From the NCBI RefSeq assembly GCF_010365055.1, contig NZ_JAAFHA010000008.1, positions 2,750 through 66,749 of the forward strand: a stretch of 64,000 nucleotides of DNA, read 5' to 3'. The notes beneath the pieces were generated by a model. It was not told the origin of the DNA and did no database searches. It saw only the letters and a list, made by a program, of their open reading frames with translations. The translations under genes and the position numbers were made by a program. This document shows, in pieces, positions 1-64,000 of the stretch (within the stretch, counting starts at the first letter, position 1; each line of letters opens with the position of its first letter). The DNA comes from Rhodoferax sp. (GTDB taxonomy: Bacteria > Pseudomonadota > Gammaproteobacteria > Burkholderiales > Burkholderiaceae_C).

Positions 1-1
1 C

Positions 2-694
2 TGCAATAGCTGCAAGGCCTGCGCCGTGGGCTGCGGCGCACAGGCAATCGACGCCGACGGCCGCATTGACCACCGCGAATGCCTGCACTGCCTGGACTGC
101 ATGATTTTGTACACCGACACCAAGGGCTGTCCGCCGCTGGCCAAAGAGCGCAAGCGCCGCGAAAAGGATGGCCTGGAAATGACGCCAATCGGCAAGAACG
201 GCTATTTCATCCCAATCTACCCCGCCACCAGCTTCACCGAGCAGATCAGCGCAAAGGCTGTGAACGGTCCTGACCCGCGCATGCCCACGCCGCCCGTGCT
301 GCCCGCGCACAAGAATGGCGCACATGGCCTGCAGTGGTTGTGGCTGGAAGTGCGCGATCACCTGTGGCCCTGGAGTGCCGATGGCTGGCGCTCGCAGCGT
401 GCACTGCAAATGGCGGGCATCTCGCTGGCCATCGCGGCCACGGTGGCCTGGGTGATGAATGCCATGGGCACCTTGTCTTCTGGCGCCATCATTGGCTGGT
501 GGTTTGGCTGGAGCGTCTATGAGGTGCTGATCCGCCTGTCGGGCAAGCGATACGTCAAGGACGGCCTGTGGTGGCGCGACCACTACCGCCAGGCCGGCGT
601 GGTGGACATGGTGAGTTATGTTGGCTTCAAGAACCTGATGATTGGCGCCGCGTTGTTCCTGGTGTTCAAGTCGATGGGTTGGCTGGTGCCATGA
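2..694 (+). CDS. nosR: NosR (C-terminal part; gene begins before the window)
   Basis: Open from the window start: CNSCKACAVGC and CLHCLDC ferredoxin-like Cys motifs, then a hydrophobic tail. The stop overlaps the nosD ATG (ATGA at 691-694). Confidence 0.85.
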   Translation, partial: CNSCKACAVGCGAQAIDADGRIDHRECLHCLDCMILYTDTKGCPPLAKERKRREKDGLEMTPIGKNGYFIPIYPATSFTEQISAKAVNGPDPRMPTPPVLPAHKNGAHGLQWLWLEVRDHLWPWSADGWRSQRALQMAGISLAIAATVAWVMNAMGTLSSGAIIGWWFGWSVYEVLIRLSGKRYVKDGLWWRDHYRQAGVVDMVSYVGFKNLMIGAALFLVFKSMGWLVP

Positions 695-1968
695 GGCGCT
701 TTGTGTGCGCTGCGGTCTGCGCCGCAGCGCTGGACCTGACGGGCCTGCCTGCGCTGCATGCCGCCACAGTAGTGGTGCAGCCGGGGCAGGACCTGCAGAC
801 CGCCATTGCCAGCGCTGCGCCCGGCGACGTGATCGAGGTGCAGCGTGGCCACTACCGTGCCAACCTGCTGATTGACAAGCCGCTGACGTTGCGCGGCCTG
901 AACCGACCCACCATCGATGGCGGTTTGACGGGTGACACCATCCGCGTGACAGCGCCAGACGTCACGATTGAAGGTTTGATCGTGCGTGATTCTGGCAGCA
1001 GCCTGCAAAACCAGAACGCCGGCATCTACCTCTATCCCGGTGCGCACCGTGCCGTGGTGCAGCACTGCGACCTGACGTACAACCTGTTCGGCCTGTGGAT
1101 CGAGAAGGTGAAGGATGTGCGCATTGAACGCAACACCATCACCGGCAAGCGCGATTTCAACTCGGCGCAGCGGGGCAATGGCATCCAGCTCTACAACACG
1201 CAGGGCGCGAAAATCATCGACAACAACATCAGCTTCGTGCGCGACGCGCTCTATGTGGACGTGTCGCACCACGCGGTGTTCCGGGGCAACAAGTTGCACC
1301 ACAGCCGCTATGGCTCGCACTACATGACCTCCTACTACAACCTGTGGGAAGACAACGACAGCTACTACAACCGGGGCGGCTTGGCACTGATGGAGGTACG
1401 CGAGCAGACCGTGCGCAACAATCGCGCCTGGGGCAACTCCGACCACGGCATCATGCTGCGCTCGGTCCAGGACTCGGTGGTCGAGGGCAATGTGGTGGCG
1501 GGCAACAACCGAGGTTTTTTCATCTACGACGTCGAGTATGTTGAGCTGAAAAATAACCTGGTGGTGGACAACGTCGTGGGTGTGCACCTGTCAGCCGGCT
1601 CGACGCGCAATGTGGTCGAGGGCAACGACTTCATCGCCAACCGCGAGCAGGTGCGCTATGTTGGCGCGCGCGATGAGGTGTGGGGCGCCAAAAGCGGCAA
1701 CCACTGGAACAATTACCTGGGTTGGGATCGCGATGGCAATGGCCTCGGCGATGTGCGCTACGAGGCCAATGACATGGTGGACCGGCTGAACTGGCGCTAC
1801 CCCAGCATGAAACTGCTGCTGGCCAGCCCCGCAGTACAAGCCCTGCGCCTGGTCGGCCAACAGTTCCCGATACTGCGCGTGCCCAGCGTGGTCGATCCCA
1901 AACCGCGTATGCAACCGAACAACAAGCAATGGAGTGAGTGGCGTGACAAACATTACCCTGGCCAGTAA
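691..1968 (+). CDS. nosD: NosD, periplasmic Cu-insertion protein
   Basis: Signal peptide, beta-helix repeats, RGNGIQLYN, RDALY, GNHWNNYLGWDRDGNGLGD; context with nosF/Y/L. Confidence 0.95.
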   Translation: MRRFVCAAVCAAALDLTGLPALHAATVVVQPGQDLQTAIASAAPGDVIEVQRGHYRANLLIDKPLTLRGLNRPTIDGGLTGDTIRVTAPDVTIEGLIVRDSGSSLQNQNAGIYLYPGAHRAVVQHCDLTYNLFGLWIEKVKDVRIERNTITGKRDFNSAQRGNGIQLYNTQGAKIIDNNISFVRDALYVDVSHHAVFRGNKLHHSRYGSHYMTSYYNLWEDNDSYYNRGGLALMEVREQTVRNNRAWGNSDHGIMLRSVQDSVVEGNVVAGNNRGFFIYDVEYVELKNNLVVDNVVGVHLSAGSTRNVVEGNDFIANREQVRYVGARDEVWGAKSGNHWNNYLGWDRDGNGLGDVRYEANDMVDRLNWRYPSMKLLLASPAVQALRLVGQQFPILRVPSVVDPKPRMQPNNKQWSEWRDKHYPGQ

Positions 1969-2890
1969 CCCGCCGGATTTGGGCGGCCCCGCGATTCAAG
2001 CTCGCGGCGTTGCCAAGTACTACGGTGCCCTGCACGCGGTGGACGGTGTGGACCTGACCGTGCAACGTGGTGAAATATTTGGCCTTATCGGTCACAACGG
2101 CGCCGGCAAGAGCACACTCTTCAAGATGATGCTGGGGCTGATCGAGCCCAGCGCGGGCGAGATCCTGATTGGTGGCGCATCGGTACGCGGGCGCGACTTT
2201 CGGGCTGCACGCCGCCACATTGGCTACCTGCCCGAGAACGTGGTGCTGTATGACAACTTGAGTGGCCTTGAGACGATGCGTTTCTTTGCCAAACTCAAGG
2301 GCGCGCCGAGTGCGCAATGTGCGCCTACCTTGGCGCGGGTCGGCTTGGCGCATGCCGCGTCGCGCCCGTTGCGAGAGTATTCCAAGGGCATGCGCCAGCG
2401 TCTGGGGTTTGCCCAGGCACTGCTGGGCAAACCCAGCGTGCTGTTTCTGGATGAGCCTTCCAACGGCCTGGACCCGCAAGCCATACGCGACTTCTACGCG
2501 ACATTGCGCGGCCTGCGCGATGACGGGGTCACCATCCTGATCACCTCGCACATCCTGGCCGAGTTGCAGGAACGGGTGGATCGACTCGCCATCATGTCGG
2601 CCGGCAAAATTCAGGCGTTGGGCAGCGTGCAGGAATTGCGCAACCAGATGCACCTGCCGCTTTGCCTGGCATTGCGTTTGGCGCCCGTCGATGTGCTGGC
2701 GGCGCAGCAGCTGGTCGCCCATCTTCCGGCAGTGAGCAGTACACCGAGCGCAGATGGGCTGCGGATAAGCTGCCCGCGCGAGGCCAAGATGGCCGTGCTG
2801 GGCGCGCTCATGGGCCTGGGTGCCAAACTGCTGGATCTGAAAATCCAGGAGCCTTCGTTGGAAGATGTTTTTTTTGGTTTTTCGGATTGA
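1934..2890 (+). CDS. nosF: NosF ABC ATPase
   Basis: GHNGAGKST, YSKGMRQRLG and LFLDEP motifs; lies between nosD and nosY. Start uncertain (1934 or 1943). Confidence 0.93.
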   Translation: MSGVTNITLASNPPDLGGPAIQARGVAKYYGALHAVDGVDLTVQRGEIFGLIGHNGAGKSTLFKMMLGLIEPSAGEILIGGASVRGRDFRAARRHIGYLPENVVLYDNLSGLETMRFFAKLKGAPSAQCAPTLARVGLAHAASRPLREYSKGMRQRLGFAQALLGKPSVLFLDEPSNGLDPQAIRDFYATLRGLRDDGVTILITSHILAELQERVDRLAIMSAGKIQALGSVQELRNQMHLPLCLALRLAPVDVLAAQQLVAHLPAVSSTPSADGLRISCPREAKMAVLGALMGLGAKLLDLKIQEPSLEDVFFGFSD

Positions 2891-2899
2891 GGTAACACG

Positions 2900-3715
2900 A
2901 TGGAACTGACCCAAATCCTGACACTGGCCGCGAAAGAATTCCGCGACCGCATACGCAATCGCTGGGTTCTGGCCGTGGCCCTGGTGTTCACTGTGTTCTC
3001 GCTGGTGATTGCCTACTTTGGCGGCGCCCAACAAGGCCAATTGGGCTTGCGCTCGATCGAGTTCACCATCGCCAGCCTGGTCAGTCTGGTGATCTACCTG
3101 ATTCCGTTGATCGCCTTGTTACTGGGCTTTGATGCAGTCGTCGGTGAACGCGAACGCGGGTCGCTGGACCTGTTGTTGTCTTTGCCCATCACGCGGCTTG
3201 AGTTGTTGCTTGGCAAGTACCTGGGGCTGGCGGCGGCGCTTACGCTCTCTACGTTGGCGGGCTTTGGCTTGGTGGCAATCTTGCTGTTTCAGCAGTTCAG
3301 TTGGCCGGGTTTGTACCACTACCTGGGGTTCATGATCAGCTCGGTGCTGCTGGGTCTGGTTTTCCTGAGTCTTGCGGTGCTGATGTCGGTGATTGCACGT
3401 GAGCGCACGCGCGCCTCGGGGCTGGCGATTGCACTGTGGTTCTTCTTTGTGTTGGTGTTTGACCTGCTGCTGCTGGCGGGGCTGGTGGGCACGGGCGGCG
3501 CCTACGGTGGCGACGCATTCGCATACATGTTGCTGCTCAACCCGGCAGATGTGTTTCGCATTCTCAATGTGTTTACGCTGGAAGATGTTCGCACCTTGTA
3601 TGGCCTGGCCACCATCGTGCCGCCTGCCCTGGCCAAGCCCTGGTTGATGGGCTCGGTCATGTTGGCCTGGATTGTTGTGCCGCTTGCACTGGCACGTTGG
3701 AGATTTAAATCATGA
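2900..3715 (+). CDS. nosY: NosY ABC permease
   Basis: KEFRDRIRNRW, GERERGSLDLLLSLP, LLLNPADVFR; multi-TM protein. Confidence 0.93.
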   Translation: MELTQILTLAAKEFRDRIRNRWVLAVALVFTVFSLVIAYFGGAQQGQLGLRSIEFTIASLVSLVIYLIPLIALLLGFDAVVGERERGSLDLLLSLPITRLELLLGKYLGLAAALTLSTLAGFGLVAILLFQQFSWPGLYHYLGFMISSVLLGLVFLSLAVLMSVIARERTRASGLAIALWFFFVLVFDLLLLAGLVGTGGAYGGDAFAYMLLLNPADVFRILNVFTLEDVRTLYGLATIVPPALAKPWLMGSVMLAWIVVPLALARWRFKS

Positions 3716-4296
3716 ACTTCACCTGTTCCTGCCGTCGCCACACCCCCGTCGACGCAACCTGCGGCGCGCGCCGCCAACTGCTCGGTCTTGCGGCCCTGGC
3801 TGCATTGGGATCCCTGGGCAGCCTCGCGGGTTGCGGCGACCGCGCTGACGACGCCCGGCCGCTGGCCCCCGTGGAGATTGACGCCTCGACCTCCTGCGAA
3901 CTCGACGGCATGCTGCTGGGCGACTACCCCGGCCCCAAGGGGCAAATACACTATGCCGGTGCGCCCGCGCCGGTGTTCTTTTGCGACACGGTGGAACTAT
4001 TCAACACCATGCTGCAGCCCGAACAGGTGCGCAAGGTGCTGGCGGTGTATGTGCAAGACATGGGCAAGGCCGACTGGGACCAGCCGCGCGGCAATTGGAT
4101 GGACGCCAAGAGCGGTTTCTATGTATTGGGTAGCAAACGCCATGGCTCGATGGGGCCGACGATTGCCAGCTTCGCGCAGGAGTCTGATGCCAAAGAATTT
4201 GCCGGGAAATGGGGCGGCAAACTGTTGCGCTATGCCGAGGTCAAGCCCGATGTGGTGGACCTGAGCGGCGGTGCGCTGCACGACACCCGGATGTGA
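3712..4296 (+). CDS. nosL: NosL Cu-chaperone lipoprotein
   Basis: Lipobox LAGC, CELDGM, PGPKGQI, FFCDT, GSMGPT..F. Confidence 0.92.
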   Translation: MNFTCSCRRHTPVDATCGARRQLLGLAALAALGSLGSLAGCGDRADDARPLAPVEIDASTSCELDGMLLGDYPGPKGQIHYAGAPAPVFFCDTVELFNTMLQPEQVRKVLAVYVQDMGKADWDQPRGNWMDAKSGFYVLGSKRHGSMGPTIASFAQESDAKEFAGKWGGKLLRYAEVKPDVVDLSGGALHDTRM

Positions 4297-4306
4297 GCGC
4301 CAGGGC

Positions 4307-5008
4307 ATGACGCGCAAGGGGCTGCTCTTTCGATTTCGATCCGCATGGTCCGGCGCATCGACAGGTCGGCAAGGAACCCACACGCGCCTGATCGTCGTGC
4401 TTTTGAGCGTGGCGACACTGCTGCTGGCTGCCCCGCTGCTGATTCGCGCAAATAGCAGCACCATCGCCACCCTGCCCGTCGACATTTGTGTCATGGCGGC
4501 GCCACAGGCCTACGACCCGGCCTCCGGCTTGCCGCTACTGGCAGCGCGCACCATTCCAAAAGACGCGCGCTGCCCGGTCTGCGGCATGTACCCGGCACGC
4601 ACGCCGCAATGGGCGGCACAGCTGATCTTCAGCAATGGCGATGCCCACTTTTTTGACTCGCCGCTGAGCCTCTACCTTTACCTGAACGCAGTGACGCGCT
4701 ATAGCCCGGGGCGCAATGCCAGCGAGGTGGCGACCACCTATGTTACGGACACCGAGTCCGGTCATTGGACGCCTGCCAGGCAAGCCTTTTACGTGCAGGG
4801 CTCGACTGCGTTGGGGCCGATGCGCAATGGCAACCTGCCTGCATTTGCCAGTGAAACGGCGGCCCAGCGCTTCACCCAGCAGCGTGGCGGGAAAGTGCTG
4901 ACCGCCGGGAAAATCAGTCCGGCCCTGCTAGACGCCTTGAACACGCGGTCGACTCACACACAGCATGCGCTAATCAGGAAGCATTTGGGACTGACCGGCA
5001 CTGGTTGA
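4307..5008 (+). CDS. Second NosL-family protein with N-terminal membrane anchor
   Basis: CPVCGM, HFFDSP, FYVQGS...GPM..LPAF motifs typical of the NosL fold; hydrophobic N-terminal segment without a lipobox. Confidence 0.8.
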   Translation: MTRKGLLFRFRSAWSGASTGRQGTHTRLIVVLLSVATLLLAAPLLIRANSSTIATLPVDICVMAAPQAYDPASGLPLLAARTIPKDARCPVCGMYPARTPQWAAQLIFSNGDAHFFDSPLSLYLYLNAVTRYSPGRNASEVATTYVTDTESGHWTPARQAFYVQGSTALGPMRNGNLPAFASETAAQRFTQQRGGKVLTAGKISPALLDALNTRSTHTQHALIRKHLGLTGTG

Positions 5009-5066
5009 TAGACCGCAGCGTCATGGACGACGCTGCGCTGACACATCCAAGCGTCTCCCAGCACCC

Positions 5067-7910
5067 TCAGGCAAACCCGTGCGTGACCCGGCTGGCCTGC
5101 TCCTGCGGCTTGAACTGGTTAAAGCGCGGCAAAAACTTGTCCCAGTCGATGATGTGGCTGTCGAGCTCGGGGCCGTCAACGCAGGCGTGCTTGCGCACCA
5201 TTTTGCCGTCAATCGTCACGGGCACCATGCAGGCGCCGCACATGCCGGTGGCGTCGACCATGATCGAGTTCAGGCTGGCGACGGTCTTCACCCCATAGGG
5301 TTTGGTCATATCACTGACGGCACGCATCATCAGCGGCGGGCCAATGGTGACGACTTCGGCAATGTTACGGCCCTTGCTGGTCTGCCCATCCCTGAGCATG
5401 GCTTCGAGCGGCGTGGTGACAAAACCCTTCGCGCCAAAGCTGCCGTCGTTGCTGGTGTAGATCACGTCGAGCAAATCGGGGAATTCGGCTTGCAGTTGGC
5501 TCACGCGCTCGCCCGCCTTGACCCAGAACAGCAAGTCGGCATTGCGAAAGCCCGCAATCAGCGTGACGTGGTTGCCCAGGCGCAGATGCGCCCGCATGAT
5601 CGGGTAAACCGGCGGCAAGCCCAGGCCACCGGCAGTGAACACCACCGTCTGCTGGCCTTCATAGCGGTGCAAGGCGCTGGGCAGGCCCAGCGGGCCGGCG
5701 ATACCGGTAAAGGCATCGCCCACCTTCATATGGTTGATAGCGATACTGCTGGCGCCCATGGCTTGCACCACCAGGCAAATGGTACCGGCTGTCGCGTCCC
5801 AGTCCGCCAGCGTGAGCGGAATGAGCTCGCCCTTGTCCCACGGCAACACGCGCACGAATTGGCCGGCCTGCGCCGATTTGGCCACCAGCGGCGAATGCAC
5901 GATGAACTCGACAATCCCGTCGGCCAGATCAATCTTCTGCAAAATCGTCTGCGGCGCCGCACCCATTTTGGTGTAGTGCGCAGCGCTCCTGACCATGGCA
6001 CTGATCTCGTCCGCACTCAGGTTGATGTCACCGACGATTTCACGCGCGGCGGCCTGACCGTCACCGGCGGCGCGAATCGCCGTGGAGCCGCCACGCGCTG
6101 CATCACCACCCGAATACACCCCCGGCAGCGACGTCTGTTGCGAGCCAGCAGCCACATCAATGGTGCCCCACTTGGTCGTCTTGAGGCTGGGCTCGGAGTC
6201 TTTGATGATCGGGTTGGGTGTGTTGCCCAGCGCCATGATGACCAGGTCCACCGCCATCGACTCGGACTCGCCGGTGCTCACCGGACTGCGCCGGCCCGAG
6301 GAATCGGGCGCGCCCAGCGCGATCACATCCAGCAGGCTGTGGGTCACAAAATGCGTCTTGTCGTCGCCGACAAACTCACGCGGCGCACGCAGCTCTTTGA
6401 GCTCAATGCCTTCTTCGAACGCATGGTGCAATTCCTCGACCCGCACCGGCATTTCGGCCTGCGTGCGGCGGTAGACGATGGTGACCAGGCCGCCCAAGCG
6501 TCGTGCCGTGCGCGCGGCATCCATCGCCGTGTTGCCGCCGCCGATGACCATGATGCGTTTGCCGCGCGTCTCCGGCAAGGGTGTCTCGTAGTCCTGGTGC
6601 AGGCCCTGCATCAGGTTCACGCGCGTCAGGAACTCGTTGGCCGACATGACGTTGAGCAGGTGCTCGCCGGGCACGTTCATAAAACGCGGCAGACCGGCGC
6701 CGGTGCCGATGAATATTTTCCAAAAACCAGCTTGTTTCAGGTCTTCGAGCGTCGCCGTTTTGCCCACCACAAAGTTGGCGACGAACTTGCCGCCGAGCAG
6801 CTTGATTTTGCCAACCACATCGTCGATCAGGTCGTTGGGTAGCCGGAACTCAGGGATGCCGTAGCGCAACACGCCGCCCAGGGCATGAAAGGCCTCGAAC
6901 ACCGTCACCGGGAAACCCTCGGAGGCGAGTAAGTACGCATTGATCAACCCGGCCGGGCCGGAGCCCACCACCGCCACCGGCGGCTTGTCGGCTTTGGCCC
7001 AGGGGTCGGGCATGTTGGCAAAGCGCGCCGCAATGCCCTCGGCATTGACCAGCTTTTCGCGCTGCGGCAAGTACCACTCAATCTGACCGATCTCGATCGG
7101 CTGCTTCTGGTGCGTGCAAACGCCCTGGCACTGCAATTCCTGAGGGCAGACGCGCCCGGTTACATTGGGCAAGGGGTTGCAGTTTTCGATCAGTTCCATC
7201 GCTTCGCGAAAGCGCCCGGTCCCCAGCAATTCCAGCATTTCCGGGATATGAATCTTGACTGGGCAGCCGCCCTTGGGCTCGGCTTGGCCTGCCACATGCA
7301 GACCCAGCTCGCACGGTTTGTCTTCACATTGTTTGTCGCGCAGCGCTTCCAGCCAGACAAACATCTCGACCTCGCGTGCGCTGTAGCCCTGGCTCATGTA
7401 GCCCAGGTAACCCTGGTTGACCAGGCCGAAGTCTTGCGAGCGCTCCACAGCGTCACGCATAAAGGGTGGAATGTAATTTTCCGCCGGCCAGTTTTCCGAC
7501 AGGCCCTTGAACATCGGGTAGCGCTCTGACAAATGTGTGTCGATGGCACGCACAAATTTGCGCTTGAGCTTGAGCGGCACGTTCCAGACAAAGCGCATCA
7601 GCACTTTGCTGGTGTCGTCGTCACGCAGCATCAAGGCCCACAGCGTGCGGGTGAAATCGGGGCCCAGCTCGTCTTGCTGAAACTCCCAGACCATGGCCTC
7701 GCTGCCGTCAGCGATGAAGATGTCCCGAAACGCCTGCGGTTCACTGAGCAGGCGACGCCGCAACAGCGCCAACTGTCGATGGAAGGTCTCGACCGCTTCG
7801 GTTTGCTCCAGCGCGTCGATTTGCGAGCGCGTGGCATCGAGCGTGCGGCTCGCGCTGACGTAGCGGCCCAACTCGTCGCCGCTGGCTGGGTTCAGGCTGT
7901 CGGTACTCAC
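5067..7910 (-). CDS. Fused NfnB/GltD-like + NfnA/PyrK-like flavoprotein (SudAB/NfnAB-type ferredoxin:NAD(P)+ oxidoreductase) with extra N-terminal domain
   Basis: GRVCPQELQCQGVC, GSGPAG, GGVLRYGIPEFRLP, GGGNTAMD, GGD; second half IPLTLAD, GGLGLPP, IGPPLMM, DATGMCGAC, CVDGP. GTG at 7910 overlaps the PFOR stop (GTGA) and has GGAG upstream. Confidence 0.85.
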   Translation of the reverse strand: MSTDSLNPASGDELGRYVSASRTLDATRSQIDALEQTEAVETFHRQLALLRRRLLSEPQAFRDIFIADGSEAMVWEFQQDELGPDFTRTLWALMLRDDDTSKVLMRFVWNVPLKLKRKFVRAIDTHLSERYPMFKGLSENWPAENYIPPFMRDAVERSQDFGLVNQGYLGYMSQGYSAREVEMFVWLEALRDKQCEDKPCELGLHVAGQAEPKGGCPVKIHIPEMLELLGTGRFREAMELIENCNPLPNVTGRVCPQELQCQGVCTHQKQPIEIGQIEWYLPQREKLVNAEGIAARFANMPDPWAKADKPPVAVVGSGPAGLINAYLLASEGFPVTVFEAFHALGGVLRYGIPEFRLPNDLIDDVVGKIKLLGGKFVANFVVGKTATLEDLKQAGFWKIFIGTGAGLPRFMNVPGEHLLNVMSANEFLTRVNLMQGLHQDYETPLPETRGKRIMVIGGGNTAMDAARTARRLGGLVTIVYRRTQAEMPVRVEELHHAFEEGIELKELRAPREFVGDDKTHFVTHSLLDVIALGAPDSSGRRSPVSTGESESMAVDLVIMALGNTPNPIIKDSEPSLKTTKWGTIDVAAGSQQTSLPGVYSGGDAARGGSTAIRAAGDGQAAAREIVGDINLSADEISAMVRSAAHYTKMGAAPQTILQKIDLADGIVEFIVHSPLVAKSAQAGQFVRVLPWDKGELIPLTLADWDATAGTICLVVQAMGASSIAINHMKVGDAFTGIAGPLGLPSALHRYEGQQTVVFTAGGLGLPPVYPIMRAHLRLGNHVTLIAGFRNADLLFWVKAGERVSQLQAEFPDLLDVIYTSNDGSFGAKGFVTTPLEAMLRDGQTSKGRNIAEVVTIGPPLMMRAVSDMTKPYGVKTVASLNSIMVDATGMCGACMVPVTIDGKMVRKHACVDGPELDSHIIDWDKFLPRFNQFKPQEQASRVTHGFA

Positions 7911-10900
7911 AGAATAATCTCCGCGTCGCAATTGGCAGCCACCCGCTTGATGCGGCTCTTCAACTCGGGCGTGACCTTGATGCGCTCCATGGCGCCAGCA
8001 ATCAGCTGGCCCACATCACGCGACTCGCCATCAACGACGATGCGGATTTTCTCGAACAGCTCCGGCAAATCCTGGTAGCAAGTCTTGCAGTCGGTGCATT
8101 TGACCTGGTCAGCGATGTCGTAAGTGACGAGCGCTTCAGCCGCAGCACCAACGGCGGGGCTGGCCGCGGCGCTGCCAGCGCTTGCAGGCAGCGCCATGAT
8201 GGGGATCACGCGGGCGCTGCCAACCGGCGCCTTGCTGGCGGCGGCCAGCTCGGACATGGCACGCGCAAACGAGTCAAGCGAGCTGTCGCGCTGCGTCACC
8301 GAATCAAGGTACTGCGCTTGCAAGGCGGCCATGCCTGTGCGATGGCTCTCGTCCATCTTGGCCACATGCTGGCCGTCCAGGAATTGCAGCAAATGCCAGT
8401 ATTTGCGCCGCTCTTCAACCAGCGCGACGATGGCCTCGGCCACGGCGATCTTGATCAGGCGCTGCTTGGCATCGGTGGACCAGATGAACGCGGTCTTGCC
8501 CGCTCGCTCGGCCTTGGGCAACTCAACATAGGCTTCGACCGGCACTGCATTGGCATCGTCGGCGCCGAGCTTGTGAAACTGCTTCTTGAAGCGCACTTCA
8601 CCCAAGGCAAAGTGTGCCGGTGTCAGCGCCATGCTCATTAGTTTGAGCTGGCCTTCGTCATCCTGGTATTCCAGCGTCGTTGTGGCCCAGGTCTGCAGCG
8701 GATCGGGGTTGCCTTCGAGCGAGAACCAGTCGTGCAGCGTGCTGCCACGGCGCGGGTCATGCACGAACACCGGGCTCATGCGGCTCTCGACCGCCAAGCG
8801 CGAGCGCTCGGACGATGCGCCATCGCCAATGCCCTGCTCGCCCTGGCACGGGGTGTACACATCCAGCACGGCGGGCCCGTCGGTGTAAGACAGGCACTCC
8901 ATCGTGTTCTTCAGAAAGTGGCCTTGCAGCGCGGTGCTGGTGGCGCACACAAACACATTGGAGTGGAATGCTGCTATCAGGCCGAGTTCCTTGCGCGACT
9001 CGTGCTTGCCCGTCGCGGTGCTGCCAAAGCGCGCCAGGTCAGAGTCCTGCCCCACAAAGCTCGACGTGGAGGCTTGGCCGCCGGTGTTGGAATAAGAGCC
9101 GGTATTGAGCACCAGGACTTTAAGCGGCGTGCCACTCATCAGAATGCGCGACAGCGCGCCAAAACCGATGTCGTAGGTGGCGCCGTCGCCACCGATGGTG
9201 ATCACAGTCGGCATCAGGCCCAGCTCCGCCGCACTGAACTGCTCCCACGACAACATGCGCAAGGCGAGGTCGTGGGTTGACGCGTCGTAAGCATCGGCGA
9301 GTTCCAGCCGCGCCAGGCGCAGCGCCCGCACGTCGCCGACGGTCTGCGCTGCAATGCCCTCAAAGATACCTTTGGCCAGCGGCTGCGCGTCCTGGAACAG
9401 GCTGTTGACCCAAGGGTCCTTGAAAGCGTTGAACGGAAAGGTGGAGGCGTAGACACTGCTGCAGCCGGTCGAATTGGCCACCACCGTGCCGGCCGGGCCG
9501 TTGCCGGTCGGGCCGCTCTCGTACAGATAGAGCCTCTTTTCCAGCGTGCTGATGAGCGCCCCAAGGCGTTGCTGGCGCTCTGCGTCATCAGCAAGTGTCG
9601 CCTGCTTGTCCTTCATGCCGTCAATCAGGCTCTCCAACTCATGGATATGCTCGCGCTGTCGTTTGTCGGCAATAGCGTGGCTGGTCGCCATGACCAGACG
9701 GGTGGCGGTGACTTCGCCACAGCCACGGCAGGCGCCGTGGCCGCCGGTGGTGCTGTAGTAGTTGGCGCGATCAAGGAGCAGGCGCTTGATCTCGCCGCCG
9801 GGCTTGATCGCATCGGCCACAAAGCGCGCCGGCGTGTTGGGCGTCTTGCTCAGAAAATCAAAGCGCTGTTGCAGGGTTTGCAGCAGGGCCGCATCCTGTT
9901 CGCGGGTGACCAAGGCACCCGGGCCGCAAACCTCCACACATTCCAGACAACCGGTGCATTTCCACGGATCCACGCTGACGCCGTAGAGCGCGCCGCTGCC
10001 CGGCTTGGCCTTCTCCATGGCATCGAAAAACGGCCGCGTGCGCGCCACCGGATAGAGCGCCAAGGCGTCGATCAGCTTGGTGAAATTACGAAGCACGGTG
10101 ACGTTGTCGGTTTCAAGACTGGTCGCCGCTTCGGCCACCAGCTCATGGAACGGCCGCGCTTGTTTGCTCTGGCGGTAAGCCTCACGCACGCCTTCAGTCA
10201 GCGCATAGACATGGCCGCGCATGACCTCATGCTGGGCCGGTGGGAGCTCGAGTTGGCCAATGCCCGTGAGCAGCAACTCATGAATGTCATGCACGCTGTT
10301 AGGAATGGCACCGTCCGGGCAGACCAGCGCGCACTCCATGCAGCCGGTGCACAAATCGGCCTTGAACTCGGGCACGCTGCGGCGAAACAGCCCTTTGTCC
10401 TTGGCGCCTGCGCTGCCCGCGGGCATGAACAGCCCGGTGCCGGGCAGCACCGGGGCTTCGCCAATGGCGCCTTCGCGGAACGGGTTGAGCACCATGTCGT
10501 CGTAGTATTCACGGTCAAACATGCCTGCGCAGCTTGAGCTGCCTGCGCTCTGGCACATCGACGCCGACAGCGACGCATCGTGAATCGCAATTGGCGCGGG
10601 CCTGGCGTCGATACGCGCAAACGCATCGAGCGCGTAATCCACTTTTTGCGTGGCCTCAATGCCCTCGCGGATGACCGCCATGTTGCCCTCCGTCACCGCG
10701 CCGCCCTTGCCGCCAAATTTCTTGGCGATTTGCTGGCGGACTTTCTCCAGGATCACCTCCGGCGCGGCGCCGTTTGAGACCTGACTGACGTGACCGGCGA
10801 CAGCGCCGATAAAGGCGATGCCCATCATGCGGGTCGCCAGCTCCGGCGTTGGCGCATGCTTTTTGGCCACGGCAAAGGCATCCACGATGAAGAAGTTGAT

Positions 10901-12895
10901 GCTGCGCGCGCGAATGGTCTTGCGCGCCTGGGCCGGCAGCTCTTGCCAGACCTCTTCGGCTGTCGCGTTCGACTGCAAGATAAAGGTGCCACCGGCGACC
11001 AGCCCCAGCAGCGGATTGGTGTGACTGAACACCTTGTGATCCGGGGCGATGACAACTTCCACATCCTCCAGTTCGGCGTTGGTGATCTTGACCGGCTCCG
11101 GGCTCAGGGTGATGTAGTAGTTGGTCGGTGCCCCGCTCTTCTCGGAGCCATACTTGGGCGCCGACTTGGAATGCATCTCCAGCACGCCGGCCAGGATATC
11201 GGTCAGCAGTTTGCCCGAGGCAATGGTGCCGTAGCCGCCGACCGAGTGAAAACGCACCCGAAAACCGGCATCGGGCAGCAGCTTCGGGTTGGCTTGCGTT
11301 TCAAGCGCCATCATCTCGGTTTCCGGGTACGCGAGCTTCAGGCGCGCCTGCAGTTCAGCCACACGCGGCGACGCGGTCGCCGAGAAGAACTGGGAGCCCA
11401 GGTAGATCAAGGGCGCCACCTTGCCGTCTTGCATGTTCTTGAAGGCCGCAATCAAATGGCGTGGCTGCAAATCATGGCCGCCCAGACCAAAGATCGCCGT
11501 GGTCAGTACGGGGCTGGCGCTGAGTGCCGGGATGCCGGGGTGACGCAACTGCGCGGCATTTTCGCGCGCCTTGAACAAGGCCTGCGTCACCAGGCCGGTG
11601 AGCGCGGTCTGATCCGAACGCTCCAATACGGTGACCGCCTTTTTGCCTTGCAGCGCAGCGACCAGCTCGCCTTCCGGGAAGGGCTGCAGCATTTTGATGG
11701 CGATCAGGCCCACCTTCTGGCCCAAGCCGCGCAGGTGGCTGACCACCGCCTCGACGTCGTCCGTGACCGAGCCCAGGCCCACCATCACGGTGTCGGCATC
11801 GTCACACATAAAGGTCTGCACCGGCGCGTACTGGCGCCCGGTCAATGCGCTGTATTCGTCCATCGCCTGGCGCACGATGCCAGGCACCGCGTTGACAAAG
11901 TGGGTGCGGTGATCGACCGCACCGGCCTGAAAGTCTGCCTGGTTTTGCACGGCGCCGGTGAGCCCCGGGTTATTCACATCCACCAGCGCGGGCACCAACT
12001 GGCGCGTGCCTTTCTCAAAAGCGTTGACCCACTGGCGCTGCCATTGCCCGTGCAATTCTTCGGGCAGCCAGCTCAGCGTCCGGGCGACGAGTTGACACGC
12101 GTTGTCTTGTTCTACCTCGGCGGCGTTGGCACCCAGAAAACTGTTCAACTCTGACAGACTGGCCGGCGTCAAGTCCGCCTGACGGCGCGTCAGGTACTGC
12201 TGCAACTGGACCACCCGGCCTCTGGCACCGTAGAGCATTTCCTGCGCCAGCGTCGGCGCCTTGATGCGCCCGGCCGGGTCGCCCAGGTACTCGGCCAGCA
12301 GCTCGGGCTCGGGCATCAGCGCTTCACACAGCATGTGGCTGGTGGCAAAACCGTCCATGGCGTTGGCCACTGGAATCAGCGACAGCGAGGCCACGCGGTA
12401 AGAAATGGCCGCCAGGTCAGCCGCTTCCTGCGGGTTGGCACCAAACAAAATGGTGTAACCCGAGGACATCAACGCATAAACGTCGTCATGACCGGCCATG
12501 ACGTTGAGCGAATGTTTGGACACCACGCGCGCGGCGACCTGCAGCACAAAGCCACCGACCTTTTTGCCGACGGTGACGTAATGCGATTCCAGCGCGTACA
12601 AAATGCCCTGGCTCGACGAGGCGTTGGAAATGAACTGTCCACCCGTCAAGGCGGCCCCCAGCGCACCGCTTTGGGCCGAATGCTCGCCCTCCGGGCCGAA
12701 GAAAAACGGGTGTTTGCCCCAGACATTGATGCCGCCCTCCGCCCGGAATGCCTCGTAAATCTCGGCGATTTCGGTCGACGGGGTGATGGGGTAGCCGATG
12801 ACACCGCCGCAGACATGGTTCATGACGTAGGCGACCGCGCCGTTGCCGTGGATAACGTTGGGGATGCCGGGGTATTTAGCCTTGTTGGTATTCAT
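7907..12895 (-). CDS. Single-chain 2-oxoacid (pyruvate):ferredoxin oxidoreductase, NifJ-like, with C-terminal ferredoxin-like domain
   Basis: GYPITPS, EGEHSA, GGYGT, CTGCMECALVCP, CTGCLECVEVC, ACRGCGE, TGCSSVY, TPP motif GGDGATYDIG; C-terminal CTDCKTC...NC. Confidence 0.9.
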   Translation of the reverse strand: MNTNKAKYPGIPNVIHGNGAVAYVMNHVCGGVIGYPITPSTEIAEIYEAFRAEGGINVWGKHPFFFGPEGEHSAQSGALGAALTGGQFISNASSSQGILYALESHYVTVGKKVGGFVLQVAARVVSKHSLNVMAGHDDVYALMSSGYTILFGANPQEAADLAAISYRVASLSLIPVANAMDGFATSHMLCEALMPEPELLAEYLGDPAGRIKAPTLAQEMLYGARGRVVQLQQYLTRRQADLTPASLSELNSFLGANAAEVEQDNACQLVARTLSWLPEELHGQWQRQWVNAFEKGTRQLVPALVDVNNPGLTGAVQNQADFQAGAVDHRTHFVNAVPGIVRQAMDEYSALTGRQYAPVQTFMCDDADTVMVGLGSVTDDVEAVVSHLRGLGQKVGLIAIKMLQPFPEGELVAALQGKKAVTVLERSDQTALTGLVTQALFKARENAAQLRHPGIPALSASPVLTTAIFGLGGHDLQPRHLIAAFKNMQDGKVAPLIYLGSQFFSATASPRVAELQARLKLAYPETEMMALETQANPKLLPDAGFRVRFHSVGGYGTIASGKLLTDILAGVLEMHSKSAPKYGSEKSGAPTNYYITLSPEPVKITNAELEDVEVVIAPDHKVFSHTNPLLGLVAGGTFILQSNATAEEVWQELPAQARKTIRARSINFFIVDAFAVAKKHAPTPELATRMMGIAFIGAVAGHVSQVSNGAAPEVILEKVRQQIAKKFGGKGGAVTEGNMAVIREGIEATQKVDYALDAFARIDARPAPIAIHDASLSASMCQSAGSSSCAGMFDREYYDDMVLNPFREGAIGEAPVLPGTGLFMPAGSAGAKDKGLFRRSVPEFKADLCTGCMECALVCPDGAIPNSVHDIHELLLTGIGQLELPPAQHEVMRGHVYALTEGVREAYRQSKQARPFHELVAEAATSLETDNVTVLRNFTKLIDALALYPVARTRPFFDAMEKAKPGSGALYGVSVDPWKCTGCLECVEVCGPGALVTREQDAALLQTLQQRFDFLSKTPNTPARFVADAIKPGGEIKRLLLDRANYYSTTGGHGACRGCGEVTATRLVMATSHAIADKRQREHIHELESLIDGMKDKQATLADDAERQQRLGALISTLEKRLYLYESGPTGNGPAGTVVANSTGCSSVYASTFPFNAFKDPWVNSLFQDAQPLAKGIFEGIAAQTVGDVRALRLARLELADAYDASTHDLALRMLSWEQFSAAELGLMPTVITIGGDGATYDIGFGALSRILMSGTPLKVLVLNTGSYSNTGGQASTSSFVGQDSDLARFGSTATGKHESRKELGLIAAFHSNVFVCATSTALQGHFLKNTMECLSYTDGPAVLDVYTPCQGEQGIGDGASSERSRLAVESRMSPVFVHDPRRGSTLHDWFSLEGNPDPLQTWATTTLEYQDDEGQLKLMSMALTPAHFALGEVRFKKQFHKLGADDANAVPVEAYVELPKAERAGKTAFIWSTDAKQRLIKIAVAEAIVALVEERRKYWHLLQFLDGQHVAKMDESHRTGMAALQAQYLDSVTQRDSSLDSFARAMSELAAASKAPVGSARVIPIMALPASAGSAAASPAVGAAAEALVTYDIADQVKCTDCKTCYQDLPELFEKIRIVVDGESRDVGQLIAGAMERIKVTPELKSRIKRVAANCDAEIIL

Positions 12896-13324
12896 CTTGC
12901 TGTGTGTCTCATCTTGTGTCAGTTGATTTCAACGCCCAGGATGGATGATTCGCGCTTTGACAACACGCAAAACACACAGGCAGGCTCTACAAACTCAATC
13001 GGCGCGGCGCCAAGCCCGGTGCATCAGGAGCTCCAGACTGAAAACCGCTCACGGTGCGACCGGATATTTTCCGGCCCACCTACAGGCAAATGGCTTGGCA
13101 CTCGTCCAAAATCAGCAGACGAGTAATTGCGCCGCTCACCTGTCCGTGAGGCCTCAGTATATGAAATTCACTTCCAAAGAACAGGTAAATCAAATTAGTT
13201 TTACGCACAGATCAAAGTTCTGATAAGTAAATATTTTTTCTGAGCGGCCAAGTGGTAAGAAGTTCCGTCATCAGGAAATCAAGCAATAGCTACCAAGGCT
13301 GAAACTGGATTGTTCAGCGGATCT

Positions 13325-14254
13325 TTACGCGGATGCCGGTCGCCCGCTACGACTGAAAACAAATATCCCCGCCACCACGAGCACCGTGCCCGCCGCCACC
13401 CAGGCGGTGAAGGGCTCGCCCAGAATCACGACGCCCATCAAAATGGTGGACATCGGGCCGACCATGCCAGCCTGCGCCGCCAGACTGGCACCGATGCGCT
13501 CAATCGCCATCATCACCATCAGCACCGGCGCGGCCGTGCACAGCGTGGCGTTGAGGATGGAGAGCCAGATCACCTCGGGCGCCACCAGCGCGGCGCTCCA
13601 GGGCCGCAGCAGCACAAACTGGCCAATGCACAGCAAGCAGGCCACGGTGGTGGCCAGCCCGACCAGGCGCAAGGAGCCCAGCCGCTGGACCAACTCACCG
13701 CTGAATGTCATGTAAAGCGCATAGCTGACCGCACTGAGAAAAACCAGCAAAGCGCCCAGCGCCGCATCACGGCCCTGAAACTGGATCTCGTGGCCGAACA
13801 CCAGCAACACCCCGCAATAACTGATCAGCATGCCCCAGCCCTGCGCACGCTGGATATGGCGCTGGTACAGCACCAGTCCAAGCAGCAGCACCAGCGTCGG
13901 GTTCAGGTACAAGATCAGGCGCTCCAGCGAGGCGCTGATATAGGCCAGACCGGCAAAGTCGAGAAAACTGGCCAGGTAATAGCCGGTCACACCCAAGCCC
14001 AGAATGCCCCACCAGTCCTGGCCCGTCGGCGCCGGCTTGCCGCGACTGGCCCACCAGGCCATCAACGCAAAAATGGGCAGCGCAAACAGCATGCGGTACA
14101 TGATCAGCGTGACCGCGTCCACCCCATGGCGGTAAGCCAGCTTGACGATGATCGCCTTGCCGCTGAACGCCATCGCGCCCAGCACCGCCAGCAACAGTCC
14201 AAATGCTATTTTCTTAGGAGCTACATACTCAATTGATACGGGGGCTACAGCCAT
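13325..14254 (-). CDS. EamA/DMT family transporter
   Basis: About 10 hydrophobic helices in two repeats; ASLERLILYLNP. Confidence 0.88.
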   Translation of the reverse strand: MAVAPVSIEYVAPKKIAFGLLLAVLGAMAFSGKAIIVKLAYRHGVDAVTLIMYRMLFALPIFALMAWWASRGKPAPTGQDWWGILGLGVTGYYLASFLDFAGLAYISASLERLILYLNPTLVLLLGLVLYQRHIQRAQGWGMLISYCGVLLVFGHEIQFQGRDAALGALLVFLSAVSYALYMTFSGELVQRLGSLRLVGLATTVACLLCIGQFVLLRPWSAALVAPEVIWLSILNATLCTAAPVLMVMMAIERIGASLAAQAGMVGPMSTILMGVVILGEPFTAWVAAGTVLVVAGIFVFSRSGRPASA

Positions 14255-14257
14255 TAT
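14205..14257 (+). repeat. Dispersed 53-bp GCTA-N9-TAGC/GGGCT motif, copy over the EamA start
   Basis: GCTAT TTTCTTA GGAGCT N19 GGGCTAC AGCCA TTAT. Confidence 0.65.
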
Positions 14258-14296
14258 TTGTATATATTCGTGAGAACCGGGCTAAGCCAGTGCAGC

Positions 14297-15601
14297 TCAG
14301 TTCTTGAACACCTTGTAGTGCAAGCGGCGAAGCGACCACCAAACCCCCAGCGCCACCACCGGAATCGCCACCGCCGCCGTGCTTTCGCCGCTCCAGGGCC
14401 AGCCCAGCTGAGCCGCGCCCTTGGCCAGGTAACTCACCAGACCGACGATGTAATAGGTGATGGCCGCCACCGACAGCCCCTCCACCGTCGATTGCAATTG
14501 CAGTTGCAGGCCTTGCCGCTGGTTCATGGTCGCCAGCAAGGCCTGACTGCTTTGCTGCTGTTCAATCTCGACCCGCGTGCGCAGCAAGTTGCTGATGCGC
14601 GAGACCCGTTGCGACAACGCGTCCTGGCGTCGGGTGGCCCACTCGCAGGTGCTGCGCGCCGGGGTCAAACGCCGATCCATGAATTCACCGATGGTCTGCA
14701 TGCCGGGTAGCGCCGACTCGTTGATCTCTGCAATGCGTTTGTCCACCAGCTCAAAATAAGCGACGCTGGCCGAGAAGCGCGAATGCGTGGCGGCGTGCTG
14801 GCTCTCCACCTGCCCGGCCAGCTTGGTGAGGCGGTCCAGCAGCAGCGGCTCATCCTCGGGGCTGGCACTGCGAATGGCGCTGGCAAGCTCGGCCAGCTCA
14901 CGCTCGGCGCTGGCCAGGATGCTGGACGCCTCGCGCGCCGTGGGCAAGCCCAGCAAAGCCGCCATGCGGTAGGTTTCAATCTCCAGCAAGCGCTGCACCA
15001 AGCGGCCCAATCGGCGCGGCGACAGGTTGCCGGCCAGCAGCACCATGCGTGAAAAGCCATCGGCATGCATGGCAAAGTCGGTGTAGACCTCACCACCCCC
15101 ACCGGCCACGCTGGAGGCCAGCAAGGTATCTTCCTGCAGCACCTGCTTCACCAGCGCCGACGTGCCCGGCGTGTGGTTTGAAATCACCCACAGGTGCAAG
15201 CTGCACAAACACTGTCCGGGCAAGCCCGTCAGCCAGTCTTGCGGCACGGCGGCCAGCGCCTGCGCGGGCTCGATCTCGCCCAAACGGGCGGTGGGCAACG
15301 GGCACATGAAGGTCCAGCTGACAAACTCGGTGTGCAGCTCCCAGCGAATGTGGAACCGGCCCAGGTCCATCCGGAAGTGACTGGACTGCGCATCAGGCAG
15401 CGGCAGGTGGTGGTCGCGTAAGAGCGCTGACACATGCGCGCGACTGGCATCGCGCTGCGCCGCGTCGCACAGCATGACCACATGGGAGATCGCCAGGGGC
15501 GCCGCCAGCGCCTGCGGCGGGCGGGCGTGAACCTCGTTGTGCAGGGCCGCGCGTTGCGGGTGCTGGATCAAGCGCAATGGCAGATGGGTTTTGAGTGGCA
15601 T
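14297..15601 (-). CDS. DUF3422 family membrane-anchored protein
   Basis: HNEVHARP, RWELHTEF, GRLVQRLLEIETYR, QSTVEGLSVAAITYY, two C-terminal TM helices. Confidence 0.85.
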   Translation of the reverse strand: MPLKTHLPLRLIQHPQRAALHNEVHARPPQALAAPLAISHVVMLCDAAQRDASRAHVSALLRDHHLPLPDAQSSHFRMDLGRFHIRWELHTEFVSWTFMCPLPTARLGEIEPAQALAAVPQDWLTGLPGQCLCSLHLWVISNHTPGTSALVKQVLQEDTLLASSVAGGGGEVYTDFAMHADGFSRMVLLAGNLSPRRLGRLVQRLLEIETYRMAALLGLPTAREASSILASAERELAELASAIRSASPEDEPLLLDRLTKLAGQVESQHAATHSRFSASVAYFELVDKRIAEINESALPGMQTIGEFMDRRLTPARSTCEWATRRQDALSQRVSRISNLLRTRVEIEQQQSSQALLATMNQRQGLQLQLQSTVEGLSVAAITYYIVGLVSYLAKGAAQLGWPWSGESTAAVAIPVVALGVWWSLRRLHYKVFKN

Positions 15602-15625
15602 GGGACTTCCTTGCGGCAATTGAGT

Positions 15626-17137
15626 TCAGGTCTCGACGAACGCTTCTTCGCGCTTCTTTTTGATTGACGGCAGCAGCACCGTCAGCAACAACAGGGTTGC
15701 CAGCGCCAACAGGCCCGCCGACAGAGGGCGCGTCAGCAAAACGCTCCAGTCCCCGCGCGACAGCAACAGGGCACGGCGCAGGTATTCTTCCATCATCGGC
15801 CCCAGAATGAAGCCCAACAGCAGCGGCGCCGGCTCCATGCCGAGCTTGATGAACAGATAGCCGATGGCCCCAAACAGGCCCACCATCCAGATGTCCCAGG
15901 TGTTGTTGTTGGTGGAATAAACCCCGATCGCGCAAAACAGCACGATGGCCGGAAACAGCCAGCGGTACGGCACGCTCAGCAGCTTGATCCAGATGCCGAT
16001 CAGGGGCAGGTTCAACACAAGCAACATGGCATTGCCAATCCACATCGACGCAATCAGGCCCCAAAACAGCTCCGGGTTGCTGGTCATCACCTGCGGGCCG
16101 GGCTGGATGTTGTGGATGGTCATGGCGCCCACCATCAAGGCCATCACCGCGTTGGGTGGAATACCCAAGGTCAGCAAAGGAATGAAGGAGGTTTGCGAGG
16201 CCGCGTTGTTGGCCGACTCGGGCGCTGCCACGCCGCGGATATTGCCTTGGCCAAACGGCACCTCACCCGGCTGCAAGCTGGTTTTCTTCTCAATCGTGTA
16301 GGCGGCAAACGCCGCCATCACCGCACCACCGCCCGGCAAAATGCCCAACACCGAGCCCAGGGCGGTGCCGCGCAAGACCGCCGGCACCATGCGCTTGAAG
16401 TCCTGCCGGCTTGGCAGCAAGCCTTGCACCCGGGCAATGAATACGTCACGCTCGCTCTCATGTTTGCCCAGGTTGCTGATGATCTCGCCATAGCCAAACA
16501 GGCCCATGGCAATCACGATGAAACCGATGCCGTCGCTCAACTCTGGAATGTCAAAACTGAAACGCGCCACGCCCGAGTTGACATCGGTGCCGACCATGCC
16601 CAGCAGCAAACCCAGCAAAATCATGCCAAACGCCTTGAGCAGCGAGCCCGAGGCCAGCACGACGGCGCCAATCAGCCCCAGCACCATCAAGGAGAAATAT
16701 TCGGCCGCGCCAAACATGAAGGCGAGCTCGGTCAAGGGCACGGCAAAGGCGGCGAGCACCAACGTGCCAACACAGCCGGCAAAGAAAGAGCCCAGTCCCG
16801 CCGCAGCCAAGGCCGGGCCGGCGCGGCCCAGGCGCGCCATCTGGTAGCCGTCAATCACCGTGACCACCGACGACGCTTCACCCGGCAGATTGACCAGAAT
16901 GGCCGTGGTGGAGCCGCCATACTGGGCCCCGTAATAGATTCCTGCCAGCATAATCAGCGCCGACACCGGCGGTAGCCCGTAGGTGGCGGGCAACAGCATG
17001 GCGATGGTGGCCAGCGGCCCAATGCCGGGCAGCACACCAATCAAGGTGCCCAGCAGACAGCCGACAAAGGCATACATGAGGTTGATCGGTGTGAAGGCGA
17101 CACCGAAACCGAGCGACAGGTGGTTGACTAGCTCCAT
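15626..17137 (-). CDS. tctA: Tripartite tricarboxylate transporter permease TctA
   Basis: GTLIGVLPGIGP, YYGAQYGGSTTAIL, APESANNAA, LTLGIP. Confidence 0.93.
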   Translation of the reverse strand: MELVNHLSLGFGVAFTPINLMYAFVGCLLGTLIGVLPGIGPLATIAMLLPATYGLPPVSALIMLAGIYYGAQYGGSTTAILVNLPGEASSVVTVIDGYQMARLGRAGPALAAAGLGSFFAGCVGTLVLAAFAVPLTELAFMFGAAEYFSLMVLGLIGAVVLASGSLLKAFGMILLGLLLGMVGTDVNSGVARFSFDIPELSDGIGFIVIAMGLFGYGEIISNLGKHESERDVFIARVQGLLPSRQDFKRMVPAVLRGTALGSVLGILPGGGAVMAAFAAYTIEKKTSLQPGEVPFGQGNIRGVAAPESANNAASQTSFIPLLTLGIPPNAVMALMVGAMTIHNIQPGPQVMTSNPELFWGLIASMWIGNAMLLVLNLPLIGIWIKLLSVPYRWLFPAIVLFCAIGVYSTNNNTWDIWMVGLFGAIGYLFIKLGMEPAPLLLGFILGPMMEEYLRRALLLSRGDWSVLLTRPLSAGLLALATLLLLTVLLPSIKKKREEAFVET

Positions 17138-17628
17138 CACGATCCAACCGTCAACGCGGGCCACACCACAAACTGCAGTTTGAGCAGCAGCACAAAGGCC
17201 AGGTAGCTCAGCACAGCCAACACCGTGGCCAGCGCCGCGGCTTCTTTGGCCTTGAAGCGGTCACCCGCCAGACAGGCGATCAAAGTCAGCGCGTAAATGC
17301 CGACGATCAAGCCCAGCGCAGGCACCTTCAGGCGCGGCAAGCCGCCCAGCGCGACCCCGAACACCAGGTTGGCCGCGATGATGAACACCAGCGGCTTCCA
17401 GGCAATGAGGCCCACTTTTTCTCCATCTGCCGTTTCAATCACGAGAGCCTTGAAGGTCACAGCGGCGCCCAGCAGCGCCAGCAACACGCCCAGCAGCAAA
17501 GGAAAATAACCCGGCCCCATGCGGGCGCTATCTCCGACTGTGTAGTCGGTGGCACCCCAAGCGAACGCGACACCGGCGACCATGAACAGGATTCCGGAAA
17601 AAAAATCCTTTTGACTTTGAATCTTCAT
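17137..17628 (-). CDS. tctB: Tripartite tricarboxylate transporter TctB
   Basis: Four TM helices, RMGPGYFP; 1-nt overlap with tctA. Confidence 0.88.
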   Translation of the reverse strand: MKIQSQKDFFSGILFMVAGVAFAWGATDYTVGDSARMGPGYFPLLLGVLLALLGAAVTFKALVIETADGEKVGLIAWKPLVFIIAANLVFGVALGGLPRLKVPALGLIVGIYALTLIACLAGDRFKAKEAAALATVLAVLSYLAFVLLLKLQFVVWPALTVGS

Positions 17629-17663
17629 CAAGATTTGGCCTGCAATGTCCGCTCGGGCGCAGA

Positions 17664-19451
17664 TCAGGTCAACGATGGCGTGCTTGAGAGCACTTCTTCC
17701 AGCACCGTCAAACCTTCGGCCACACGCAAGGCGCCGGCCAGCCGCAGCGGGCGCATGCCATCAAGCACGGCCTGGCGCTTGAGCCCATCAGCGTTGGGCT
17801 CCCGGTTGACTTTTTCCTTGAAGGCCTCGCTGACGACCAACAACTCATACAGACCCATGCGACCCATGAAACCGGTCATGCGGCAATCGACACAGCCGAC
17901 CGGTTTGAATGGTTTGTAAGCGCCGTTGATCTGCCAGGGCTTGACCACCTCGGCCAGCGCCTCGCGCGTCGCCGCTGGGTCTGGCACCTTGCATTGCGGG
18001 CACAAGGTGCGCACCAGGCGCTGCGCCAGCACGCCCAGCAGCGTGGCGTTGATCAGGTAGGACGGCACGCCCAGCTCCATCAAGCGCGTCACCGCGGACG
18101 GCGCGTCGTTGGTGTGCAGGGTGGAGAACACCAAATGGCCGGTGAGCGCCGCCTGCACCGCCATCTCGGCCGTTTGGCTGTCGCGGATCTCCCCCACCAT
18201 GATGATGTCCGGGTCTTGCCGCATCAGGGCGCGCAGCCCCTCCGGAAAGCCAAAATCCAACTGCAGCTGCACCTGGGTCTGGTTGAACGACGGCTCGATC
18301 ATTTCGATCGGGTCTTCGACCGTGCTGACGTTCACCTCTTCGGTGGCAATTCTTTTTAGCGTGGAGTACAGCGTGGTGGTCTTGCCCGAGCCGGTCGGGC
18401 CGGTGACCAGAATGATGCCGTTCGGCCGCTTGACCAACGCCTCCCAGCGCTGCGCATCATGCGCGGAAAAACCCAGGGCATCGAGATCCTTGACGGTGGT
18501 GTCCGGGTCGAAGATCCGCATCACCATCTTCTCGCCAAAAGCGGTAGGCAGCGTCGAAATCCGCATCTCAATCTCATCGCCGCGCGGATTGCGAGTCTTG
18601 ATGCGACCGTCTTGCGGACGGCGGCGCTCCACCACATCCATGCGGCCCAGCAACTTGATGCGCGCCGTCATGGCAGTGAGCACGCCCATCGGCATCTGGT
18701 AGACCGGGTGCAACACACCGTCAATGCGAAAACGGATCACGCCCTGCTCGCGCCGCGGCTCCAGATGAATGTCGCTGGCGCGTTGGTCAAACGCGTACTG
18801 CCAGAGCCAGTCCACCACCTGCACCACACTTTGGTCATTGGCGTCGAGTTGCTTGTTGGTCTTGCCCAGTTCCACCAACTGCTCAAAACTGGCACCCCCG
18901 GCGTTGCCACCGGCCTTGTTGGCGGCACGCACCGACTTGGCAAGCGCAAAAAATTCTGCGGTGTAACGGTGAATATCCTGCGGACTGGCCACCACCCGGC
19001 GCACGCTGCGGCGCGACTGCCGCTCCACTTCAGCCACCCAATCCGTCATGAAAGGTTCGGCGGTGGCGACAACAACTTCCGTGGGCGTGACCTGCACCGG
19101 CAATATCTTGTGGCGCTCGGCATAGGCGGCGCTCATGGTGTCGGCCACTTTGCCCACATCCACCTTGAGCGGATCAATGCGCAAGTAGTCCAAGCCGGCC
19201 CGCCCGGACAGCCACTGGGTCAGCAGCTCGATGTCCAGCGGCTTGCCATCACTGACACGCCGCACCGACACGCTGGCCAGGCGCACCAGGGGGTGCTGCA
19301 CACTCTCGGCCTGGGCGCAGCGCGCGTTGATGCGCTGGGCTTCTTCGGTGCTGATGACGCCGTCGCTGTGCAGCCAGAGCACCAGATTGCGCCAATCCAG
19401 CGGGCCAGCATGGGCCGGGTTGCGGGTCCTGGAGGCTGCGGCGCTGTTCAT
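17664..19451 (-). CDS. GspE/PulE/PilB-family secretion ATPase (stand-alone)
   Basis: ASDIHLEP, RPQDGRI, GPTGSGKTTTLY, TVEDPIE, LMRQDPDIIMVGEIRD, STLHTN, CPQC and CVDC Zn motif. Confidence 0.9.
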   Translation of the reverse strand: MNSAAASRTRNPAHAGPLDWRNLVLWLHSDGVISTEEAQRINARCAQAESVQHPLVRLASVSVRRVSDGKPLDIELLTQWLSGRAGLDYLRIDPLKVDVGKVADTMSAAYAERHKILPVQVTPTEVVVATAEPFMTDWVAEVERQSRRSVRRVVASPQDIHRYTAEFFALAKSVRAANKAGGNAGGASFEQLVELGKTNKQLDANDQSVVQVVDWLWQYAFDQRASDIHLEPRREQGVIRFRIDGVLHPVYQMPMGVLTAMTARIKLLGRMDVVERRRPQDGRIKTRNPRGDEIEMRISTLPTAFGEKMVMRIFDPDTTVKDLDALGFSAHDAQRWEALVKRPNGIILVTGPTGSGKTTTLYSTLKRIATEEVNVSTVEDPIEMIEPSFNQTQVQLQLDFGFPEGLRALMRQDPDIIMVGEIRDSQTAEMAVQAALTGHLVFSTLHTNDAPSAVTRLMELGVPSYLINATLLGVLAQRLVRTLCPQCKVPDPAATREALAEVVKPWQINGAYKPFKPVGCVDCRMTGFMGRMGLYELLVVSEAFKEKVNREPNADGLKRQAVLDGMRPLRLAGALRVAEGLTVLEEVLSSTPSLT

Positions 19452-20203
19452 GACAGCAGCGGCTTGAACACGCGCACCCACTTGCTGGCGGGCAGGCCCC
19501 ACTTCGCTTCAATGATGTCAGCGCGCGCCATCAAGACCTCGCGCTTGGGGCGGCTTGGCGTACTCTGCGCCAGCACCACGGTATTGCCTTCGCGCGTGGG
19601 CTTGAAGGCCCAAACAGCTTCCTTGCCAAAAGCCGCCGATATTTTTTCGACACTGCGGGCAAAGCTGGAGGCACGGCCGAACAGGTTCACTGTCATGCAG
19701 CCTTCCGGTGTCAACATGCGCCGACAGTGGTTATAAAACGGCAGGCTGTCGAGCACCGGCGCCGCCGCCTCATGGTCATACAGATCGACCTGCAGTGCGT
19801 CCACCGTGCCCCACCATTTGGGGTTCTGCATTTCTTGCGCAGCATCCGCCAGCACCACCTGCAGGCGGGTGTTTTCAGCCGGCAGCTTGAACCAGCCCCG
19901 GCAGGCGACAAGCACCTGCGGGTTCAGCTCGATGGCGGTGGTTTTCATGCGCAGTTCTTTGTGGCAGAACTTGGTCAGTGAGCCCGCCCCAAGGCCCAAC
20001 TGCATCGCTTGTCGGTCTTTCACCGAATCGGGCTCCACAAACAACAGCCAGGCCATCATGCGCTGGATGTACTCATGCACCAGCGCGTTGGGCTGGTCCA
20101 GGTACATCGAGCCCTGAATCCATTCGGTGCCAAGATGCAGGTGACGGACCGGGCCGTCGTCAGAGAAATTTACTTCGGGGAGGGTGTGTGTGCGTTTTTT
20201 CAA
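19448..20203 (-). CDS. Spermidine synthase-like SAM-dependent transferase
   Basis: LGLGAGSLTK, AIELNPQV, QVDLYD. Start uncertain (TTG at 20203 chosen). Confidence 0.75.
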   Translation of the reverse strand: MKKRTHTLPEVNFSDDGPVRHLHLGTEWIQGSMYLDQPNALVHEYIQRMMAWLLFVEPDSVKDRQAMQLGLGAGSLTKFCHKELRMKTTAIELNPQVLVACRGWFKLPAENTRLQVVLADAAQEMQNPKWWGTVDALQVDLYDHEAAAPVLDSLPFYNHCRRMLTPEGCMTVNLFGRASSFARSVEKISAAFGKEAVWAFKPTREGNTVVLAQSTPSRPKREVLMARADIIEAKWGLPASKWVRVFKPLLS

Positions 20204-20275
20204 GATGGGGCGATTATCCCCAAACGCTGTGCCGAACCGCCGAGAGCGCCCGGCACCCGGCACCTGCACGGACGT

Positions 20276-20818
20276 TCAGAGCAGACCGGCCGCCGCCACC
20301 GCCTCGCGCCAGGCCACGAGCTTGCGTTCAAAACTCCAGCTGGCATTGGCCGGGCTGGTTGAAGGCAACTTGAGTACCGGCAGGCCCAAGGTGGCGGTGT
20401 ATTTGGCGTGCCGAAAGCTCTCGCCGCCGTTGTGGGCAATCAACCTGAGTTGCGGACAACGAAGCTTGAGCTGGCTGAAATCAGTGACTTGCGGCTGGCG
20501 AATGGCCGTATCCAGGCTGCCGGCGCGCTCGCAGGAAGCATAGACATCCCAAATACCAAGACCGTGCGCCAGCAACCAGGCGCTACGTTCTTCATAGCTA
20601 GCTGCGCTTATTCCACGGGGGCTGGAAGGTAAAATATCTTGAAGAATTCGCCAAAACTGATTTTGCGGGTGGGCGTAATACTGCTGCTGCGCGAGCGAGG
20701 CCACGCTGGGAAAGCTGCCCAGTATCAGCAGCCGGGTGTCCTCAGAGACGAGGGGTGGCAAGCCGAGCAGACGTGGCGTTGGGGACGAATAGGCAGTGCC
20801 TTTTTGGTCTTTCGACAT
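20276..20818 (-). CDS. DNA-deoxyinosine glycosylase (UDG superfamily, family 6-like)
   Basis: ILGSFPS..S....YYAHPQNQFW, GIWDV, LPSTSPAN. Confidence 0.85.
   Translation of the reverse strand: MSKDQKGTAYSSPTPRLLGLPPLVSEDTRLLILGSFPSVASLAQQQYYAHPQNQFWRILQDILPSSPRGISAASYEERSAWLLAHGLGIWDVYASCERAGSLDTAIRQPQVTDFSQLKLRCPQLRLIAHNGGESFRHAKYTATLGLPVLKLPSTSPANASWSFERKLVAWREAVAAAGLL
20582..20634 (+). repeat. Dispersed 53-bp motif, copy inside the glycosylase CDS
   Basis: GCTAC GTTCTTC ATAGCT N19 GGGCTGG AAGGT AAAA. Confidence 0.8.
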
Positions 20819-20865
20819 CAGACCGGGAGAGGGGGGTTCAATGGAATTGAACGATCGTAGGACAG

Positions 20866-21720
20866 CTAAAGCGCTAGTTCACTGGGATGGCACACCTGGG
20901 CGAGTCTGGTCTTCTTGGCAAATCCTGGCGTTGCACTGCGGCGCTCAGTCTGCTGCAGCCATGCCAACAGAGCGGGGTCGTTCGCGCCCACTTGCGCCTC
21001 GACCTCTTGCAGACTGGCGAGATAGGGGGCCACGGGTCCGTAGTAATCAGTTTGCGGTCCAATGGACTGGAAGGCAATGTTCATGCGCTTCAACGAGCGC
21101 GCCAACGGGCGCTCCATGGCGGCGTACCAATGGCTGATGTCATTGGCGCGACTGTAGGCGTACATCTGGCGATAGAGTGTCAGTAGCACGTTCGTAGCGT
21201 CATCACGCCTCACACCCGGCGCCACCGCGCAGGCCTGCCCCCCCGCCACGCCTGCGAGTTGGATGCCACGCTGGCGCCGGTAGTCACAGCGCAACATCAG
21301 CCGACTGATCTCGGCGGCGCGGCCAGGCGCGGGCAGTTTGACGCCATTCGCGGAGGTCGTGCAATGACTTTGAAACGGGAACCGCTGGTCAGCATCGGGG
21401 CGAACCAGGCGCACATAACCCACCAAATCTTGCTGCGAGTCGAAAGCGTAGAAATGTTCTGCGGCATTGTCGTGTTCGTCCGATTCCACCCCATCCGGGT
21501 AGTTGTCCGGCGACAAGAAACTGCACTCCACGCAATAGACCTGGTACCTGAGTTCCAGGGCGCTTCTAAAGGCACGATGCTGGATGCGCAGGCCAGGCTG
21601 GTCCCAATGCGTCGCGCCAACCGTTGGTTTCATCGACCGCGCGGCCACGTCAAGGTCTCGTGTGGGGTGTTCGAGTCTTCCAAATCGATGGTCTTTGGTC
21701 TCAAAACGATGTGTTTTCAT
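20866..21720 (-). CDS. PEP-CTERM/exosortase-associated N-acyl amino acid synthase-like acyltransferase (FeeM/ExoAT type), copy 1
   Basis: LRYQVYC.E..F, ESDEHD..A.HF, AEISRL, WYAAMERPLAR, IGP..DYYG..APY; next to a PEP-CTERM gene. Start uncertain (21720, 21756 or 21780). Confidence 0.82.
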   Translation of the reverse strand: MKTHRFETKDHRFGRLEHPTRDLDVAARSMKPTVGATHWDQPGLRIQHRAFRSALELRYQVYCVECSFLSPDNYPDGVESDEHDNAAEHFYAFDSQQDLVGYVRLVRPDADQRFPFQSHCTTSANGVKLPAPGRAAEISRLMLRCDYRRQRGIQLAGVAGGQACAVAPGVRRDDATNVLLTLYRQMYAYSRANDISHWYAAMERPLARSLKRMNIAFQSIGPQTDYYGPVAPYLASLQEVEAQVGANDPALLAWLQQTERRSATPGFAKKTRLAQVCHPSELAL

Positions 21721-21861
21721 GGTGTCACGTGTCAGTAAAGAAGATTCATGCGCGGCCATCCTAAGCCAGGATTGCCTCAAACATGGGCGGGGTTTACAGA
21801 CTGTTTCGAGTGGCGCACTATGTCACAGGGTCTTTGGATATTCAGCGTACATTGAGGCCGC

Positions 21862-21883
21862 TTTCGTTACAGTTTCGTTACAG
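21862..21883 (+). repeat. Perfect 11-bp tandem direct repeat (TTTCGTTACAG)x2 in divergent intergenic region
   Basis: Read directly from the sequence. Confidence 0.7.
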
Positions 21884-21965
21884 CTTTGGCGGCATACGGG
21901 AGTCGTATCCGCGCACGGAACTGTGGAAAAATTATTGATTTTCTTTGACCCAGGAGATTTGACAA

Positions 21966-22817
21966 ATGACAAACGCCTTTGATTACGAAACATCGATCAC
22001 CCGAAACAACGGCTACATCACGGCCGAGACGCAGGCAAAAATTAGAAGGACGAGACTGCTGATCGCCGGCTGCGGAATTGGCAGCAGCCCCGCAGTCTGT
22101 GCAGCACGTATGGGCTTCGAAAATTTTGTATTGGTGGACGGTGACGTGGTTGACGCACACAATCTGAATCGCCAGTTCTACGACTTTTCGGATATCGGCA
22201 AGCCCAAGGTCGCGGCGCTGAAAGACAAGATTCTGAGGATCAACCCGCTGGCCCAGGTGGAGGCGATCGAGGCGTATCTTGATGCAGACAATACAGACGA
22301 CATTGTTGGCAAAGCAGACATCGTGTTTGATACCGTTGATTTCCTTGACTTGCCCGCGATCCTGCGCTTGCATGACAGCGCAAAGCAACACAAGGCGCAC
22401 ATATTTACAGCCTTGAGCGTAGGTTTTGGCGCTTTGGTCTGGTATTTCCCGGCGGACTCCAGCCTGGCATTGACCGATATGCTGGCACCGGACATCGCGG
22501 ACGTCAGTGCGGGCGGTGCTGTCCCCAGCTACGCCGATGTTTTCGCCTCATTCATACAACGACTGGCACCACATCTCGATGCTGAGGTCGTCGAGCAGGT
22601 AAGCAAGGTGCTCACCATGATGAAGGATGGCAAGCCCTGTCCGGCCTCGCAAGTCGCCGTTGGCAGCTTTGCGATCGGCGCCATGGCCATGTCCATGATC
22701 CACGACTTGCTGGCGGGCAATCCCGTCCCCTCGGCGCCCAAACTGGTCCTGCACAGCTTCAGGAGCTATCAGACCAAAATAGTGGATGTATCGGTCAGCC
22801 GGACTCAGGCCATGTAG
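21966..22817 (+). CDS. ThiF/MoeB/E1-like adenylyltransferase
   Basis: IAGCGIGS, VLVDGDVVDAHNLNRQF, IGKPKV...RINP; no CxxC Zn motifs; GGAG RBS. Confidence 0.85.
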   Translation: MTNAFDYETSITRNNGYITAETQAKIRRTRLLIAGCGIGSSPAVCAARMGFENFVLVDGDVVDAHNLNRQFYDFSDIGKPKVAALKDKILRINPLAQVEAIEAYLDADNTDDIVGKADIVFDTVDFLDLPAILRLHDSAKQHKAHIFTALSVGFGALVWYFPADSSLALTDMLAPDIADVSAGGAVPSYADVFASFIQRLAPHLDAEVVEQVSKVLTMMKDGKPCPASQVAVGSFAIGAMAMSMIHDLLAGNPVPSAPKLVLHSFRSYQTKIVDVSVSRTQAM

Positions 22818-22848
22818 TCAAACTCGGGCTATGACTAGGCTGTCCCGG

Positions 22849-22966
22849 TGTCGGAATTTTTTACAACCGCCTTACCGGGCATTGAGAGAGATGCCCTGCA
22901 TGCGATCTAACTAATTGATTTCAAATAGAAAATAGAAACCCATCGAAGTCCGGCACGGTATGTGCT
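22849..22966 (+). promoter_or_regulatory. Sigma54 promoter of the PEP-CTERM gene with upstream activator box and IHF site
   Basis: TGT-N11-ACA ending TTTACA (22849-22865); exact IHF consensus AATCAATTAGTTA on the minus strand (22908-22920); -24/-12 element CGGCACGGTATGTGCT (GG at 22952-53, GC at 22964-65). Confidence 0.75.
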
Positions 22967-23023
22967 TTATTAAATCTAGCAGCTGCCGCCTTCTGGTACT
23001 GTTATTTTTCAAGGAGTTCGAAG

Positions 23024-23923
23024 ATGAAGATGCACATCAAAGCTCTGGCCGTCGCCGCGATGACCGCGGTGGCGTCGCTGGCAGCAACAGCCGCCCCGCT
23101 GGAAACTTTGGCGGGCCCTTACAACTGGAAGCTTCAGGGCACGACCAGTGAGTACAGTCCGGTGGCCTACGGCGCTGGTGCCCTCGCAGAAACAACGTGG
23201 GGCATTGGTCAAATCACCGAAATCAACCAGTCCAACGGCGATCCTGCCTGGACCAAGGGGGACGGTGGTGATTACCTCTACTACATGCTCTATGGCATGG
23301 CCGACCTCACGGTCAACCCGATAAGCTCTGGCTTTAACATCTACAACGTGGGTTGTACCGGTGGTTTAGGGTGCGATGGAAAGATTCACATCGACATCTA
23401 TCGCATGCCATCGATTATTTCTGGAATTCTCCAGAAGGACCCTGATGGTCGACTCGGCTTCAATGGCTTCAATGGCTTGACCAACGCCGCAGGGGCCAGC
23501 CTGTATTTGGGTCTTGAGCTCGTGCCGGGCAAAGTCATTGTTGATGATCCCTCCACTCCACTGATTGATGAAAGAGATGCGACGCTTTTCCAGAACGCAA
23601 ACGCAAATACGCTTCCAACGACTGGTGCCGGTACGTTCTTTGCTGACGCCACCGGCGGGTCGGCCATGAACCAATGGAATTCCAATGGCTTTTTGTTGCC
23701 AAGTGGTCTTTTTGCGGATTTCGACGCAAACTTCACACTGAAGCCTAACTTTGCGGCGTTTGGCGGTGCGTGTCCGACTGGTTCCCTGCCTAGCGAGTGT
23801 TTCCTCGGACTGATCAATGATCCGGTTCAAAGTAACGCGATTCCTGAGCCAGGTAGCTTGGTTTTGTTTGGCCTCGCACTTGCTGCATTTGGTGTGATTC
23901 GTCGCCGCGAGAATAAGAAGTAA
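23024..23923 (+). CDS. PEP-CTERM sorting-domain protein
   Basis: N-terminal signal peptide; C-terminus IPEPGSLVLFGLALAAFGVIRRRENKK (PEP, TM helix, basic tail). Confidence 0.95.
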   Translation: MKMHIKALAVAAMTAVASLAATAAPLETLAGPYNWKLQGTTSEYSPVAYGAGALAETTWGIGQITEINQSNGDPAWTKGDGGDYLYYMLYGMADLTVNPISSGFNIYNVGCTGGLGCDGKIHIDIYRMPSIISGILQKDPDGRLGFNGFNGLTNAAGASLYLGLELVPGKVIVDDPSTPLIDERDATLFQNANANTLPTTGAGTFFADATGGSAMNQWNSNGFLLPSGLFADFDANFTLKPNFAAFGGACPTGSLPSECFLGLINDPVQSNAIPEPGSLVLFGLALAAFGVIRRRENKK

Positions 23924-23943
23924 GTTTCAGAGCTCATCGACGG

Positions 23944-23977
23944 AAACTGCCTGGTTGAAACCAGGCAGTTTTTTTTG
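23944..23977 (+). terminator. Rho-independent terminator after the PEP-CTERM gene
   Basis: AAACTGCCTGGT-TGAA-ACCAGGCAGTTT followed by a T run. Confidence 0.85.
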
Positions 23978-24030
23978 TTTTACAGGCACCCGTCGCGCAG
24001 GGTCGCAAAATTCTTGTCAAATTGCCAGGA

Positions 24031-24756
24031 TTAGAGGCTCACAGTTTCCGACCTCTGCATCCATGCCATCAGCGCCGGATTCTTCTCCTCGAGATGCGCT
24101 TCCAGTTCACGCAGATCACCGATGTAGGGCGCCACCACGCCGTAATAGTCGCTCGGCGGTCCGATCTGCCGAAAAACGAAGTTCATCTGGTTCAAGGCGC
24201 GGGCCAGAGGGCGTTCCATGGCCGCGTACCAGTAGCGAATGCCGTTGGCGAGGCTGAAGGCGTACATCTGACGGTACATACTCAACAGAATTTGGGGCGA
24301 GTGGTCCCGCAGTTCATGAGCGCCCCTCGCAAGGTCTTCCTCAACGGTGACACCTTCCAGCACGTCGCCGCGCCGACGTCGGTAGTCGCGGCGCACCATC
24401 AATCGACTGATTTCGGCCGCCTGTGCCGGCGGCGCCAGGCTGGCGCCCTCCAGCAACGCGCTGCAATGAGATTGAAACGGAAAGGACTGCCCCAGGTCTG
24501 AGCGCACCAGGCGCACGTAACCCACCAACTCATCGCGCAGATTGAACGCGCAGAAATGCGCCGAGCTGGCATCGCGTTCGTCTGTCTCGCAGCGCTCCGG
24601 ATAATTGGCGGCGGGCAGAAAACCGCGTTCCTCACAATAGACTTGGTAGCGCAGTTCAAAAATCCGAAGCATCAGGGCGTTGTCCCGACTCTGAATGGCC
24701 TCGCAACTATGGAACAGGGGCGCAAACTCTGCTTGATCTAGTGATAGGGTAGGCAT
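24031..24756 (-). CDS. PEP-CTERM/exosortase-associated acyltransferase (FeeM/ExoAT type), copy 2
   Basis: LRYQVYCEERGFL, AAEISRLMVRRDYRRR, WYAAMERPLAR, IGPPSDYYGVVAPY; clear paralogue of 20866-21720. Confidence 0.85.
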   Translation of the reverse strand: MPTLSLDQAEFAPLFHSCEAIQSRDNALMLRIFELRYQVYCEERGFLPAANYPERCETDERDASSAHFCAFNLRDELVGYVRLVRSDLGQSFPFQSHCSALLEGASLAPPAQAAEISRLMVRRDYRRRRGDVLEGVTVEEDLARGAHELRDHSPQILLSMYRQMYAFSLANGIRYWYAAMERPLARALNQMNFVFRQIGPPSDYYGVVAPYIGDLRELEAHLEEKNPALMAWMQRSETVSL

Positions 24757-24839
24757 GCAAGGTCCAGGTGACGCAAGATTCTGGAAGCTGTTATCAACGG
24801 CTAGAGTAAGCAGTCTGCGACTTGGTGGCCGCTGCGCAC

Positions 24840-24853
24840 TTGACAAAAATCAA
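24840..24853. promoter_or_regulatory. FNR/Dnr-type box upstream of acyltransferase 2
   Basis: TTGACAAAAATCAA, one mismatch to TTGAT-N4-ATCAA. Confidence 0.55.
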
Positions 24854-24879
24854 TGCGGCCGGTTGGGCGCGGCCGGGGA

Positions 24880-25731
24880 TCAACTCAGCAACAAAGCGCG
24901 CAGCCCGGGTAGCGCCGCCAGCGCGTTGCGCGTGGTGGCCTCGGCCAGTTCGTCGGCGCTGATGCCGCGCAGCGCCGCCAGCTCAGCCCCGATGCGCGGC
25001 AGCTCGCCCGGCTCGTTGCGGCTTTGGGCGGCACCCGCTGCGCGTTGCTCCGCCGTTTTGTACAACCAGTGCGGCGGCATGTCGGGCGCATCGGTTTCCA
25101 TCACGATGGACCCCAAAGGCAGGCTGGCCGCGAGACGCCGCAACTGCAGCGCGCGCTCATAGGTCAGCGCCCCGCCAAAGCCGAGCTTGAAGCCCAGCGC
25201 CATGAAGGCTTGCGCCTGTTGCTCGCTGCCGTTGAAGGCGTGGGCAATACCGTGCCACTGCCCCGCCTTGCCTGCGACGTCGCGCAAGCCTTTAAGGACG
25301 CGGTCTACCGAACGACGGGTGTGCAAGATCACCGGCAAGTCGTATTGCTGCGCCAGTTTGAGCTGTGCCAGAAAAAAATATTCCTGGCGCTGACGCAGCG
25401 GGCTGACACACAGTTCAGGGACAAAGTAGTCCAAGCCAATTTCGCCAACAGCCACCAGGCGCGGGTCAGAACGGTGCTGCGCCAAGGCGGCGTCCAGGCG
25501 GTTCAGCGCATCGTCCTGCGCCTGCTTGACACACAGAGGGTGAATGCCGAGTGCGTAGCTGTCGTCGCCCGTGTGCGCCAGTGCCCGCACGGCGTCAAAG
25601 TTGCCAAGTTCGACGGCGGGCAACACGCAGTGTGCTACATTATTAATAGCTGCTCGCGCACGTACCTCAAGGGCTAGAGGCCAAAACTCTTGTGCATCGA
25701 GGTGGCAATGGGTGTCGATCCAAATGGTCAT
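24880..25731 (-). CDS. tatD: TatD family metal-dependent hydrolase/DNase
   Basis: IDTHCHLD, LGIHP, VGEIGLD, ILHTRR, HAFNGS, METDAPD. Confidence 0.9.
   Translation of the reverse strand: MTIWIDTHCHLDAQEFWPLALEVRARAAINNVAHCVLPAVELGNFDAVRALAHTGDDSYALGIHPLCVKQAQDDALNRLDAALAQHRSDPRLVAVGEIGLDYFVPELCVSPLRQRQEYFFLAQLKLAQQYDLPVILHTRRSVDRVLKGLRDVAGKAGQWHGIAHAFNGSEQQAQAFMALGFKLGFGGALTYERALQLRRLAASLPLGSIVMETDAPDMPPHWLYKTAEQRAAGAAQSRNEPGELPRIGAELAALRGISADELAEATTRNALAALPGLRALLLS
25634..25686 (+). repeat. Dispersed 53-bp motif, copy inside tatD
   Basis: GCTAC ATTATTA ATAGCT N19 GGGCTAG AGGCC AAAA. Confidence 0.85.
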
Positions 25732-25859
25732 GCAGGGAAAGTACCATATCTACGTCACGGCGCTGACACCAAAATGTCATTTAGTCACCGTATGCTTGGT
25801 TGACTTTTTGGCGTTGTCGTCAAACTGAACGTCGTCACTCTATTCACAAGGAACCCCGC

Positions 25860-26927
25860 ATGAAAGTCCTCCACGCTTTTCTCGCCACCAGCGCTCTCGC
25901 GCTTGGCCTGGGCACCACCGCCCTGGCCCAGGAAAAAACCCTGCGCCTGCTGACCTGGGCTGACTACGCGCCGGCTGAGGTGGTGGCGCAGTTCGAGAAA
26001 GAAAGCGGCTACAAGGTGGCGCTGACATTGTCCAACAATGAAGAAATGATCTCCAAGCTGCGCGCCACTGGCGGTGCTGGCTTTGACCTGGCGCAGCCAT
26101 CGCAAGACCGCATCACGGGGCCGCAACAGGAATTCGGCATTTACAAGCCGATGGACATGAGCCAGCTCAAGGCCGAGTTGTTCATCCCCTCGATGCTGGA
26201 AGCCACCAAGAAAAACACGTCATTGGGCGGCAAGGTATATGGCCTGCCGCACATCTGGGGTACCGATGGTCTGGTGGTCAACACCAAGCTGACCCAAATG
26301 GCCGACTACCCGGACCTGTGCCGCAGCGATGTCAAAGGCAAAACCGCCGTGCGCCTGAAACGCCCGACCCTGCTCGCGTTTGCCTTTGCCGCCGGCAAAG
26401 ACCCGTTTGCGCTCTACGGCAACCCCAAAGCCTACGGCGCGCTGATGGACGAAGTCGGCAAAACCATGATCGCCTGCAAAGGCAACCTGAAGTTCTTCTG
26501 GGACAACAAAGACCAGTTGCTCAACGGCATGCGCACGGGCGAGATCGTCGGCGCCATGATGTGGGACACCGGCGGCTGGAAGCTCAACGGCGAGAAGGCG
26601 GAAATCCAGTTCATCGCGCCCAAGTCGGGGGCGCTGGGCTGGATCGACACCTTTGCCATTCCGGCCAAGGGCAAGAACGATGCAGCGGCTTATGCCTGGA
26701 TCAACTTCAATATGCGCCCCGAGATTGCGGCGCGCGTGGCCAAATCGGCCGGCAATTTCACCGCCTCCCAGGGCGCTGACTTGTTGATGGACGCCAAGCT
26801 CAAAGCCCAGTTTGCCGACAGCTTCCCGGAAGCCGCGTTGAAGAACGTCAAGTGGTACCCGGCCGTTCCCGCTGGCATTGAAGAGATTGAAGGCCGGGTG
26901 CTGGACCGCATCAAAGCGGCCAACTAA
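25860..26927 (+). CDS. Polyamine-type ABC transporter substrate-binding protein (PotD/PotF family)
   Basis: Signal peptide, LLTWADY, WGTDG, GALGWIDTFAIP; first gene of an ABC operon. Confidence 0.85.
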   Translation: MKVLHAFLATSALALGLGTTALAQEKTLRLLTWADYAPAEVVAQFEKESGYKVALTLSNNEEMISKLRATGGAGFDLAQPSQDRITGPQQEFGIYKPMDMSQLKAELFIPSMLEATKKNTSLGGKVYGLPHIWGTDGLVVNTKLTQMADYPDLCRSDVKGKTAVRLKRPTLLAFAFAAGKDPFALYGNPKAYGALMDEVGKTMIACKGNLKFFWDNKDQLLNGMRTGEIVGAMMWDTGGWKLNGEKAEIQFIAPKSGALGWIDTFAIPAKGKNDAAAYAWINFNMRPEIAARVAKSAGNFTASQGADLLMDAKLKAQFADSFPEAALKNVKWYPAVPAGIEEIEGRVLDRIKAAN

Positions 26928-26939
26928 GCTTGGTCTGCA

Positions 26940-28097
26940 TTGAGTTCTGACGCATCTGCTGCGCCCACCGCCTCTGATGCGGCGCAGCCTGACCTGCAGG
27001 CCACCGGCGTGGCCAAGCACTACGGCGCCTTTCGTGCCGTGGACAATTTGTCTCTCGAAGTAGCGCGCGGCAGTTTTTTCTCGATCCTGGGGCCTTCAGG
27101 CTGCGGCAAGACCACGCTGCTCCGCATGATTGCGGGCTTTTTGAGCCCGGATGCTGGCAGCATCCAGATCGGCGGCCAGGCCATGAACGGCGTACCGCCC
27201 AATCGGCGCCCGGTGAACATGGTGTTTCAGCATCTGGCGCTGTTTCCGATGATGAACGTGGGCGACAACGTCGGTTACGGTCTGGCGCGCCGCGGCGTGA
27301 CCAAAATTGAAATCAAGCGCCGCGTCGGTGACATGCTGGAGCGCGTGAGCCTGCCCAATGCACAAGACAAACGCATTGACCAGCTCTCGGGCGGGCAGAA
27401 ACAGCGCGTGGCAATTGCCCGCAGCCTGGTGCTGGAGCCCACCTTGTTGCTGCTCGATGAGCCCCTGGGCGCACTCGACCTCAAATTGCGTGAGCACATG
27501 AAGATCGAGCTTAAACAGTTGCAGGCGGCTTTTGGCACCACCTTTGTTTACATTACGCACGACCAGTCGGAAGCGCTGGTGCTGTCGGACCATGTGGCCG
27601 TGATGAACCACGGCCGCTTTGAGCAGGTCGGCACGCCGCAGCAGCTTTATTACGAGCCGCAGACGCCATTTGTGGCGGGCTTTGTCGGCGCCAACAACCG
27701 TATCGCCGGGCGCGCCACGGAGGTCAACGGGGACATCGTGACGGTCGCCAGTGGTGAAGGCTTGGTGATCCTGGCGCGCGCCATCGGCAAGGTAGCCCGC
27801 GGTGACACGGTCGAAGCCTTTGTGCGGCCGGAGGTTGCCAGCCTGTCGCGCAGCGCAGCGGTGCTGGCAGATGCCGGCTTGTCGCACTACCGGGCGCAAG
27901 TTGACAGCCTGCTGTTTGACGGCGCCAATTCAGCCGTGCTGCTGCATGAGGAAAACTCGCACACCGAGTTTCGCATCGCCTTGCCCCAGACCGGCCAATT
28001 CGCCGACCTGGCCGTAGGTGAGCGCGTGCACTTCGGCTTCGACCCCCAACGCGCGGTGTGTTTTGCGGCCAGCCAACAAGACGTCGGCCTGTCCTAG
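26940..28097 (+). CDS. Polyamine ABC ATPase (PotA-like)
   Basis: GPSGCGKTT, PPNRRPVNMVFQ, LSGGQKQRVA, LLLDEP, C-terminal TOBE-like region. Confidence 0.88.
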   Translation: MSSDASAAPTASDAAQPDLQATGVAKHYGAFRAVDNLSLEVARGSFFSILGPSGCGKTTLLRMIAGFLSPDAGSIQIGGQAMNGVPPNRRPVNMVFQHLALFPMMNVGDNVGYGLARRGVTKIEIKRRVGDMLERVSLPNAQDKRIDQLSGGQKQRVAIARSLVLEPTLLLLDEPLGALDLKLREHMKIELKQLQAAFGTTFVYITHDQSEALVLSDHVAVMNHGRFEQVGTPQQLYYEPQTPFVAGFVGANNRIAGRATEVNGDIVTVASGEGLVILARAIGKVARGDTVEAFVRPEVASLSRSAAVLADAGLSHYRAQVDSLLFDGANSAVLLHEENSHTEFRIALPQTGQFADLAVGERVHFGFDPQRAVCFAASQQDVGLS

Positions 28098-28115
28098 GCC
28101 ACACGATGCCGGTCC

Positions 28116-29003
28116 ATGCCCACTGAATCTCCCGGCGACGCCCTACCCTGCGCGCGGCTGATGCTCATGCTGCTGCTCGCGCCAGCGCTCTTGTGGCTGC
28201 TGGGGCTGATCGTGTTGCCGCACGTGGAGTTGGGCATCTTGTCGCTGCGCGCACGCGTGGCGCCACGTGTCTATGAATTCAGCCTGGCGCAGTACGGAAC
28301 TTTCATTGAAGAGCCACTGTACTGGCACACCTTTGTGCGCACTGCGCTGATGTCGATCCTGGCCACTGTCATCACTCTGGTGCTGGCGTTCCCGATTGCC
28401 TGGACCATCGCCAAGCTGACGCGCGGGCGCAACAAATCAATGTTGTTCATCCTGTGCCTGATTCCGTTTTGGGTCAGCGAGACGGTGCGCACGCTGGGCT
28501 GGATGATTTTGCTGCGCGAGTCCGGCGTGCTGCCCGGTCTGCTGGTGTGGCTGGGCCTGACCCCGGCGCCGATCGAGATGCTCTACCACGACAGCACCAT
28601 TCTGGTCGGGCTGGTCTACACCTCAATGCTGTTCATGGTCATCCCCTTGATCAGCGCGCTGGAAAGCCTGGACGACTCACTGATCGAAGCCGCCTACGAC
28701 CTGGGTGGCAACGGCTGGTCCATCCTGCGCCAGATCGTCATCCCGCACGCCGCACCCGGCATCGTGGCGGGCTGCATTGTGGTGTTTATGCTGACCCTGG
28801 GCAATTACCTGACACCGACGCTGCTGGGCGGCAAAAATTCACAGTGGTTCACCGAGCAGATCTACACCCAGTTCATTACCCGTTTCAACTGGGAACAAGG
28901 TGCGGCCTTTGGCTTCTTGCTGCTGGGCTTGTCGACGGCGATCGTCTGGTTCGGCTTGAAACTCAGCGGCCAGAAGTTTGGTGAAGTGATGCAGCGGTCA
29001 TGA
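28116..29003 (+). CDS. Polyamine ABC permease (PotB-like)
   Basis: EAA motif LIEAAYDLGG; TPTLLGG. Confidence 0.85.
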   Translation: MPTESPGDALPCARLMLMLLLAPALLWLLGLIVLPHVELGILSLRARVAPRVYEFSLAQYGTFIEEPLYWHTFVRTALMSILATVITLVLAFPIAWTIAKLTRGRNKSMLFILCLIPFWVSETVRTLGWMILLRESGVLPGLLVWLGLTPAPIEMLYHDSTILVGLVYTSMLFMVIPLISALESLDDSLIEAAYDLGGNGWSILRQIVIPHAAPGIVAGCIVVFMLTLGNYLTPTLLGGKNSQWFTEQIYTQFITRFNWEQGAAFGFLLLGLSTAIVWFGLKLSGQKFGEVMQRS

Positions 29004-29872
29004 TTGCCTCCCTGCCTCGCCCGTTGTGGCTGCGCGCCAGCACCGTGATCTACGGCCTGCTGTTCTTTGCCTTTTTGTTTCTGCCCTTGCTGGTGGTGGC
29101 GGTATTTGCCTTCAACGACGCCGCCTACCCGGCGCCGCCGTGGCGCGGCTTCACGCTGGACTGGTTCCTGGGCGGCTTTGACACGGCGCGCCGTGGCCTG
29201 TTTGCCGACAGCGCCATGCTGGGCAGCCTGTGGACCAGCGTCGTGGTGGCGTGTTGGGTCACCATCCTGTCGGTCCTGGTCGGCACCGCCAACGCATTCC
29301 TGATCGAGCGCACGCAGTTTCGCGGCAAGCAAGCTTTGTCTTTATTGATGCTGGCGCCGCTGGTGATACCGGGGGTGATTCTGGGCATCTCGATCCTGGC
29401 GTTTGCCAGCCGCATCGCCAATCTCGCCGATGATGTGTGGGGCCTGGAACTGGAATTCTTGCGCCCGGGTTTGCCGCTGGTGGTGCTGGGGCAGTTCTCC
29501 TACATCGTGTCGATTGCCACGCTGACCATCACGGCGCGGCTGAAACGCTTTGACCTCACGCTGGAAGACGCCGCCTACAACCTGGGCGCCACGCGCGCTG
29601 CAGTCTTTGCCACCATCACCCTGCCCTACCTGCAACCGGCGCTGATTGGGGCAGCCGCCATTTCATTCTTGATGTCGTTCGAGAACTTCAACACCACGCT
29701 AATGCTGGTCGGCTCGGATGCGCCGCTCACGGTCATGATGTACGGGCGCATGCGCGAGGGGGCGACGCCGGTGCTCAACGCGGTGAGTTTGTTTTTGATG
29801 GTGGCTTCGGCGCTGCTGGCTTTGACGTTGTTGCGTGGCAATCCTTCAGCCGAGCCGTCGGCAAAGTCTTGA
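29000..29872 (+). CDS. Polyamine ABC permease (PotC-like)
   Basis: LEDAAYNLGA, SFENF, PVLNAVS. Confidence 0.85.
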   Translation: MIASLPRPLWLRASTVIYGLLFFAFLFLPLLVVAVFAFNDAAYPAPPWRGFTLDWFLGGFDTARRGLFADSAMLGSLWTSVVVACWVTILSVLVGTANAFLIERTQFRGKQALSLLMLAPLVIPGVILGISILAFASRIANLADDVWGLELEFLRPGLPLVVLGQFSYIVSIATLTITARLKRFDLTLEDAAYNLGATRAAVFATITLPYLQPALIGAAAISFLMSFENFNTTLMLVGSDAPLTVMMYGRMREGATPVLNAVSLFLMVASALLALTLLRGNPSAEPSAKS

Positions 29873-29914
29873 ACGGCGCGAACACGCAAGCGCCCGTTCA
29901 CCAGCTGCCAGCAT

Positions 29915-30613
29915 TCAGCGCCCGTCTTCTGACAGCCGACCTTGCACCAGCCGCAATTGCCGCCCGCAACGCGCTGCCAGTGCCTCATCATGGGTAACGA
30001 CGATAAACGCCGTGCCCTGGGTGCGCGCCAGTTCCAGCATCAGCTCAAACACGCCGTCAGCCGTGGCGCGATCCAGATTGCCGGTGGGTTCATCGGCCAG
30101 CACGCAAGCCGGGCGCGTGACTAGCGCCCGGGCAATCGCCACGCGCTGACGCTCGCCACCTGAGAGCTCGGACGGGCGATGCAGCAGGCGATCCTGCAAG
30201 CCAACCTTCACTAGCATTTCAGTAGCTATACGGGAAGATTCTGCGGGGGCCAGGCGTCGAATCCATAAAGGCATGGCGACGTTGTCCAGCGCGCTGAATT
30301 CAGGCAGCAGGTGGTGAAACTGATAGACAAAGCCGAGGTACTGGTTGCGCAGACGCCCTTGCGCAGCGGCGCTCTGATGCGCAAGGTCCTGTCCGTGCAA
30401 GAAGACCGAGCCACTGGTGGGCGCATCGAGCCCGCCCATCAGGTGCAAGAGCGTGCTTTTGCCGGAACCCGATGCCCCGACGATAGCCAGCGTCTCGCCC
30501 GCGCGCACATCCAGGTCCACGCCCTGCAGCACGGTCACATCGAGCCGGCCCTCGGTGAAGCGCTTGGTGATGGCGCGCGCGCTTAAAACAATGTCGCTCT
30601 TAATTTCACTCAT
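29915..30613 (-). CDS. lolD: Lipoprotein-releasing ABC ATPase LolD
   Basis: [42 protein letters not shown]; downstream of lolC/E. Confidence 0.95.
30210..30262 (+). repeat. Dispersed 53-bp motif, degenerate copy inside lolD
   Basis: ACTAG CATTTCA GTAGCT N19 GGGCCAG. Confidence 0.5.
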
Positions 30614-31862
30614 AACGCAAAGCCTCCGCCGGGTTCACCCGGCTGGCGCGCCAACTCGGGTACAGGGTGGCCAGAAAAGCCAGCACCAGGGAAATGACGG
30701 CAATCGGCACGATGTCCGCCTGCTGCGGATCGCTCGGCATGCGGCTGATCAAGTAAATGTCTTTGGGCAAGAAGCTGGCGTGAAACAGCCGCTCCAGCGC
30801 GGGCACGATCACGTCGATGTTGAACGCCACGCCCAGGCCCAGGGCCAGCCCGGCGAAAGTGCCAATCACCCCCACCATCGCGCCCTGCACCACAAAAATC
30901 CCCATGATGCTTCGGGGGCTGGCGCCCAGCGTGCGCAGGATGGCGATGTCGGCGCGCTTGTCGGTGACCGTCATCACCAGCGTACTGACCAGGTTGAAGG
31001 CCGCCACCGCCACGATCAGGGTCAGGATGATGAACATCATGCGTTTTTCCATCTGCACGGCGGCAAACCAGGTGCGGTTCTGGCGTGTCCAGTCGCGGAT
31101 CAACAACTCGCCGCTCAAGGTCTTGGCCAGGTCAGCCGCCACCTCGCGCGCCTGGTGCAAATCGCGCAGCTTGACCCGCACGCCACTGGGGCCCTCCAAA
31201 CGGAAGATGCGCGCCGCATCTTCAATGTGCATCAGCACCAGCGCCGAATCGTATTCAAAATGCCCGGAGTCGAACGTGCCCACCACCGTCATCTGCTTAA
31301 GGCGCGGCACGACACCGGCCGGGGTCACCTGGCCACTGGGCGCGACCAGCGTCACCTTGTCGCCCTGGCTCACCCCCAGGGAACGTGCTAGTTCGCCGCC
31401 CAGCACGACACCAAATTCACCGGGGATCAGGCGGTTCAAGCCGGTGTTCTTGAGCTCGATGGCGAGGTCGGTCACTTCGGGCTCCAGCCTCGGCTCAATG
31501 CCCCGGACCATCGTGCCTTTCATGTCCTCACCCCGCGCCAGCAGGGCTTGCGTAGCTATAAAAGGTGCTGCACCAATCACCTGCGGATGGGCCCGCACCT
31601 GACTCAGTGTGAGGGCCACATCGGGCAAGGCCGCGCCATTGGGCGCCAAAATTTCAATGTGCGACACCACGCCCAGCATGCGATCGCGCACCTCTTTCTG
31701 AAAACCGTTCATCACGCTCAACACGATGATCAGTGCCGCCACGCCCAGCGCAATGCCCAGCATGGAGACGCCCGAGATGAACGAGATAAAACCGTTGCGC
31801 CGGGTCGCGCGGCCAGCGCGCGTATAGCGCCAGCCAAGAATGAGCTCATAAGGGAGTTGCAT
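30606..31862 (-). CDS. lolC: Lipoprotein-releasing permease LolC/E
   Basis: [56 protein letters not shown]. Confidence 0.92.
31519..31571 (-). repeat. Dispersed 53-bp motif, degenerate copy inside lolC/E
   Basis: GCAGC ACCTTTT ATAGCT N19 GGGGTGA. Confidence 0.4.
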
Positions 31863-31948
31863 GGACCGCCAAAGTTGAAAACAGGGGGCATTGTGGCATT
31901 GACACCCCTCCGCCTGAGTTGCAGCCACAATTCCCGGACAATCAAGCC

Positions 31949-32896
31949 ATGCACCTTTTGATCCCCTTCGCCTTTTGCAGTTCCGAGGGCTGCCGCCTGG
32001 CCCTGGCGCCGCTCAAACTCCCGAATCTTGAAAAACTGCTGCGCCGCCTGACACCGCAGCCGCTGGACAGCGGCGACGAGTCCAGCCTGTCGCCACCGCA
32101 TGAACGCGCTTTGGCGAGCGCGCTGGGTCTGCCGACTCAGGACGGCTTGATTCCCTGGGCGGGGCTGCAGGCGCAAACCACCCTGGCCACGCCCGAAGCC
32201 AGCAAGGCCTGGGCCTTCATCACCCCTTGCCATTGGCGCACCGGCGCCAAGCATGTCGCCATGGGCGAGGCGACGCTGCCCGAATTTGCGGCGCAGGAAT
32301 CTACTGCCTTGCTGGCAGCCATGCAGCCCTATTTTTCTGAAGACGGCATCAGCTTGCACTATGACCAGCCCGGACGTTGGCTGGCCTGCGGCGACGTGTT
32401 CAAAGGCCTGGCCACCGCGTCCCTGGACCGCGTGGCCGGGCGCGACGTGGCGCACTGGCTGCCCGGCAGCAGCCGCGCCATTCCCCTGCAACGCCTGCAA
32501 AGTGAAATGCAGATGCTGCTCTACCACCACCCGGTCAACGACGCCCGCGCAGCCCGCGGCGTGCCAACTGTCAACTCGTTCTGGATCAGCGGCACCGGCG
32601 CCTTGCCTGAATTGCCGCAGCCAGCTGGCACAGCGGCGCAGCCGGTGGTCGTGAGCACTTTGCGTGACGCTGCGTTAAGTGAAAACTGGCCCGCCTGGGC
32701 GCAAGCCTGGCAAGCGCTGGATGCGACCGAGTGCGCCGCGCTGTTGACCACCTTGAGTCAGGGCGGCAGCTTTGAGCTGACCCTCTGTGGCGAACGCAGT
32801 GCCCAGACCTTCACGGCCAAGCCAGCCTCGGTTCTGAGGAAAGTTTTAAGGCTTTTTGGCTCCCAGCCCCCGTCCATATTGCTTGAGCAGCTATGA
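31949..32896 (+). CDS. Conserved hypothetical protein upstream of recJ (phosphoglycerate-mutase-like)
   Basis: LQSEMQMLLYHHPVN..R..RG...VNSFW; translationally coupled to recJ. Confidence 0.7.
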   Translation: MHLLIPFAFCSSEGCRLALAPLKLPNLEKLLRRLTPQPLDSGDESSLSPPHERALASALGLPTQDGLIPWAGLQAQTTLATPEASKAWAFITPCHWRTGAKHVAMGEATLPEFAAQESTALLAAMQPYFSEDGISLHYDQPGRWLACGDVFKGLATASLDRVAGRDVAHWLPGSSRAIPLQRLQSEMQMLLYHHPVNDARAARGVPTVNSFWISGTGALPELPQPAGTAAQPVVVSTLRDAALSENWPAWAQAWQALDATECAALLTTLSQGGSFELTLCGERSAQTFTAKPASVLRKVLRLFGSQPPSILLEQL

Positions 32897-32906
32897 AAAT
32901 ATTAGT
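32854..32906 (-). repeat. Dispersed 53-bp motif, copy spanning the hypothetical gene/recJ junction
   Basis: ACTAA TATTTTC ATAGCT N19 GGGCTGG GAGCC AAAA. Confidence 0.8.
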
Positions 32907-34617
32907 TCGTGAGATTCCGCCCCGTTCTGCCTGGACGCTGGAACAGGCCGGCATCCACCCGCTGCTGGCCCAGCTTTATGCAGCGCGCGGCGTGCAAAGT
33001 GCGCAGCAGCTCGACGACGGCCTGGCGCGCCTGATTGCCCCAAACGAAATGCTGGGTTTGAGTGCGGCCGCTCGTCTGCTGGCCGACGCGATTGCGGCTG
33101 ACAAGAAGCTCTGCATCGTCGCCGACTACGACTGCGACGGCGCCACCGCCTGCGCCGTCGGCATTCGCGGCTTGCGCCTGCTCGGCGCCAAGCACGTCAG
33201 CTACATCGTGCCCGACCGCGTGGTCGATGGCTATGGCCTGACGCCGCCGATCTCCGAGCGCGTCAAGGCCAGCGGCGCTGACGTGCTGATCACGGTCGAT
33301 AACGGCATCGCCAGTTTTGAAGGTGTCGCCACCGCGCGTGCCCTGGGTTTGCAGGTGCTGGTGACGGACCACCATTTGCCCGCCAGCCAGGATGGCCGGA
33401 TCGTGCTGCCCGAAGCGGACGTGATCGTGAATCCGAATCAACCCGGCTGCACGTTCGAGAGCAAGTCCATCGCTGGTGTCGGCGTGATGTTTTACGTGTT
33501 GCTGGCGCTGCGCGCCGAGTTGCGGCAACGTGGCATGTTCAATGCTGCCACGCAACCGAAACTCGATGCCCTGCTGCCGCTGGTGGCGCTGGGCACGGTG
33601 GCCGATGTCGTCAAGCTCGATGCGAACAACCGCCGCCTCGTGGCCCAAGGGCTAAAAAGGGTGCGAGCCCTTATGTTACCTACCGGACTAGCTAGTCTTT
33701 TTGTAGCAGCCGGGCGTGACGCCAAAGTCGCCACCACCTTCGACTTTGGCTTTGCCCTGGGGCCGCGCATCAACGCCGCCGGGCGCTTGTCCGACATGAC
33801 CTTGGGCATTGAATGTCTGCTGACGGACGATGCAGCGCGAGGCGCGGAACTGGCCAAGGCACTCGACGGCATCAACCGCGAGCGCCGTGAGATTGAAGGC
33901 AGCATGCGCGAACAGGCGTTTGCCGTGGCCGAATCCTTGTTTGACGACAACGAGGAGCCACCACCGGCCATCTGCGTCTTCGATGCGGACTTTCACGAAG
34001 GCGTGGTGGGCATCGTGGCCTCGCGCATCAAGGACAAGCTGCATCGCCCGACTTTTGTTTTTGCGGCCAGTGGGGCGCCAGGGCGCGAGCATGAACTCAA
34101 AGGCTCGGGCCGCTCCATCCCCGGCTTTCATTTGCGTGACGCGCTTGATCTGGTGGCCAAGCGCCACCCCGGCGTGCTGCTGCGTTTTGGCGGCCACGCC
34201 ATGGCGGCCGGTTGCACCATTGCCGAAGAAAACCTGGCCACCTTTGAGCAGGGCCTGAGCCTGGTGGCGCAAGAGTGGCTGGATGCCGCCACCTTGCTGC
34301 GCCGCCTGGAGACCGACGGCCCGCTCAAACCCGAGTACCGCCGGGTCGAACTGGTGGATGTGCTGCACCAAGAGGTGTGGGGCCAGGGCTTTGCGCCGCC
34401 GACCTTCAGCGAAGAAGTCGACGTGCTGTCGCAGCGCCTGGTGGGTGAAAAGCACCTGGCGCTCAAGCTCAAGCACCAAGGTCAACCGGTGGACGGCATC
34501 TGGTTTGGCCACACCGAGCCGCTACCGGCCCGCGTCAAGCTTGCGTTCCGGCTGGATGCCGATGCCTGGAACGGCGTGCGCCGGGTGCGGTTTTTGGTCG
34601 AGGCGGCAGAGCTGTAA
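32893..34617 (+). CDS. recJ: ssDNA exonuclease RecJ
   Basis: ADYDCDG, ITVDNGI, TDHH, LGTVAD, GPRINAAGRL, KGSGRS, FGGHAMAAG. Confidence 0.97.
   Translation: MKILVREIPPRSAWTLEQAGIHPLLAQLYAARGVQSAQQLDDGLARLIAPNEMLGLSAAARLLADAIAADKKLCIVADYDCDGATACAVGIRGLRLLGAKHVSYIVPDRVVDGYGLTPPISERVKASGADVLITVDNGIASFEGVATARALGLQVLVTDHHLPASQDGRIVLPEADVIVNPNQPGCTFESKSIAGVGVMFYVLLALRAELRQRGMFNAATQPKLDALLPLVALGTVADVVKLDANNRRLVAQGLKRVRALMLPTGLASLFVAAGRDAKVATTFDFGFALGPRINAAGRLSDMTLGIECLLTDDAARGAELAKALDGINRERREIEGSMREQAFAVAESLFDDNEEPPPAICVFDADFHEGVVGIVASRIKDKLHRPTFVFAASGAPGREHELKGSGRSIPGFHLRDALDLVAKRHPGVLLRFGGHAMAAGCTIAEENLATFEQGLSLVAQEWLDAATLLRRLETDGPLKPEYRRVELVDVLHQEVWGQGFAPPTFSEEVDVLSQRLVGEKHLALKLKHQGQPVDGIWFGHTEPLPARVKLAFRLDADAWNGVRRVRFLVEAAEL
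33655..33707 (-). repeat. Dispersed 53-bp motif, copy inside recJ
   Basis: GCTAC AAAAAGA CTAGCT N19 GGGCTCG CACCC TTTT. Confidence 0.8.
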
Positions 34618-34635
34618 GAGCCGACCTATGCGAAA

Positions 34636-35544
34636 ATGTTTGCCGTGACAGCCCCTATCAACGCCGACCTCCATTCCCATTCCACCGTCTCCGATGGCAC
34701 GCTGACGCCGGAAGAACTGGCCGCACGCGCCAAAGCCAACGGGGTGGAGTTGTGGGCGCTCACCGACCACGATGAAGTCGGCGGTCAGGCACGCGCCGCA
34801 GCGGCAGCCAAGGCCTTGGGCATGGGCCACCTCACCGGGGTCGAGATTTCGGTCAGTTTTCTGCACCAGACCGTCCACATAGTGGGTTTGGGTTTTGATG
34901 CCGACAACGCGGCCCTGGTCAACGGCTTGCGCCAAACCCGGGGTGGACGCGAACAGCGCGCCAGGGAAATGGCCTTGGGCCTGGCAAAAGTCGGCGTTCA
35001 CGGCGCTTTTGAGGGTGCGCTCAAGTACGCCGGCAATCGTGACCTGATTTCTCGCACCCACTTTGCCCGTTTTTTGGTGGAATCTGGCGTCTGCCGCGAC
35101 ACCCATGAGGTGTTTCGCAAGTACCTGACCGAAGGCAAGCCCGGTTTTGTCGAACACCGTTGGGCCAGCCTGAAAGACGCTGTAACCTGGATCACGCAGG
35201 CCGGCGGCCTGGCCGTGATTGCCCACCCGGCGCGCTACAAATTCTCTGCCAATGAAGAGTTTGCCCTGTTTGCCGAATTCAAGGGGCACGGCGGGCGCGG
35301 CGTCGAAGTGGTCACCGGCAGCCACACGGCGGCCGAATACATCAGCTACGCCGACACCGCGCGCGAATTTGGCCTGGCAGCCTCGCGCGGCAGCGACTTT
35401 CACAGCCCCGACGAGAGCCACACCGAGATCGGCACGCTGCCATCTTTGCCGGCTGCACTGACGCCGGTTTGGGAATTGCTGGTCGACCGGATTCAGGTCG
35501 CCGCTCACCCGAGCCTGGGGGCCGTCGCCCCCGCAATTCATTAG
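34636..35544 (+). CDS. PHP-domain phosphatase (YciV/TrpH-like)
   Basis: DLHSHSTVSDG, LTDHD, GVEIS, IAHP, GSDFH. Confidence 0.88.
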   Translation: MFAVTAPINADLHSHSTVSDGTLTPEELAARAKANGVELWALTDHDEVGGQARAAAAAKALGMGHLTGVEISVSFLHQTVHIVGLGFDADNAALVNGLRQTRGGREQRAREMALGLAKVGVHGAFEGALKYAGNRDLISRTHFARFLVESGVCRDTHEVFRKYLTEGKPGFVEHRWASLKDAVTWITQAGGLAVIAHPARYKFSANEEFALFAEFKGHGGRGVEVVTGSHTAAEYISYADTAREFGLAASRGSDFHSPDESHTEIGTLPSLPAALTPVWELLVDRIQVAAHPSLGAVAPAIH

Positions 35545-35551
35545 CCCCGCC

Positions 35552-36454
35552 ATGGCAATCTGGCGCACCCAGCAAGCGGCTGGCATTGCTTTGATTGTGC
35601 TGGCCACGCTGGCCTTCGCCATCCTCGACACTGTCACCAAATACATTGTCACGCTGGTACCGCTACTGATGCTGCTCTGGTTTCGCTACGCGTTTCAGGC
35701 GGTGCTGACGTTTGTCCTTCGTTTTCCGATCCAGAAGGGCCGCTTGTTCAGCACCCCGAATCCGCGCTTTCAGGCGCTGCGCGGGGTGTTGTTGCTGATC
35801 ACCAGCGCCTGCGCGTTTTTTGGATTGCGTTATTTGCCAGTGGGTGAGTTCACCGCCATGGTGATGTTGTCGCCGCTGGCCGCCACCGCCATGGCGGCCT
35901 GGGTGCTGAAAGACCACGTTTCACACCGGCGCTGGTTGTTGATGGCCGCCGGTCTGGCCGGGGTCTTGCTGGTGGTTCGCCCCGGCGGCCAGGTTTTCAG
36001 CTGGGCTCTGCTGTTTCCGGTGCTGCTGGTGACCACCTACGGTTGGTTTCAGGTGCTCACCAGCCGCTTGAGCGGCGAGGAAAACCCCTACACCACGCAC
36101 TTTTACACCGGTCTGGCGGGTGCGGCTGTCATGAGCCCGATTGTGGTTTTCAATTGGAGCACCGTCGCCCTGCTGACCTATTGGCCGTGGTTTGTGCTCG
36201 TCGGATTTTTGGGCACTTTTGGCCACTTGATGTTGATTCGGGCCTATGCCCGCGCCTCGGCCCCGGTGCTCACGCCCTACTTGTATTCCCAAATCGCCTT
36301 CGCCACCCTGGCGGGCTGGCTGGTGTTCAAGCATGTGCCTGACGCGCTGGCCTGGCTGGGCATTGCCGTGATTGCGGCCAGCGGCGTGGGCAATGCGTTG
36401 TTGTCATCGCACGAGGTGGCCAAGCTGCGCCGCGCGGTCGCCCCTGCGGCCTGA
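35552..36454 (+). CDS. EamA/DMT family transporter
   Basis: About 10 TM helices in two repeats. Confidence 0.85.
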   Translation: MAIWRTQQAAGIALIVLATLAFAILDTVTKYIVTLVPLLMLLWFRYAFQAVLTFVLRFPIQKGRLFSTPNPRFQALRGVLLLITSACAFFGLRYLPVGEFTAMVMLSPLAATAMAAWVLKDHVSHRRWLLMAAGLAGVLLVVRPGGQVFSWALLFPVLLVTTYGWFQVLTSRLSGEENPYTTHFYTGLAGAAVMSPIVVFNWSTVALLTYWPWFVLVGFLGTFGHLMLIRAYARASAPVLTPYLYSQIAFATLAGWLVFKHVPDALAWLGIAVIAASGVGNALLSSHEVAKLRRAVAPAA

Positions 36455-36512
36455 GCCGTGTTCTCCCCCGCGTTGCGGTTCTGACTGACCCAACTTCACC
36501 GACAATACGCCC

Positions 36513-37136
36513 ATGCCTCAACTGTTTGAAGTTCACCCTGTCAACCCGCAACCCCGCTTGCTCAAGCAGGCCATTGCCCTGCTCGACCAGGGCGACATCC
36601 TGGCGGTGCCGACCGACTCCAGCTACGCCTTGGTTTGCCATCTGGACGACAAGGCGGCGGCCGACAAGCTGCGCCGCATCCGCGGCGTGGACGACAAACA
36701 CCACCTCACGCTGCTGTGCCGCGACCTCTCGGAATTGGCCAACTACGCGCAGGTGGACAACCAGCAGTTTCGGCGCATCAAGTCAGCCACACCCGGACCT
36801 TACACCTTCATTCTGCAAGCCAGCAAGGAAGTGCCACGTCGCCTGAGCCACCCGTCACGCAAGACCATTGGCCTGCGCGTGCCCGAGCACAAGGTCTTGC
36901 AGGCGCTGCTGGAGCTGCACCACGGCCCACTGTTGGCGACCACCTTGATCCCGCCGGGTGAAACCGAGCCCATCAACGACGCACAGGAAATCAGTGTGCG
37001 CTACAAAAGCCAGATTGCAGCCGTGATTGACGCCGGTGCCTGTCCCCGGGAACCGACCACGGTCGTCGATCTCACCGAGTCCGAGCCCGTCGTTATTCGC
37101 CAGGGCAGAGGCTCGCTGGCCGCCCTCGGCCTGTAA
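36513..37136 (+). CDS. yciO: Sua5/YciO/YrdC family protein
   Basis: PTDSSYAL, TPGPYTFIL, RKTIGLRVP, PTTVVDL. Confidence 0.85.
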   Translation: MPQLFEVHPVNPQPRLLKQAIALLDQGDILAVPTDSSYALVCHLDDKAAADKLRRIRGVDDKHHLTLLCRDLSELANYAQVDNQQFRRIKSATPGPYTFILQASKEVPRRLSHPSRKTIGLRVPEHKVLQALLELHHGPLLATTLIPPGETEPINDAQEISVRYKSQIAAVIDAGACPREPTTVVDLTESEPVVIRQGRGSLAALGL

Positions 37137-37168
37137 GCCGCTGATCACCCCCATTAGATATTGACCCC

Positions 37169-37837
37169 ATGGATATTGCCAACCTGATTCAGACCGTTGC
37201 CCTGTACGCGCTGCCGGTGCTGTTCGCCATCACGGTGCACGAGGCTGCGCACGGCTACGTCGCCCGCCATTTTGGCGACAACACGGCCTACATGCTGGGG
37301 CGCGTCACGCTCAACCCGCTCAAGCACATCGACCCCGTGGGCACAATCTTGATGCCGCTCTTGTTGTACTTTGCCACCTCGGGCGCCTTCTTGTTTGGCT
37401 ATGCCAAACCGGTGCCCGTCAACTTTGGCAAATTGCGCGAGCCTAAGCGCCAGATGATCTGGGTGGCGCTGGCCGGGCCGGGCGTCAATTTCATTCAGGC
37501 CTTTCTGTGGGGCGCGCTGTTCTATGTACTCAAAGGCACAGGCGTCACCGAGCCCTTTTTTATCAAGATGGCGCAAGGCGGCATTCTGGTCAATCTGGTG
37601 ATGTTTGCCTTCAACCTGTTCCCGCTCCCGCCGCTGGACGGCGGGCGTATTCTGGTCGGCTTGCTGCCCTATCGCCAGGCCGAACTGGTCTCGCGGGTAG
37701 AGCCCTGGGGCTTTTTCATTGTGATGGCACTGGTGATTTCAGGCATCGTCAGCACACTCTGGCTGCAACCCTTGATGAGGCTAAGCTACTTCGTACTTGA
37801 CATCTTGCTCAGCCCGATTTCCATGATTTTTGGCTAG
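37169..37837 (+). CDS. Site-2 protease (M50) family membrane peptidase
   Basis: HEAAHG and NLFPLPPLDGG. Confidence 0.9.
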   Translation: MDIANLIQTVALYALPVLFAITVHEAAHGYVARHFGDNTAYMLGRVTLNPLKHIDPVGTILMPLLLYFATSGAFLFGYAKPVPVNFGKLREPKRQMIWVALAGPGVNFIQAFLWGALFYVLKGTGVTEPFFIKMAQGGILVNLVMFAFNLFPLPPLDGGRILVGLLPYRQAELVSRVEPWGFFIVMALVISGIVSTLWLQPLMRLSYFVLDILLSPISMIFG

Positions 37838-37870
37838 CCTGCCGCCTTTTTTTTCCCACAAATTTCCCTT

Positions 37871-39169
37871 ATGAGTTCCACGCGTTTTCTGACTGGTATC
37901 ACCACCTCCGGCACCCCCCACCTCGGCAATTATGTCGGCTCCATTCGGCCCTCAGTGCGGGCCAGTCTCAGGGCAGATGTGGAAAGCTTTTATTTTCTGG
38001 CCGACTACCACGCGCTGATCAAGATTGACGAACCAGAGCGCATCCAGCGCTCCACGCTGGAAATAGCCGCCAGTTGGCTGGCCGCCGGGCTAGACCCCGA
38101 GCGCGTCATTTTCTATCGCCAGTCCGATGTCCCCGAAATCCCGGAACTGACTTGGCTGTTGACCTGCGTCATTGGCAAGGGCGTACTGAACCGGGCGCAC
38201 GCCTACAAGGCGGCGGTGGACAAAAATGCCGCAGCCGGTGCTGACCCCGACTCGGACGTGAGCGCGGGTCTCTTCATGTATCCGGTGCTGATGGGCGCCG
38301 ACATCTTGATGTTCAACGCGCACAAAGTGCCGGTCGGTCGCGACCAAGTGCAGCACATCGAGATGGCGCGCGACATGGCGTACAGCTTCAACCACCGCTA
38401 TGGCGATCACTTTGTGCCGCCCGAAGCCGAAATTGAGGACAACGTCGCCACCCTGCCCGGGCTGGACGGGCGCAAGATGAGCAAAAGCTACGACAACACC
38501 ATCCCCTTGTTTGCGCCGCGCGCGCAGCTCAAAAAACTCATTGCCAGCATCGTAACCGACTCGCGCGCACCCGGTGAGGCCAAGGACCCCGAAAGCTCTG
38601 CGCTGTTCCAGATTTACCAGGCCTTTGCCACGCAAGAGGAAAGCAGCACGCTGCGCCAGGCCTATGCCGATGGCATTGCGTGGAGCGACGCCAAACAGAT
38701 TGTGTTTGAGCGCATTGACGACGAAATAGCGCCGCTGCGCGAGGTCTATCAAGCGCTGCTGGATGACCCCGCCCGAATCGAGACCATCCTGCTCGCGGGC
38801 GCGGCCAAGGCCCGTCACATTGCCACCCCCTTTATGGGTCGTTTGCGTCAGGCTGTGGGCTTGCGTGACCTGCGCACGCAAAGCAGCAAAACCGCCAAGT
38901 CCGTCAAATCCGCCTTGCCGGTTTTCAAACAGTACCGCGAAAACGACGGTCAGTTTTACTTCAAACTGTTGGATACGGACGGCCGTTTGCTGCTGCAAAG
39001 TACGGGCTTTGCTTCACCCAAAGTGGCAGGCCAAACCATTGCCATGCTACAGACCCAAGGTGCGAGCGCCTTGACTGAACTGAAAGACCGGTTGCAATGC
39101 GGCTTGGACGTGCAAACCCAGGACATTGATACTGCCCTGCAAGCCTTGCTGGATGCCAAAACCAAATAA
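37871..39169 (+). CDS. trpS: Tryptophanyl-tRNA synthetase with C-terminal DUF1508/YegP-like extension
   Basis: HLGN (HIGH), [21 protein letters not shown]. Confidence 0.95.
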
Positions 39170-39212
39170 ATGACAGTCGGGGCCACTGCTACAATCCAAT
39201 GCTTGAGTCGCA

Positions 39213-39300
<88 letters not shown>

Positions 39301-39308
39301 AAAAAAGC

Positions 39309-39349
39309 AAAGCTCTTTCACTAAATAGAAATAGTGAAAGAGCTTTTTT
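39309..39349. terminator. Bidirectional terminator between the tRNA and the DGC gene
   Basis: 15-bp stem AAAGCTCTTTCACTA/TAGTGAAAGAGCTTT with A/T runs on both sides. Confidence 0.85.
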
Positions 39350-39411
39350 CATTGACAGGTTCCTGCCACCAAGCCGCGCAGCGAGCTCATACCTCAAGGT
39401 CAATTGTCGGG

Positions 39412-41130
39412 TCAAGCCCCGAAAAGTCTGACGCGGTTGCCGCCGCTCTCCTTGGCAAGATACATGGCGGCATCGGCGCTGCGCGATAGCGCCAGTTCGT
39501 CACTGCCATGCGCCGGATAAAGGGCCACACCGATGCTGGCCCCAATGCGCAAACTTCGGCCATCAAGGTCAAAGGGCTGACCGAGGGCGTTGCATATTTT
39601 TTCGGCGACCTGCACGGCATCCTGATCCATCTCGACATGGGTCAGCAGCACGACAAACTCGTCACCACCCAGGCGCCCCACCGTATCGGCATTGCGCACA
39701 CAGGCCTGCATCCGTTTCGCAGCGGCACTCAGCAACAAGTCCCCGACATGATGGCCGCAGGTATCGTTGATGTCCTTGAACTCGTCCAAATCAACAAACA
39801 GCAAGGCCATGTGATTCTTGTCGCGTCGCGCTTGCGAGACCGCTTGACGCAGCCGGTCGTCAAACAGTGCGCGGTTGGGCAAACCAGTCAGGCAATCGTG
39901 CTGGGCCAGATGCTCAAGCGCTTGCCGGCTTTCATTCAAATCGCGCATGTTCGCCACGATGATGTTCTGCATGTCGTTCAGACTGCTGGCCAGCAGGCCG
40001 ACCTCATCCTTGCGGTCCGCTGGCAGATCTCTGACCACCTGCTCCTTCGAAAACAGACTCATCGCCCCAGCCATTCTCCGCAAGGGTCTGGTCACGGCGC
40101 GCGAAACCAACGCCGCCAGCAGCGCAGCGAGCACCGCCAGGCCAAGAATCATCTGCACAGTCTTCCAGCCCAATATTGATGTTGCCCGCACGACATTCTC
40201 ATGCGGCTGCGACAGGCCCAGAATAACAAAGTGCTTCTCAATGGAGCCGCCAAATGGAATGCGGACAAAAGCGGCCACCAGGCCACTTGCGGTCTGCTGC
40301 GCTGCTTCAATGGTGGTCACAACACTGGCGCTCTTGCCATTGATCAAGGCCGCCACCGGCTCGAAAACCTCCTGAATGAAGATTCTGCGTCCCTGGTCAA
40401 AACCAAAAGCTTCGGCCGGGTTGGGATGAATCAGATAGTCACCCCAATGGTTGCTCAAGTACAGCTGATAGGCATTTGGCAAATCGGATTTCAAGCGGTC
40501 AAACAAGCCATTCAGATCCAGGTTGATCACAATCAGTCCTCGCACTTTCCCGTTGTCGGCCAGCACGGGTGCGGCCACCCGCACGGTCGGTTTATGCAAG
40601 CCGGCGTGCGCGCCTTCTTCGTGATTGATCGTGATATCCGACAAATAGACCTGCCCACGGCCGAGCTTCAGTGTGTTGAATACATAGGGGTAATGGGCCT
40701 TTTCCTGCAGATCAGCCGCCAGCACGGGCAACAATTTGTCGCGGTCCCGGTCCAAGCGAACCAATTCCCGACCGTGCTGATCGACGCCAATCAGTCGAAC
40801 CTGAAAATACTCAGGATGCACCGCCATCATCGCCGCGAACACATCGGTCAACCGATTTTTGTCATCACCCGCTGCCTCGTTCTCACGGCCACCGACGATC
40901 ACAGCGCTTGCCGGCAGACTGGCCAGCAGCAAGGTGTCCCTGGCAACTGCGTCGATGTTGGCCTGAAAGTTACGTCCCAGCACTTGGGTCGCCGTTAGCA
41001 AGTCGCGTTGCGCCGCCGCCAGCAAAGCGGCACGACCACTGGCGTACGCGTAGTAACCCACAATGCCCATCGCCACCAGACTGAAGCTGGCCAACAGAAG
41101 CCCCAGCTTGAAACCGATGCCGTAGCGCAT
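39412..41130 (-). CDS. Membrane diguanylate cyclase (TM-periplasmic Cache-like-TM-HAMP-GGDEF)
   Basis: [26 protein letters not shown]-site, RLGGDEF, ADAAMY.AK. Confidence 0.9.
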
Positions 41131-41133
41131 GGG

Positions 41134-42159
41134 CTAAAACCGTCCTGGCAAATCGCCAGAAATAATGCGTCCCCACAGGGCTGAGCGGCGCTTGTCACCT
41201 TCGACTGGCTCGATCCAGATGATCTTGTCCGCATTCGCCGTTTCGGGGTCAACCTCTATCGTATTGGACAGGCCCTGGCGGCGGGTCAATTCACTGCTCA
41301 CCTTCTTGTCCAGCATGAAGTTGATCCAACTTTCTGCCAGCTTTTTGTTTTTGACGCCACGTGTCAGCGCCCAGCAATCCAACCAGGCCAGCGCGCCCTC
41401 CTGGGGAATGACGTAACCGACATCGGCGCCGGCATCGCGCAGCAGCTTGAGCTGTTGGCGGCCGTAATTGGCAAACAGGAGCGCCGCCGAGTGGTGGCGA
41501 AACAGCTCGACGGACTCTTCCGGCAAGGTGTAAAAAGTCAGCACATTGCGGCGCAAGGCAATCAGGTGATTGACTACGTTTTTGAAATCTTTATCTTCAA
41601 TCTGGAATGGCTTTCCACCCAACACCAGAGAGGCAATCGAAAAGTTGTGGCTGCTGGTGTCAAACGCAAGCACGCGTCCCTTGTATTGCGGGTCCCACAT
41701 CACCGCCAGCGACGTTGGTGCCTGTTTGAACTGCTTGCGATCAAAAATCAGCCCCATTTCGGAATAGGTGTAGGGAACCGCGTAGACCTCACCCAGGCGG
41801 GTAATGCCAGGAATGCTCTGGACCTTGCGAAAGCGGGGCAACTGGTGCGCCGTGTTGGGAATATTGGCGAGCCGCAGCGGCACCACCAGTCGCTCGTCAA
41901 TGTAGTGCTGGATTTCGGCCGTGTTGGCCGCAAACACATCGAAGTCGCCGCCCTGGTTCGCGCTGATCTTTTGCCGCAGCACATCGTCAGAACTGACGAA
42001 GCTCACCTCAACCCGCACGCCCTGTTGTTTCTCAAACACCTTCACCAGATCGACGTCGGCGTAGCCAGGCCACGCCAATACGCGCAAGGTCTCCACCGCC
42101 TGGCCTGGCAAACTCAGCGTCAATGCGACGATGAGCAGCAGCAACAGGCGCAGATTCAT
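41134..42159 (-). CDS. Orphan PotD-like extracellular solute-binding protein
   Basis: Signal peptide, LRVLAWPGYAD, GALAWLDCWAL; no permease adjacent. Confidence 0.85.
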   Translation of the reverse strand: MNLRLLLLLIVALTLSLPGQAVETLRVLAWPGYADVDLVKVFEKQQGVRVEVSFVSSDDVLRQKISANQGGDFDVFAANTAEIQHYIDERLVVPLRLANIPNTAHQLPRFRKVQSIPGITRLGEVYAVPYTYSEMGLIFDRKQFKQAPTSLAVMWDPQYKGRVLAFDTSSHNFSIASLVLGGKPFQIEDKDFKNVVNHLIALRRNVLTFYTLPEESVELFRHHSAALLFANYGRQQLKLLRDAGADVGYVIPQEGALAWLDCWALTRGVKNKKLAESWINFMLDKKVSSELTRRQGLSNTIEVDPETANADKIIWIEPVEGDKRRSALWGRIISGDLPGRF

Positions 42160-42165
42160 GGAATG

Positions 42166-44204
<2,039 letters not shown>

Positions 44205-44212
<8 letters not shown>

Positions 44213-45857
44213 GCAGAAACGCCCCCACAGCCACGGCACTTGTCGGTAACCGTCTGCGATCATGACGATCGGCCACCGGCCACTCAATCAGCAAAAATGC
44301 CAGCAAGGCCAACAGCATCAGCAGGCACGCCAGCACCATGGCCTGATCCAGACTGCTCGCCCCCGGATGACCCAGGCGCTGGTAAATCAAGGTCGTGAGC
44401 GTGGCCCACTCGGGGCGCGACAAAAATAGCGTCACCGCGAACTCACCCAGCGCCGTGGCGGCTGCAAATGCCATGCCCCGGCGCAAGGCGGGGCGCAGCA
44501 GCGGCAGGGTGACACGCCAAAAAGTACGCTGCGGGCTGGCACCCAGCGTGCGGGCAGCGTGCAGCACATGCGGGGGCAGACTGTCCAAACCAGCTGACAA
44601 GGACTTGGCGACAAAGGGGTAGGCCAGCACGGCGTAGGCCGCCAGCAACAGGGGCAAACTGGCCGTCCAGCTCGGGTACAGCAGCAGCAGGCCAAACGCC
44701 ACGGTCACCGGTGACACCACAAACGGCAAAAATGCCGCGGCGCGCCAGGGCACCGAGCGCTCTGCAGCCAGCGCGTGCAGCACACCCAACAGCGTCGCCA
44801 TAGCCAAGGCCAGCGCAGAAAAGCGCAAGGTGTTCCAGAGAGCCGCACGCACCTCTGCATCCAGCACCGTGGCCCAAGTGGCCCAGCCTGCATCCAGCGC
44901 GCGCCAGACGATGGCCAGAACGGGCAGCGCGCAAATCACAAACAGCACCCCAAGCGCCGCCAGCACGGCCAGCCATTGAGCCGTGCCGTGGGGCGCCCTG
45001 CGCGCAATGGGTTCCACGCGACCGGGCGCCGCCAGGCGTTTCTCAAGCAGGGCATAGACCAGCGCCACCGTACCGGTCAGCAGCAACATCCACAGCGCCA
45101 GCACACTGGCTTGACCGAGCTGCAACTCATGCGCCACCAGGGTGTAAATCTCCACCTCGACCGTGGCATAGCGCTGTCCGCCCAGCACCAAGGCCAAGCC
45201 GAAGCCGGCAAAGCAATACAAAAACACCAGGCACAAACTTGACATCAGCCACGGCGCGATCGACGGCCATTCGACCCGCCAAAACGCCCGCCACGGCGTC
45301 GCGCCCAGGGAGCGCGCCGCCGCCACCTGACGGGCATTGACCTGGCCGAGCGCATCGACCCCGGCGCGCACCACCAGACACAGGTTAAAAAACAGATTGC
45401 CGTACAGCAGCAGCCACGGCGTGTTTTGCAGGTTGACGCCGAGCCAGCCACTGAGCACACCACGCGGCCCCCACAGTGCCAACACACCCAGAGCCGCCAC
45501 CAGGGTGGGCACCACAAACGGCAGCATCAACAAGCGCAGCACCAGCGTACGTCCGGCAAACTCAAAACGCGCCAGCACCCAGGCCAGCGGCAGGCCCAAC
45601 GCCAATGCCAGCACGCAGGTGATGCCCGCTTGCGCCAGCGACCAGAGCACGCGCCAGCGCAGGTAATCGTCTTGCCAGGGTGACCAGAGCGACCATGCCT
45701 CGGTGGCGGCCGCACCGGGCAAACTGACATCACCCGCCCACCCGGCCAGCACCAGCCGACCCAGCGGCGCAATCAGCAGCACCAGCAGCGCCGCAGCGGG
45801 CAGTAGCCCGAGCCAGACGCTGCGCCGCAACCAGCCAGGCAAGACGACAGACGACAT
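44205..45857 (-). CDS. Thiamine-type ABC permease (ThiP-like, duplicated)
   Basis: Two EAA loops (AAARSLGA, HAARTLGA). Confidence 0.82.
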
Positions 45858-45868
45858 CGACGGCCGCG

Positions 45869-46891
45869 CTACTTGAGCACCACTTTGGTCCAGCGTGCGA
45901 CCCACCGCGCACCCTTGCCGGCCACCACCTGGGTCGCTGGGGCTTCAAACTCGGTCGGCTCCGCGGCGTGGCGCATCACCTCGGCCAACGGGGTTTTGGC
46001 CTGCGCCGGGTACATCCACATCGCCGTTTGCAGCGCCTCTTGCACGGGGGCAGAGCGCATGAAGTTCACAAACTTCAGCCCGGCGATGCGCTGGCCACCG
46101 CCTTTGACCAGTCCCACACCTTCCACCTGGCGAAAGACACCGCCTTTGAGGTTCAGGCTGGCGGTGGGCGACTCTTGTATTTCTTCTTTGCTGTAAAACA
46201 CCTCGGCGGCCGGGCTGGTGGCGTAGCTGACCACCAGCGGGTAGGCCCCCTTGTTGCGGGCAAAGTCGGTGTAATAGGCCTCGCTCCAGCCCTTGACCAC
46301 CTTGAGGCCGTTGCCACGCATCTGCGCCCACCAGGCAAAGGCGGGCTCTTCGCCCAGAGCGGAAATGGTGGCCAACATGAAGGCGTAGCCGGTACTGCTG
46401 GTGGCGGGGTTGGGTGTGACCAACCAGCCCTTGTAAGCGGGCAGCGTCAAATCCTGCAAAGTTTTTGGCAAACCTATGCCGCTTTTTGCCACAGCCGCTT
46501 TGTCGTAATTCAAGGTCACAAAGCCATAGTCCACGGCTGCCAGCGCAGCACCCAGATTGGCATCGGGTGCGTCTTGCGTCTGGGGCAGCGCAGGCTCCAG
46601 CACGCCGGCAGCCAGCGCCTTGCCCACCAACGTGTTGTCGATGCCAAACACCACGTCGGCGATGGGTCGGGCCCGCGTCAAAATCAGCTTATTGAGCATT
46701 TCACCGGCATCACCTCCCTTGATGATGGCCAGCTTGATGTTGTTTTGCGACTCAAACTGCGCCAACAAGGGCTTGGGCAGTGAAAAAGAGCTGTGCACCA
46801 TCACGCGCAGCTCATCGGCCGCACTGGCGTGAGTCGACACCGAGAAAGCAGCCAACGCGGTGGCGGCCAGAGTGAAAAGACGACGATTCAT
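45869..46891 (-). CDS. thiB: Thiamine ABC substrate-binding protein (ThiB/TbpA)
   Basis: HSSF, GDAGEMLNKL, ADVVFGIDN, VDYG.V.LNYD, WSEAYY, VVSYATSP; directly under a TPP riboswitch. Confidence 0.85.
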   Translation of the reverse strand: MNRRLFTLAATALAAFSVSTHASAADELRVMVHSSFSLPKPLLAQFESQNNIKLAIIKGGDAGEMLNKLILTRARPIADVVFGIDNTLVGKALAAGVLEPALPQTQDAPDANLGAALAAVDYGFVTLNYDKAAVAKSGIGLPKTLQDLTLPAYKGWLVTPNPATSSTGYAFMLATISALGEEPAFAWWAQMRGNGLKVVKGWSEAYYTDFARNKGAYPLVVSYATSPAAEVFYSKEEIQESPTASLNLKGGVFRQVEGVGLVKGGGQRIAGLKFVNFMRSAPVQEALQTAMWMYPAQAKTPLAEVMRHAAEPTEFEAPATQVVAGKGARWVARWTKVVLK

Positions 46892-46945
46892 GGCAAAGCC
46901 TTTCGATGCGCCAACGCACAAAACGCTGGGATGAAGGCAAACCTT

Positions 46946-47030
46946 CACGCTCCCTACGCTGGCATGATCCAGATCAGGTGGGTGGGGTATTTCTCAGCCC
47001 ATATTGCAACGGACACCCCCGGTGAGGTCG
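46946..47030 (-). ncRNA. TPP riboswitch (THI-box)
   Basis: Minus strand reads GGGGTG...GGGCTGAGAAATACCC...ACCTGATCTGGATCATGCCAGCGTAGGGA, upstream of thiB. Confidence 0.95.
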
Positions 47031-47093
47031 CCATTGTAATGATGCAGTTCTGGCTGCACGGACGTGGCGCCTGCAGCCAGCGCGGGTCATGGT

Positions 47094-47630
47094 TCAGCTT
47101 GTCAGTGTCTCAACCGCAAGAATCGCGGCCTGCAGCCGGCTCTCACCCGATCCTGCCACGTCAATGCAGGGGTAGCGCAGCGCGTGAAGCTCATGGCGCA
47201 GCCTGGCGTGAACGGCTGCCCGCACGGGGCCGCCGTCACGCTGCAGACCATCAGACACCCACGGCAAGTCTGGCTGCAAGAACAGCGTCAACGCATAGCG
47301 GGTGTGCAAGGCGTGGGCACACTCAAAAAGCGAGGCGTCTGCAAAATAAAAGTCGCTGTAAATTGCCGTGAGCAGCGGTGCGCCGTCACAAAACACATAG
47401 GCACACCCTGTTTGGCGGGCCCGTGCTACCACTTGCTCCTCTTGCTCGAGCTGCGCACGCATGATCAATACCTGCTCTTCAGCCTTGGGCGTGCGACCCT
47501 GCAAGTCACAAAACGCGCGCAAATGCTCTGGCACCCACAGCCCGGAAAAATGCGCGGCCAGGGCCGGTGCCAGCGTGCTTTTGCCGGTGCACTCCGCACC
47601 GATCAGGCAGATGAGCTGCGGATTGAACAT
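47094..47630 (-). CDS. NadR/Ttd14-type AAA ATPase
   Basis: IGAECTGKSTL, WVPEHLR, FCDGAPL, PDLPWVSDGLQR. Confidence 0.8.
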   Translation of the reverse strand: MFNPQLICLIGAECTGKSTLAPALAAHFSGLWVPEHLRAFCDLQGRTPKAEEQVLIMRAQLEQEEQVVARARQTGCAYVFCDGAPLLTAIYSDFYFADASLFECAHALHTRYALTLFLQPDLPWVSDGLQRDGGPVRAAVHARLRHELHALRYPCIDVAGSGESRLQAAILAVETLTS

Positions 47631-47668
47631 CACATCGCGCGCTAAGTTGGTCTGCCTCATTTATGAAG

Positions 47669-47721
47669 AATCAGGCCAGAGCCCCCGTCCCTTATGCGTA
47701 CTACGCTACTATTAAAATAGC
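47669..47721 (-). repeat. Dispersed 53-bp motif, copy just after the ispH stop
   Basis: GCTAT TTTAATA GTAGCG N19 GGGCTCT GGCCT GATT. Confidence 0.8.
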
Positions 47722-48683
47722 TAACTCAGATCCTCGGCATCGTTCAACCGCAAGCCTTTGGGCAGTGGAAACTTGACGGTCTCCGGCGTGCCCGCCATCG
47801 TGCGCACCGACACCGCGCCCATCGCCTTGATGCGGTCAATTACCTGGCGCACCAGGATATCGGGGGCGGAAGCACCGGCTGTCAAGCCCACGTGTTGCCG
47901 GCCTTCAAACCACTGCGGCTGCAACTCGTCCGGGCCATCCACCATGTGGCTCTCGGTGCCCAGCTTGCGTGCGACTTCACGCAGCCGGCTGCTGTTGGAA
48001 CTGGTCGGGCTGCCCACCACAATCACGACATCAACCAGCGGGCTCATCACTTTGACGGCGTCCTGCCGGTTTTGCGTGGCGTAGCAAATGTCTTGGTGCT
48101 TGGGTTCGCGCACCTTCGGAAACCGTGCCTTGATGGCGGCCGCAATGTCCGCCGCGTCGTCCACACTGAGCGTGGTTTGCGTCACCACCGCCAGCTTGTC
48201 GGTTTGGGCGGGGTTGATGCGCGCCACGTCAAGCACGCTCTCCACCAAATGAATGCCGCCGTCCAACTGGCCCATGGTGCCTTCGACCTCCGGGTGTCCC
48301 TTGTGGCCGATCATGATGAACTCATAGCCCTCTTTATGCAGCTTGGCGACTTCCACATGCACCTTGCTCACCAGCGGGCAGGTGGCATCAAAAACCTGAA
48401 AACCCCGGGCCGCAGCCTCCTGTTGCACGGCCCGGCTCACGCCGTGGGCCGAGAAAATGAGCGTAGCCCCCTTCGGCACGTCGTCCAGCGCTTCAATAAA
48501 GATAGCGCCCTTGGCCTTCAAGTCATTCACCACGTAAGTGTTGTGCACGATTTCATGGCGCACATAAATGGGAGCGCCAAATTTTTGCAGCGCCGTCTCC
48601 ACAATCTCGATGGCCCGGTCCACGCCCGCGCAAAAACCGCGCGGTTCGGCCAGCAGAATCTCTTGAGGTGCGCTGGCGGTCAC
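47721..48683 (-). CDS. ispH: 4-hydroxy-3-methylbut-2-enyl diphosphate reductase
   Basis: PRGFCAGV, HEIVHN, FSAHG, DATCPLV, ICYATQNRQ, SSNS, TAGASAP. Confidence 0.97.
   Translation of the reverse strand: MTASAPQEILLAEPRGFCAGVDRAIEIVETALQKFGAPIYVRHEIVHNTYVVNDLKAKGAIFIEALDDVPKGATLIFSAHGVSRAVQQEAAARGFQVFDATCPLVSKVHVEVAKLHKEGYEFIMIGHKGHPEVEGTMGQLDGGIHLVESVLDVARINPAQTDKLAVVTQTTLSVDDAADIAAAIKARFPKVREPKHQDICYATQNRQDAVKVMSPLVDVVIVVGSPTSSNSSRLREVARKLGTESHMVDGPDELQPQWFEGRQHVGLTAGASAPDILVRQVIDRIKAMGAVSVRTMAGTPETVKFPLPKGLRLNDAEDLS
48454..48506 (-). repeat. Dispersed 53-bp motif, copy inside ispH
   Basis: GCTAT CTTTATT GAAGCG N19 GGGCTAC GCTCA TTTT. Confidence 0.6.
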
Positions 48684-49144
48684 AGAATTCCGATCACATG
48701 GACCTCAAAGGTCACGGCACGACCGGCCAGCGGGTGGTTGAAGTCAAACAACACGGCGTCACCCTTCTCATCGCTTCTGAAGTCTTGCACCGAGCCGGCA
48801 AACTTGCCTTTGCCGTCGGGCGTGGGAAAGTGCAGCACATCACCCACCGCATACTCTTCGTCGGGCTCGCCCATGTCGATCAGTTCCTGGCGCGCCAGCC
48901 ATTGCAGCATGGCCGGGTTGTGCGGGCCAAAGGCGGTACCGGCCGGCAACTCAAAGGTCGTGTGCGTGCCCTCGGCCAGGCCCAGCAAATAAGCCTCCAG
49001 CGTGGGGGACAACTCGCCGGTGCCCAGCGTCAGCGTGGCGGGTTTGCCGTCAAAGGTGTTGATCACATCACCGACCGGTCCGGCCATGCGGTAATGCAGC
49101 GTGAGGAAAGAACCCGGTTGAACCGTGGCGAGTGTCGATGTCAT
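48680..49144 (-). CDS. fkpB: FKBP-type peptidyl-prolyl isomerase (SlpA/FkpB)
   Basis: LTLHYR, AFG, VLFDFNHPLAG...FEV; coupled to ispH. Confidence 0.88.
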   Translation of the reverse strand: MTSTLATVQPGSFLTLHYRMAGPVGDVINTFDGKPATLTLGTGELSPTLEAYLLGLAEGTHTTFELPAGTAFGPHNPAMLQWLARQELIDMGEPDEEYAVGDVLHFPTPDGKGKFAGSVQDFRSDEKGDAVLFDFNHPLAGRAVTFEVHVIGIL

Positions 49145-49354
49145 ATCTAATTCCTGGTTTCAGTCTGGACAAGCCCACGAAGCCACATGCTCAAAGGATG
49201 CGGCGTTGGGCGAATAAACTGCAGCGATTGTAAAAGCCTTCGTCAGGGCACAAACCAAGCCATGCGATTGACCGCACCCCAAACGCCAATTGGCGCCAAA
49301 GACGCCAGGCACCGCGTCAAGCATCATGCCGCAGGCGTCAATGACGCGTCAACG

Positions 49355-51277
49355 CTACGACACCCAGCATCTTGATTTGCCGGCGCGCTTGGCCTCGTAC
49401 ATGGCCGTATCGGCGATATTGATCAACTGGTCTGGCGACATATCCGCGCCGGGCAGGTGCAACGCAATCCCGATGCTTGCGCTGACCTGGACCGATGCCC
49501 TGCCAATCTGGACGGGCATGGCGATGCTCAGCAACAGTTTTTCAGCGACCGCAACGGCGTCCTCACGCAGGCCGCTCAGGTTTTCCAACAACACGGTAAA
49601 TTCATCTCCTCCCAGCCTGGCGGCTGCGTCGGTTTCACGCAAGCCGGCAGACAGTCTGCGGGCCATCTCCTGCAGCAGGCTGTCTCCGGCTTCATGCCCC
49701 CAGGTGTCATTGACCGCTTTAAAACCATCGAGATCGATAAACAACAAGGCAAGCCCGGTGCGGCTCCGATTGGAGCGGGCCATGGCCTGCGGCAGCCGTT
49801 CGAACAAGGCGCGGCGGTTGGGCAACCCGGTCAGCGCATCCTGCCTGGCCTCTATCTCCCGGGCCTCTTCGTGGCGTTTGCGCGCGGTGATGTCATGCAA
49901 AAAAATACTGAAGACTTTTTGCCCTTGCAGGTCGAGCGCCCGAACGCGCACCTCCACGGGCAGCGTGCTGCCATCCCGGCGAATGGCTTGAAGTTCCAGC
50001 CTGCGGTTGAGCATCGTGGATTCGCCTGAGCCCAGGTAGCGTTTCATTCCCGCACGATGTGCTGCCCGCAAGTTTGGGGGCACGATCAATTCTTCCAGGC
50101 GGCGCCCAATCGCCTCTTCGGCGCTCCAGCCAAAGGTTTCCTGGGCCTGACGGTTCCAGTCACTCACGACGCCAGCTTGGTCCATGCAGACATAAGCGTC
50201 GTTGGCGTTCTCGATCACTGCGCTCAGCTCGGCCTCGCGTTTGACCAAAGCCTGCTGATAGCTGAGCTGTTGCGCCATGCTGCGAGACAGCATGGCGTTG
50301 GTCGTGCGCAGTTCACGGGTGCGCTCGTCAACGCGCTGTTCCAAGTCACGCCGCAAGGCGGCCAGCGAAGCTTCGGCCTCCTTGCGTGCCTGAATATCCT
50401 GAATGAAAGAAATGAAGTAGTCCAGCCCCCCATCGGCATCGACCTTCTTGGTCACGCTGAGGTTGATCCACACCTCCTCACCGGTCTTGCGCACATAGCG
50501 CTTTTCAAGCTGGTAATGGCCGATTTCATCCGACACCAACTGCTGCAACAAGCTCAGATCGGACTCCAGGTCATCCGGGTGGGTGATGTCCTGAAACGTG
50601 AGCTTGGCCAATTCCTCCTGGCTGTAGCCCACAATCTCGCACAGTGCTTCGTTAACGCTGGTCCACCGGCCATTGGGTGCCACGATCGCGATACCGAGCC
50701 CGGCGCGCTCGAAGATGGATCGAAAACGCGCTTCGCTCTCTTCAATCACGGTCTTCACATGATTCACATGCTGGCGCGCCAAAAAAACGGCCTCGCGTTG
50801 CTGAATCTCCTTGCTGACCAAATTGGCCAGATCCATGAGCGTGTCGAGCTCATCCTGCATCAGAACTCGCGGCTGCGAATCGATGGCGCACAGCGTGCCC
50901 AAAGCGATGCCGCCCGTACTCACAATCGGTGCACCGGCATAAAAGCGGATGCTCGGATCGCCCGTGACGAGTGGGTTGTCAGTGAAACGATCATCCATCG
51001 TCGCATCCCCGACGACCATCGAACTTTTCTGCAAAATAGTGTGCGCGCAGAAGGCAAATTCACGCGGGGTTTCGAGCAAGTTCAAGCCAACCCGCGACTT
51101 GAACCATTGGCGGTCAGAGTCCACCAGAGACACGAGCGCAATCGGTACGCGCAGGGTGCGTGCCACCAGCCGGGTGATGCGGTCAAAAGAGGGCTCGGCC
51201 GGCGTGTCCAACAAATCCAGGGCATGCAGGAGAGAAACTCGCTCAGCTTCATTGGAAGGAAGTGCTGCTGAAGCCAT
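49355..51277 (-). CDS. GAF-PAS-PAS-GGDEF diguanylate cyclase
   Basis: GAF (PSFDRITRL, FCAHTI, GTLCAID), PAS (ITHPDD), DALTGLPNR, RLGGDEF. Confidence 0.92.
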   Translation of the reverse strand: MASAALPSNEAERVSLLHALDLLDTPAEPSFDRITRLVARTLRVPIALVSLVDSDRQWFKSRVGLNLLETPREFAFCAHTILQKSSMVVGDATMDDRFTDNPLVTGDPSIRFYAGAPIVSTGGIALGTLCAIDSQPRVLMQDELDTLMDLANLVSKEIQQREAVFLARQHVNHVKTVIEESEARFRSIFERAGLGIAIVAPNGRWTSVNEALCEIVGYSQEELAKLTFQDITHPDDLESDLSLLQQLVSDEIGHYQLEKRYVRKTGEEVWINLSVTKKVDADGGLDYFISFIQDIQARKEAEASLAALRRDLEQRVDERTRELRTTNAMLSRSMAQQLSYQQALVKREAELSAVIENANDAYVCMDQAGVVSDWNRQAQETFGWSAEEAIGRRLEELIVPPNLRAAHRAGMKRYLGSGESTMLNRRLELQAIRRDGSTLPVEVRVRALDLQGQKVFSIFLHDITARKRHEEAREIEARQDALTGLPNRRALFERLPQAMARSNRSRTGLALLFIDLDGFKAVNDTWGHEAGDSLLQEMARRLSAGLRETDAAARLGGDEFTVLLENLSGLREDAVAVAEKLLLSIAMPVQIGRASVQVSASIGIALHLPGADMSPDQLINIADTAMYEAKRAGKSRCWVS

Positions 51278-51346
51278 AAGTTACCTTTGGAATATTTCTT
51301 GAAATCTCAGGTGACCTGCGCATTCTTGGTGCATGGCACGGGTCAT

Positions 51347-54300
51347 TCAGACGCCTGCCGGCGCGCTCAAGCCCGCTGCGCAAAGCTGCTCAAAATCTTC
51401 GAGAGGCACCGGTCGGCTGAAGAAATAGCCCTGATAGGCCGGGCAGCCTGCCTGGGCCAGGAAGTCCCGTTGTGCTGACGTTTCCACGCCTTCTGCGATG
51501 ACACTCAGCGCCAGGCTCTGGGCCAGCGCAATGATGGTCTTGGCAATGGCGGCGTCATTGGGATCGGTGACCACGTCACGCACAAAGGACTTGTCAATCT
51601 TGAGCTGGTCCAGCGGCAGCCGCTTCAGGTAAGACAGCGAGGAAAAGCCGGTGCCGAAGTCGTCCAGCGAAAAGCCCACGCCTTGGGCCTTCAACGCCAC
51701 CATTTTCTCGATGACGTCTTCCACATTCGACACCAGCAGGCTTTCAGTGAGCTCCAGCTTGAGGCGCTGCGGGTTGGCCCCGGTGCTAGCGAGCACCGCC
51801 AGCACCTGGGCCACGAAGTCAGGCTGGCGGAACTGCTGAGCGCTGACATTCACGGCCACCGTGAGATCGGCGGTCTCGGGCCGCGCCGCCCAGACCGTCA
51901 ACTGGGCACACGCGGTTTGCAGTACCCAGTGACCCAAAGGCAAAATCAAACCGGTTTCTTCGGCGGCAGGAATGAAGTCATCGGGCCACACCATGCCGCG
52001 CTCGGGATGCTGCCAGCGCACCAAGACCTCGGCGCCCGTCAAGTGGTAATCCCCCGCGACCTGGGCCTGGTAATGGAGCACGAACTGATGTTCCTCCAGG
52101 GCCTGACGCAGGTCGCGCTCCAGCGCGGCATGCGCCATCATGACGGATTCCATGGCTGGATCAAAGAAGCGGATCGTATTGCGGCTGGCCGCCTTGGCCC
52201 GGTACATCGCGAGGTCAGCCTGCTTCATCAGCTCCTCGATCGCGACGCTCTGCCCATTGAACAGCGTGACCCCGATGCTCGGGGTGCTGTGGTAGGCCAC
52301 ACTGCCCAGCTGGTAGGTCTGGTTGAGGTCGGTAAGAATCTTGTCTGCGACGGTCTCGGCACTGGCCGCGGCTTCTGCCGCCACGGTGCCCAGACCCGCC
52401 AGCTTGACGACGAATTCATCGCCGCCGAGCCGGGCGACGGTATCGCCGTCCCGGACACAGGCGCTCAGACGCTGCGCCACCTGCTTGAGCAAGACATCCC
52501 CCATGTCATGGCCGAGCGTGTCGTTGAGCATCTTGAAATTGTCCAGGTCGATGAACATCAGCGCGCCGAAGCTGCCGTCACGGGAACTGGCGGCCATGGT
52601 CTGTCCGACACGATCGAGCAAGAGCGTGCGGTTGGGCAGACCGGTGAGTTGGTCAAAAAAAGCCAACTCCTTGATCCTTTCCTCTGCGTTCTTTCGATCC
52701 GAAATGTCATGGTGCGCGGCGATGTAATGGGTCACGGTGCCGTCCAGATCCTTCACCACCGAGATGCTGAGCAACTGCGGATAGACCTCGCCACTCTTGC
52801 GCCGGTTCCAGACTTCGCCCTGCCAGCCGCCCGTGCGGCGGATGTCTTCCCACATGGCGCGGTAAAAGTCCTTGCCGTGGCGGCCAGATTGAATCAGCCG
52901 CGGTGTCTGCCCTACAAGCTCTTCGGCCGAGTAACCCGTGATTTCGGTGAACGCCTTGTTGACCCGCAGGATCACGCTGCTGGCATCGGTCATCATCATG
53001 CCTTCGAGCGAGTCAAAGGCGACCGCGGCGATGCGCAGTTCGGCCTCGGCCTGCTTGCGGTCGGTGACGTCGCGTCCGCTGGTGCGAAAGCCCGTGAAGA
53101 CGCCTTTGGCGTCTTTGATCGGAACCCAGGACGCGGACAGCCAGAACACGGAGCCATCCTTGCGTACACACCGGAATTCCAGGTCGTCACCACGCAGGCC
53201 CTGCAGCCCCTTTTTCAACTCGGGTGCAACACGCGGCATGTCTTCAGCGTGCCAGCGAAGTCGGGCATGGCCAGGCACTCCTGCACGGTATAGCCGCTGT
53301 AGTCCTTGACCGAGGGGTTGATCCAGCGTGGCCGGCCGTCGAGCCCCCACCAGACTTCCAGGTTGACGGTGCAGTCAGCGATGGCGCGGAACTTTTCCTC
53401 GCTCTCGCGCAGTTCCTTCGTCATGGTGGCAGCGAGACCGATGGCACGGTCGCGCCCGGTTGCCATGAGCCAGGCGAGCAAGGCCAGCAACAGGCTCAGG
53501 CCCGTGCCGGTGACGGCGATCAGCGACTCTGCGCTGCTGCCGACGCGGTCCTTGAATTCATCCTTGGCGTTCATGGAAAGCAGCCAGGTGCGCCCCGCGA
53601 CGACCAGGTACTAATCGGCCACCAATGCGCCGCGGCGCGGGCGCGAAGCGTCAACAAGGGACGAATAAAGAAGCGCGCTCGCTGCGGGCTCGACGCCATC
53701 GTAAATGGCGAGGCTGAGGCCGGGCGGCTGTTCGCCATACAGACTGGCCATCAGGTCGTTCATGCGGAACGAGGCGTAGACCCAGCCGCTCAAGTGGGCT
53801 TGGCGAAGCGCCACGCTGTCGCGCGGCTGACCACGGGTGTAGACCGGCAGAAACATGATGAAGCCGGGCTGTGCATCTGCCTGCTTGTCCACGGCCAGGC
53901 GGACCTTGCCGGATATCGCCACCATGCCAGAGTCCCTCGCCTTCTCCATCGCCAGTCGCCGCACCGGTTCTGACCAGGGGTCAAATCCGGTGGGGATTCG
54001 GTTGCTGCCCACGTAGGGTTCGCGCTGGATTATCGGTGCGTAGTTTTCGCGCTCACCCAGGGGGTGAATGCTGTAGTCTGCGAAGCCGAGCCGGCGCATG
54101 TCGGCCTCGTGGGCGTCTTTGCCTGCCGCTGGCACCCACTCAGCGTGGCCGATGGCCTGGATGCCGGAAAAGTTGGCGCCGAGTTGCAGCGCGCTGACGT
54201 AGTCGCGGAACTTGTCGCGGTCAGCGGCATCGGTGGTGGCGAGCAGGCCTTGCACGCCACGCAGCATCTGCTCGTAGCTGGCCATGCGCTGCTCGACACG

Positions 54301-54447
54301 GCTGACTGCCTCTCGCAGCGCAAAATCGAACTGGGAGCGCACCTGATTGCGCGAGACTTGCCGCTCGTGACTCCATAGCAGCCAGGTCACGCCAAGCGAG
54401 GCAACCAAGATGAGCAGGGGTAACCGGCTCAGGCGGACCCAGCTCAT
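51347..54447 (-). pseudogene. CHASE-PAS-PAS-PAS-GGDEF-EAL gene split by an in-frame TAG and a frameshift
   Basis: The CHASE ORF 54447-53611 ends in TAG and the same frame continues (YLVVAGRTWLLSMNAK...). A second break near 53245-53255 shifts ...AGTL into EDMPRV... The distal GGDEF (RLGGDEF) and EAL (EVL, DDFGTG) motifs are intact. Confidence 0.82.
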
Positions 54448-55238
54448 GGCGGGGGCTGGAAATCAACGAGGGCGCCAGCGAGTCCGGGATCAAAGTATTT
54501 CTCGAAGATGCGCCGCACGGTGCCATCGGCGCGCATGTCATTGACCAATGCACGCCACTTGTCCTGCTCAGCCGGAATCAAGGCCTTCTTTGACATGATG
54601 AGGCCGTGGGGCACGGGCGGGTCGTCAAACTCAATGACAGAGCTAATGTCGCGGATTTTCTTCTGGTCCAGCGCCGGGTAGTCGAAGGGCTCAATGATCA
54701 TGCCCTGGATGCGGTTGAGCAGCAGCGTCTCATACAGCGGCGCCAGGCCATTGGCCTGGCTGACGCGGTTGGCGAGCGTGAGTTTGTCGACCAGTCGGTT
54801 GGCGGACTCGCTGTAGCGAAAGCTGCGGATGACGCCGAGCCGAAACCGCTCATTGCGCTCGAAGTCGGCCAACTGGCGCGAACCGGAGTCCTGACGCACC
54901 AGCAAATAGTATTTGTTGCTGAAATACCAGGCAAAGCCGGCAAACCGGTTGCGCTCGGCGTTGGTGATGCCAGACAGGCTGAAGTCGAGCGCGCCGGACT
55001 CGATCAGCTGCCAGATGCGCGCGCGCGACATGAGGCTCACCGCAATTTTGCAGCCGCTGCGGCGGACCAGTTCGTCGGCAAAATCCTTGTCGATGCCGGT
55101 GTCGGTATCGGCCGAGTAGAGCAGACCGTGGTCATGCAAGGCCAGCGTGAGAGGACGCGAGCAGTCCGGCCCGGCCGCCGCGGCAGTGGCAATGGCGCAC
55201 AGCGCGAGCATCAAGCTGCCCAAATGGCGTAGTTTCAT
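54444..55238 (-). CDS. Periplasmic solute-binding protein (amino-acid ABC/family 3-like)
   Basis: Signal peptide MKLRHLGSLMLALCAIATAAAA, ITNAER..FA.FA.Y, GVIRSF.Y; ATGA overlap with the CHASE gene. Confidence 0.75.
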   Translation of the reverse strand: MKLRHLGSLMLALCAIATAAAAGPDCSRPLTLALHDHGLLYSADTDTGIDKDFADELVRRSGCKIAVSLMSRARIWQLIESGALDFSLSGITNAERNRFAGFAWYFSNKYYLLVRQDSGSRQLADFERNERFRLGVIRSFRYSESANRLVDKLTLANRVSQANGLAPLYETLLLNRIQGMIIEPFDYPALDQKKIRDISSVIEFDDPPVPHGLIMSKKALIPAEQDKWRALVNDMRADGTVRRIFEKYFDPGLAGALVDFQPPP

Positions 55239-55389
55239 GGTCTGACCAGGGTAGAAAAGTGACCGGGCTGCAATTTGTGGATTGATCGTACCCGATGCGA
55301 ACACAAGCTGCTCGGCACGGGCATTGGCAGTAGGTCGAGCGTCTAAACTGAAGCTTGTGCAAGAAGACCGAACCAAACCCCTGGCTGGA

Positions 55390-55552
55390 CTGGTGGCGGT
55401 GCTGGAACTGTCGCACCGCACCCTGGCGCAGCAACCGAAAGAACGCACCATCTTTGCCACCCCTGACGCCGTCAAGCACTATTTGCAGCGGCACCTGGCG
55501 GCCAAACCGCATGAGGTGTTTGCGGTGCTGCTTCGGGATAGACAAAACAAAC
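55390..55552 (+). pseudogene. radC: radC (JAB domain) internal fragment
   Basis: LVAVLELSHRTLAQQPKERTIFATPDAVKHYLQRHLAAKPHEVFAVL matches the central part of betaproteobacterial RadC; both termini missing. Confidence 0.7.
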
Positions 55553-55761
55553 GCGCGTGTCTGGTGGCATTTGACCTGCCTCAGGTGTTTGCCATTTCGC
55601 ACTTTACCGATGGCGGCAGGTGACCATTTTGGTAGGTGCACCCGGTTGCATTCGGATTTGAAGTGGTGCTGAGTGTGGAGTCGCACGGTGAACGCAGTTT
55701 GCTGCTGCCCACCGCCCGAGGTGGTCGAGCCCAGCCACCGGCGAGGGGAGATTATGCTGCG

Positions 55762-55925
55762 TTAACGGCGGCTGTTCTTGACTGTGTACATGGCTGCGTC
55801 GGCGTCCTTCAAGATTTGGTCGGGGTCATTGTCGCCACCGCCACCGCCACCGCCACCGCCACCGCCACCAATGAGTTTCACCCCGATACTGGCCGAGCCG
55901 TAGTGGACGATGTCGCCCAAGCTTG
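55762..55925 (-). pseudogene. GGDEF-domain C-terminal remnant
   Basis: HYGSASIGV...DPDQILKDADAAMY.VK; upstream GGDEF core absent. Confidence 0.7.
55834..55869 (+). repeat. (GCCACC)x6 hexanucleotide tandem repeat
   Basis: Six perfect copies; reads as 12 Gly in the GGDEF remnant. Confidence 0.95.
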
Positions 55926-55942
55926 GGCAGGTGGCACCTGGC

Positions 55943-56220
55943 GCCATTGAGCGGGGCTTCAAGTGTTGAAGTCCGAGCTGAAAATCGGCCCCGTCTACCA
56001 CCGCCTGCCCGAGCGCATGCAGCATCACCATGTCAGTTTGAGCGGCGCAAAGCCACTGAGCGGCGTGTCTTCCATGTGCGATGAGCAGCATGACATGTTC
56101 AAAGCGTTAAAAGTCGAACAGCCCAATGCAAATCGACAATTGAGCCTCTTGTAGGGGCACGATTTAAAGTCAAACCTAATGAAATCAAGGTACTTACGTC
56201 ATCAGCTGTCGAAGACTGGG
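55943..56220 (+). mobile_element. IS1634-family transposase 3' remnant with probable right end
   Basis: IERGFK/VLKSELKIGPVYHRLPER (1-nt frameshift) joined to QHHHVSLSGAKPLSGVSS...QLSLL*; ends CTGTCGAAGACTGGG. Family assignment is from remembered motifs. Confidence 0.65.
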
Positions 56221-56266
56221 CGCAATGCTCCATCCCTCATGCCTACTGCATGGCCGCCGCGGCGGT

Positions 56267-58624
56267 TTAATTCGATACTGATAATGGCAGTGCCAAGTCT
56301 ATAGCGCGCACAAGCTCGTCGAGCATGATGGGTTTGGTGAGATAGTCGAAAAAGCCAAGCGCAAGGCACCTCTCGATGTCACGGGGCAGCGCGTTGGCGC
56401 TGACTGCGATGATCGGAATATGCGCCGTCAAAGGGTCGGCGCGCAGGATTTTCATGGCGTCGATCCCGTTGATGCCTGGCAGGTTGATGTCCATCAGAAT
56501 AACGTCTGGCTGATGGGCGCGTGCAAACTCGATGCCGAGATTACCGTCCGCTGCGCTCAACATGCGCAGGTCGGAGTGGCGGGCAAGAAGTTGCTCGATC
56601 AGTTGCAGGTTTGCCGGGTTGTCTTCCACATAGAGCAGCGTGCGCATCGGCGTGCCATCAGGCCCCTGGGACCGCTTTAGCACCTTGTGCTCGGTTGCTT
56701 GAATGTCAATCTGAGGCGTAGTCGTCAGCTTGAATTCGATCCAGAACACGCTCCCCACCCCGACGGCGCTGTCCACGCCAATCGCGCCTCCCATCAGTTC
56801 GACCAGCCGCTTGGTCACGACCAGGCCAATGCCCGTGCCCTCCACCGGGCCGGACTCCTTGCCGAGACGATTGAAAGGCTGAAAAAGCTGCGCAAGCTGT
56901 TGCGCAGTCATTCCAAAGCCGGTGTCTTGAATGCTGATGCGAATCGAATCTGGTGCCACCAAAGCGCACGCGACGTTGACAGCGCCGCCTGGCCGGTTGT
57001 ACTTGATTGCGTTGGAAAGAAGGTTGATCAGGACCTGTTTCGTCCGGGTTTGATCGGCCAGGATGAAATAAGCCGACGCAAGTGGTTCACACATGATAGT
57101 AATTGCGCGATCATTTGCCTGCGGACCCACCATGGTTTGACAGTCGCTCATCACGTCGGCCAGCGACACCGGCTCCAGCGACATCATGATCTTGCCCGAA
57201 TCGATCTGCGCCAGATCGAGGATCTCGTTGATCAGTTCCAGCAAGTACCATCCGGCGCGCAGGATCTGATCGAGACCGCGCTTCTGAGTCGGCGTTGGCG
57301 GTGGTGAGTCAGATTCGATAAGTTGGGCAAAGCCGAGGATGGCGTTGAGTGGCGTGCGCAACTCATGACTCATGCTGGAGAGGAACTCTGATTTCCCCAG
57401 GTTCGCCTTTTCCGCCACGGCTGTGGCGTGCTCCAACTCGGCATTTTTCTCATGCAGCAGCTGATCGAGGTGCTTGCGTTCGGTGATATCGCGGGCTGCG
57501 GCAAGCACGCCCAGGACGTTGCCCTTGTCGTCGCGGTAAACGGCTGCGTGGTAGAGCACGTCCATGATGCCGCCTGCCCTGTGGCGTATGGCGAGGGGGT
57601 AGTCGCGCAGCATGCCCTGCGAGAAGACTTTTTTGTAGCCGATGCGCGCCTTGTCGGGTTCGGTGAAATAGTCAGAGAAGTCCGTGCCAATGAGCTGCTC
57701 ACGCGGCACACCCGTTGCCTGCACGGAGGCTTCGTTCACGTCAGTGATCGTGCCGTGCGCGCTGATGGTGACCAAAGGGTCCAGATTGGCTTCAATCAAA
57801 CTTCGGGCGTAATGCGACAGTGTTTCGGCAAGCTCCTTTGCTTGAAAAAGTTCGGTTGTTCTGGCGAGCACCGCGTCGGCAAGTCTGTCACCGCGCTTTT
57901 CAAGTTCGACCGTGGACGTCTCGATGCGCGCAATCATGGCGTTGAAGGCGCGCGCCAGGTCACCGATTTCGTCAATCTGCTGCAGCTTCAGACGGTACGC
58001 GTAATTGCCTTGCGCCAGCTGCGTTGTGCTTTGCTCAAAAATGCGCAAAGGGCGCAGGATGCGCCGCCTAATAAGCAGCCAGACAAAAACGGTGAATGCC
58101 CCCATTGCCAGAATGATCACTCCGATTGACACTTGCATGGCGCGTAAGGCGGTTCCGGCCTCATCCCGATTGCTACGTATCAGTTCGTTCCCAATCTCGA
58201 TAAGTTCCTGGGTCACCCCCAAGAGCGACGCAACCGCGCGTGTCTGTGCGGCGGCTGCGTCGGCGGCCGCGCCAGGCTTAACCGTTAACCGCGGATAGAT
58301 GATTTCCATCAACGCAACTCGCATTCGAATCTGATCCAGATTCGTCTTCTCTCGCGGCGTGGTGGTGCGCATGCGGTCAATCTCACCGCTGACACCGGCA
58401 ATCTTGCGCGACCACTGATCTTTTGCGCGCACCTCATCAAACAAAGCGGTTTCCACCGCCACTTGCCTTAGCTGCGTGGCGCTATGGATCAAATCCTCGG
58501 CGGCATTGATATCACTGGTTGCCTGCTCGACATCGCGCGCCGAAAGCAGCGTCATACCAACGGCAACGGGAATAATCAAGGCTGCTAGCACCAGCAACCC
58601 GTTGATCTGCGAGCGAATCTTCAA
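56267..58624 (-). CDS. Hybrid sensor histidine kinase (TM-HAMP-PAS-HisKA-HATPase-REC)
   Basis: MSHELRTPLNAILGF, NLLSNAIKYN, DTGFG, GTGIGL, YVEDN, LMDINLP, KP. Confidence 0.93.
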   Translation of the reverse strand: MKIRSQINGLLVLAALIIPVAVGMTLLSARDVEQATSDINAAEDLIHSATQLRQVAVETALFDEVRAKDQWSRKIAGVSGEIDRMRTTTPREKTNLDQIRMRVALMEIIYPRLTVKPGAAADAAAAQTRAVASLLGVTQELIEIGNELIRSNRDEAGTALRAMQVSIGVIILAMGAFTVFVWLLIRRRILRPLRIFEQSTTQLAQGNYAYRLKLQQIDEIGDLARAFNAMIARIETSTVELEKRGDRLADAVLARTTELFQAKELAETLSHYARSLIEANLDPLVTISAHGTITDVNEASVQATGVPREQLIGTDFSDYFTEPDKARIGYKKVFSQGMLRDYPLAIRHRAGGIMDVLYHAAVYRDDKGNVLGVLAAARDITERKHLDQLLHEKNAELEHATAVAEKANLGKSEFLSSMSHELRTPLNAILGFAQLIESDSPPPTPTQKRGLDQILRAGWYLLELINEILDLAQIDSGKIMMSLEPVSLADVMSDCQTMVGPQANDRAITIMCEPLASAYFILADQTRTKQVLINLLSNAIKYNRPGGAVNVACALVAPDSIRISIQDTGFGMTAQQLAQLFQPFNRLGKESGPVEGTGIGLVVTKRLVELMGGAIGVDSAVGVGSVFWIEFKLTTTPQIDIQATEHKVLKRSQGPDGTPMRTLLYVEDNPANLQLIEQLLARHSDLRMLSAADGNLGIEFARAHQPDVILMDINLPGINGIDAMKILRADPLTAHIPIIAVSANALPRDIERCLALGFFDYLTKPIMLDELVRAIDLALPLSVSN

Positions 58625-58632
58625 GGCAGCTC

Positions 58633-59670
58633 CTAGTGCACGATCGTTACTGCAGTCGGCAGCACTGCCTCGAGGTCTTGATATTTCATGTAATTCATGT
58701 AGTTGGGCATCGGCCTGGTCTCGGCAAGCCCCTTTTTCATCGCCCAGCGTGTTTGATCATCCAGCGCCAGCAGCATCGCTTGGTCGAGGGAGATAGCGTA
58801 GTCTTCGGGCTCAAATATTTTTGCCATGGTGGCGTCATCAATATTGAGCACATCACCCACCAAACGACGCGCTTCAACCGGGTTGGTACGGATGGCCTGG
58901 TTAGCCGCAATCAAGGCGCGCAAGACAGCGCGGACTTCTTGCGGATGGCTGTCAATGTAAGACGGCTTGCCCACCAGTATGAAACGAAAAGCATAGACAT
59001 CTTCACCATAAAAGACTTTGATCCGGTTACCCATTTCCGATTGCAGCTCGCCCAGGAACGGCTGATACACCACTGCCGCGTCAAGCCGACCATCCTTAAA
59101 GGCGCTGATTGCCGCATCCGTGCGCAGGTCGATCGCAGTCACCCCATCGCTTGGAACGCCATGGACTTGCAGCATTGCATCAAGAAAGTAGGTCAAATTG
59201 GTGCCTTGGGTTAAGCCGATGGACTTGCTCTTGAGATCTTCAATTTTGTTGATGCCGCGATCACTATGGGCAATGATTGCCAAGGCGCGACGGCTCTGCG
59301 AAATGCCGGCGAGCATGGCAATATCAGCGCCACCAAGAAGCGCGAACATGACCGGTGTATCGGCCACTACTGCCAAATCCGCCTCGCCGTCGAGAACGGC
59401 CTTCAAAGCATCTTTGCCCAGCTCTAAGGGTTGGCTTGCGACATCCACGCCAGCCTTGCGGAACAGACCCTGCCCGGACGCAACCAGTATCAGGGCGCTG
59501 TTGATCTGCATGGGCACCGCGATCGAAACCTTTGTCCCCGCCATTGTGGGGGTGACCGGCGACCGAAATGCCAAAAAAGCTACCACACCGACAGCCAGTG
59601 CCGAGAGCGCCAACAGCACAATACGCATATTCGAGCGCCACCTGTCGCCGCCCTTGGAAGCAATTTTCAT
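58633..59670 (-). CDS. NMT1/THI5/SsuA-like substrate-binding protein
   Basis: N-terminal TM segment, G.F.KAGVDV, DLKSKSIG, DAAVVYQP; 8 bp upstream of the kinase. Confidence 0.8.
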   Translation of the reverse strand: MKIASKGGDRWRSNMRIVLLALSALAVGVVAFLAFRSPVTPTMAGTKVSIAVPMQINSALILVASGQGLFRKAGVDVASQPLELGKDALKAVLDGEADLAVVADTPVMFALLGGADIAMLAGISQSRRALAIIAHSDRGINKIEDLKSKSIGLTQGTNLTYFLDAMLQVHGVPSDGVTAIDLRTDAAISAFKDGRLDAAVVYQPFLGELQSEMGNRIKVFYGEDVYAFRFILVGKPSYIDSHPQEVRAVLRALIAANQAIRTNPVEARRLVGDVLNIDDATMAKIFEPEDYAISLDQAMLLALDDQTRWAMKKGLAETRPMPNYMNYMKYQDLEAVLPTAVTIVH

Positions 59671-60050
59671 ATTTTGGCTTCCTGTTTCAAAAAAACGACC
59701 TGCAAAAACAGGGCTGATGCTCAACGGGCTTCTGCCTGGAGTTGCTCAGATTGTCACACAGCACGCCGAATTGGTGGGGAAGGCGAAAGTTCTGGATACC
59801 AGGCCACGGCAACCAAGTGAGAAAGGTTGGAAAACCATCTGTCGCTGCCCTGATGCCGGACTGGACCTGCCGGTGCCGCCATCGCCTGCAAGGGGAGGAA
59901 CAGCAGTCATTAATACGACCCCCGGCTTGGCAAGCGATTGATGCATTGATCACATCTTTGGTCGACATTGAAGGACTGCTCACTGCCCGTGAACAATCAT
60001 TGGCTGAGAAATTCCGACTGTCGGCTCCTGGTCGTCCATCGACGAGTCCT

Positions 60051-60140
60051 TTGTTAAGGTTTGTAGGATGCCCGCCCGTGCAGGCACACCTGTTGCGCAC
60101 CGATGACTACCAAGGGTGGGCGTCGTATAAACCTTAACAA
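60051..60140. repeat. 27-bp imperfect inverted repeat with 36-nt spacer
   Basis: TTGTTAAGGTTTGTAGGATGCCCGCCC ... GGGTGGGCGTCGTATAAACCTTAACAA: 23 Watson-Crick pairs, 3 G-T, 1 mismatch. Confidence 0.8.
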
Positions 60141-60757
60141 AACCGGACATCCGAGAAACCATTCGAATGCAGACATAAACTACGACTTTTCCGAACGAGA
60201 GGCGGGACGATTTGACAATCTCCATCGGCACTCGAAGACTACTAATTTTCGCCTCTGGGATTGCGGCAATGGGGACACTTCCCTTCATCAGCAGATACCT
60301 CCTGGAAGCTGTACCAACTCCTGTCGAGGTTTGAAGTTGCAGACCGCATGACCGTGGACCAACTCGGTGCCCTGGGGCTTTGATGCCGTACCCATCAGAG
60401 GATCCACCCCGTGCTTGGTGGCTTCTTCCTGATTAATGGCCGTTCTATCGCAATGTCAAAATTCCCGAGCCCTTAAGGAGGGGGGCACCCTCAGCATCTA
60501 TCCCCCCAGCTAACCGACGCCCGGTGCGTTAGCGCACAGACCACGTATTTCATCCGCGATATAAATGAGCGATTACTACCCATTGGGGCATCGCGCAAGT
60601 GTGCAGCGGCCTGTTCGACGCGGGCGCGAAGCGATGTCAACCAATCGAACCAGTCAAAATAGTTCGAATTGCGGTGCGAGCGCGTTCGCGGGCAAAGTGC
60701 CCGTTGCCGAGACTGTTGCCCTCAACGGGAAATGGAAAAGTAGAAAGGAAAACGAAC

Positions 60758-62872
60758 ATGCCCACCATGGCCCTACCTGAATTTATTCGCACCAACATCG
60801 AAGTGATCGTTTCGAAGTGGGAGGCGTTCGCCAAAACCATTCCCGGCGCCCGCCATATGGACACGGTAGAGCTGAAAGACCATGCCAAGGGGATTTTGCT
60901 GACCATCGCCGCCGACCTTGATCACCCCCAAACTTCTCTTGAGCAGGCCGAGAAATCCAAAGGTAACGCAGCGGATGCCAGCACGCAAACCCAGGCCACG
61001 GTACACGGCAATGATCGCCTGTCAGCGGGATTCAGCATTAACGAGGCATTGTCCGAATTCCGTGCGCTGCGGGCTAGCGTCATGCAACTCTGGGGCGATT
61101 CGTTCCTAACGACCCCGCGGGCCGTCAGCGACGAGGGAACCCGATTCAACGAAGCGATTGACCAAGCCTTATCGGAATCGCTAGAGCGCTATTCCCGCCT
61201 GTTTGATGCGCTTCTGTCCTCGTCGCCCGACCTGAACTTCATCATGGACACCCGAGGCCGATTGGTTTACGCGAATAAAACCACGGTCGGATTGTTCAAC
61301 AAGCCGCTGGAAGAAATGGTTGGCAAGAGTTTCATTGAGCTCGACTTGCCCAATGCGGTGGACCTTCAACAGAAGTTGCAGGGTGTGATTGATACAAGAG
61401 TCAGCCAAAGTGGAGAAATGTCCTTCTCGCCAACCGCCGAGGACAAAGCTATCTTCGAATTCATTTTCGAACCCGTTTGCAATGAGAGCGGGTATTTGGA
61501 CGCGATTGCAGCAACAGCGCGAAACGTGACCCAACGCAAGGCAACCGAAGAAGAGGCCATGCGCAGCGCCAATTATGATTTTCTGACTGGCTTGCCGAAT
61601 CGAAGTTATTTTCTGAATTATCTGGATAAGGACGTTAAACGTGCTGCGCGCAGTGGCCTGTCCATTGCCCTGCTTTTTATTGATCTGGATGGTTTCAAGA
61701 ACGTCAATGATCGACAAGGCCACGATGCCGGCGATCAGTTACTGCAACAGGTCGCACAGCGAATCGGCCGCTGTGTGCGTGGCACGGATACGGTTGCACG
61801 TCTGGGCGGCGACGAATTTACCGTGATCATCACCGACGTCAACAAGGTTCTGCATGTGGAAATTTTGGTGCAAGAGATGCTCGTCGCGCTCGCCACGCCG
61901 TTCTCCATACTCGGCAAGGATGTCCAAATTTCCGCCAGCATCGGCATTACGCTCTTTCCCCAGGACGCAAGCACGCCAGAAGATCTGCTGAGAAACGCGG
62001 ATCAGGCCATGTATGCGGCAAAGAACGCCGGGAAAAGCTGTTTTAGCTACTTCACCGTCGCCATGCGCGATGCCGCTTGGGCCCGCCTCAAGGTGATTGA
62101 CGAGTTGAGGCGTGCCATACCGTGCAACGAACTGGCCGTTTACTACCAGCCCATCGTTGCGCTTTCCGATGAAAAAATTGTCAAGGCGGAAGCACTGTTG
62201 CGCTGGCATCATCCGAACTCGGGGCTGTTGCTTGCGCATGACTTCATCGGTCTCGCGGAAGAAACCGGGTTGATCGGAGAAATCGGCGAATGGGTGTTGA
62301 ACGACGCCATGCACTGTGCAAAAGAATGGAGCACCTTGCTGGGCCGACCCTTCCAAATCAGTGTCAATAAATCATCGGCCGAACTGATGAGCAAGGTGCC
62401 GATGAAAGACTGGGACACGCGCCTGACTGCGCTCGCCCTGCCCGGCAATAGCCTCTCGGTGGAAATCACGGAAGGGGCACTTACCAACGAATCGTCCAAC
62501 GTTCGCGAAAAGCTGGACTATCTCAGAACGGCCGGGGTCCAGTTGTCGATCGACGACTTCGGTACGGGATGTTCATCCATGCTCAGTCTGAAGAAGCTCA
62601 ATGTTGATTTTCTGAAGATCGACATGTCATTTGTACATGAGTTGGCGACCAGCAGGGATTGCCGCTCGATTGCGGAAATGATCATCGTGATGGCGCATAA
62701 GCTCGGGCTGAAAGTGATTGCGGAAGGCGTGGAAACAGTCGAGCAAAGAGATTGGCTGAAAGAAGCGAAATGCGATTACGCGCAAGGCTATTTTTTTTCG
62801 GCTCCAGTTTCATCGCAGGCGCTAGGGGCGCTGCTGAAAGCGGGCAAAATGCTGCCTGCGATGCTAACGTGA
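60758..62872 (+). CDS. RsbRD_N-like sensor-PAS-GGDEF-EAL protein
   Basis: AAAGGA RBS; EFIRTNIEVIVSKWEAFA...EFRALRASV; YDFLTGLPNR, RLGGDEF, AEALLRW, DDFGTG. Confidence 0.88.
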   Translation: MPTMALPEFIRTNIEVIVSKWEAFAKTIPGARHMDTVELKDHAKGILLTIAADLDHPQTSLEQAEKSKGNAADASTQTQATVHGNDRLSAGFSINEALSEFRALRASVMQLWGDSFLTTPRAVSDEGTRFNEAIDQALSESLERYSRLFDALLSSSPDLNFIMDTRGRLVYANKTTVGLFNKPLEEMVGKSFIELDLPNAVDLQQKLQGVIDTRVSQSGEMSFSPTAEDKAIFEFIFEPVCNESGYLDAIAATARNVTQRKATEEEAMRSANYDFLTGLPNRSYFLNYLDKDVKRAARSGLSIALLFIDLDGFKNVNDRQGHDAGDQLLQQVAQRIGRCVRGTDTVARLGGDEFTVIITDVNKVLHVEILVQEMLVALATPFSILGKDVQISASIGITLFPQDASTPEDLLRNADQAMYAAKNAGKSCFSYFTVAMRDAAWARLKVIDELRRAIPCNELAVYYQPIVALSDEKIVKAEALLRWHHPNSGLLLAHDFIGLAEETGLIGEIGEWVLNDAMHCAKEWSTLLGRPFQISVNKSSAELMSKVPMKDWDTRLTALALPGNSLSVEITEGALTNESSNVREKLDYLRTAGVQLSIDDFGTGCSSMLSLKKLNVDFLKIDMSFVHELATSRDCRSIAEMIIVMAHKLGLKVIAEGVETVEQRDWLKEAKCDYAQGYFFSAPVSSQALGALLKAGKMLPAMLT

Positions 62873-63222
62873 ACAGGACTGATACCGCCATTTTTGGATC
62901 TCTCCGAAGGTTCGCGCCATGTGCCAGCAACGTCGCAACGTTTGGCGGTGTGCGTGGCTGCTTTCCCCTGCGCTCTATGCCCGCTTTGGGCCCACTGGCG
63001 CAGGTAAAGCGGACGTTCAAACTCACGCCCACTGCGGAACTGACAATCACCACCTGGTCGTGAACAGGCCCGAGTCGTTGGTGCTCGGCTCTAGCGAAGG
63101 ATCAAGCGGCACCTCTGTTGAACTCTAGTCGGTGGATAATGCTTCCGAAAACAGACTACAAGTAATTGCTTTGCATTTCCTTCGCCATTTGGCATCTGAA
63201 TCGCCACATCGAAAGAAATCCT

Positions 63223-64000
63223 ATGCGCCTGTCAAAATTCATATTGACCAATTTGGAAGCCATCCTGCAAGAATGGGAAGACTTCGCCAAGACCATACAC
63301 GCGACCATTCATCGGATGACAGCCAGAGAACTGCGTGACCATGCCGAAGCAATGCTCAAGGCCGTGGCCGCTGACCTCGATACAGATCAGGCCCGGCAAG
63401 AGGGCATCGACAAGTCGCAGGGCCTTGCCCCTCAAGTACCCGAGGATACCGCCGCAGAGATTCACGCCGTCGATCGCCTCTCGTCTGGATTCACAATCGA
63501 ACAGCTGGCTTCGGAGTACCGGGCCCTGCGTGCCAGCGTACTGAGACTTTGGCAAGACGACATCAAGACCATTACCGCGGGCGAAATCAAGGACATGGTC
63601 AGGTTCAATGAAGCGATCGACCAGTCGCTGGCCGAATCGGTCGCGCGCTATTCGGCGATGCATCGGGACTCGCAAAATCTGTTCCTGGCCATTCTCGGCC
63701 ATGACGTGCGTTCGCCGCTCGGAGCCATCAGCGTGGGAGCGCAAATGCTGACGGGCAACGCCAATCTGACTCCCAATGCGGTCAAGACGGCATCACTCAT
63801 CGTCGATAGCAGCAATCGCGTAGCCGAAATCGTTTCAGACCTGCTCGACTTTTCGACAAGCCACCTTGGAGACGGCATCCCGGTCGCAACGTCCTCGATG
63901 GATTTTTCGTCTGTGTGCACCACCATTGTCGAGGAGATGCGCTTATTTCATCCTGATCGGTCCATCAAACTGGAAATAGCGGGCGACATGGAGGTGATAT
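63223..64000 (+). CDS. RsbRD_N-like sensor histidine kinase (runs off the window; absent from the ORF track)
   Basis: My translation: MRLSKFILTNLEAILQEWEDFAKTI...EYRALRASVLRLW...RFNEAIDQSLAES...ILGHDVRSPL; no stop before 64000. Confidence 0.88.
   Translation, partial: MRLSKFILTNLEAILQEWEDFAKTIHATIHRMTARELRDHAEAMLKAVAADLDTDQARQEGIDKSQGLAPQVPEDTAAEIHAVDRLSSGFTIEQLASEYRALRASVLRLWQDDIKTITAGEIKDMVRFNEAIDQSLAESVARYSAMHRDSQNLFLAILGHDVRSPLGAISVGAQMLTGNANLTPNAVKTASLIVDSSNRVAEIVSDLLDFSTSHLGDGIPVATSSMDFSSVCTTIVEEMRLFHPDRSIKLEIAGDMEVI

Follow-up and report, generated by a model that had tools for sequence, protein, structure and literature searches.

A stretch of 64,000 nucleotides from a Rhodoferax genome (hereafter the window; contig NZ_JAAFHA010000008.1, positions 2,750 to 66,749 of the forward strand) raises the question of how a DNA motif of exact internal spacing comes to lie over core genes, and whether it was inserted into them or written over codons already present. 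An earlier note, made from the letters of this stretch, had listed nine copies of such a motif, ~53 bp in length, and judged it better suited to a site recognised by a protein than to a freshly transposed MITE.

Layout of the element and its copies in the window

The 15-base layout GCTAY-N8-TAGCK-N19-GGGCT is matched seven times in the window with at most two mismatches, against 0.26 matches expected, and seven matches were reached in none of 100 shuffles. The motif first described is real and proved to be the core of a longer, gap-free and AT-rich element of ~72 bp with the consensus AATTTGCTATTAAATTAATAGCTGCTTACGCATATTCGACGGGGGCTAGAGGCCTATTTGATATAAAAATTT. Counted from TAGC, positional information extends from -17 to +52 (~70 bp), falls to zero in both flanks and amounts to ~40 bits over 72 bp. 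The geometry is fixed, with GCTA-N9-TAGC(T) followed by ..CGC.., then ACGnGGGCTnnAGsC, and lastly an ATTT / T.TAAA tail; columns between the boxes are fully free, and conservation is position-specific.

The only symmetric part of the element is the 4-bp GCTA/TAGC pair. DNA folds of the consensus and of five window copies gave no stable hairpin (z from -1.3 to +0.95 versus shuffles), and inner hairpin positions showed no covariation and paired no more frequently than expected. Terminal inverted repeats are absent, as the two ends of the information profile are unlike and information outside them is zero. In the window nothing other than a TPP riboswitch and one tRNA attains the Rfam gathering score, which leaves the element unmatched, and a literature search likewise returned no match to it. 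The BRE repeat (Hot et al., 2011; PMC3110155) was considered and rejected as a candidate; it is reported from Comamonadaceae that include Polaromonas and Rhodoferax, some of its copies lying in coding sequences, but is GC-rich (69%), 75-91 bp long and arranged in tandem arrays (VNTR), with tens of copies, whereas the present element is AT-rich, solitary and present in hundreds of copies, and is a different family.

A profile built from 354 genomic copies was used in an nhmmer search of the window alone to score the nine listed loci, five of which are strong copies. The first (14200..14271, +; 29.3 bits, scored over 14203-14268) covers a 43-bp spacer and, in antisense, the ATG and first 17 codons of an EamA-family ORF (13325-14254, -), whose Pfam EamA domain begins at residue 18, just beyond the element. 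The second (20577..20648, +; 34.7 bits, 20581-20645) lies antisense at about codons 58-80 of a UDG-superfamily glycosylase ORF (20276-20818, -); alignments with the glycosylases of six other genera differ by 0-1 residue, and an identical 42-mer is present somewhere in the congener G005. The third (25629..25700, +; 42.8 bits, 25631-25686) is antisense over codons 16-34 (FWPLALEVRARAAINNVA) of a TatD/YjjV-like ORF (24880-25731, -). The fourth (32837..32908, -; 41.8 bits, 32842-32906) extends over the last ~18 codons and TGA stop of a conserved unknown ORF (31919-32896, +) and reaches into recJ (start 32893), whose first five codons it covers. The fifth (47655..47726, -; 32.3 bits, 47659-47724) is intergenic, directly 3' of ispH (47721-48683, -), and fills the spacer to an AAA_28 gene (47094-47660, -); the TAG stop of ispH overlaps its 5' edge, with the G of the stop being the G of the GCTA box.

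Two further loci, listed at 30210 and 33707, are weak but significant. A degenerate copy within recJ (33651..33709, -) scores 17.6 bits (E 1e-4) when the window alone is searched, lies over the native peptide KRVRALMLPTGLASLFVAAG and matches the 15-base layout exactly; several relatives give 10-17 bits at this site. A half copy comprising the 5' part only (30208..30250, +; 14.2 bits, E 1.4e-3, profile positions 4-46) sits within an ABC_tran (lolD-like) ORF (29915-30613, -). The remaining two loci look like chance, with 31571 (-) scoring 4 bits (E 2) in the window profile search and 48506 (-) giving no profile hit on that strand. The peptide at 48506, which falls inside the Pfam LytB (IspH) domain match, looks like ordinary IspH sequence and not a copy of the motif. 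The overlaps with genes agree with those stated in the earlier note, the ORFs having been named by Pfam (UDG-superfamily glycosylase, TatD, ABC_tran (lolD-like), RecJ, LytB/IspH, and EamA). A profile search at E<0.01 found no additional copies across the rest of the 64 kb, in agreement with the reported absence of the motif from the PEP-CTERM cassette, the nos/PFOR block and the 49-64 kb tract.

Distribution, conservation and dialects

The Rhodoferax genome of the window (G000, 4.33 Mb) holds 497 profile copies and 354 strict copies, a density of one per 8.7 kb. Of 200 genera sampled from the family, 59 have strict matches, reversed-pattern controls giving approximately zero. Strict matches number 0-281 per congener, motif-rich or motif-poor status being a whole-genome, all-or-none property. 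Both orientations are equally common, with no bias relative to genes or replication. Copies stand alone, with 4 pairs of neighbours less than 400 bp apart versus 22 expected, and are fairly evenly spaced (CV 0.90 versus 0.99 for random placement). Those between genes are found mainly where gene ends are convergent or tandem and seldom in divergent spacers (88, 97, and 101 versus 23). Mean pairwise identity between copies is 37.5/72 (52%). No pair reaches 70/72, and most of the small number with 60 or more identities represent local duplications or copies that the same IS has truncated; this absence of near-identical recent copies, local duplications excepted, speaks against a fresh MITE. Non-orthologous copies share subtypes of the variable region (632 pairs with at least 50/72 identities versus 100 expected), and neighbouring variable columns have high mutual information.

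Identical sites are occupied in genera G095, G183, G222, G237, G146, and G132, and the TatD site carries the motif in one of three other genera. The motif at the recJ start is found in 28 of 81 genomes (80 relatives and that of the window); its state changes 11 times on the RecJ tree, compared with 23.4 when shuffled. Third-codon-position identity in motif-rich species is 0.61-0.63 within the element versus 0.51-0.60 in its flanks, and in motif-poor species 0.32-0.43 versus 0.51-0.55. Sites common to other genera, third-position conservation and the lack of a stable hairpin together favour, as the earlier note had supposed, a signal of the protein-recognised type over a newly arrived MITE. The element also has dialects. 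The variant ACGNGGGCT occurs 231-248 times in G000, G005, and G021 and 2-9 times in G095, G183, and G132, although the latter three hold 157-333 strict copies. The orthologous copy in ThiL tracks the dialect of its genome, reading CTTACGCTTATTCCACGGGGGCT in G000, ..TCAACAAGGGCT in G020 and CTCAACCAGACTGGACGGGGGCT in G222. Copies in G110 are uniform within the genome, and such uniformity could also be explained by lineage-specific amplification bursts.

On one reading of this distribution, the element is a repeat of the REP type and depends for mobilisation or maintenance on the RAYT (REP-associated tyrosine transposase) that the genome carries in single copy, its intragenic copies being the known minority of REPs that lie in genes. 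The RAYT gene (C119:25415-26140; NCBIfam NF047646, 81.4 bits versus a cut-off of 80) is accompanied in G000 and G005 by one element copy immediately upstream and by another across its 3' end, the 3' copy being present also in G021, G020, G095, and G183; these are six of the nine motif-rich genomes examined, and no flanking copy was seen in G009 and G222. The preference for convergent and tandem gene ends would suit a REP, as would the similarity of the RTAGC box to the GTAG tag, the insertion of an IS110/IS1111-like element at a single fixed point within the motif, as such elements do in REPs, and the ispH stop at the edge of a copy, which recalls the stops supplied by GTAG REPs (PMC3733652). 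However, the element has no stable stem-loop, its copies are neither paired nor clustered and form no cloud around a master sequence, and 33% of them are intragenic. RAYT is, moreover, intact (HUH and Tyr) in six motif-poor congeners, where no copy flanks it, and in every genome it is bracketed by a different repeat, AATTGGAATCTGACCCCAAT (~12 copies in G000), its own terminal repeats having the form AATTGG..CCCCAATT. Peel-and-paste insertion would also be unable to yield the length-neutral copies described below, and mobilisation by RAYT is considered unlikely.

Intragenic copies and protein length

In total, 163 of the 497 copies (33%, an approximate fraction since genes were called with a crude home-made caller) lie within called genes, and 146 of these are at least 90 nt from either gene end. 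The hosts include repair and recombination genes, namely the glycosylase, TatD and RecJ, together with two that, from reading of their peptides, we take to be MutL and DprA. By frame, 137 of the 163 copies are in same-2 or anti-2; among the 354 seed copies, frames +2 and -2 are open in 186 and 142, and the other four in 0-80.

Codon alignments place the element opposite ordinary GC-rich codons of equal length, and alignment with orthologues or solved structures identified length-neutral copies in TatD, RlmI, RumA, NadE, ThiL, AACS, RecJ, and the recJ-start overlap. The length of TatD between HCHLD and CVLP is unchanged in ten congeners, whose agreement with the motif varies from good to nil, and differs by 0 to -4 in other genera. 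The RecJ site at 33651..33709 has one residue more (+1) than the solved RecJ 8y30. Spacing at the recJ start is the same in synteny-conserved relatives with or without the motif, and the C-terminus under the copy is homologous (..LFG..P....LLEQL*), while native residues are kept inside the copy in RlmI (e.g., ID.AF...A..AR.RFDI). Of 17 genes tested against orthologues of six motif-poor congeners, seven show a difference of 0 to -1 residue, a match also expected if the congeners carry decayed copies, such that only the comparisons with distant or solved homologues, made for four genes, bear on origin: RlmI differs by -2 from that of E. coli, RecJ by +1, RumA by +8 and ThiL by +11, none of them near +24. 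At a minority of intragenic copies, the protein of motif-poor relatives is shorter than the host protein by 6-24 residues, the difference reaching -24 in DprA, -23 in a protein of 796 aa and -22 in an IF2-like linker; differences of up to -24 are confined to linker-type regions.

These longer proteins, along with ThiL and RumA, are what would be expected of an old selfish element inserted in frame, like the Rickettsia palindromic elements, with ~24-codon insertions whose length signal has been blurred by later indels; the 72 bp of the element correspond to 24 codons, and its use is restricted to two open frames. Such a history is very improbable given the zero or one residue of difference in seven of the 17 genes, the positions of RlmI, TatD, and RecJ at two or fewer residues from distant homologues or other genera, the homologous C-terminus and overlapping stop and start shared by synteny-conserved relatives at recJ, the native residues remaining within the RlmI copy, and the lack of terminal inverted repeats. 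Intragenic copies mostly replace existing codons and do not add new ones, although insertion may have contributed at some of them, and the proposal that the motif is written over coding DNA is upheld by the alignments, those of RecJ and TatD among them.

Proposed maintenance in place and relation to known systems

We consider it moderately probable that the element is an old, genome-wide signal in double-stranded DNA, ~72 bp long, that is recognised in trans and is maintained and rewritten in place. Such a signal would have kept its places on the chromosome from a time before Rhodoferax, Polaromonas, and their allied genera diverged, with a process acting at the level of DNA and not of protein keeping the copies at a lineage-specific consensus. 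The putative trans-acting recogniser may be coupled to direct selection or to copy-correction, the latter through short-patch gene conversion among the copies or a molecular drive similar to that of uptake; that there is such a recogniser, its nature and the mode of maintenance are all inferred. Copies would arise and be refreshed in place from partial matches, such as the native ..CAGCTATGAAAAT.. at the recJ start, which already supplied ATAGCTG, and codons inside genes would therefore be overwritten with protein length unchanged. They would survive mainly in two of the six frames, which are usually stop-free, and in tolerant protein segments, and loss of the recogniser would lead to the joint decay of all copies that produces motif-poor species.

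Several points count against this explanation. The information content, ~40 bits over 72 bp, far exceeds that of any known uptake or nucleoid site, and it is difficult to believe that point mutation alone created or retuned ~500 sites of this kind. The longer proteins at a minority of intragenic copies and the uniformity of copies within genomes such as G110 also weigh against it.

Rewriting in place could in principle also result from a DNA-uptake signal, where biased uptake and homologous replacement (molecular drive of the USS/DUS type) spread better-matching alleles and dialects track a drifting receptor. The overprinted, length-neutral intragenic copies, the equal frequency of both orientations, the enrichment 3' of genes, the spacing more even than random, the genus-specific dialects with genome-wide motif status, and the repair and recombination genes among the hosts would all agree with this. 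Known USS and DUS, however, have cores of 9-12 bp (up to ~30 bp) at about 1 per kb, and the present element has 72 bp and ~40 bits and occurs once per 9 kb. The ComEC domain is found whether a genome is rich or poor in the motif, and a search of G000 itself did not detect it. Our literature search found no report of sequence-biased uptake in Comamonadaceae, nor do we know of one, and an uptake function seems doubtful.

Returning to a signal recognised in trans, it is possible, and is offered tentatively, that Comamonadaceae carry an undescribed templated copy-correction system, in which a trans-acting machine recognises the ~72-bp duplex and repairs or converts partial matches to the current version of the lineage, overwriting chromosomal DNA and the codons within it without indels. 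If true, this would explain the length-neutral intragenic copies, the orthologues that track dialect and the genome-wide decay after loss of the machine. To our knowledge, no described bacterial repeat family overwrites codons at sites common to several genera.

Among known systems, the REP/BIME/REPIN repeats and RAYT of E. coli, Pseudomonas, and Stenotrophomonas (PMC3733652) likewise comprise hundreds of short dispersed copies that prefer the 3' side of genes, have a TAG-containing box able to supply stops, include some copies in genes, often repair genes, serve as site-specific IS targets and accompany a conserved single-copy RAYT. They are 20-40 bp long, whereas the element has 72 bp with three spaced boxes, lacks a stable palindrome, is solitary, lies in genes in one third of cases, mostly with length neutrality, and keeps its positions across genera, and the RAYT found here has its own terminal repeats and persists in motif-poor species. 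Rickettsia palindromic elements resemble it as an in-frame repeat in many unrelated housekeeping proteins, confined to open frames, but add 30-50 residues, where most copies tested here are equal-length replacements, some over conserved native residues. The Haemophilus USS and Neisseria DUS share with it a motif laid over coding DNA without indels, neutrality of orientation, enrichment at gene ends, fairly even spacing, genus-level dialects and orthologous copies common to species, and the USS also has flanking boxes at fixed spacing; compared with these, the element is several times longer, richer in information and about ten times sparser, and ComEC does not track its motif status.

Layout and placement of the element

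The layout that the earlier note described from nine loci, a GCTA-N9-TAGC core with a GGGCT box at a fixed distance, is real in the window and far beyond chance, with seven matches (at most two mismatches) against 0.26 expected. A profile search recovered five of those loci strongly (14203+, 20581+, 25631+, 32906- and 47724-) and two weakly but significantly (33709- and 30208+), leaving 31571 and 48506 unconvincing. The host genome is a 4.33-Mb draft of 60% G+C, which its RecJ relatives place as a Rhodoferax sp. of the Comamonadaceae. When all of its TAGCK-N19-GGGCT matches are aligned, the information per position climbs from zero across ~70 bp and drops back to it on either side, without gaps, describing a ~72-bp element with the consensus AATTTGCTATTAAATTAATAGCTGCTTACGCATATTCGACGGGGGCTAGAGGCCTATTTGATATAAAAATTT. 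Its geometry comprises a 4-bp palindrome at 13 bp centre to centre, a second palindrome, GGCTnnAGCC, and AT tails. Genome-wide, the full layout matches at 118 places, the core at 354 and the profile at 497 (E<1e-3). Rfam contains no family matching the element, its only matches within the window being a TPP riboswitch (46933-47030, - strand), upstream of ORF 45869-46948(-), and one tRNA gene (39213-39297, + strand). A structured RNA or DNA hairpin was rejected as an explanation, as no stable hairpin is formed. Of 200 genera sampled from the family, 59 have strict matches, with a maximum of 333 per genome, and 16 other families of the order have none; with reversed patterns as controls, counts were near zero.

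According to gene calls from a home-made caller (3609 genes, 85% coding), 163 of the 497 copies are intragenic, compared with 80% of random positions. The intergenic copies are biased towards gene ends in convergent or tandem arrangement and are depleted from divergent spacers, and copies show no preferred orientation with respect to genes, including those downstream, on which grounds a promoter or extended -10 element was rejected. Orientation is likewise independent of the leading strand defined by GC skew (183 copies agree and 204 oppose), leading to rejection of a replication-oriented signal of the Chi/KOPS type or an IS200-like strand bias. On the complete chromosome of another compared genome, G020, the 40 strict matches run on the + strand to ~2.13 Mb, mostly on the - strand to ~4.0 Mb and on the + strand again, a pattern that hints at replichore bias there and has no counterpart in the host. 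Copies are solitary: 22 neighbour pairs less than 400 bp apart would be expected and four exist, and the spacing is slightly more even than random. Within genes, one reading frame per orientation accounts for 137 of the 163 copies, and stop codons interrupt these two frames in far fewer copies than they do the remaining four.

Coding sequence beneath the element

The earlier note proposed that the element is written over coding DNA and not inserted into it, and this reading is supported. For TatD of the window, the HCHLD-to-CVLP length is identical in ten congeners, in whose DNA the motif varies from good to absent. More generally, 144-residue segments around 20 intragenic copies were concatenated and searched in six congeners with few copies (motif-poor), giving usable orthologue alignments for 17. 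In seven of these genes the aligned spans match those of the motif-poor congeners to within one residue (0 to -1); they are RumA/RlmD, RlmI, NadE, an acetoacetyl-CoA-synthetase-like protein, ThiL (against four of the six congeners) and two others. In the other ten genes, many of them at linker-like regions, relatives differ in length, most falling short by anything from 1 to 24 residues and two standing at +9 and +14, and insertion may be the source of a minority of copies in linkers. In comparison with solved homologues, RlmI spans the element in 2 residues fewer than the E. coli protein, and RumA, ThiL and RecJ are 8, 11 and 1 residues longer, respectively, none of them near +24. In codon alignments, the element faces ordinary GC-rich codons of equal length and the rare AT-rich codons ATA, TTA, AGA and AGG make up the motif.

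At the start of recJ, one copy spans two genes, taking in the final 18 codons of the upstream one and the first five of recJ. The upstream ORF (31919-32896, + strand) encodes 325 aa, has no Pfam match and is conserved in most of 80 relatives, and its TGA stop overlaps the recJ ATG (ATGA). Relatives with conserved synteny have the same spacing and a homologous C-terminus with the motif present or not, and the native sequence at this position, ..CAGCTATGAAAAT.., already contains the ATAGCTG core. The motif occurs here in 28 of 81 genomes (the 80 relatives and the window) and requires 11 state changes on the RecJ tree, compared with 23.4 in shuffles, and is thus heritable but repeatedly lost or gained. 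At the other end of recJ, where the window has only an 18-bp spacer, six phylogenetically scattered relatives with differing downstream synteny (L092, L115, L118, L134, L157 and L170) carry a copy immediately after the gene, from which recJ takes its final codons and stop (..GAA ATT TAA..).

Persistence, dialects and maintenance

The same intragenic sites are filled in five other Rhodoferax species and in other genera, so the copies are not recent. In species with many copies (motif-rich), third-codon identity is 0.61-0.63 within the element compared with 0.51-0.60 in the flanks, even though the flanking protein is better conserved, and in motif-poor species this same stretch is the least conserved at third positions (0.32-0.43). 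The state applies genome-wide: a species in which one site is without the motif has it at none.

Lineages differ in the N19 region and in the box preceding GGGCT, giving each a consensus, or dialect, of its own. The variant ACGNGGGCT has 231-248 copies in the host genome, G005 and G021 but 2-9 in G095, G183 and G132, genomes of other genera with 157-333 strict copies. Two further genomes from other genera, G110 and G222, are each nearly uniform in a core of their own (TAGCTACTCACGCATATTCCACGAGGGCT, for example, in G110), and some genomes are much tighter than the host, which suggests that the strength of homogenisation or amplification differs between lineages. The orthologous ThiL copy matches the dialect of the genome in which it resides, and unrelated copies in the host genome share subtypes of the variable region more often than independent columns predict; together, these observations amount to concerted evolution at fixed sites.

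Several features point to a duplex that is recognised in trans by a putative recogniser: the geometry of the element, its lack of structure and its orientation neutrality, the solitary placing of copies, the dialects and the on/off state of whole genomes. Rewriting in place best explains a length-neutral origin combined with the tracking of dialects at orthologous sites, and we lean slightly towards a trans-recognised duplex rewritten in this manner, a reading in which both what the recogniser is and how copies are maintained are inferred. Rewriting could proceed through short-patch conversion, with other copies as donors and partial matches as anchors, or through an uptake-like drive, and selection at the protein level would filter the frames and sites able to tolerate the element. 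Simple selection on point mutations seems too slow to account for ~40 bits at ~500 sites. The probability that the mechanism of maintenance is itself new is substantial.

If true, this would signify that in ~160 proteins per genome a DNA signal, and not the protein, dictates the codons of one segment, and that this signal is kept at the same sites across genera and retuned lineage by lineage. It would represent a natural overprinting of core genes by a long motif, far longer than uptake sequences, and would imply a putative recogniser or correction process in a large and ecologically important freshwater and soil family. Motif-rich and motif-poor species exist within one genus, so the responsible factor should be findable by comparative genomics. 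In practical terms, codon usage, start-site calls and tests for selection in these genomes are all distorted by the motif, which also provides a fixed landing site for an insertion sequence (IS) and a ready marker for lineage typing.

Relation to mobile elements, REPs and uptake sequences

This IS is multicopy and interrupts the motif at a single point and always in one orientation (..ACG^[IS]^GGGCTACAG..), as seen at contig ends of the host assembly: left junctions end contigs C23, C25, C62, C66, C78, C95, C119, C165, C172, C175 and C188, and right junctions C38, C41, C45, C47, C64, C71, C79, C96 and C158. It has subterminal inverted repeats (AGGGACTTCCC/GGGAAGTCCCT), and its behaviour, as read from the junctions, its body being absent from the assembly, is IS110/IS1111-like.

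A recent transposition burst of the element itself was rejected, as there is no cloud of near-identical copies; neither pairing or clustering of copies nor a master-copy cloud was found. Without a stable hairpin, the element also fails the defining feature of a REP. A REP-associated tyrosine transposase (RAYT; NF047646) is encoded as a single copy in the host (contig C119, 25415-26140) and conserved in 21/21 genomes checked, and copies of the element adjoin it in most motif-rich genomes. Its role as the determinant of motif state is nevertheless unsupported, because it is intact in motif-poor genomes too and has its own terminal repeat, AATTGGAATCTGACCCCAAT, which brackets it in every genome and is different from the element. 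Six of the ~12 copies of AATTGGAATCTGACCCCAAT in the host directly abut the 72-bp element, several of them in duplicated gene ends resembling sugar-transferase genes.

The ComEC 'Competence' domain (PF03772) has no match in the host genome (estimated 100% complete), although nearly all relatives have one, which could reflect an assembly gap or a real loss; ComEC presence was considered as a correlate of motif state, and no correlation was found. Literature searches on the motif, on REPs, RAYTs or uptake sequences in Comamonadaceae and on REPINs in Rhodoferax returned nothing relevant, and BRE, which is GC-rich and tandem (Hot et al., 2011), is a different element. The element fits no described family, and is closest to uptake sequences in its behaviour and to REPs in its genomic ecology.

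What the first reader, a model, noticed from the sequence alone, without database searches (positions are those of the whole stretch)
20866..24756. Compact cassette: two N-acyl amino acid synthase paralogues and a ThiF enzyme around one PEP-CTERM protein, with no exosortase in the window
Seen: acyltransferase1 (-), ThiF (+), PEP-CTERM protein (+) and acyltransferase2 (-) sit between two housekeeping genes and look more AT-rich by eye. The two acyltransferases share long motifs (LRYQVYC, AEISRL, WYAAMERPLAR, DYYG..APY). Established: FeeM-type N-acyl amino acid synthases are linked to PEP-CTERM/exosortase systems, and in the OxzAB pathway a ThiF-domain enzyme activates N-acyl amino acids to form oxazolones. 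The anchor attached to PEP-CTERM proteins in Gram-negative bacteria is, to my knowledge, unresolved. Inference: the stand-alone ThiF (no nitroreductase domain, no Zn CxxC) may adenylate the N-acyl amino acid. The product could be a lipid anchor or modification for the co-located PEP-CTERM protein, or a small signal molecule. Two synthases could supply two different head groups.
Basis: partly seen in the sequence, partly recalled or inferred. Interest (0 to 1): 0.72.

Follow-up and report, generated by a model that had tools for sequence, protein, structure and literature searches.

The report
Swappable lipoamino-acid cassette with ThiF
A Rhodoferax genome carries a small accessory gene set (two fatty-acyl amino acid synthases, an ATP-dependent ThiF activating enzyme and one exosortase-sorted surface protein) that recurs in many bacteria, lacks the oxidase of the published oxazolone pathways, and in sister species has its ThiF half replaced at the very same site by an unrelated acid-activating enzyme.

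Summary
At 20866-24756 lie two TIGR03694 N-acyl amino acid synthases (55% identical), a 283-aa stand-alone ThiF and a PEP-CTERM protein, between a hypoxanthine-DNA glycosylase and TatD.

The genome has one XrtA exosortase with its full polysaccharide locus, and PrsK/PrsR/PrsT, on other contigs.

The ThiF-acyltransferase-PEP-CTERM neighbourhood is conserved. An acyltransferase is near ThiF in 26 of 31 related loci and a PEP-CTERM gene in 23.

ThiF keeps all adenylation residues. It has no Zn motifs, no ubiquitin-like partner and no nitroreductase oxidase in the cassette, related loci or genome. It falls in a clade apart from the OxzB-type ThiF-nitroreductase fusions.

New here: in sister Rhodoferax genomes, window 21811-24056 (ThiF plus PEP-CTERM gene) is replaced at the same site by a PaaK-family adenylating enzyme plus another PEP-CTERM gene. 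The cassette PEP-CTERM gene has its own sigma-54 promoter in 29 of 32 loci.

Best reading: an accessory lipoamino-acid pathway of the XrtA regulon in which ThiF activates the N-acyl amino acid carboxylate.

A universal anchor role is unlikely, since half of the good-quality XrtA-positive congeners lack the synthases. This is a new variant of a known kind.

The parts
20866..21720 (-). AT1, a TIGR03694 PEP-CTERM/exosortase-associated N-acyl amino acid synthase. 284 aa from the ATG at 21720; the ORF extends to a TTG at 21780.
   Evidence: TIGR03694 at 233 bits (cut-off 112) and PF13444. It falls in the AT1-type clade with SH-aLRT 99. Orthologues of 74-84% identity sit at the same chromosomal site in sister genomes.
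21721..21965 (.). Divergent AT1/ThiF intergenic region. It holds a conserved block at about 21790-21822 and a tandem direct repeat TTTCGTTACAG x2 at 21865-21886. The left boundary of the swapped segment is at 21807-21810.
   Evidence: Alignment with the G155 orthologous region. No sigma-54-like motif was found here.
21966..22817 (+). Stand-alone ThiF/E1-like adenylating enzyme, 283 aa, with no Zn CxxC motif, no RRE and no nitroreductase domain.
   Evidence: PF00899 at 108.7 bits, below every NCBIfam equivalog cut-off. Invariant GCGIGS 35-40, D58, NxNRQ 66-70, K81 and DTVDF 122-126 map onto E. coli ThiF 1ZUD. The closest solved structure is 9EGB/9EGC, aligned over the full length at E 7e-31. 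It falls in a clade separate from the ThiF-nitroreductase fusions.
22951..22966 (+). Sigma-54 type promoter (CGGCACGGTATGTGCT; GG-N10-GC), its 5' end 73 nt upstream of the PEP-CTERM gene start.
   Evidence: It is identical in the G155/L013 orthologous regions while sequence further upstream diverges. A like motif lies upstream of 7 of 11 PEP-CTERM genes in this genome, against 4.7% of 2585 long ORFs (p 1.5e-7). It also lies upstream of 29 of 32 cassette PEP-CTERM genes in other loci.
23024..23923 (+). PEP-CTERM protein ('PEPC' family), 299 aa. It has a signal peptide, an all-beta domain of about 250 aa, an IPEPGS motif, a TM helix and an RRRENKK tail.
   Evidence: PF07589 at 27.1 bits and TIGR02595 at 21.3 bits. 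67 homologues were found. The AF2 model has pLDDT 84.8 and pTM 0.81. No significant PDB fold match. Homologues sit beside ThiF in 15 related loci.
23942..23973 (+). Intrinsic terminator after the PEP-CTERM gene (14-bp stem followed by a T run).
   Evidence: the sequence is shown.
24031..24756 (-). AT2, the second TIGR03694 N-acyl amino acid synthase. 241 aa from the ATG at 24756; the ORF extends to 24846.
   Evidence: TIGR03694 at 249.8 bits and PF21926 FeeM at 39.8 bits. It is 55% identical to AT1. In the alternative cassette version, AT2-type genes directly precede the PaaK-like gene.
21811..24056 (.). Exchangeable central segment: ThiF, the sigma-54 promoter, the PEP-CTERM gene, the terminator and the last ~9 codons of AT2. 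In sister genomes it is replaced at the same site by a PEP-CTERM gene plus a PaaK-family adenylating enzyme.
   Evidence: The flanks SpeE-like/glycosylase/AT1 and AT2/TatD/PotD are shared at 80-89% DNA identity with L045, L051 and L053. Homology stops at 21807-21810 and resumes at 24057. GC is lower in this segment.

Best explanation
This is an accessory, polymorphic lipoamino-acid cassette that belongs to the XrtA/PEP-CTERM (floc/biofilm) system of a Rhodoferax species.

Shown:
- AT1 and AT2 are members of TIGR03694, the FeeM/LuxI-like N-acyl amino acid synthase family.
- The ThiF is an intact ATP-dependent carboxylate-adenylating enzyme. Its family almost always neighbours such synthases and a PEP-CTERM gene.
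- The PEP-CTERM gene is a separate sigma-54 unit, like its siblings in the genome.
- The central ThiF plus PEP-CTERM segment is exchangeable, at the same chromosomal site, for a PaaK-family adenylating enzyme plus another PEP-CTERM gene.

Inferred:
- AT1 and AT2 acylate two different amino acids, or use two acyl donors.
- ThiF adenylates the free carboxylate of the N-acyl amino acid, as do the ThiF parts of OxzB, TyzB and TrzS.
- No flavin oxidase is present. The product is therefore not a conjugated tyrazolone-type oxazolone. It is an activated species: an acyl-adenylate that closes to a saturated 5(4H)-oxazolone, or is passed to another nucleophile.
- The product is an envelope or released lipid acting with the sigma-54/PrsKR-controlled PEP-CTERM programme. 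It is more probably a modulator or signal than a compulsory anchor.
For: - Family scores.
- The only two TIGR03694 genes of the genome are these two.
- A complete XrtA locus and PrsK/PrsR/PrsT lie elsewhere in the genome.
- Adenylation residues are invariant in the family and map onto E. coli ThiF.
- Neighbourhood: an acyltransferase lies near ThiF in 26 of 31 loci, two acyltransferases in 13, and a PEP-CTERM gene in 23, with gene order and orientation varying. Recurrent further neighbours are PrsT, PrsK, PrsR and LolCDE-like/LolA-like/DUF1302 proteins.
- Published precedent for N-acyltransferase plus ThiF acting on N-acyl amino acids: bioRxiv 10.1101/2020.06.11.147165, PMC10404671, PMC12856293. 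The last shows that the cyclised saturated intermediate forms when the oxidase is disabled.
- No oxidase: none in the cassette, no recurrent neighbour gene cluster resembling one in the related loci, and no match to the nitroreductase part of PRK14851 in the genome.
- Exchange for a PaaK-family enzyme at the same site. That enzyme directly follows an AT2-type gene in the metagenome loci where upstream sequence is held. In the proteobacterial cassettes the two enzymes exclude each other: no PaaK-like gene beside ThiF except in L041, and 0 of 32 the other way.
- Phyletic nesting in 81 congeners: XrtA in 26, which contain all 14 synthase-positive genomes, which contain both ThiF-positive genomes (p 5e-9).
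Against: - No biochemical data exist for any member of this ThiF clade.
- The ThiF is not in the clade of the characterised-type ThiF-nitroreductase enzymes, so the substrate is assigned by context only.
- A PaaK-like enzyme would classically activate the acyl donor, not the N-acyl amino acid. The swap therefore shows only that an adenylating step is needed, not which acid is activated.
They may therefore not be equivalent.
- A saturated oxazolone hydrolyses easily, so an unidentified acceptor or a different reaction may be involved.
- ThiF, AT1 and AT2 lack the sigma-54 promoter of the PEP-CTERM gene. Co-regulation is not shown.
- No expression data could be obtained.
Confidence: 0.55

Rival explanations
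1. Signal reading. The ThiF-tailored (or PaaK-tailored) N-acyl amino acid is a diffusible or membrane-borne signal. It is sensed by PrsK or another sensor, which then switches on sigma-54 PEP-CTERM genes such as the one in the cassette. The exchangeable centre would give alternative 'dialects'. This concerns the role and is compatible with the chemistry of the best explanation.
For: The synthases are LuxI/FeeM-like, with weak PF00765 hits. In other genomes the module sits beside PrsK, PrsR and PrsT. The cassette PEP-CTERM gene is sigma-54 dependent in 29 of 32 loci, while the enzymes are not. The sister clade of this ThiF is the Flavobacteriaceae family of PDB 9EGB, whose gene lies beside a LuxR-type (GerE) regulator and a 216-227 aa protein with weak FeeM/autoinducer-synthase hits. 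The locus has conserved arms and a swapped centre. Earlier unchecked notes report synthase-ThiF-sensor kinase cassettes in Patescibacteria.
Against: No receptor is linked in this genome; PrsKRT is on another contig. Nothing shows that PrsK binds a lipid. The flavobacterial neighbour hits fall below Pfam cut-offs. Half of the good-quality XrtA/PrsK-bearing congeners do without the synthases.
Confidence: 0.3
2. Anchor or lipidation reading. The activated N-acyl amino acid is attached to the cassette's PEP-CTERM protein, or to the exopolysaccharide, or it serves as the acceptor in the exosortase reaction.
For: A PEP-CTERM gene sits inside the cassette in nearly all loci of both versions. The adenylating enzyme and the PEP-CTERM gene are exchanged together. 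An adenylate or saturated oxazolone is a chemically competent acyl donor (inference). LolCDE-like, LolA-like and DUF1302 genes flank the module in other genomes.
Against: TIGR03694 is absent from 12 of 26 XrtA-positive congeners. An N-acyl amino acid has no free amine to resolve an exosortase acyl-enzyme. ThiF is cytoplasmic, while the mature PEP-CTERM domain is exported. PEPC-family proteins occur with either enzyme type, and other PEP-CTERM families fill the slot, so there is no strict pairing. This genome has at least 11 PEP-CTERM proteins scattered elsewhere.
Confidence: 0.12
3. Upstream-activation reading. ThiF (and the PaaK-like enzyme in sister species) activates the carboxylic acid that the acyltransferases then transfer. 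It would supply the acyl donor and would not tailor the N-acyl amino acid.
For: PaaK-family enzymes normally make acyl-adenylates or acyl-CoAs from free acids. The PaaK-like gene is directly coupled downstream of AT2. The swap suggests a shared need for one adenylation step.
Against: No ThiF-family enzyme is known to feed GNAT/LuxI-type transferases. All characterised synthase-linked ThiF enzymes act after N-acylation (PMC10404671, PMC12856293). To my knowledge (Craig et al. 2011; paper not held), TIGR03694-type synthases make N-acyl amino acids in E. coli with no partner.
Confidence: 0.08
4. Classical E1 or RiPP reading. ThiF adenylates the C-terminus of a small ubiquitin-like sulfur carrier or of a precursor peptide, unrelated to the acyltransferases.
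For: The Rossmann core scores best against ThiS-adenylyltransferase models: PRK08644 at 114 bits.
Against: The score is below every equivalog cut-off. There are no Zn CxxC motifs and no RRE domain. No ThiS/MoaD-like or GG-ended ORF lies in the cassette. The genome has two other ThiF/MoeB paralogues for housekeeping roles. The neighbours are acyltransferases in 26 of 31 loci.
Confidence: 0.04

Closest known systems
[quoted passage not shown]
   Same: AT1 and AT2 score far above the family cut-off. The genome has XrtA and PEP-CTERM proteins. In 81 congeners, every synthase-positive genome is XrtA-positive.
   Different: Here there are two old paralogues that bracket an adenylating enzyme and a PEP-CTERM gene as a compact, movable cassette outside the XrtA locus. 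I found no description of the adenylating partners in the searchable literature.
Acyl-oxazolone pathways OxzA/OxzB (Pseudoalteromonas rubra), TyzA/TyzB/TyzC and TrzA/TrzS (Mycobacterium tuberculosis)
   Same: A FeeM/LuxI-like N-acyltransferase sits next to a ThiF-like ATP-dependent enzyme with an intact adenylation motif. Synthases next to ThiF-nitroreductase fusions in this class are homologous to AT1/AT2 at 27-36% identity.
   Different: No nitroreductase-type flavin oxidase is fused, adjacent or detectable in the genome. The ThiF falls in a separate clade (SH-aLRT 99) together with the 9EGB family. It scores 72 bits on PRK14851, against 280-420 bits for true members. A PEP-CTERM gene is embedded in the cassette.
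[quoted passage not shown]
   Same: It is the only solved structure that aligns over the whole length, including the family-specific C-terminal half (E 7e-31). It belongs to the sister clade in the tree. Its gene also neighbours a probable FeeM/LuxI-like protein.
   Different: About 30% identity. C225 of the window's family is not conserved there. The neighbour is a LuxR-type regulator and there is no PEP-CTERM gene. I found no publication.
PaaK-family AMP ligases, including the CoA-independent NatL2, AjiA1 and ClxA of benzoxazole pathways
   Same: The ~480-aa protein that replaces ThiF in sister cassettes has this fold and these motifs (Foldseek E 2.6e-12; profile E 5.6e-8 to PaaK1).
   Different: It is not present in this window. 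It has a degenerate P-loop (TSSGRGGRS) and matches no curated family above cut-off. Its substrate is unknown.
ThiF/MoeB sulfur-carrier adenylyltransferases
   Same: Rossmann ATP site, Arg/Lys phosphate ligands and a catalytic Asp.
   Different: No Zn site, no ThiS/MoaD partner, a different C-terminal half, and scores below the cut-offs.

Membership tests
TIGR03694 PEP-CTERM/exosortase-associated N-acyl amino acid synthase | HMM score above the curated cut-off (111.95 bits) | tested here: met
   AT1 scores 233 bits and AT2 249.8 bits.
TIGR03694 PEP-CTERM/exosortase-associated N-acyl amino acid synthase | The genome encodes an exosortase/PEP-CTERM system | tested here: met
   An XrtA-EpsI fusion of 528 aa lies in a full XrtA locus on contig C100. 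There are at least 11 PEP-CTERM proteins. All 14 of 14 synthase-positive congeners have XrtA.
TIGR03694 PEP-CTERM/exosortase-associated N-acyl amino acid synthase | Makes long-chain N-acyl amino acids | not testable with these tools
   Needs expression and LC-MS.
Acyl-oxazolone synthetase system (OxzAB / TyzABC / TrzAS) | FeeM/LuxI-like N-acyltransferase gene adjacent to the ThiF-like gene | tested here: met
   AT1 is divergent from ThiF and 245 bp away; AT2 is 1.2 kb downstream. The arrangement is conserved in 26 of 31 loci.
Acyl-oxazolone synthetase system (OxzAB / TyzABC / TrzAS) | ThiF-like cyclase with an intact adenylation motif (the Asp equivalent to TrzS D217) | tested here: met
   DTVDF 122-126, R69, K81 and GxGxxG are invariant and aligned to E. 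coli ThiF. Equivalence to TrzS D217 is inferred from the shared motif, not from a direct alignment.
Acyl-oxazolone synthetase system (OxzAB / TyzABC / TrzAS) | Nitroreductase-superfamily flavin-dependent oxidase fused to, or adjacent to, ThiF | tested here: not met
   None in the cassette. No recurrent neighbour cluster resembling one in the related loci. No genome match to PRK14851 positions beyond 186. Only five small generic PF00881 proteins elsewhere.
Acyl-oxazolone synthetase system (OxzAB / TyzABC / TrzAS) | ThiF part belongs to the ThiF-nitroreductase (PRK14851-type) clade | tested here: not met
   72 bits, against 280-424 bits for members. It forms a separate clade in the tree. That PRK14851-type proteins are ThiF-nitroreductase fusions next to synthases was checked.
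ThiF/MoeB sulfur-carrier-activating E1 | Equivalog HMM cut-offs | tested here: not met
   PRK08644: 114 bits, below 159. TIGR02356: 81.5, below 275. TIGR02355: 64, below 377.
ThiF/MoeB sulfur-carrier-activating E1 | Zn-binding CxxC pairs and an adjacent ThiS/MoaD-like partner | tested here: not met
   No CxxC. No small GG-ended ORF in or beside the cassette among ORFs of at least 50 aa. Shorter ORFs were not examined exhaustively.
PEP-CTERM sorting-signal proteins (exosortase substrates) | C-terminal PEP motif, TM helix and basic tail above the Pfam/TIGRFAM cut-offs, with an N-terminal signal peptide | tested here: met
   PF07589 at 27.1 (above 20.7) and TIGR02595 at 21.3 (above 16). The tail reads IPEPGSLVLFGLALAAFGVIRRRENKK. 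The model has helices at 3-21 and 276-297.
Flocculation protein PepA (NF033554) | HMM score above 80 bits | tested here: not met
   25.2 bits, C-terminal part only.

The most novel reading that the evidence does not exclude
The conserved arms (AT1, AT2) and the exchangeable centre (adenylating enzyme plus PEP-CTERM gene) could form a polymorphic 'lipid dialect' locus. The ThiF version would make a saturated N-acyl oxazolone or adenylate and the PaaK version a different activated lipoamino acid. This activated lipid would either be the long-sought ligand class of the PrsK sensor that drives sigma-54 PEP-CTERM genes, or be transferred covalently onto the cassette's own PEP-CTERM protein or the exopolysaccharide. 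Either way, the exosortase system would gain its first defined small-molecule partner.
Probability: 0.12. Interest if true: 0.85.

Novelty: new variant of a known kind. Interest (0 to 1): 0.55.

Why it matters
[quoted passage not shown] So is the reason why one synthase family tracks the exosortase system.

This locus offers a compact, genetically simple test case:
- four genes;
- no oxidase;
- a natural 'isogenic' comparison, in which sister species carry a PaaK-type enzyme in place of ThiF at the same site;
- a built-in sigma-54 reporter gene.

It shows that at least three different tailoring solutions sit next to homologous synthases: the ThiF-nitroreductase fusion, an oxidase-less ThiF of another clade, and a PaaK-like ligase. 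It also argues against the product being a compulsory exosortase anchor. A solved but apparently unpublished structure (9EGB) of the sister clade could guide substrate docking.

Tried and rejected
- An evenly drawn order-level sample of 151 genomes held the ThiF family only in the window's own genome. This was uninformative for co-occurrence, so I moved to the genus level.
- Foldseek of the PEP-CTERM protein model against the PDB gave no significant match (best E 0.013, TM at most 0.35). The weak resemblance to lipocalin-like or LolA-like barrels was not used.
- phmmer of AT2 against PDB sequences found nothing.
- A profile of only five PaaK-like sequences was not significant against the PDB (E 0.17). 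It became significant only with 22 sequences.
- A window-wide sigma-54 pattern count did not exceed chance (66 observed against 61 expected). The claim rests on position, conservation and enrichment upstream of PEP-CTERM genes.
- Literature searches for 9EGB/9EGC/9EGD, for ThiF + LuxR + Flavobacteria, and for PEP-CTERM + acyltransferase + phenylacetate-CoA ligase found nothing relevant.
- Craig et al. 2011 (PMC3187218) is not held.
- I considered and rejected these readings: membership of PepA (NF033554) for the PEP-CTERM protein; a ThiS/MoaD-type E1 role; and strict pairing between enzyme type and PEP-CTERM family, because PEPC-like proteins also follow the PaaK-like gene in L062 and L075.

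Full report
**Observation.**
- AT1 (20866-21720, minus strand; ORF to 21780) scores 233 bits on TIGR03694.
- AT2 (24031-24756, minus strand; ORF to 24846) scores 249.8 bits on TIGR03694 (cut-off 112). AT2 also hits Pfam FeeM.
- The 283-aa protein at 21966-22817 is a ThiF-family protein (PF00899, 108.7 bits) that stays below every NCBIfam equivalog cut-off.
- The 299-aa protein at 23024-23923 carries a PEP-CTERM signal above the Pfam and TIGRFAM cut-offs.
- The flanks are a deoxyinosine DNA glycosylase and TatD.
- AT1 and AT2 are 55% identical over 208 residues and share the quoted motifs.
- ThiF has no CxxC motif and no second domain.
- The lower G+C is real but confined to the centre: 0.558 for ThiF, 0.543 for the PEP-CTERM gene and 0.45-0.49 for the spacers. 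The two acyltransferase genes are at about 0.60 and the window at 0.606.

**Genome context.** The window lies on contig C31 of a 4.33-Mb, 188-contig assembly. By its closest relatives this is a Rhodoferax species.
- The genome has one exosortase, an XrtA-EpsI fusion on contig C100. It sits inside a complete canonical XrtA polysaccharide locus: three stp glycosyltransferases, amidotransferase, FemAB-like protein, deacetylase, ATPase, outer-membrane protein, tyrosine kinase, chain-length determinant and exporter.
- PrsK, PrsR, PrsT and the HprK-related kinase are on contig C54. A LolD/LolCE/LolA-like trio is on C33.
- The two cassette genes are the only TIGR03694 genes in the genome.
- At least 11 convincing PEP-CTERM proteins are scattered over other contigs.

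**Conservation.** The ThiF has 937 homologues at E <= 1e-10. The best 120 are stand-alone proteins, mostly of about 280 aa, with 68-100% identity.

A scan of one genome per species returned 30 loci. They come from Rhodoferax, Janthinobacterium, Massilia, Undibacterium, Pseudoduganella, Caenimonas, Thiobacillus, Sulfuritalea, Propionivibrio and Pararhizobium, and from Desulfuromonadales, Fibrobacterota and Bdellovibrionales MAGs. Counting two further metagenome loci and leaving out one false hit gives 31 loci:
- A TIGR03694-like gene lies within a few kb of ThiF in 26 loci, and two such genes in 13.
- A PEP-CTERM gene lies near ThiF in 23 loci.
- That PEP-CTERM gene is homologous to the window's in 15 loci.

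Gene order and orientation differ between lineages, so the linkage is more than inherited synteny. Other recurrent neighbours are PrsT, PrsK, PrsR, the HprK-related kinase, LolCE-like and LolD-like ABC parts, a LolA-like protein and DUF1302.

**The two synthases.** In a tree of 40 cassette acyltransferases, AT1 falls in a clade with SH-aLRT 99. Several genomes (L013, L015, L021, L036) hold one AT1-type and one AT2-type gene. Oxalobacteraceae and the Thiobacillus group also keep two deep paralogues. The duplication is old and both copies are retained, which fits two specificities.

**ThiF anatomy and kinship.**
- The family alignment shows invariant GCGxGS (35-40), D58, NxNRQ (R69), K81 and DTxDF (122-126).
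- These residues align with the ATP-binding and catalytic residues of E. coli ThiF (1ZUD) and MoeB. The enzyme should therefore adenylate a carboxylate.
- Beyond residue about 160 it resembles only two things. One is NCBIfam PRK08223, an unnamed family (108 bits, below its cut-off). The other is PDB 9EGB/9EGC/9EGD (E 7e-31 over the full length).
- The PDB protein belongs to a large Flavobacteriaceae family. Its gene sits next to a LuxR-type (GerE) regulator and a 216-227 aa protein. Two independent copies of that protein give weak FeeM and autoinducer-synthase hits. I found no paper on these entries.

**Relation to the published oxazolone enzymes.** OxzAB, TyzABC and TrzAS pair an N-acyltransferase with a ThiF-like cyclase and a nitroreductase-type flavin oxidase (bioRxiv 10.1101/2020.06.11.147165; PMC10404671; PMC12856293; review PMC12596934).
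- No such oxidase is present here. There is none in the cassette and no recurrent neighbour resembling one in the related loci. The genome has no match to the oxidase part of PRK14851 and only five small generic nitroreductases elsewhere.
- PRK14851-type proteins occur in 35 of 400 sampled genomes of the class. The fused ~660-aa forms are ThiF plus nitroreductase by Pfam. Eight of 12 fetched loci have a homologue of AT1/AT2 next door.
- In a tree of ThiF domains these fusions form one clade. The window's family, the 9EGB family and one Bdellovibrionales protein form another clade (SH-aLRT 99).
- This cassette therefore works like the Oxz/Tyz/Trz systems in its first two steps, but it is not a member of that system.

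**The exchangeable centre (the main new result).** Among 81 species of the genus, only two (this genome and G155) have this ThiF, while 14 have TIGR03694 genes.
- In five of the others the two synthase genes again bracket about 3 kb. The content there is a PEP-CTERM gene plus a 468-509 aa protein that abuts or overlaps AT2.
- That protein has weak hits to PaaK, F390 synthetase, FlxY and DVU_1553 ligases.
- It carries the motifs TSSGRGGRS, RYxTGD and GRIKDR.
- A 22-sequence profile hits PaaK1 (2Y27) at E 5.6e-8 in three colinear pieces.
- Its AF2 model is modest (pLDDT 62), yet its best 28 Foldseek hits are PaaK-family AMP ligases or related putative acyl-CoA ligases (E down to 2.6e-12), followed by other adenylate-forming ligases. 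Among the hits are the CoA-independent NatL2, AjiA1 and ClxA.
- In 32 metagenome loci this gene directly follows an AT2-type gene wherever upstream sequence is held, and in most loci with downstream sequence a PEP-CTERM gene follows. None of these loci has a ThiF.
- Conversely, the ThiF loci have no such ligase, except the distant L041.
- Most telling, G219 (L045) and two metagenome contigs (L051, L053) share the window's flanks: SpeE-like, glycosylase, AT1 ... AT2, TatD, PotD-like. DNA identity there is 77-89%.
- Homology to the window stops at 21807-21810 and resumes at 24057.
- Window 21811-24056 is therefore an allelic segment. ThiF plus the PEPC gene in this genome stands where the PaaK-like gene plus another PEP-CTERM gene stands in sister genomes. 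One of those PEP-CTERM genes is of the THxN family (95 bits).
- The lower G+C of exactly this segment fits a more recent import.

**The PEP-CTERM gene.**
- A GG-N10-GC sigma-54 promoter (22951-22966) begins 73 nt upstream of the start codon. It is identical in the two closest relatives, while sequence further upstream diverges.
- Similar motifs precede 7 of 11 PEP-CTERM genes of this genome, against 4.7% of 2585 long ORFs (p 1.5e-7).
- They also precede 29 of 32 cassette PEP-CTERM genes of both versions (background 12%).
- A strong terminator follows the gene.
- ThiF, AT1 and AT2 have no such promoter.
- The protein family (67 homologues) gives a confident all-beta model (pLDDT 84.8) with no significant PDB match.
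- It is not PepA (25 bits against a cut-off of 80).

**Phyletic pattern.** In the 81 congeners, XrtA above cut-off occurs in 26 genomes. TIGR03694 occurs in 14, all of them XrtA-positive (hypergeometric p 5e-9). This ThiF occurs in 2, both synthase-positive. Among good-quality genomes, 7 of 14 XrtA-positive species lack the synthases. The module is thus an optional add-on of the XrtA system and not a core part.

**Mechanism.**
- Shown: two genuine family members of N-acyl amino acid synthases; an adenylation-competent ThiF tied to them by conserved context; no oxidase; a separate sigma-54 cargo gene; and exchangeability of ThiF with a PaaK-type adenylating enzyme.
- Inferred: the synthases make one or two N-acyl amino acids. 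ThiF adenylates their carboxylate. The adenylate closes to a saturated 5(4H)-oxazolone, a species seen when the TrzS oxidase is disabled (PMC12856293), or is captured by another nucleophile.
- On the role, I favour an envelope or signal lipid acting with the PrsKR/sigma-54 programme over a compulsory anchor. The reasons are the phyletic pattern, the variable PEP-CTERM families, the cytoplasmic location of ThiF and the LuxR-linked sister clade.
- The swap shows that an adenylation step is needed. It does not show which acid is activated.

**Novelty.** The synthase-exosortase link (2011) and the synthase-ThiF chemistry (2020-2025) are published. A Rubrivivax paper lists ThiF genes in a PEP-CTERM cluster table without comment (PMC3684757). 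I found no description of the following:
- an oxidase-less ThiF clade tied to these synthases;
- its sister relation to the 9EGB family;
- the site-specific exchange with a PaaK-family enzyme.

Earlier notes of this scan report related modules many times, so within the scan the theme is recurrent. I class it as a new variant of a known kind, of moderate interest.

**Limits.** There is no biochemistry. The PaaK-like model is of modest confidence. ORF calls in related loci are my own and some starts are over-extended.

Noticed in passing
L043:6001-8331 and L044:6001-8398 (Polaribacter and Zobellia genomes): The family of the unpublished PDB entries 9EGB/9EGC/9EGD (stand-alone ThiF, 251 aa, widespread in Flavobacteriaceae) lies in a conserved trio. 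The other two genes are a 252-aa LuxR-type (GerE) regulator and a 216-227 aa protein with weak FeeM and autoinducer-synthase hits. This looks like a LuxI/LuxR-style locus with a ThiF tailoring enzyme.
   Followed up: partly
window 21865-21886, and 21790-21822: A tandem direct repeat TTTCGTTACAG x2 and a fully conserved 33-nt block lie in the divergent AT1/ThiF promoter region. Both are kept in the G155 orthologue. They are candidate regulator binding sites. The homology break with the PaaK-version genomes falls inside the conserved block.
   Followed up: partly
own genome, contig C33:27287-29965 (outside the window): A LolD-like, LolCE-like and LolA-like trio is homologous to the ABC and carrier genes that directly flank the ThiF cassette in other genomes (L007, L017). 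In this genome it is unlinked from the cassette, from XrtA (C100) and from PrsKRT (C54).
   Followed up: partly
L041:4324-7813 (Bdellovibrionales MAG): The most divergent ThiF relative (47% identity) has a distant PaaK-like protein (573 aa) about 1 kb upstream. The two adenylating enzyme types can therefore co-occur outside the proteobacterial cassettes.
   Followed up: no
L083-L093 (genomes of the same class): ThiF-nitroreductase fusions of about 660 aa (OxzB architecture) occur in about 9% of 400 sampled genomes. Eight of 12 fetched loci have a TIGR03694-like acyltransferase next door. Split forms (a ~300-aa ThiF plus a ~370-aa second part) also occur, in G541, G305 and G398.
   Followed up: partly
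window 23024-23923: The PEPC family domain gives a confident all-beta AlphaFold model with no significant match in the PDB. It may be an undescribed fold.
   Followed up: partly
window 22880-22950: An AT-rich stretch (ATCTAACTAATTGATTTCAAATAGAAAATAGAAA) just upstream of the sigma-54 promoter is conserved in relatives. It is a possible IHF or activator site.
   Followed up: no
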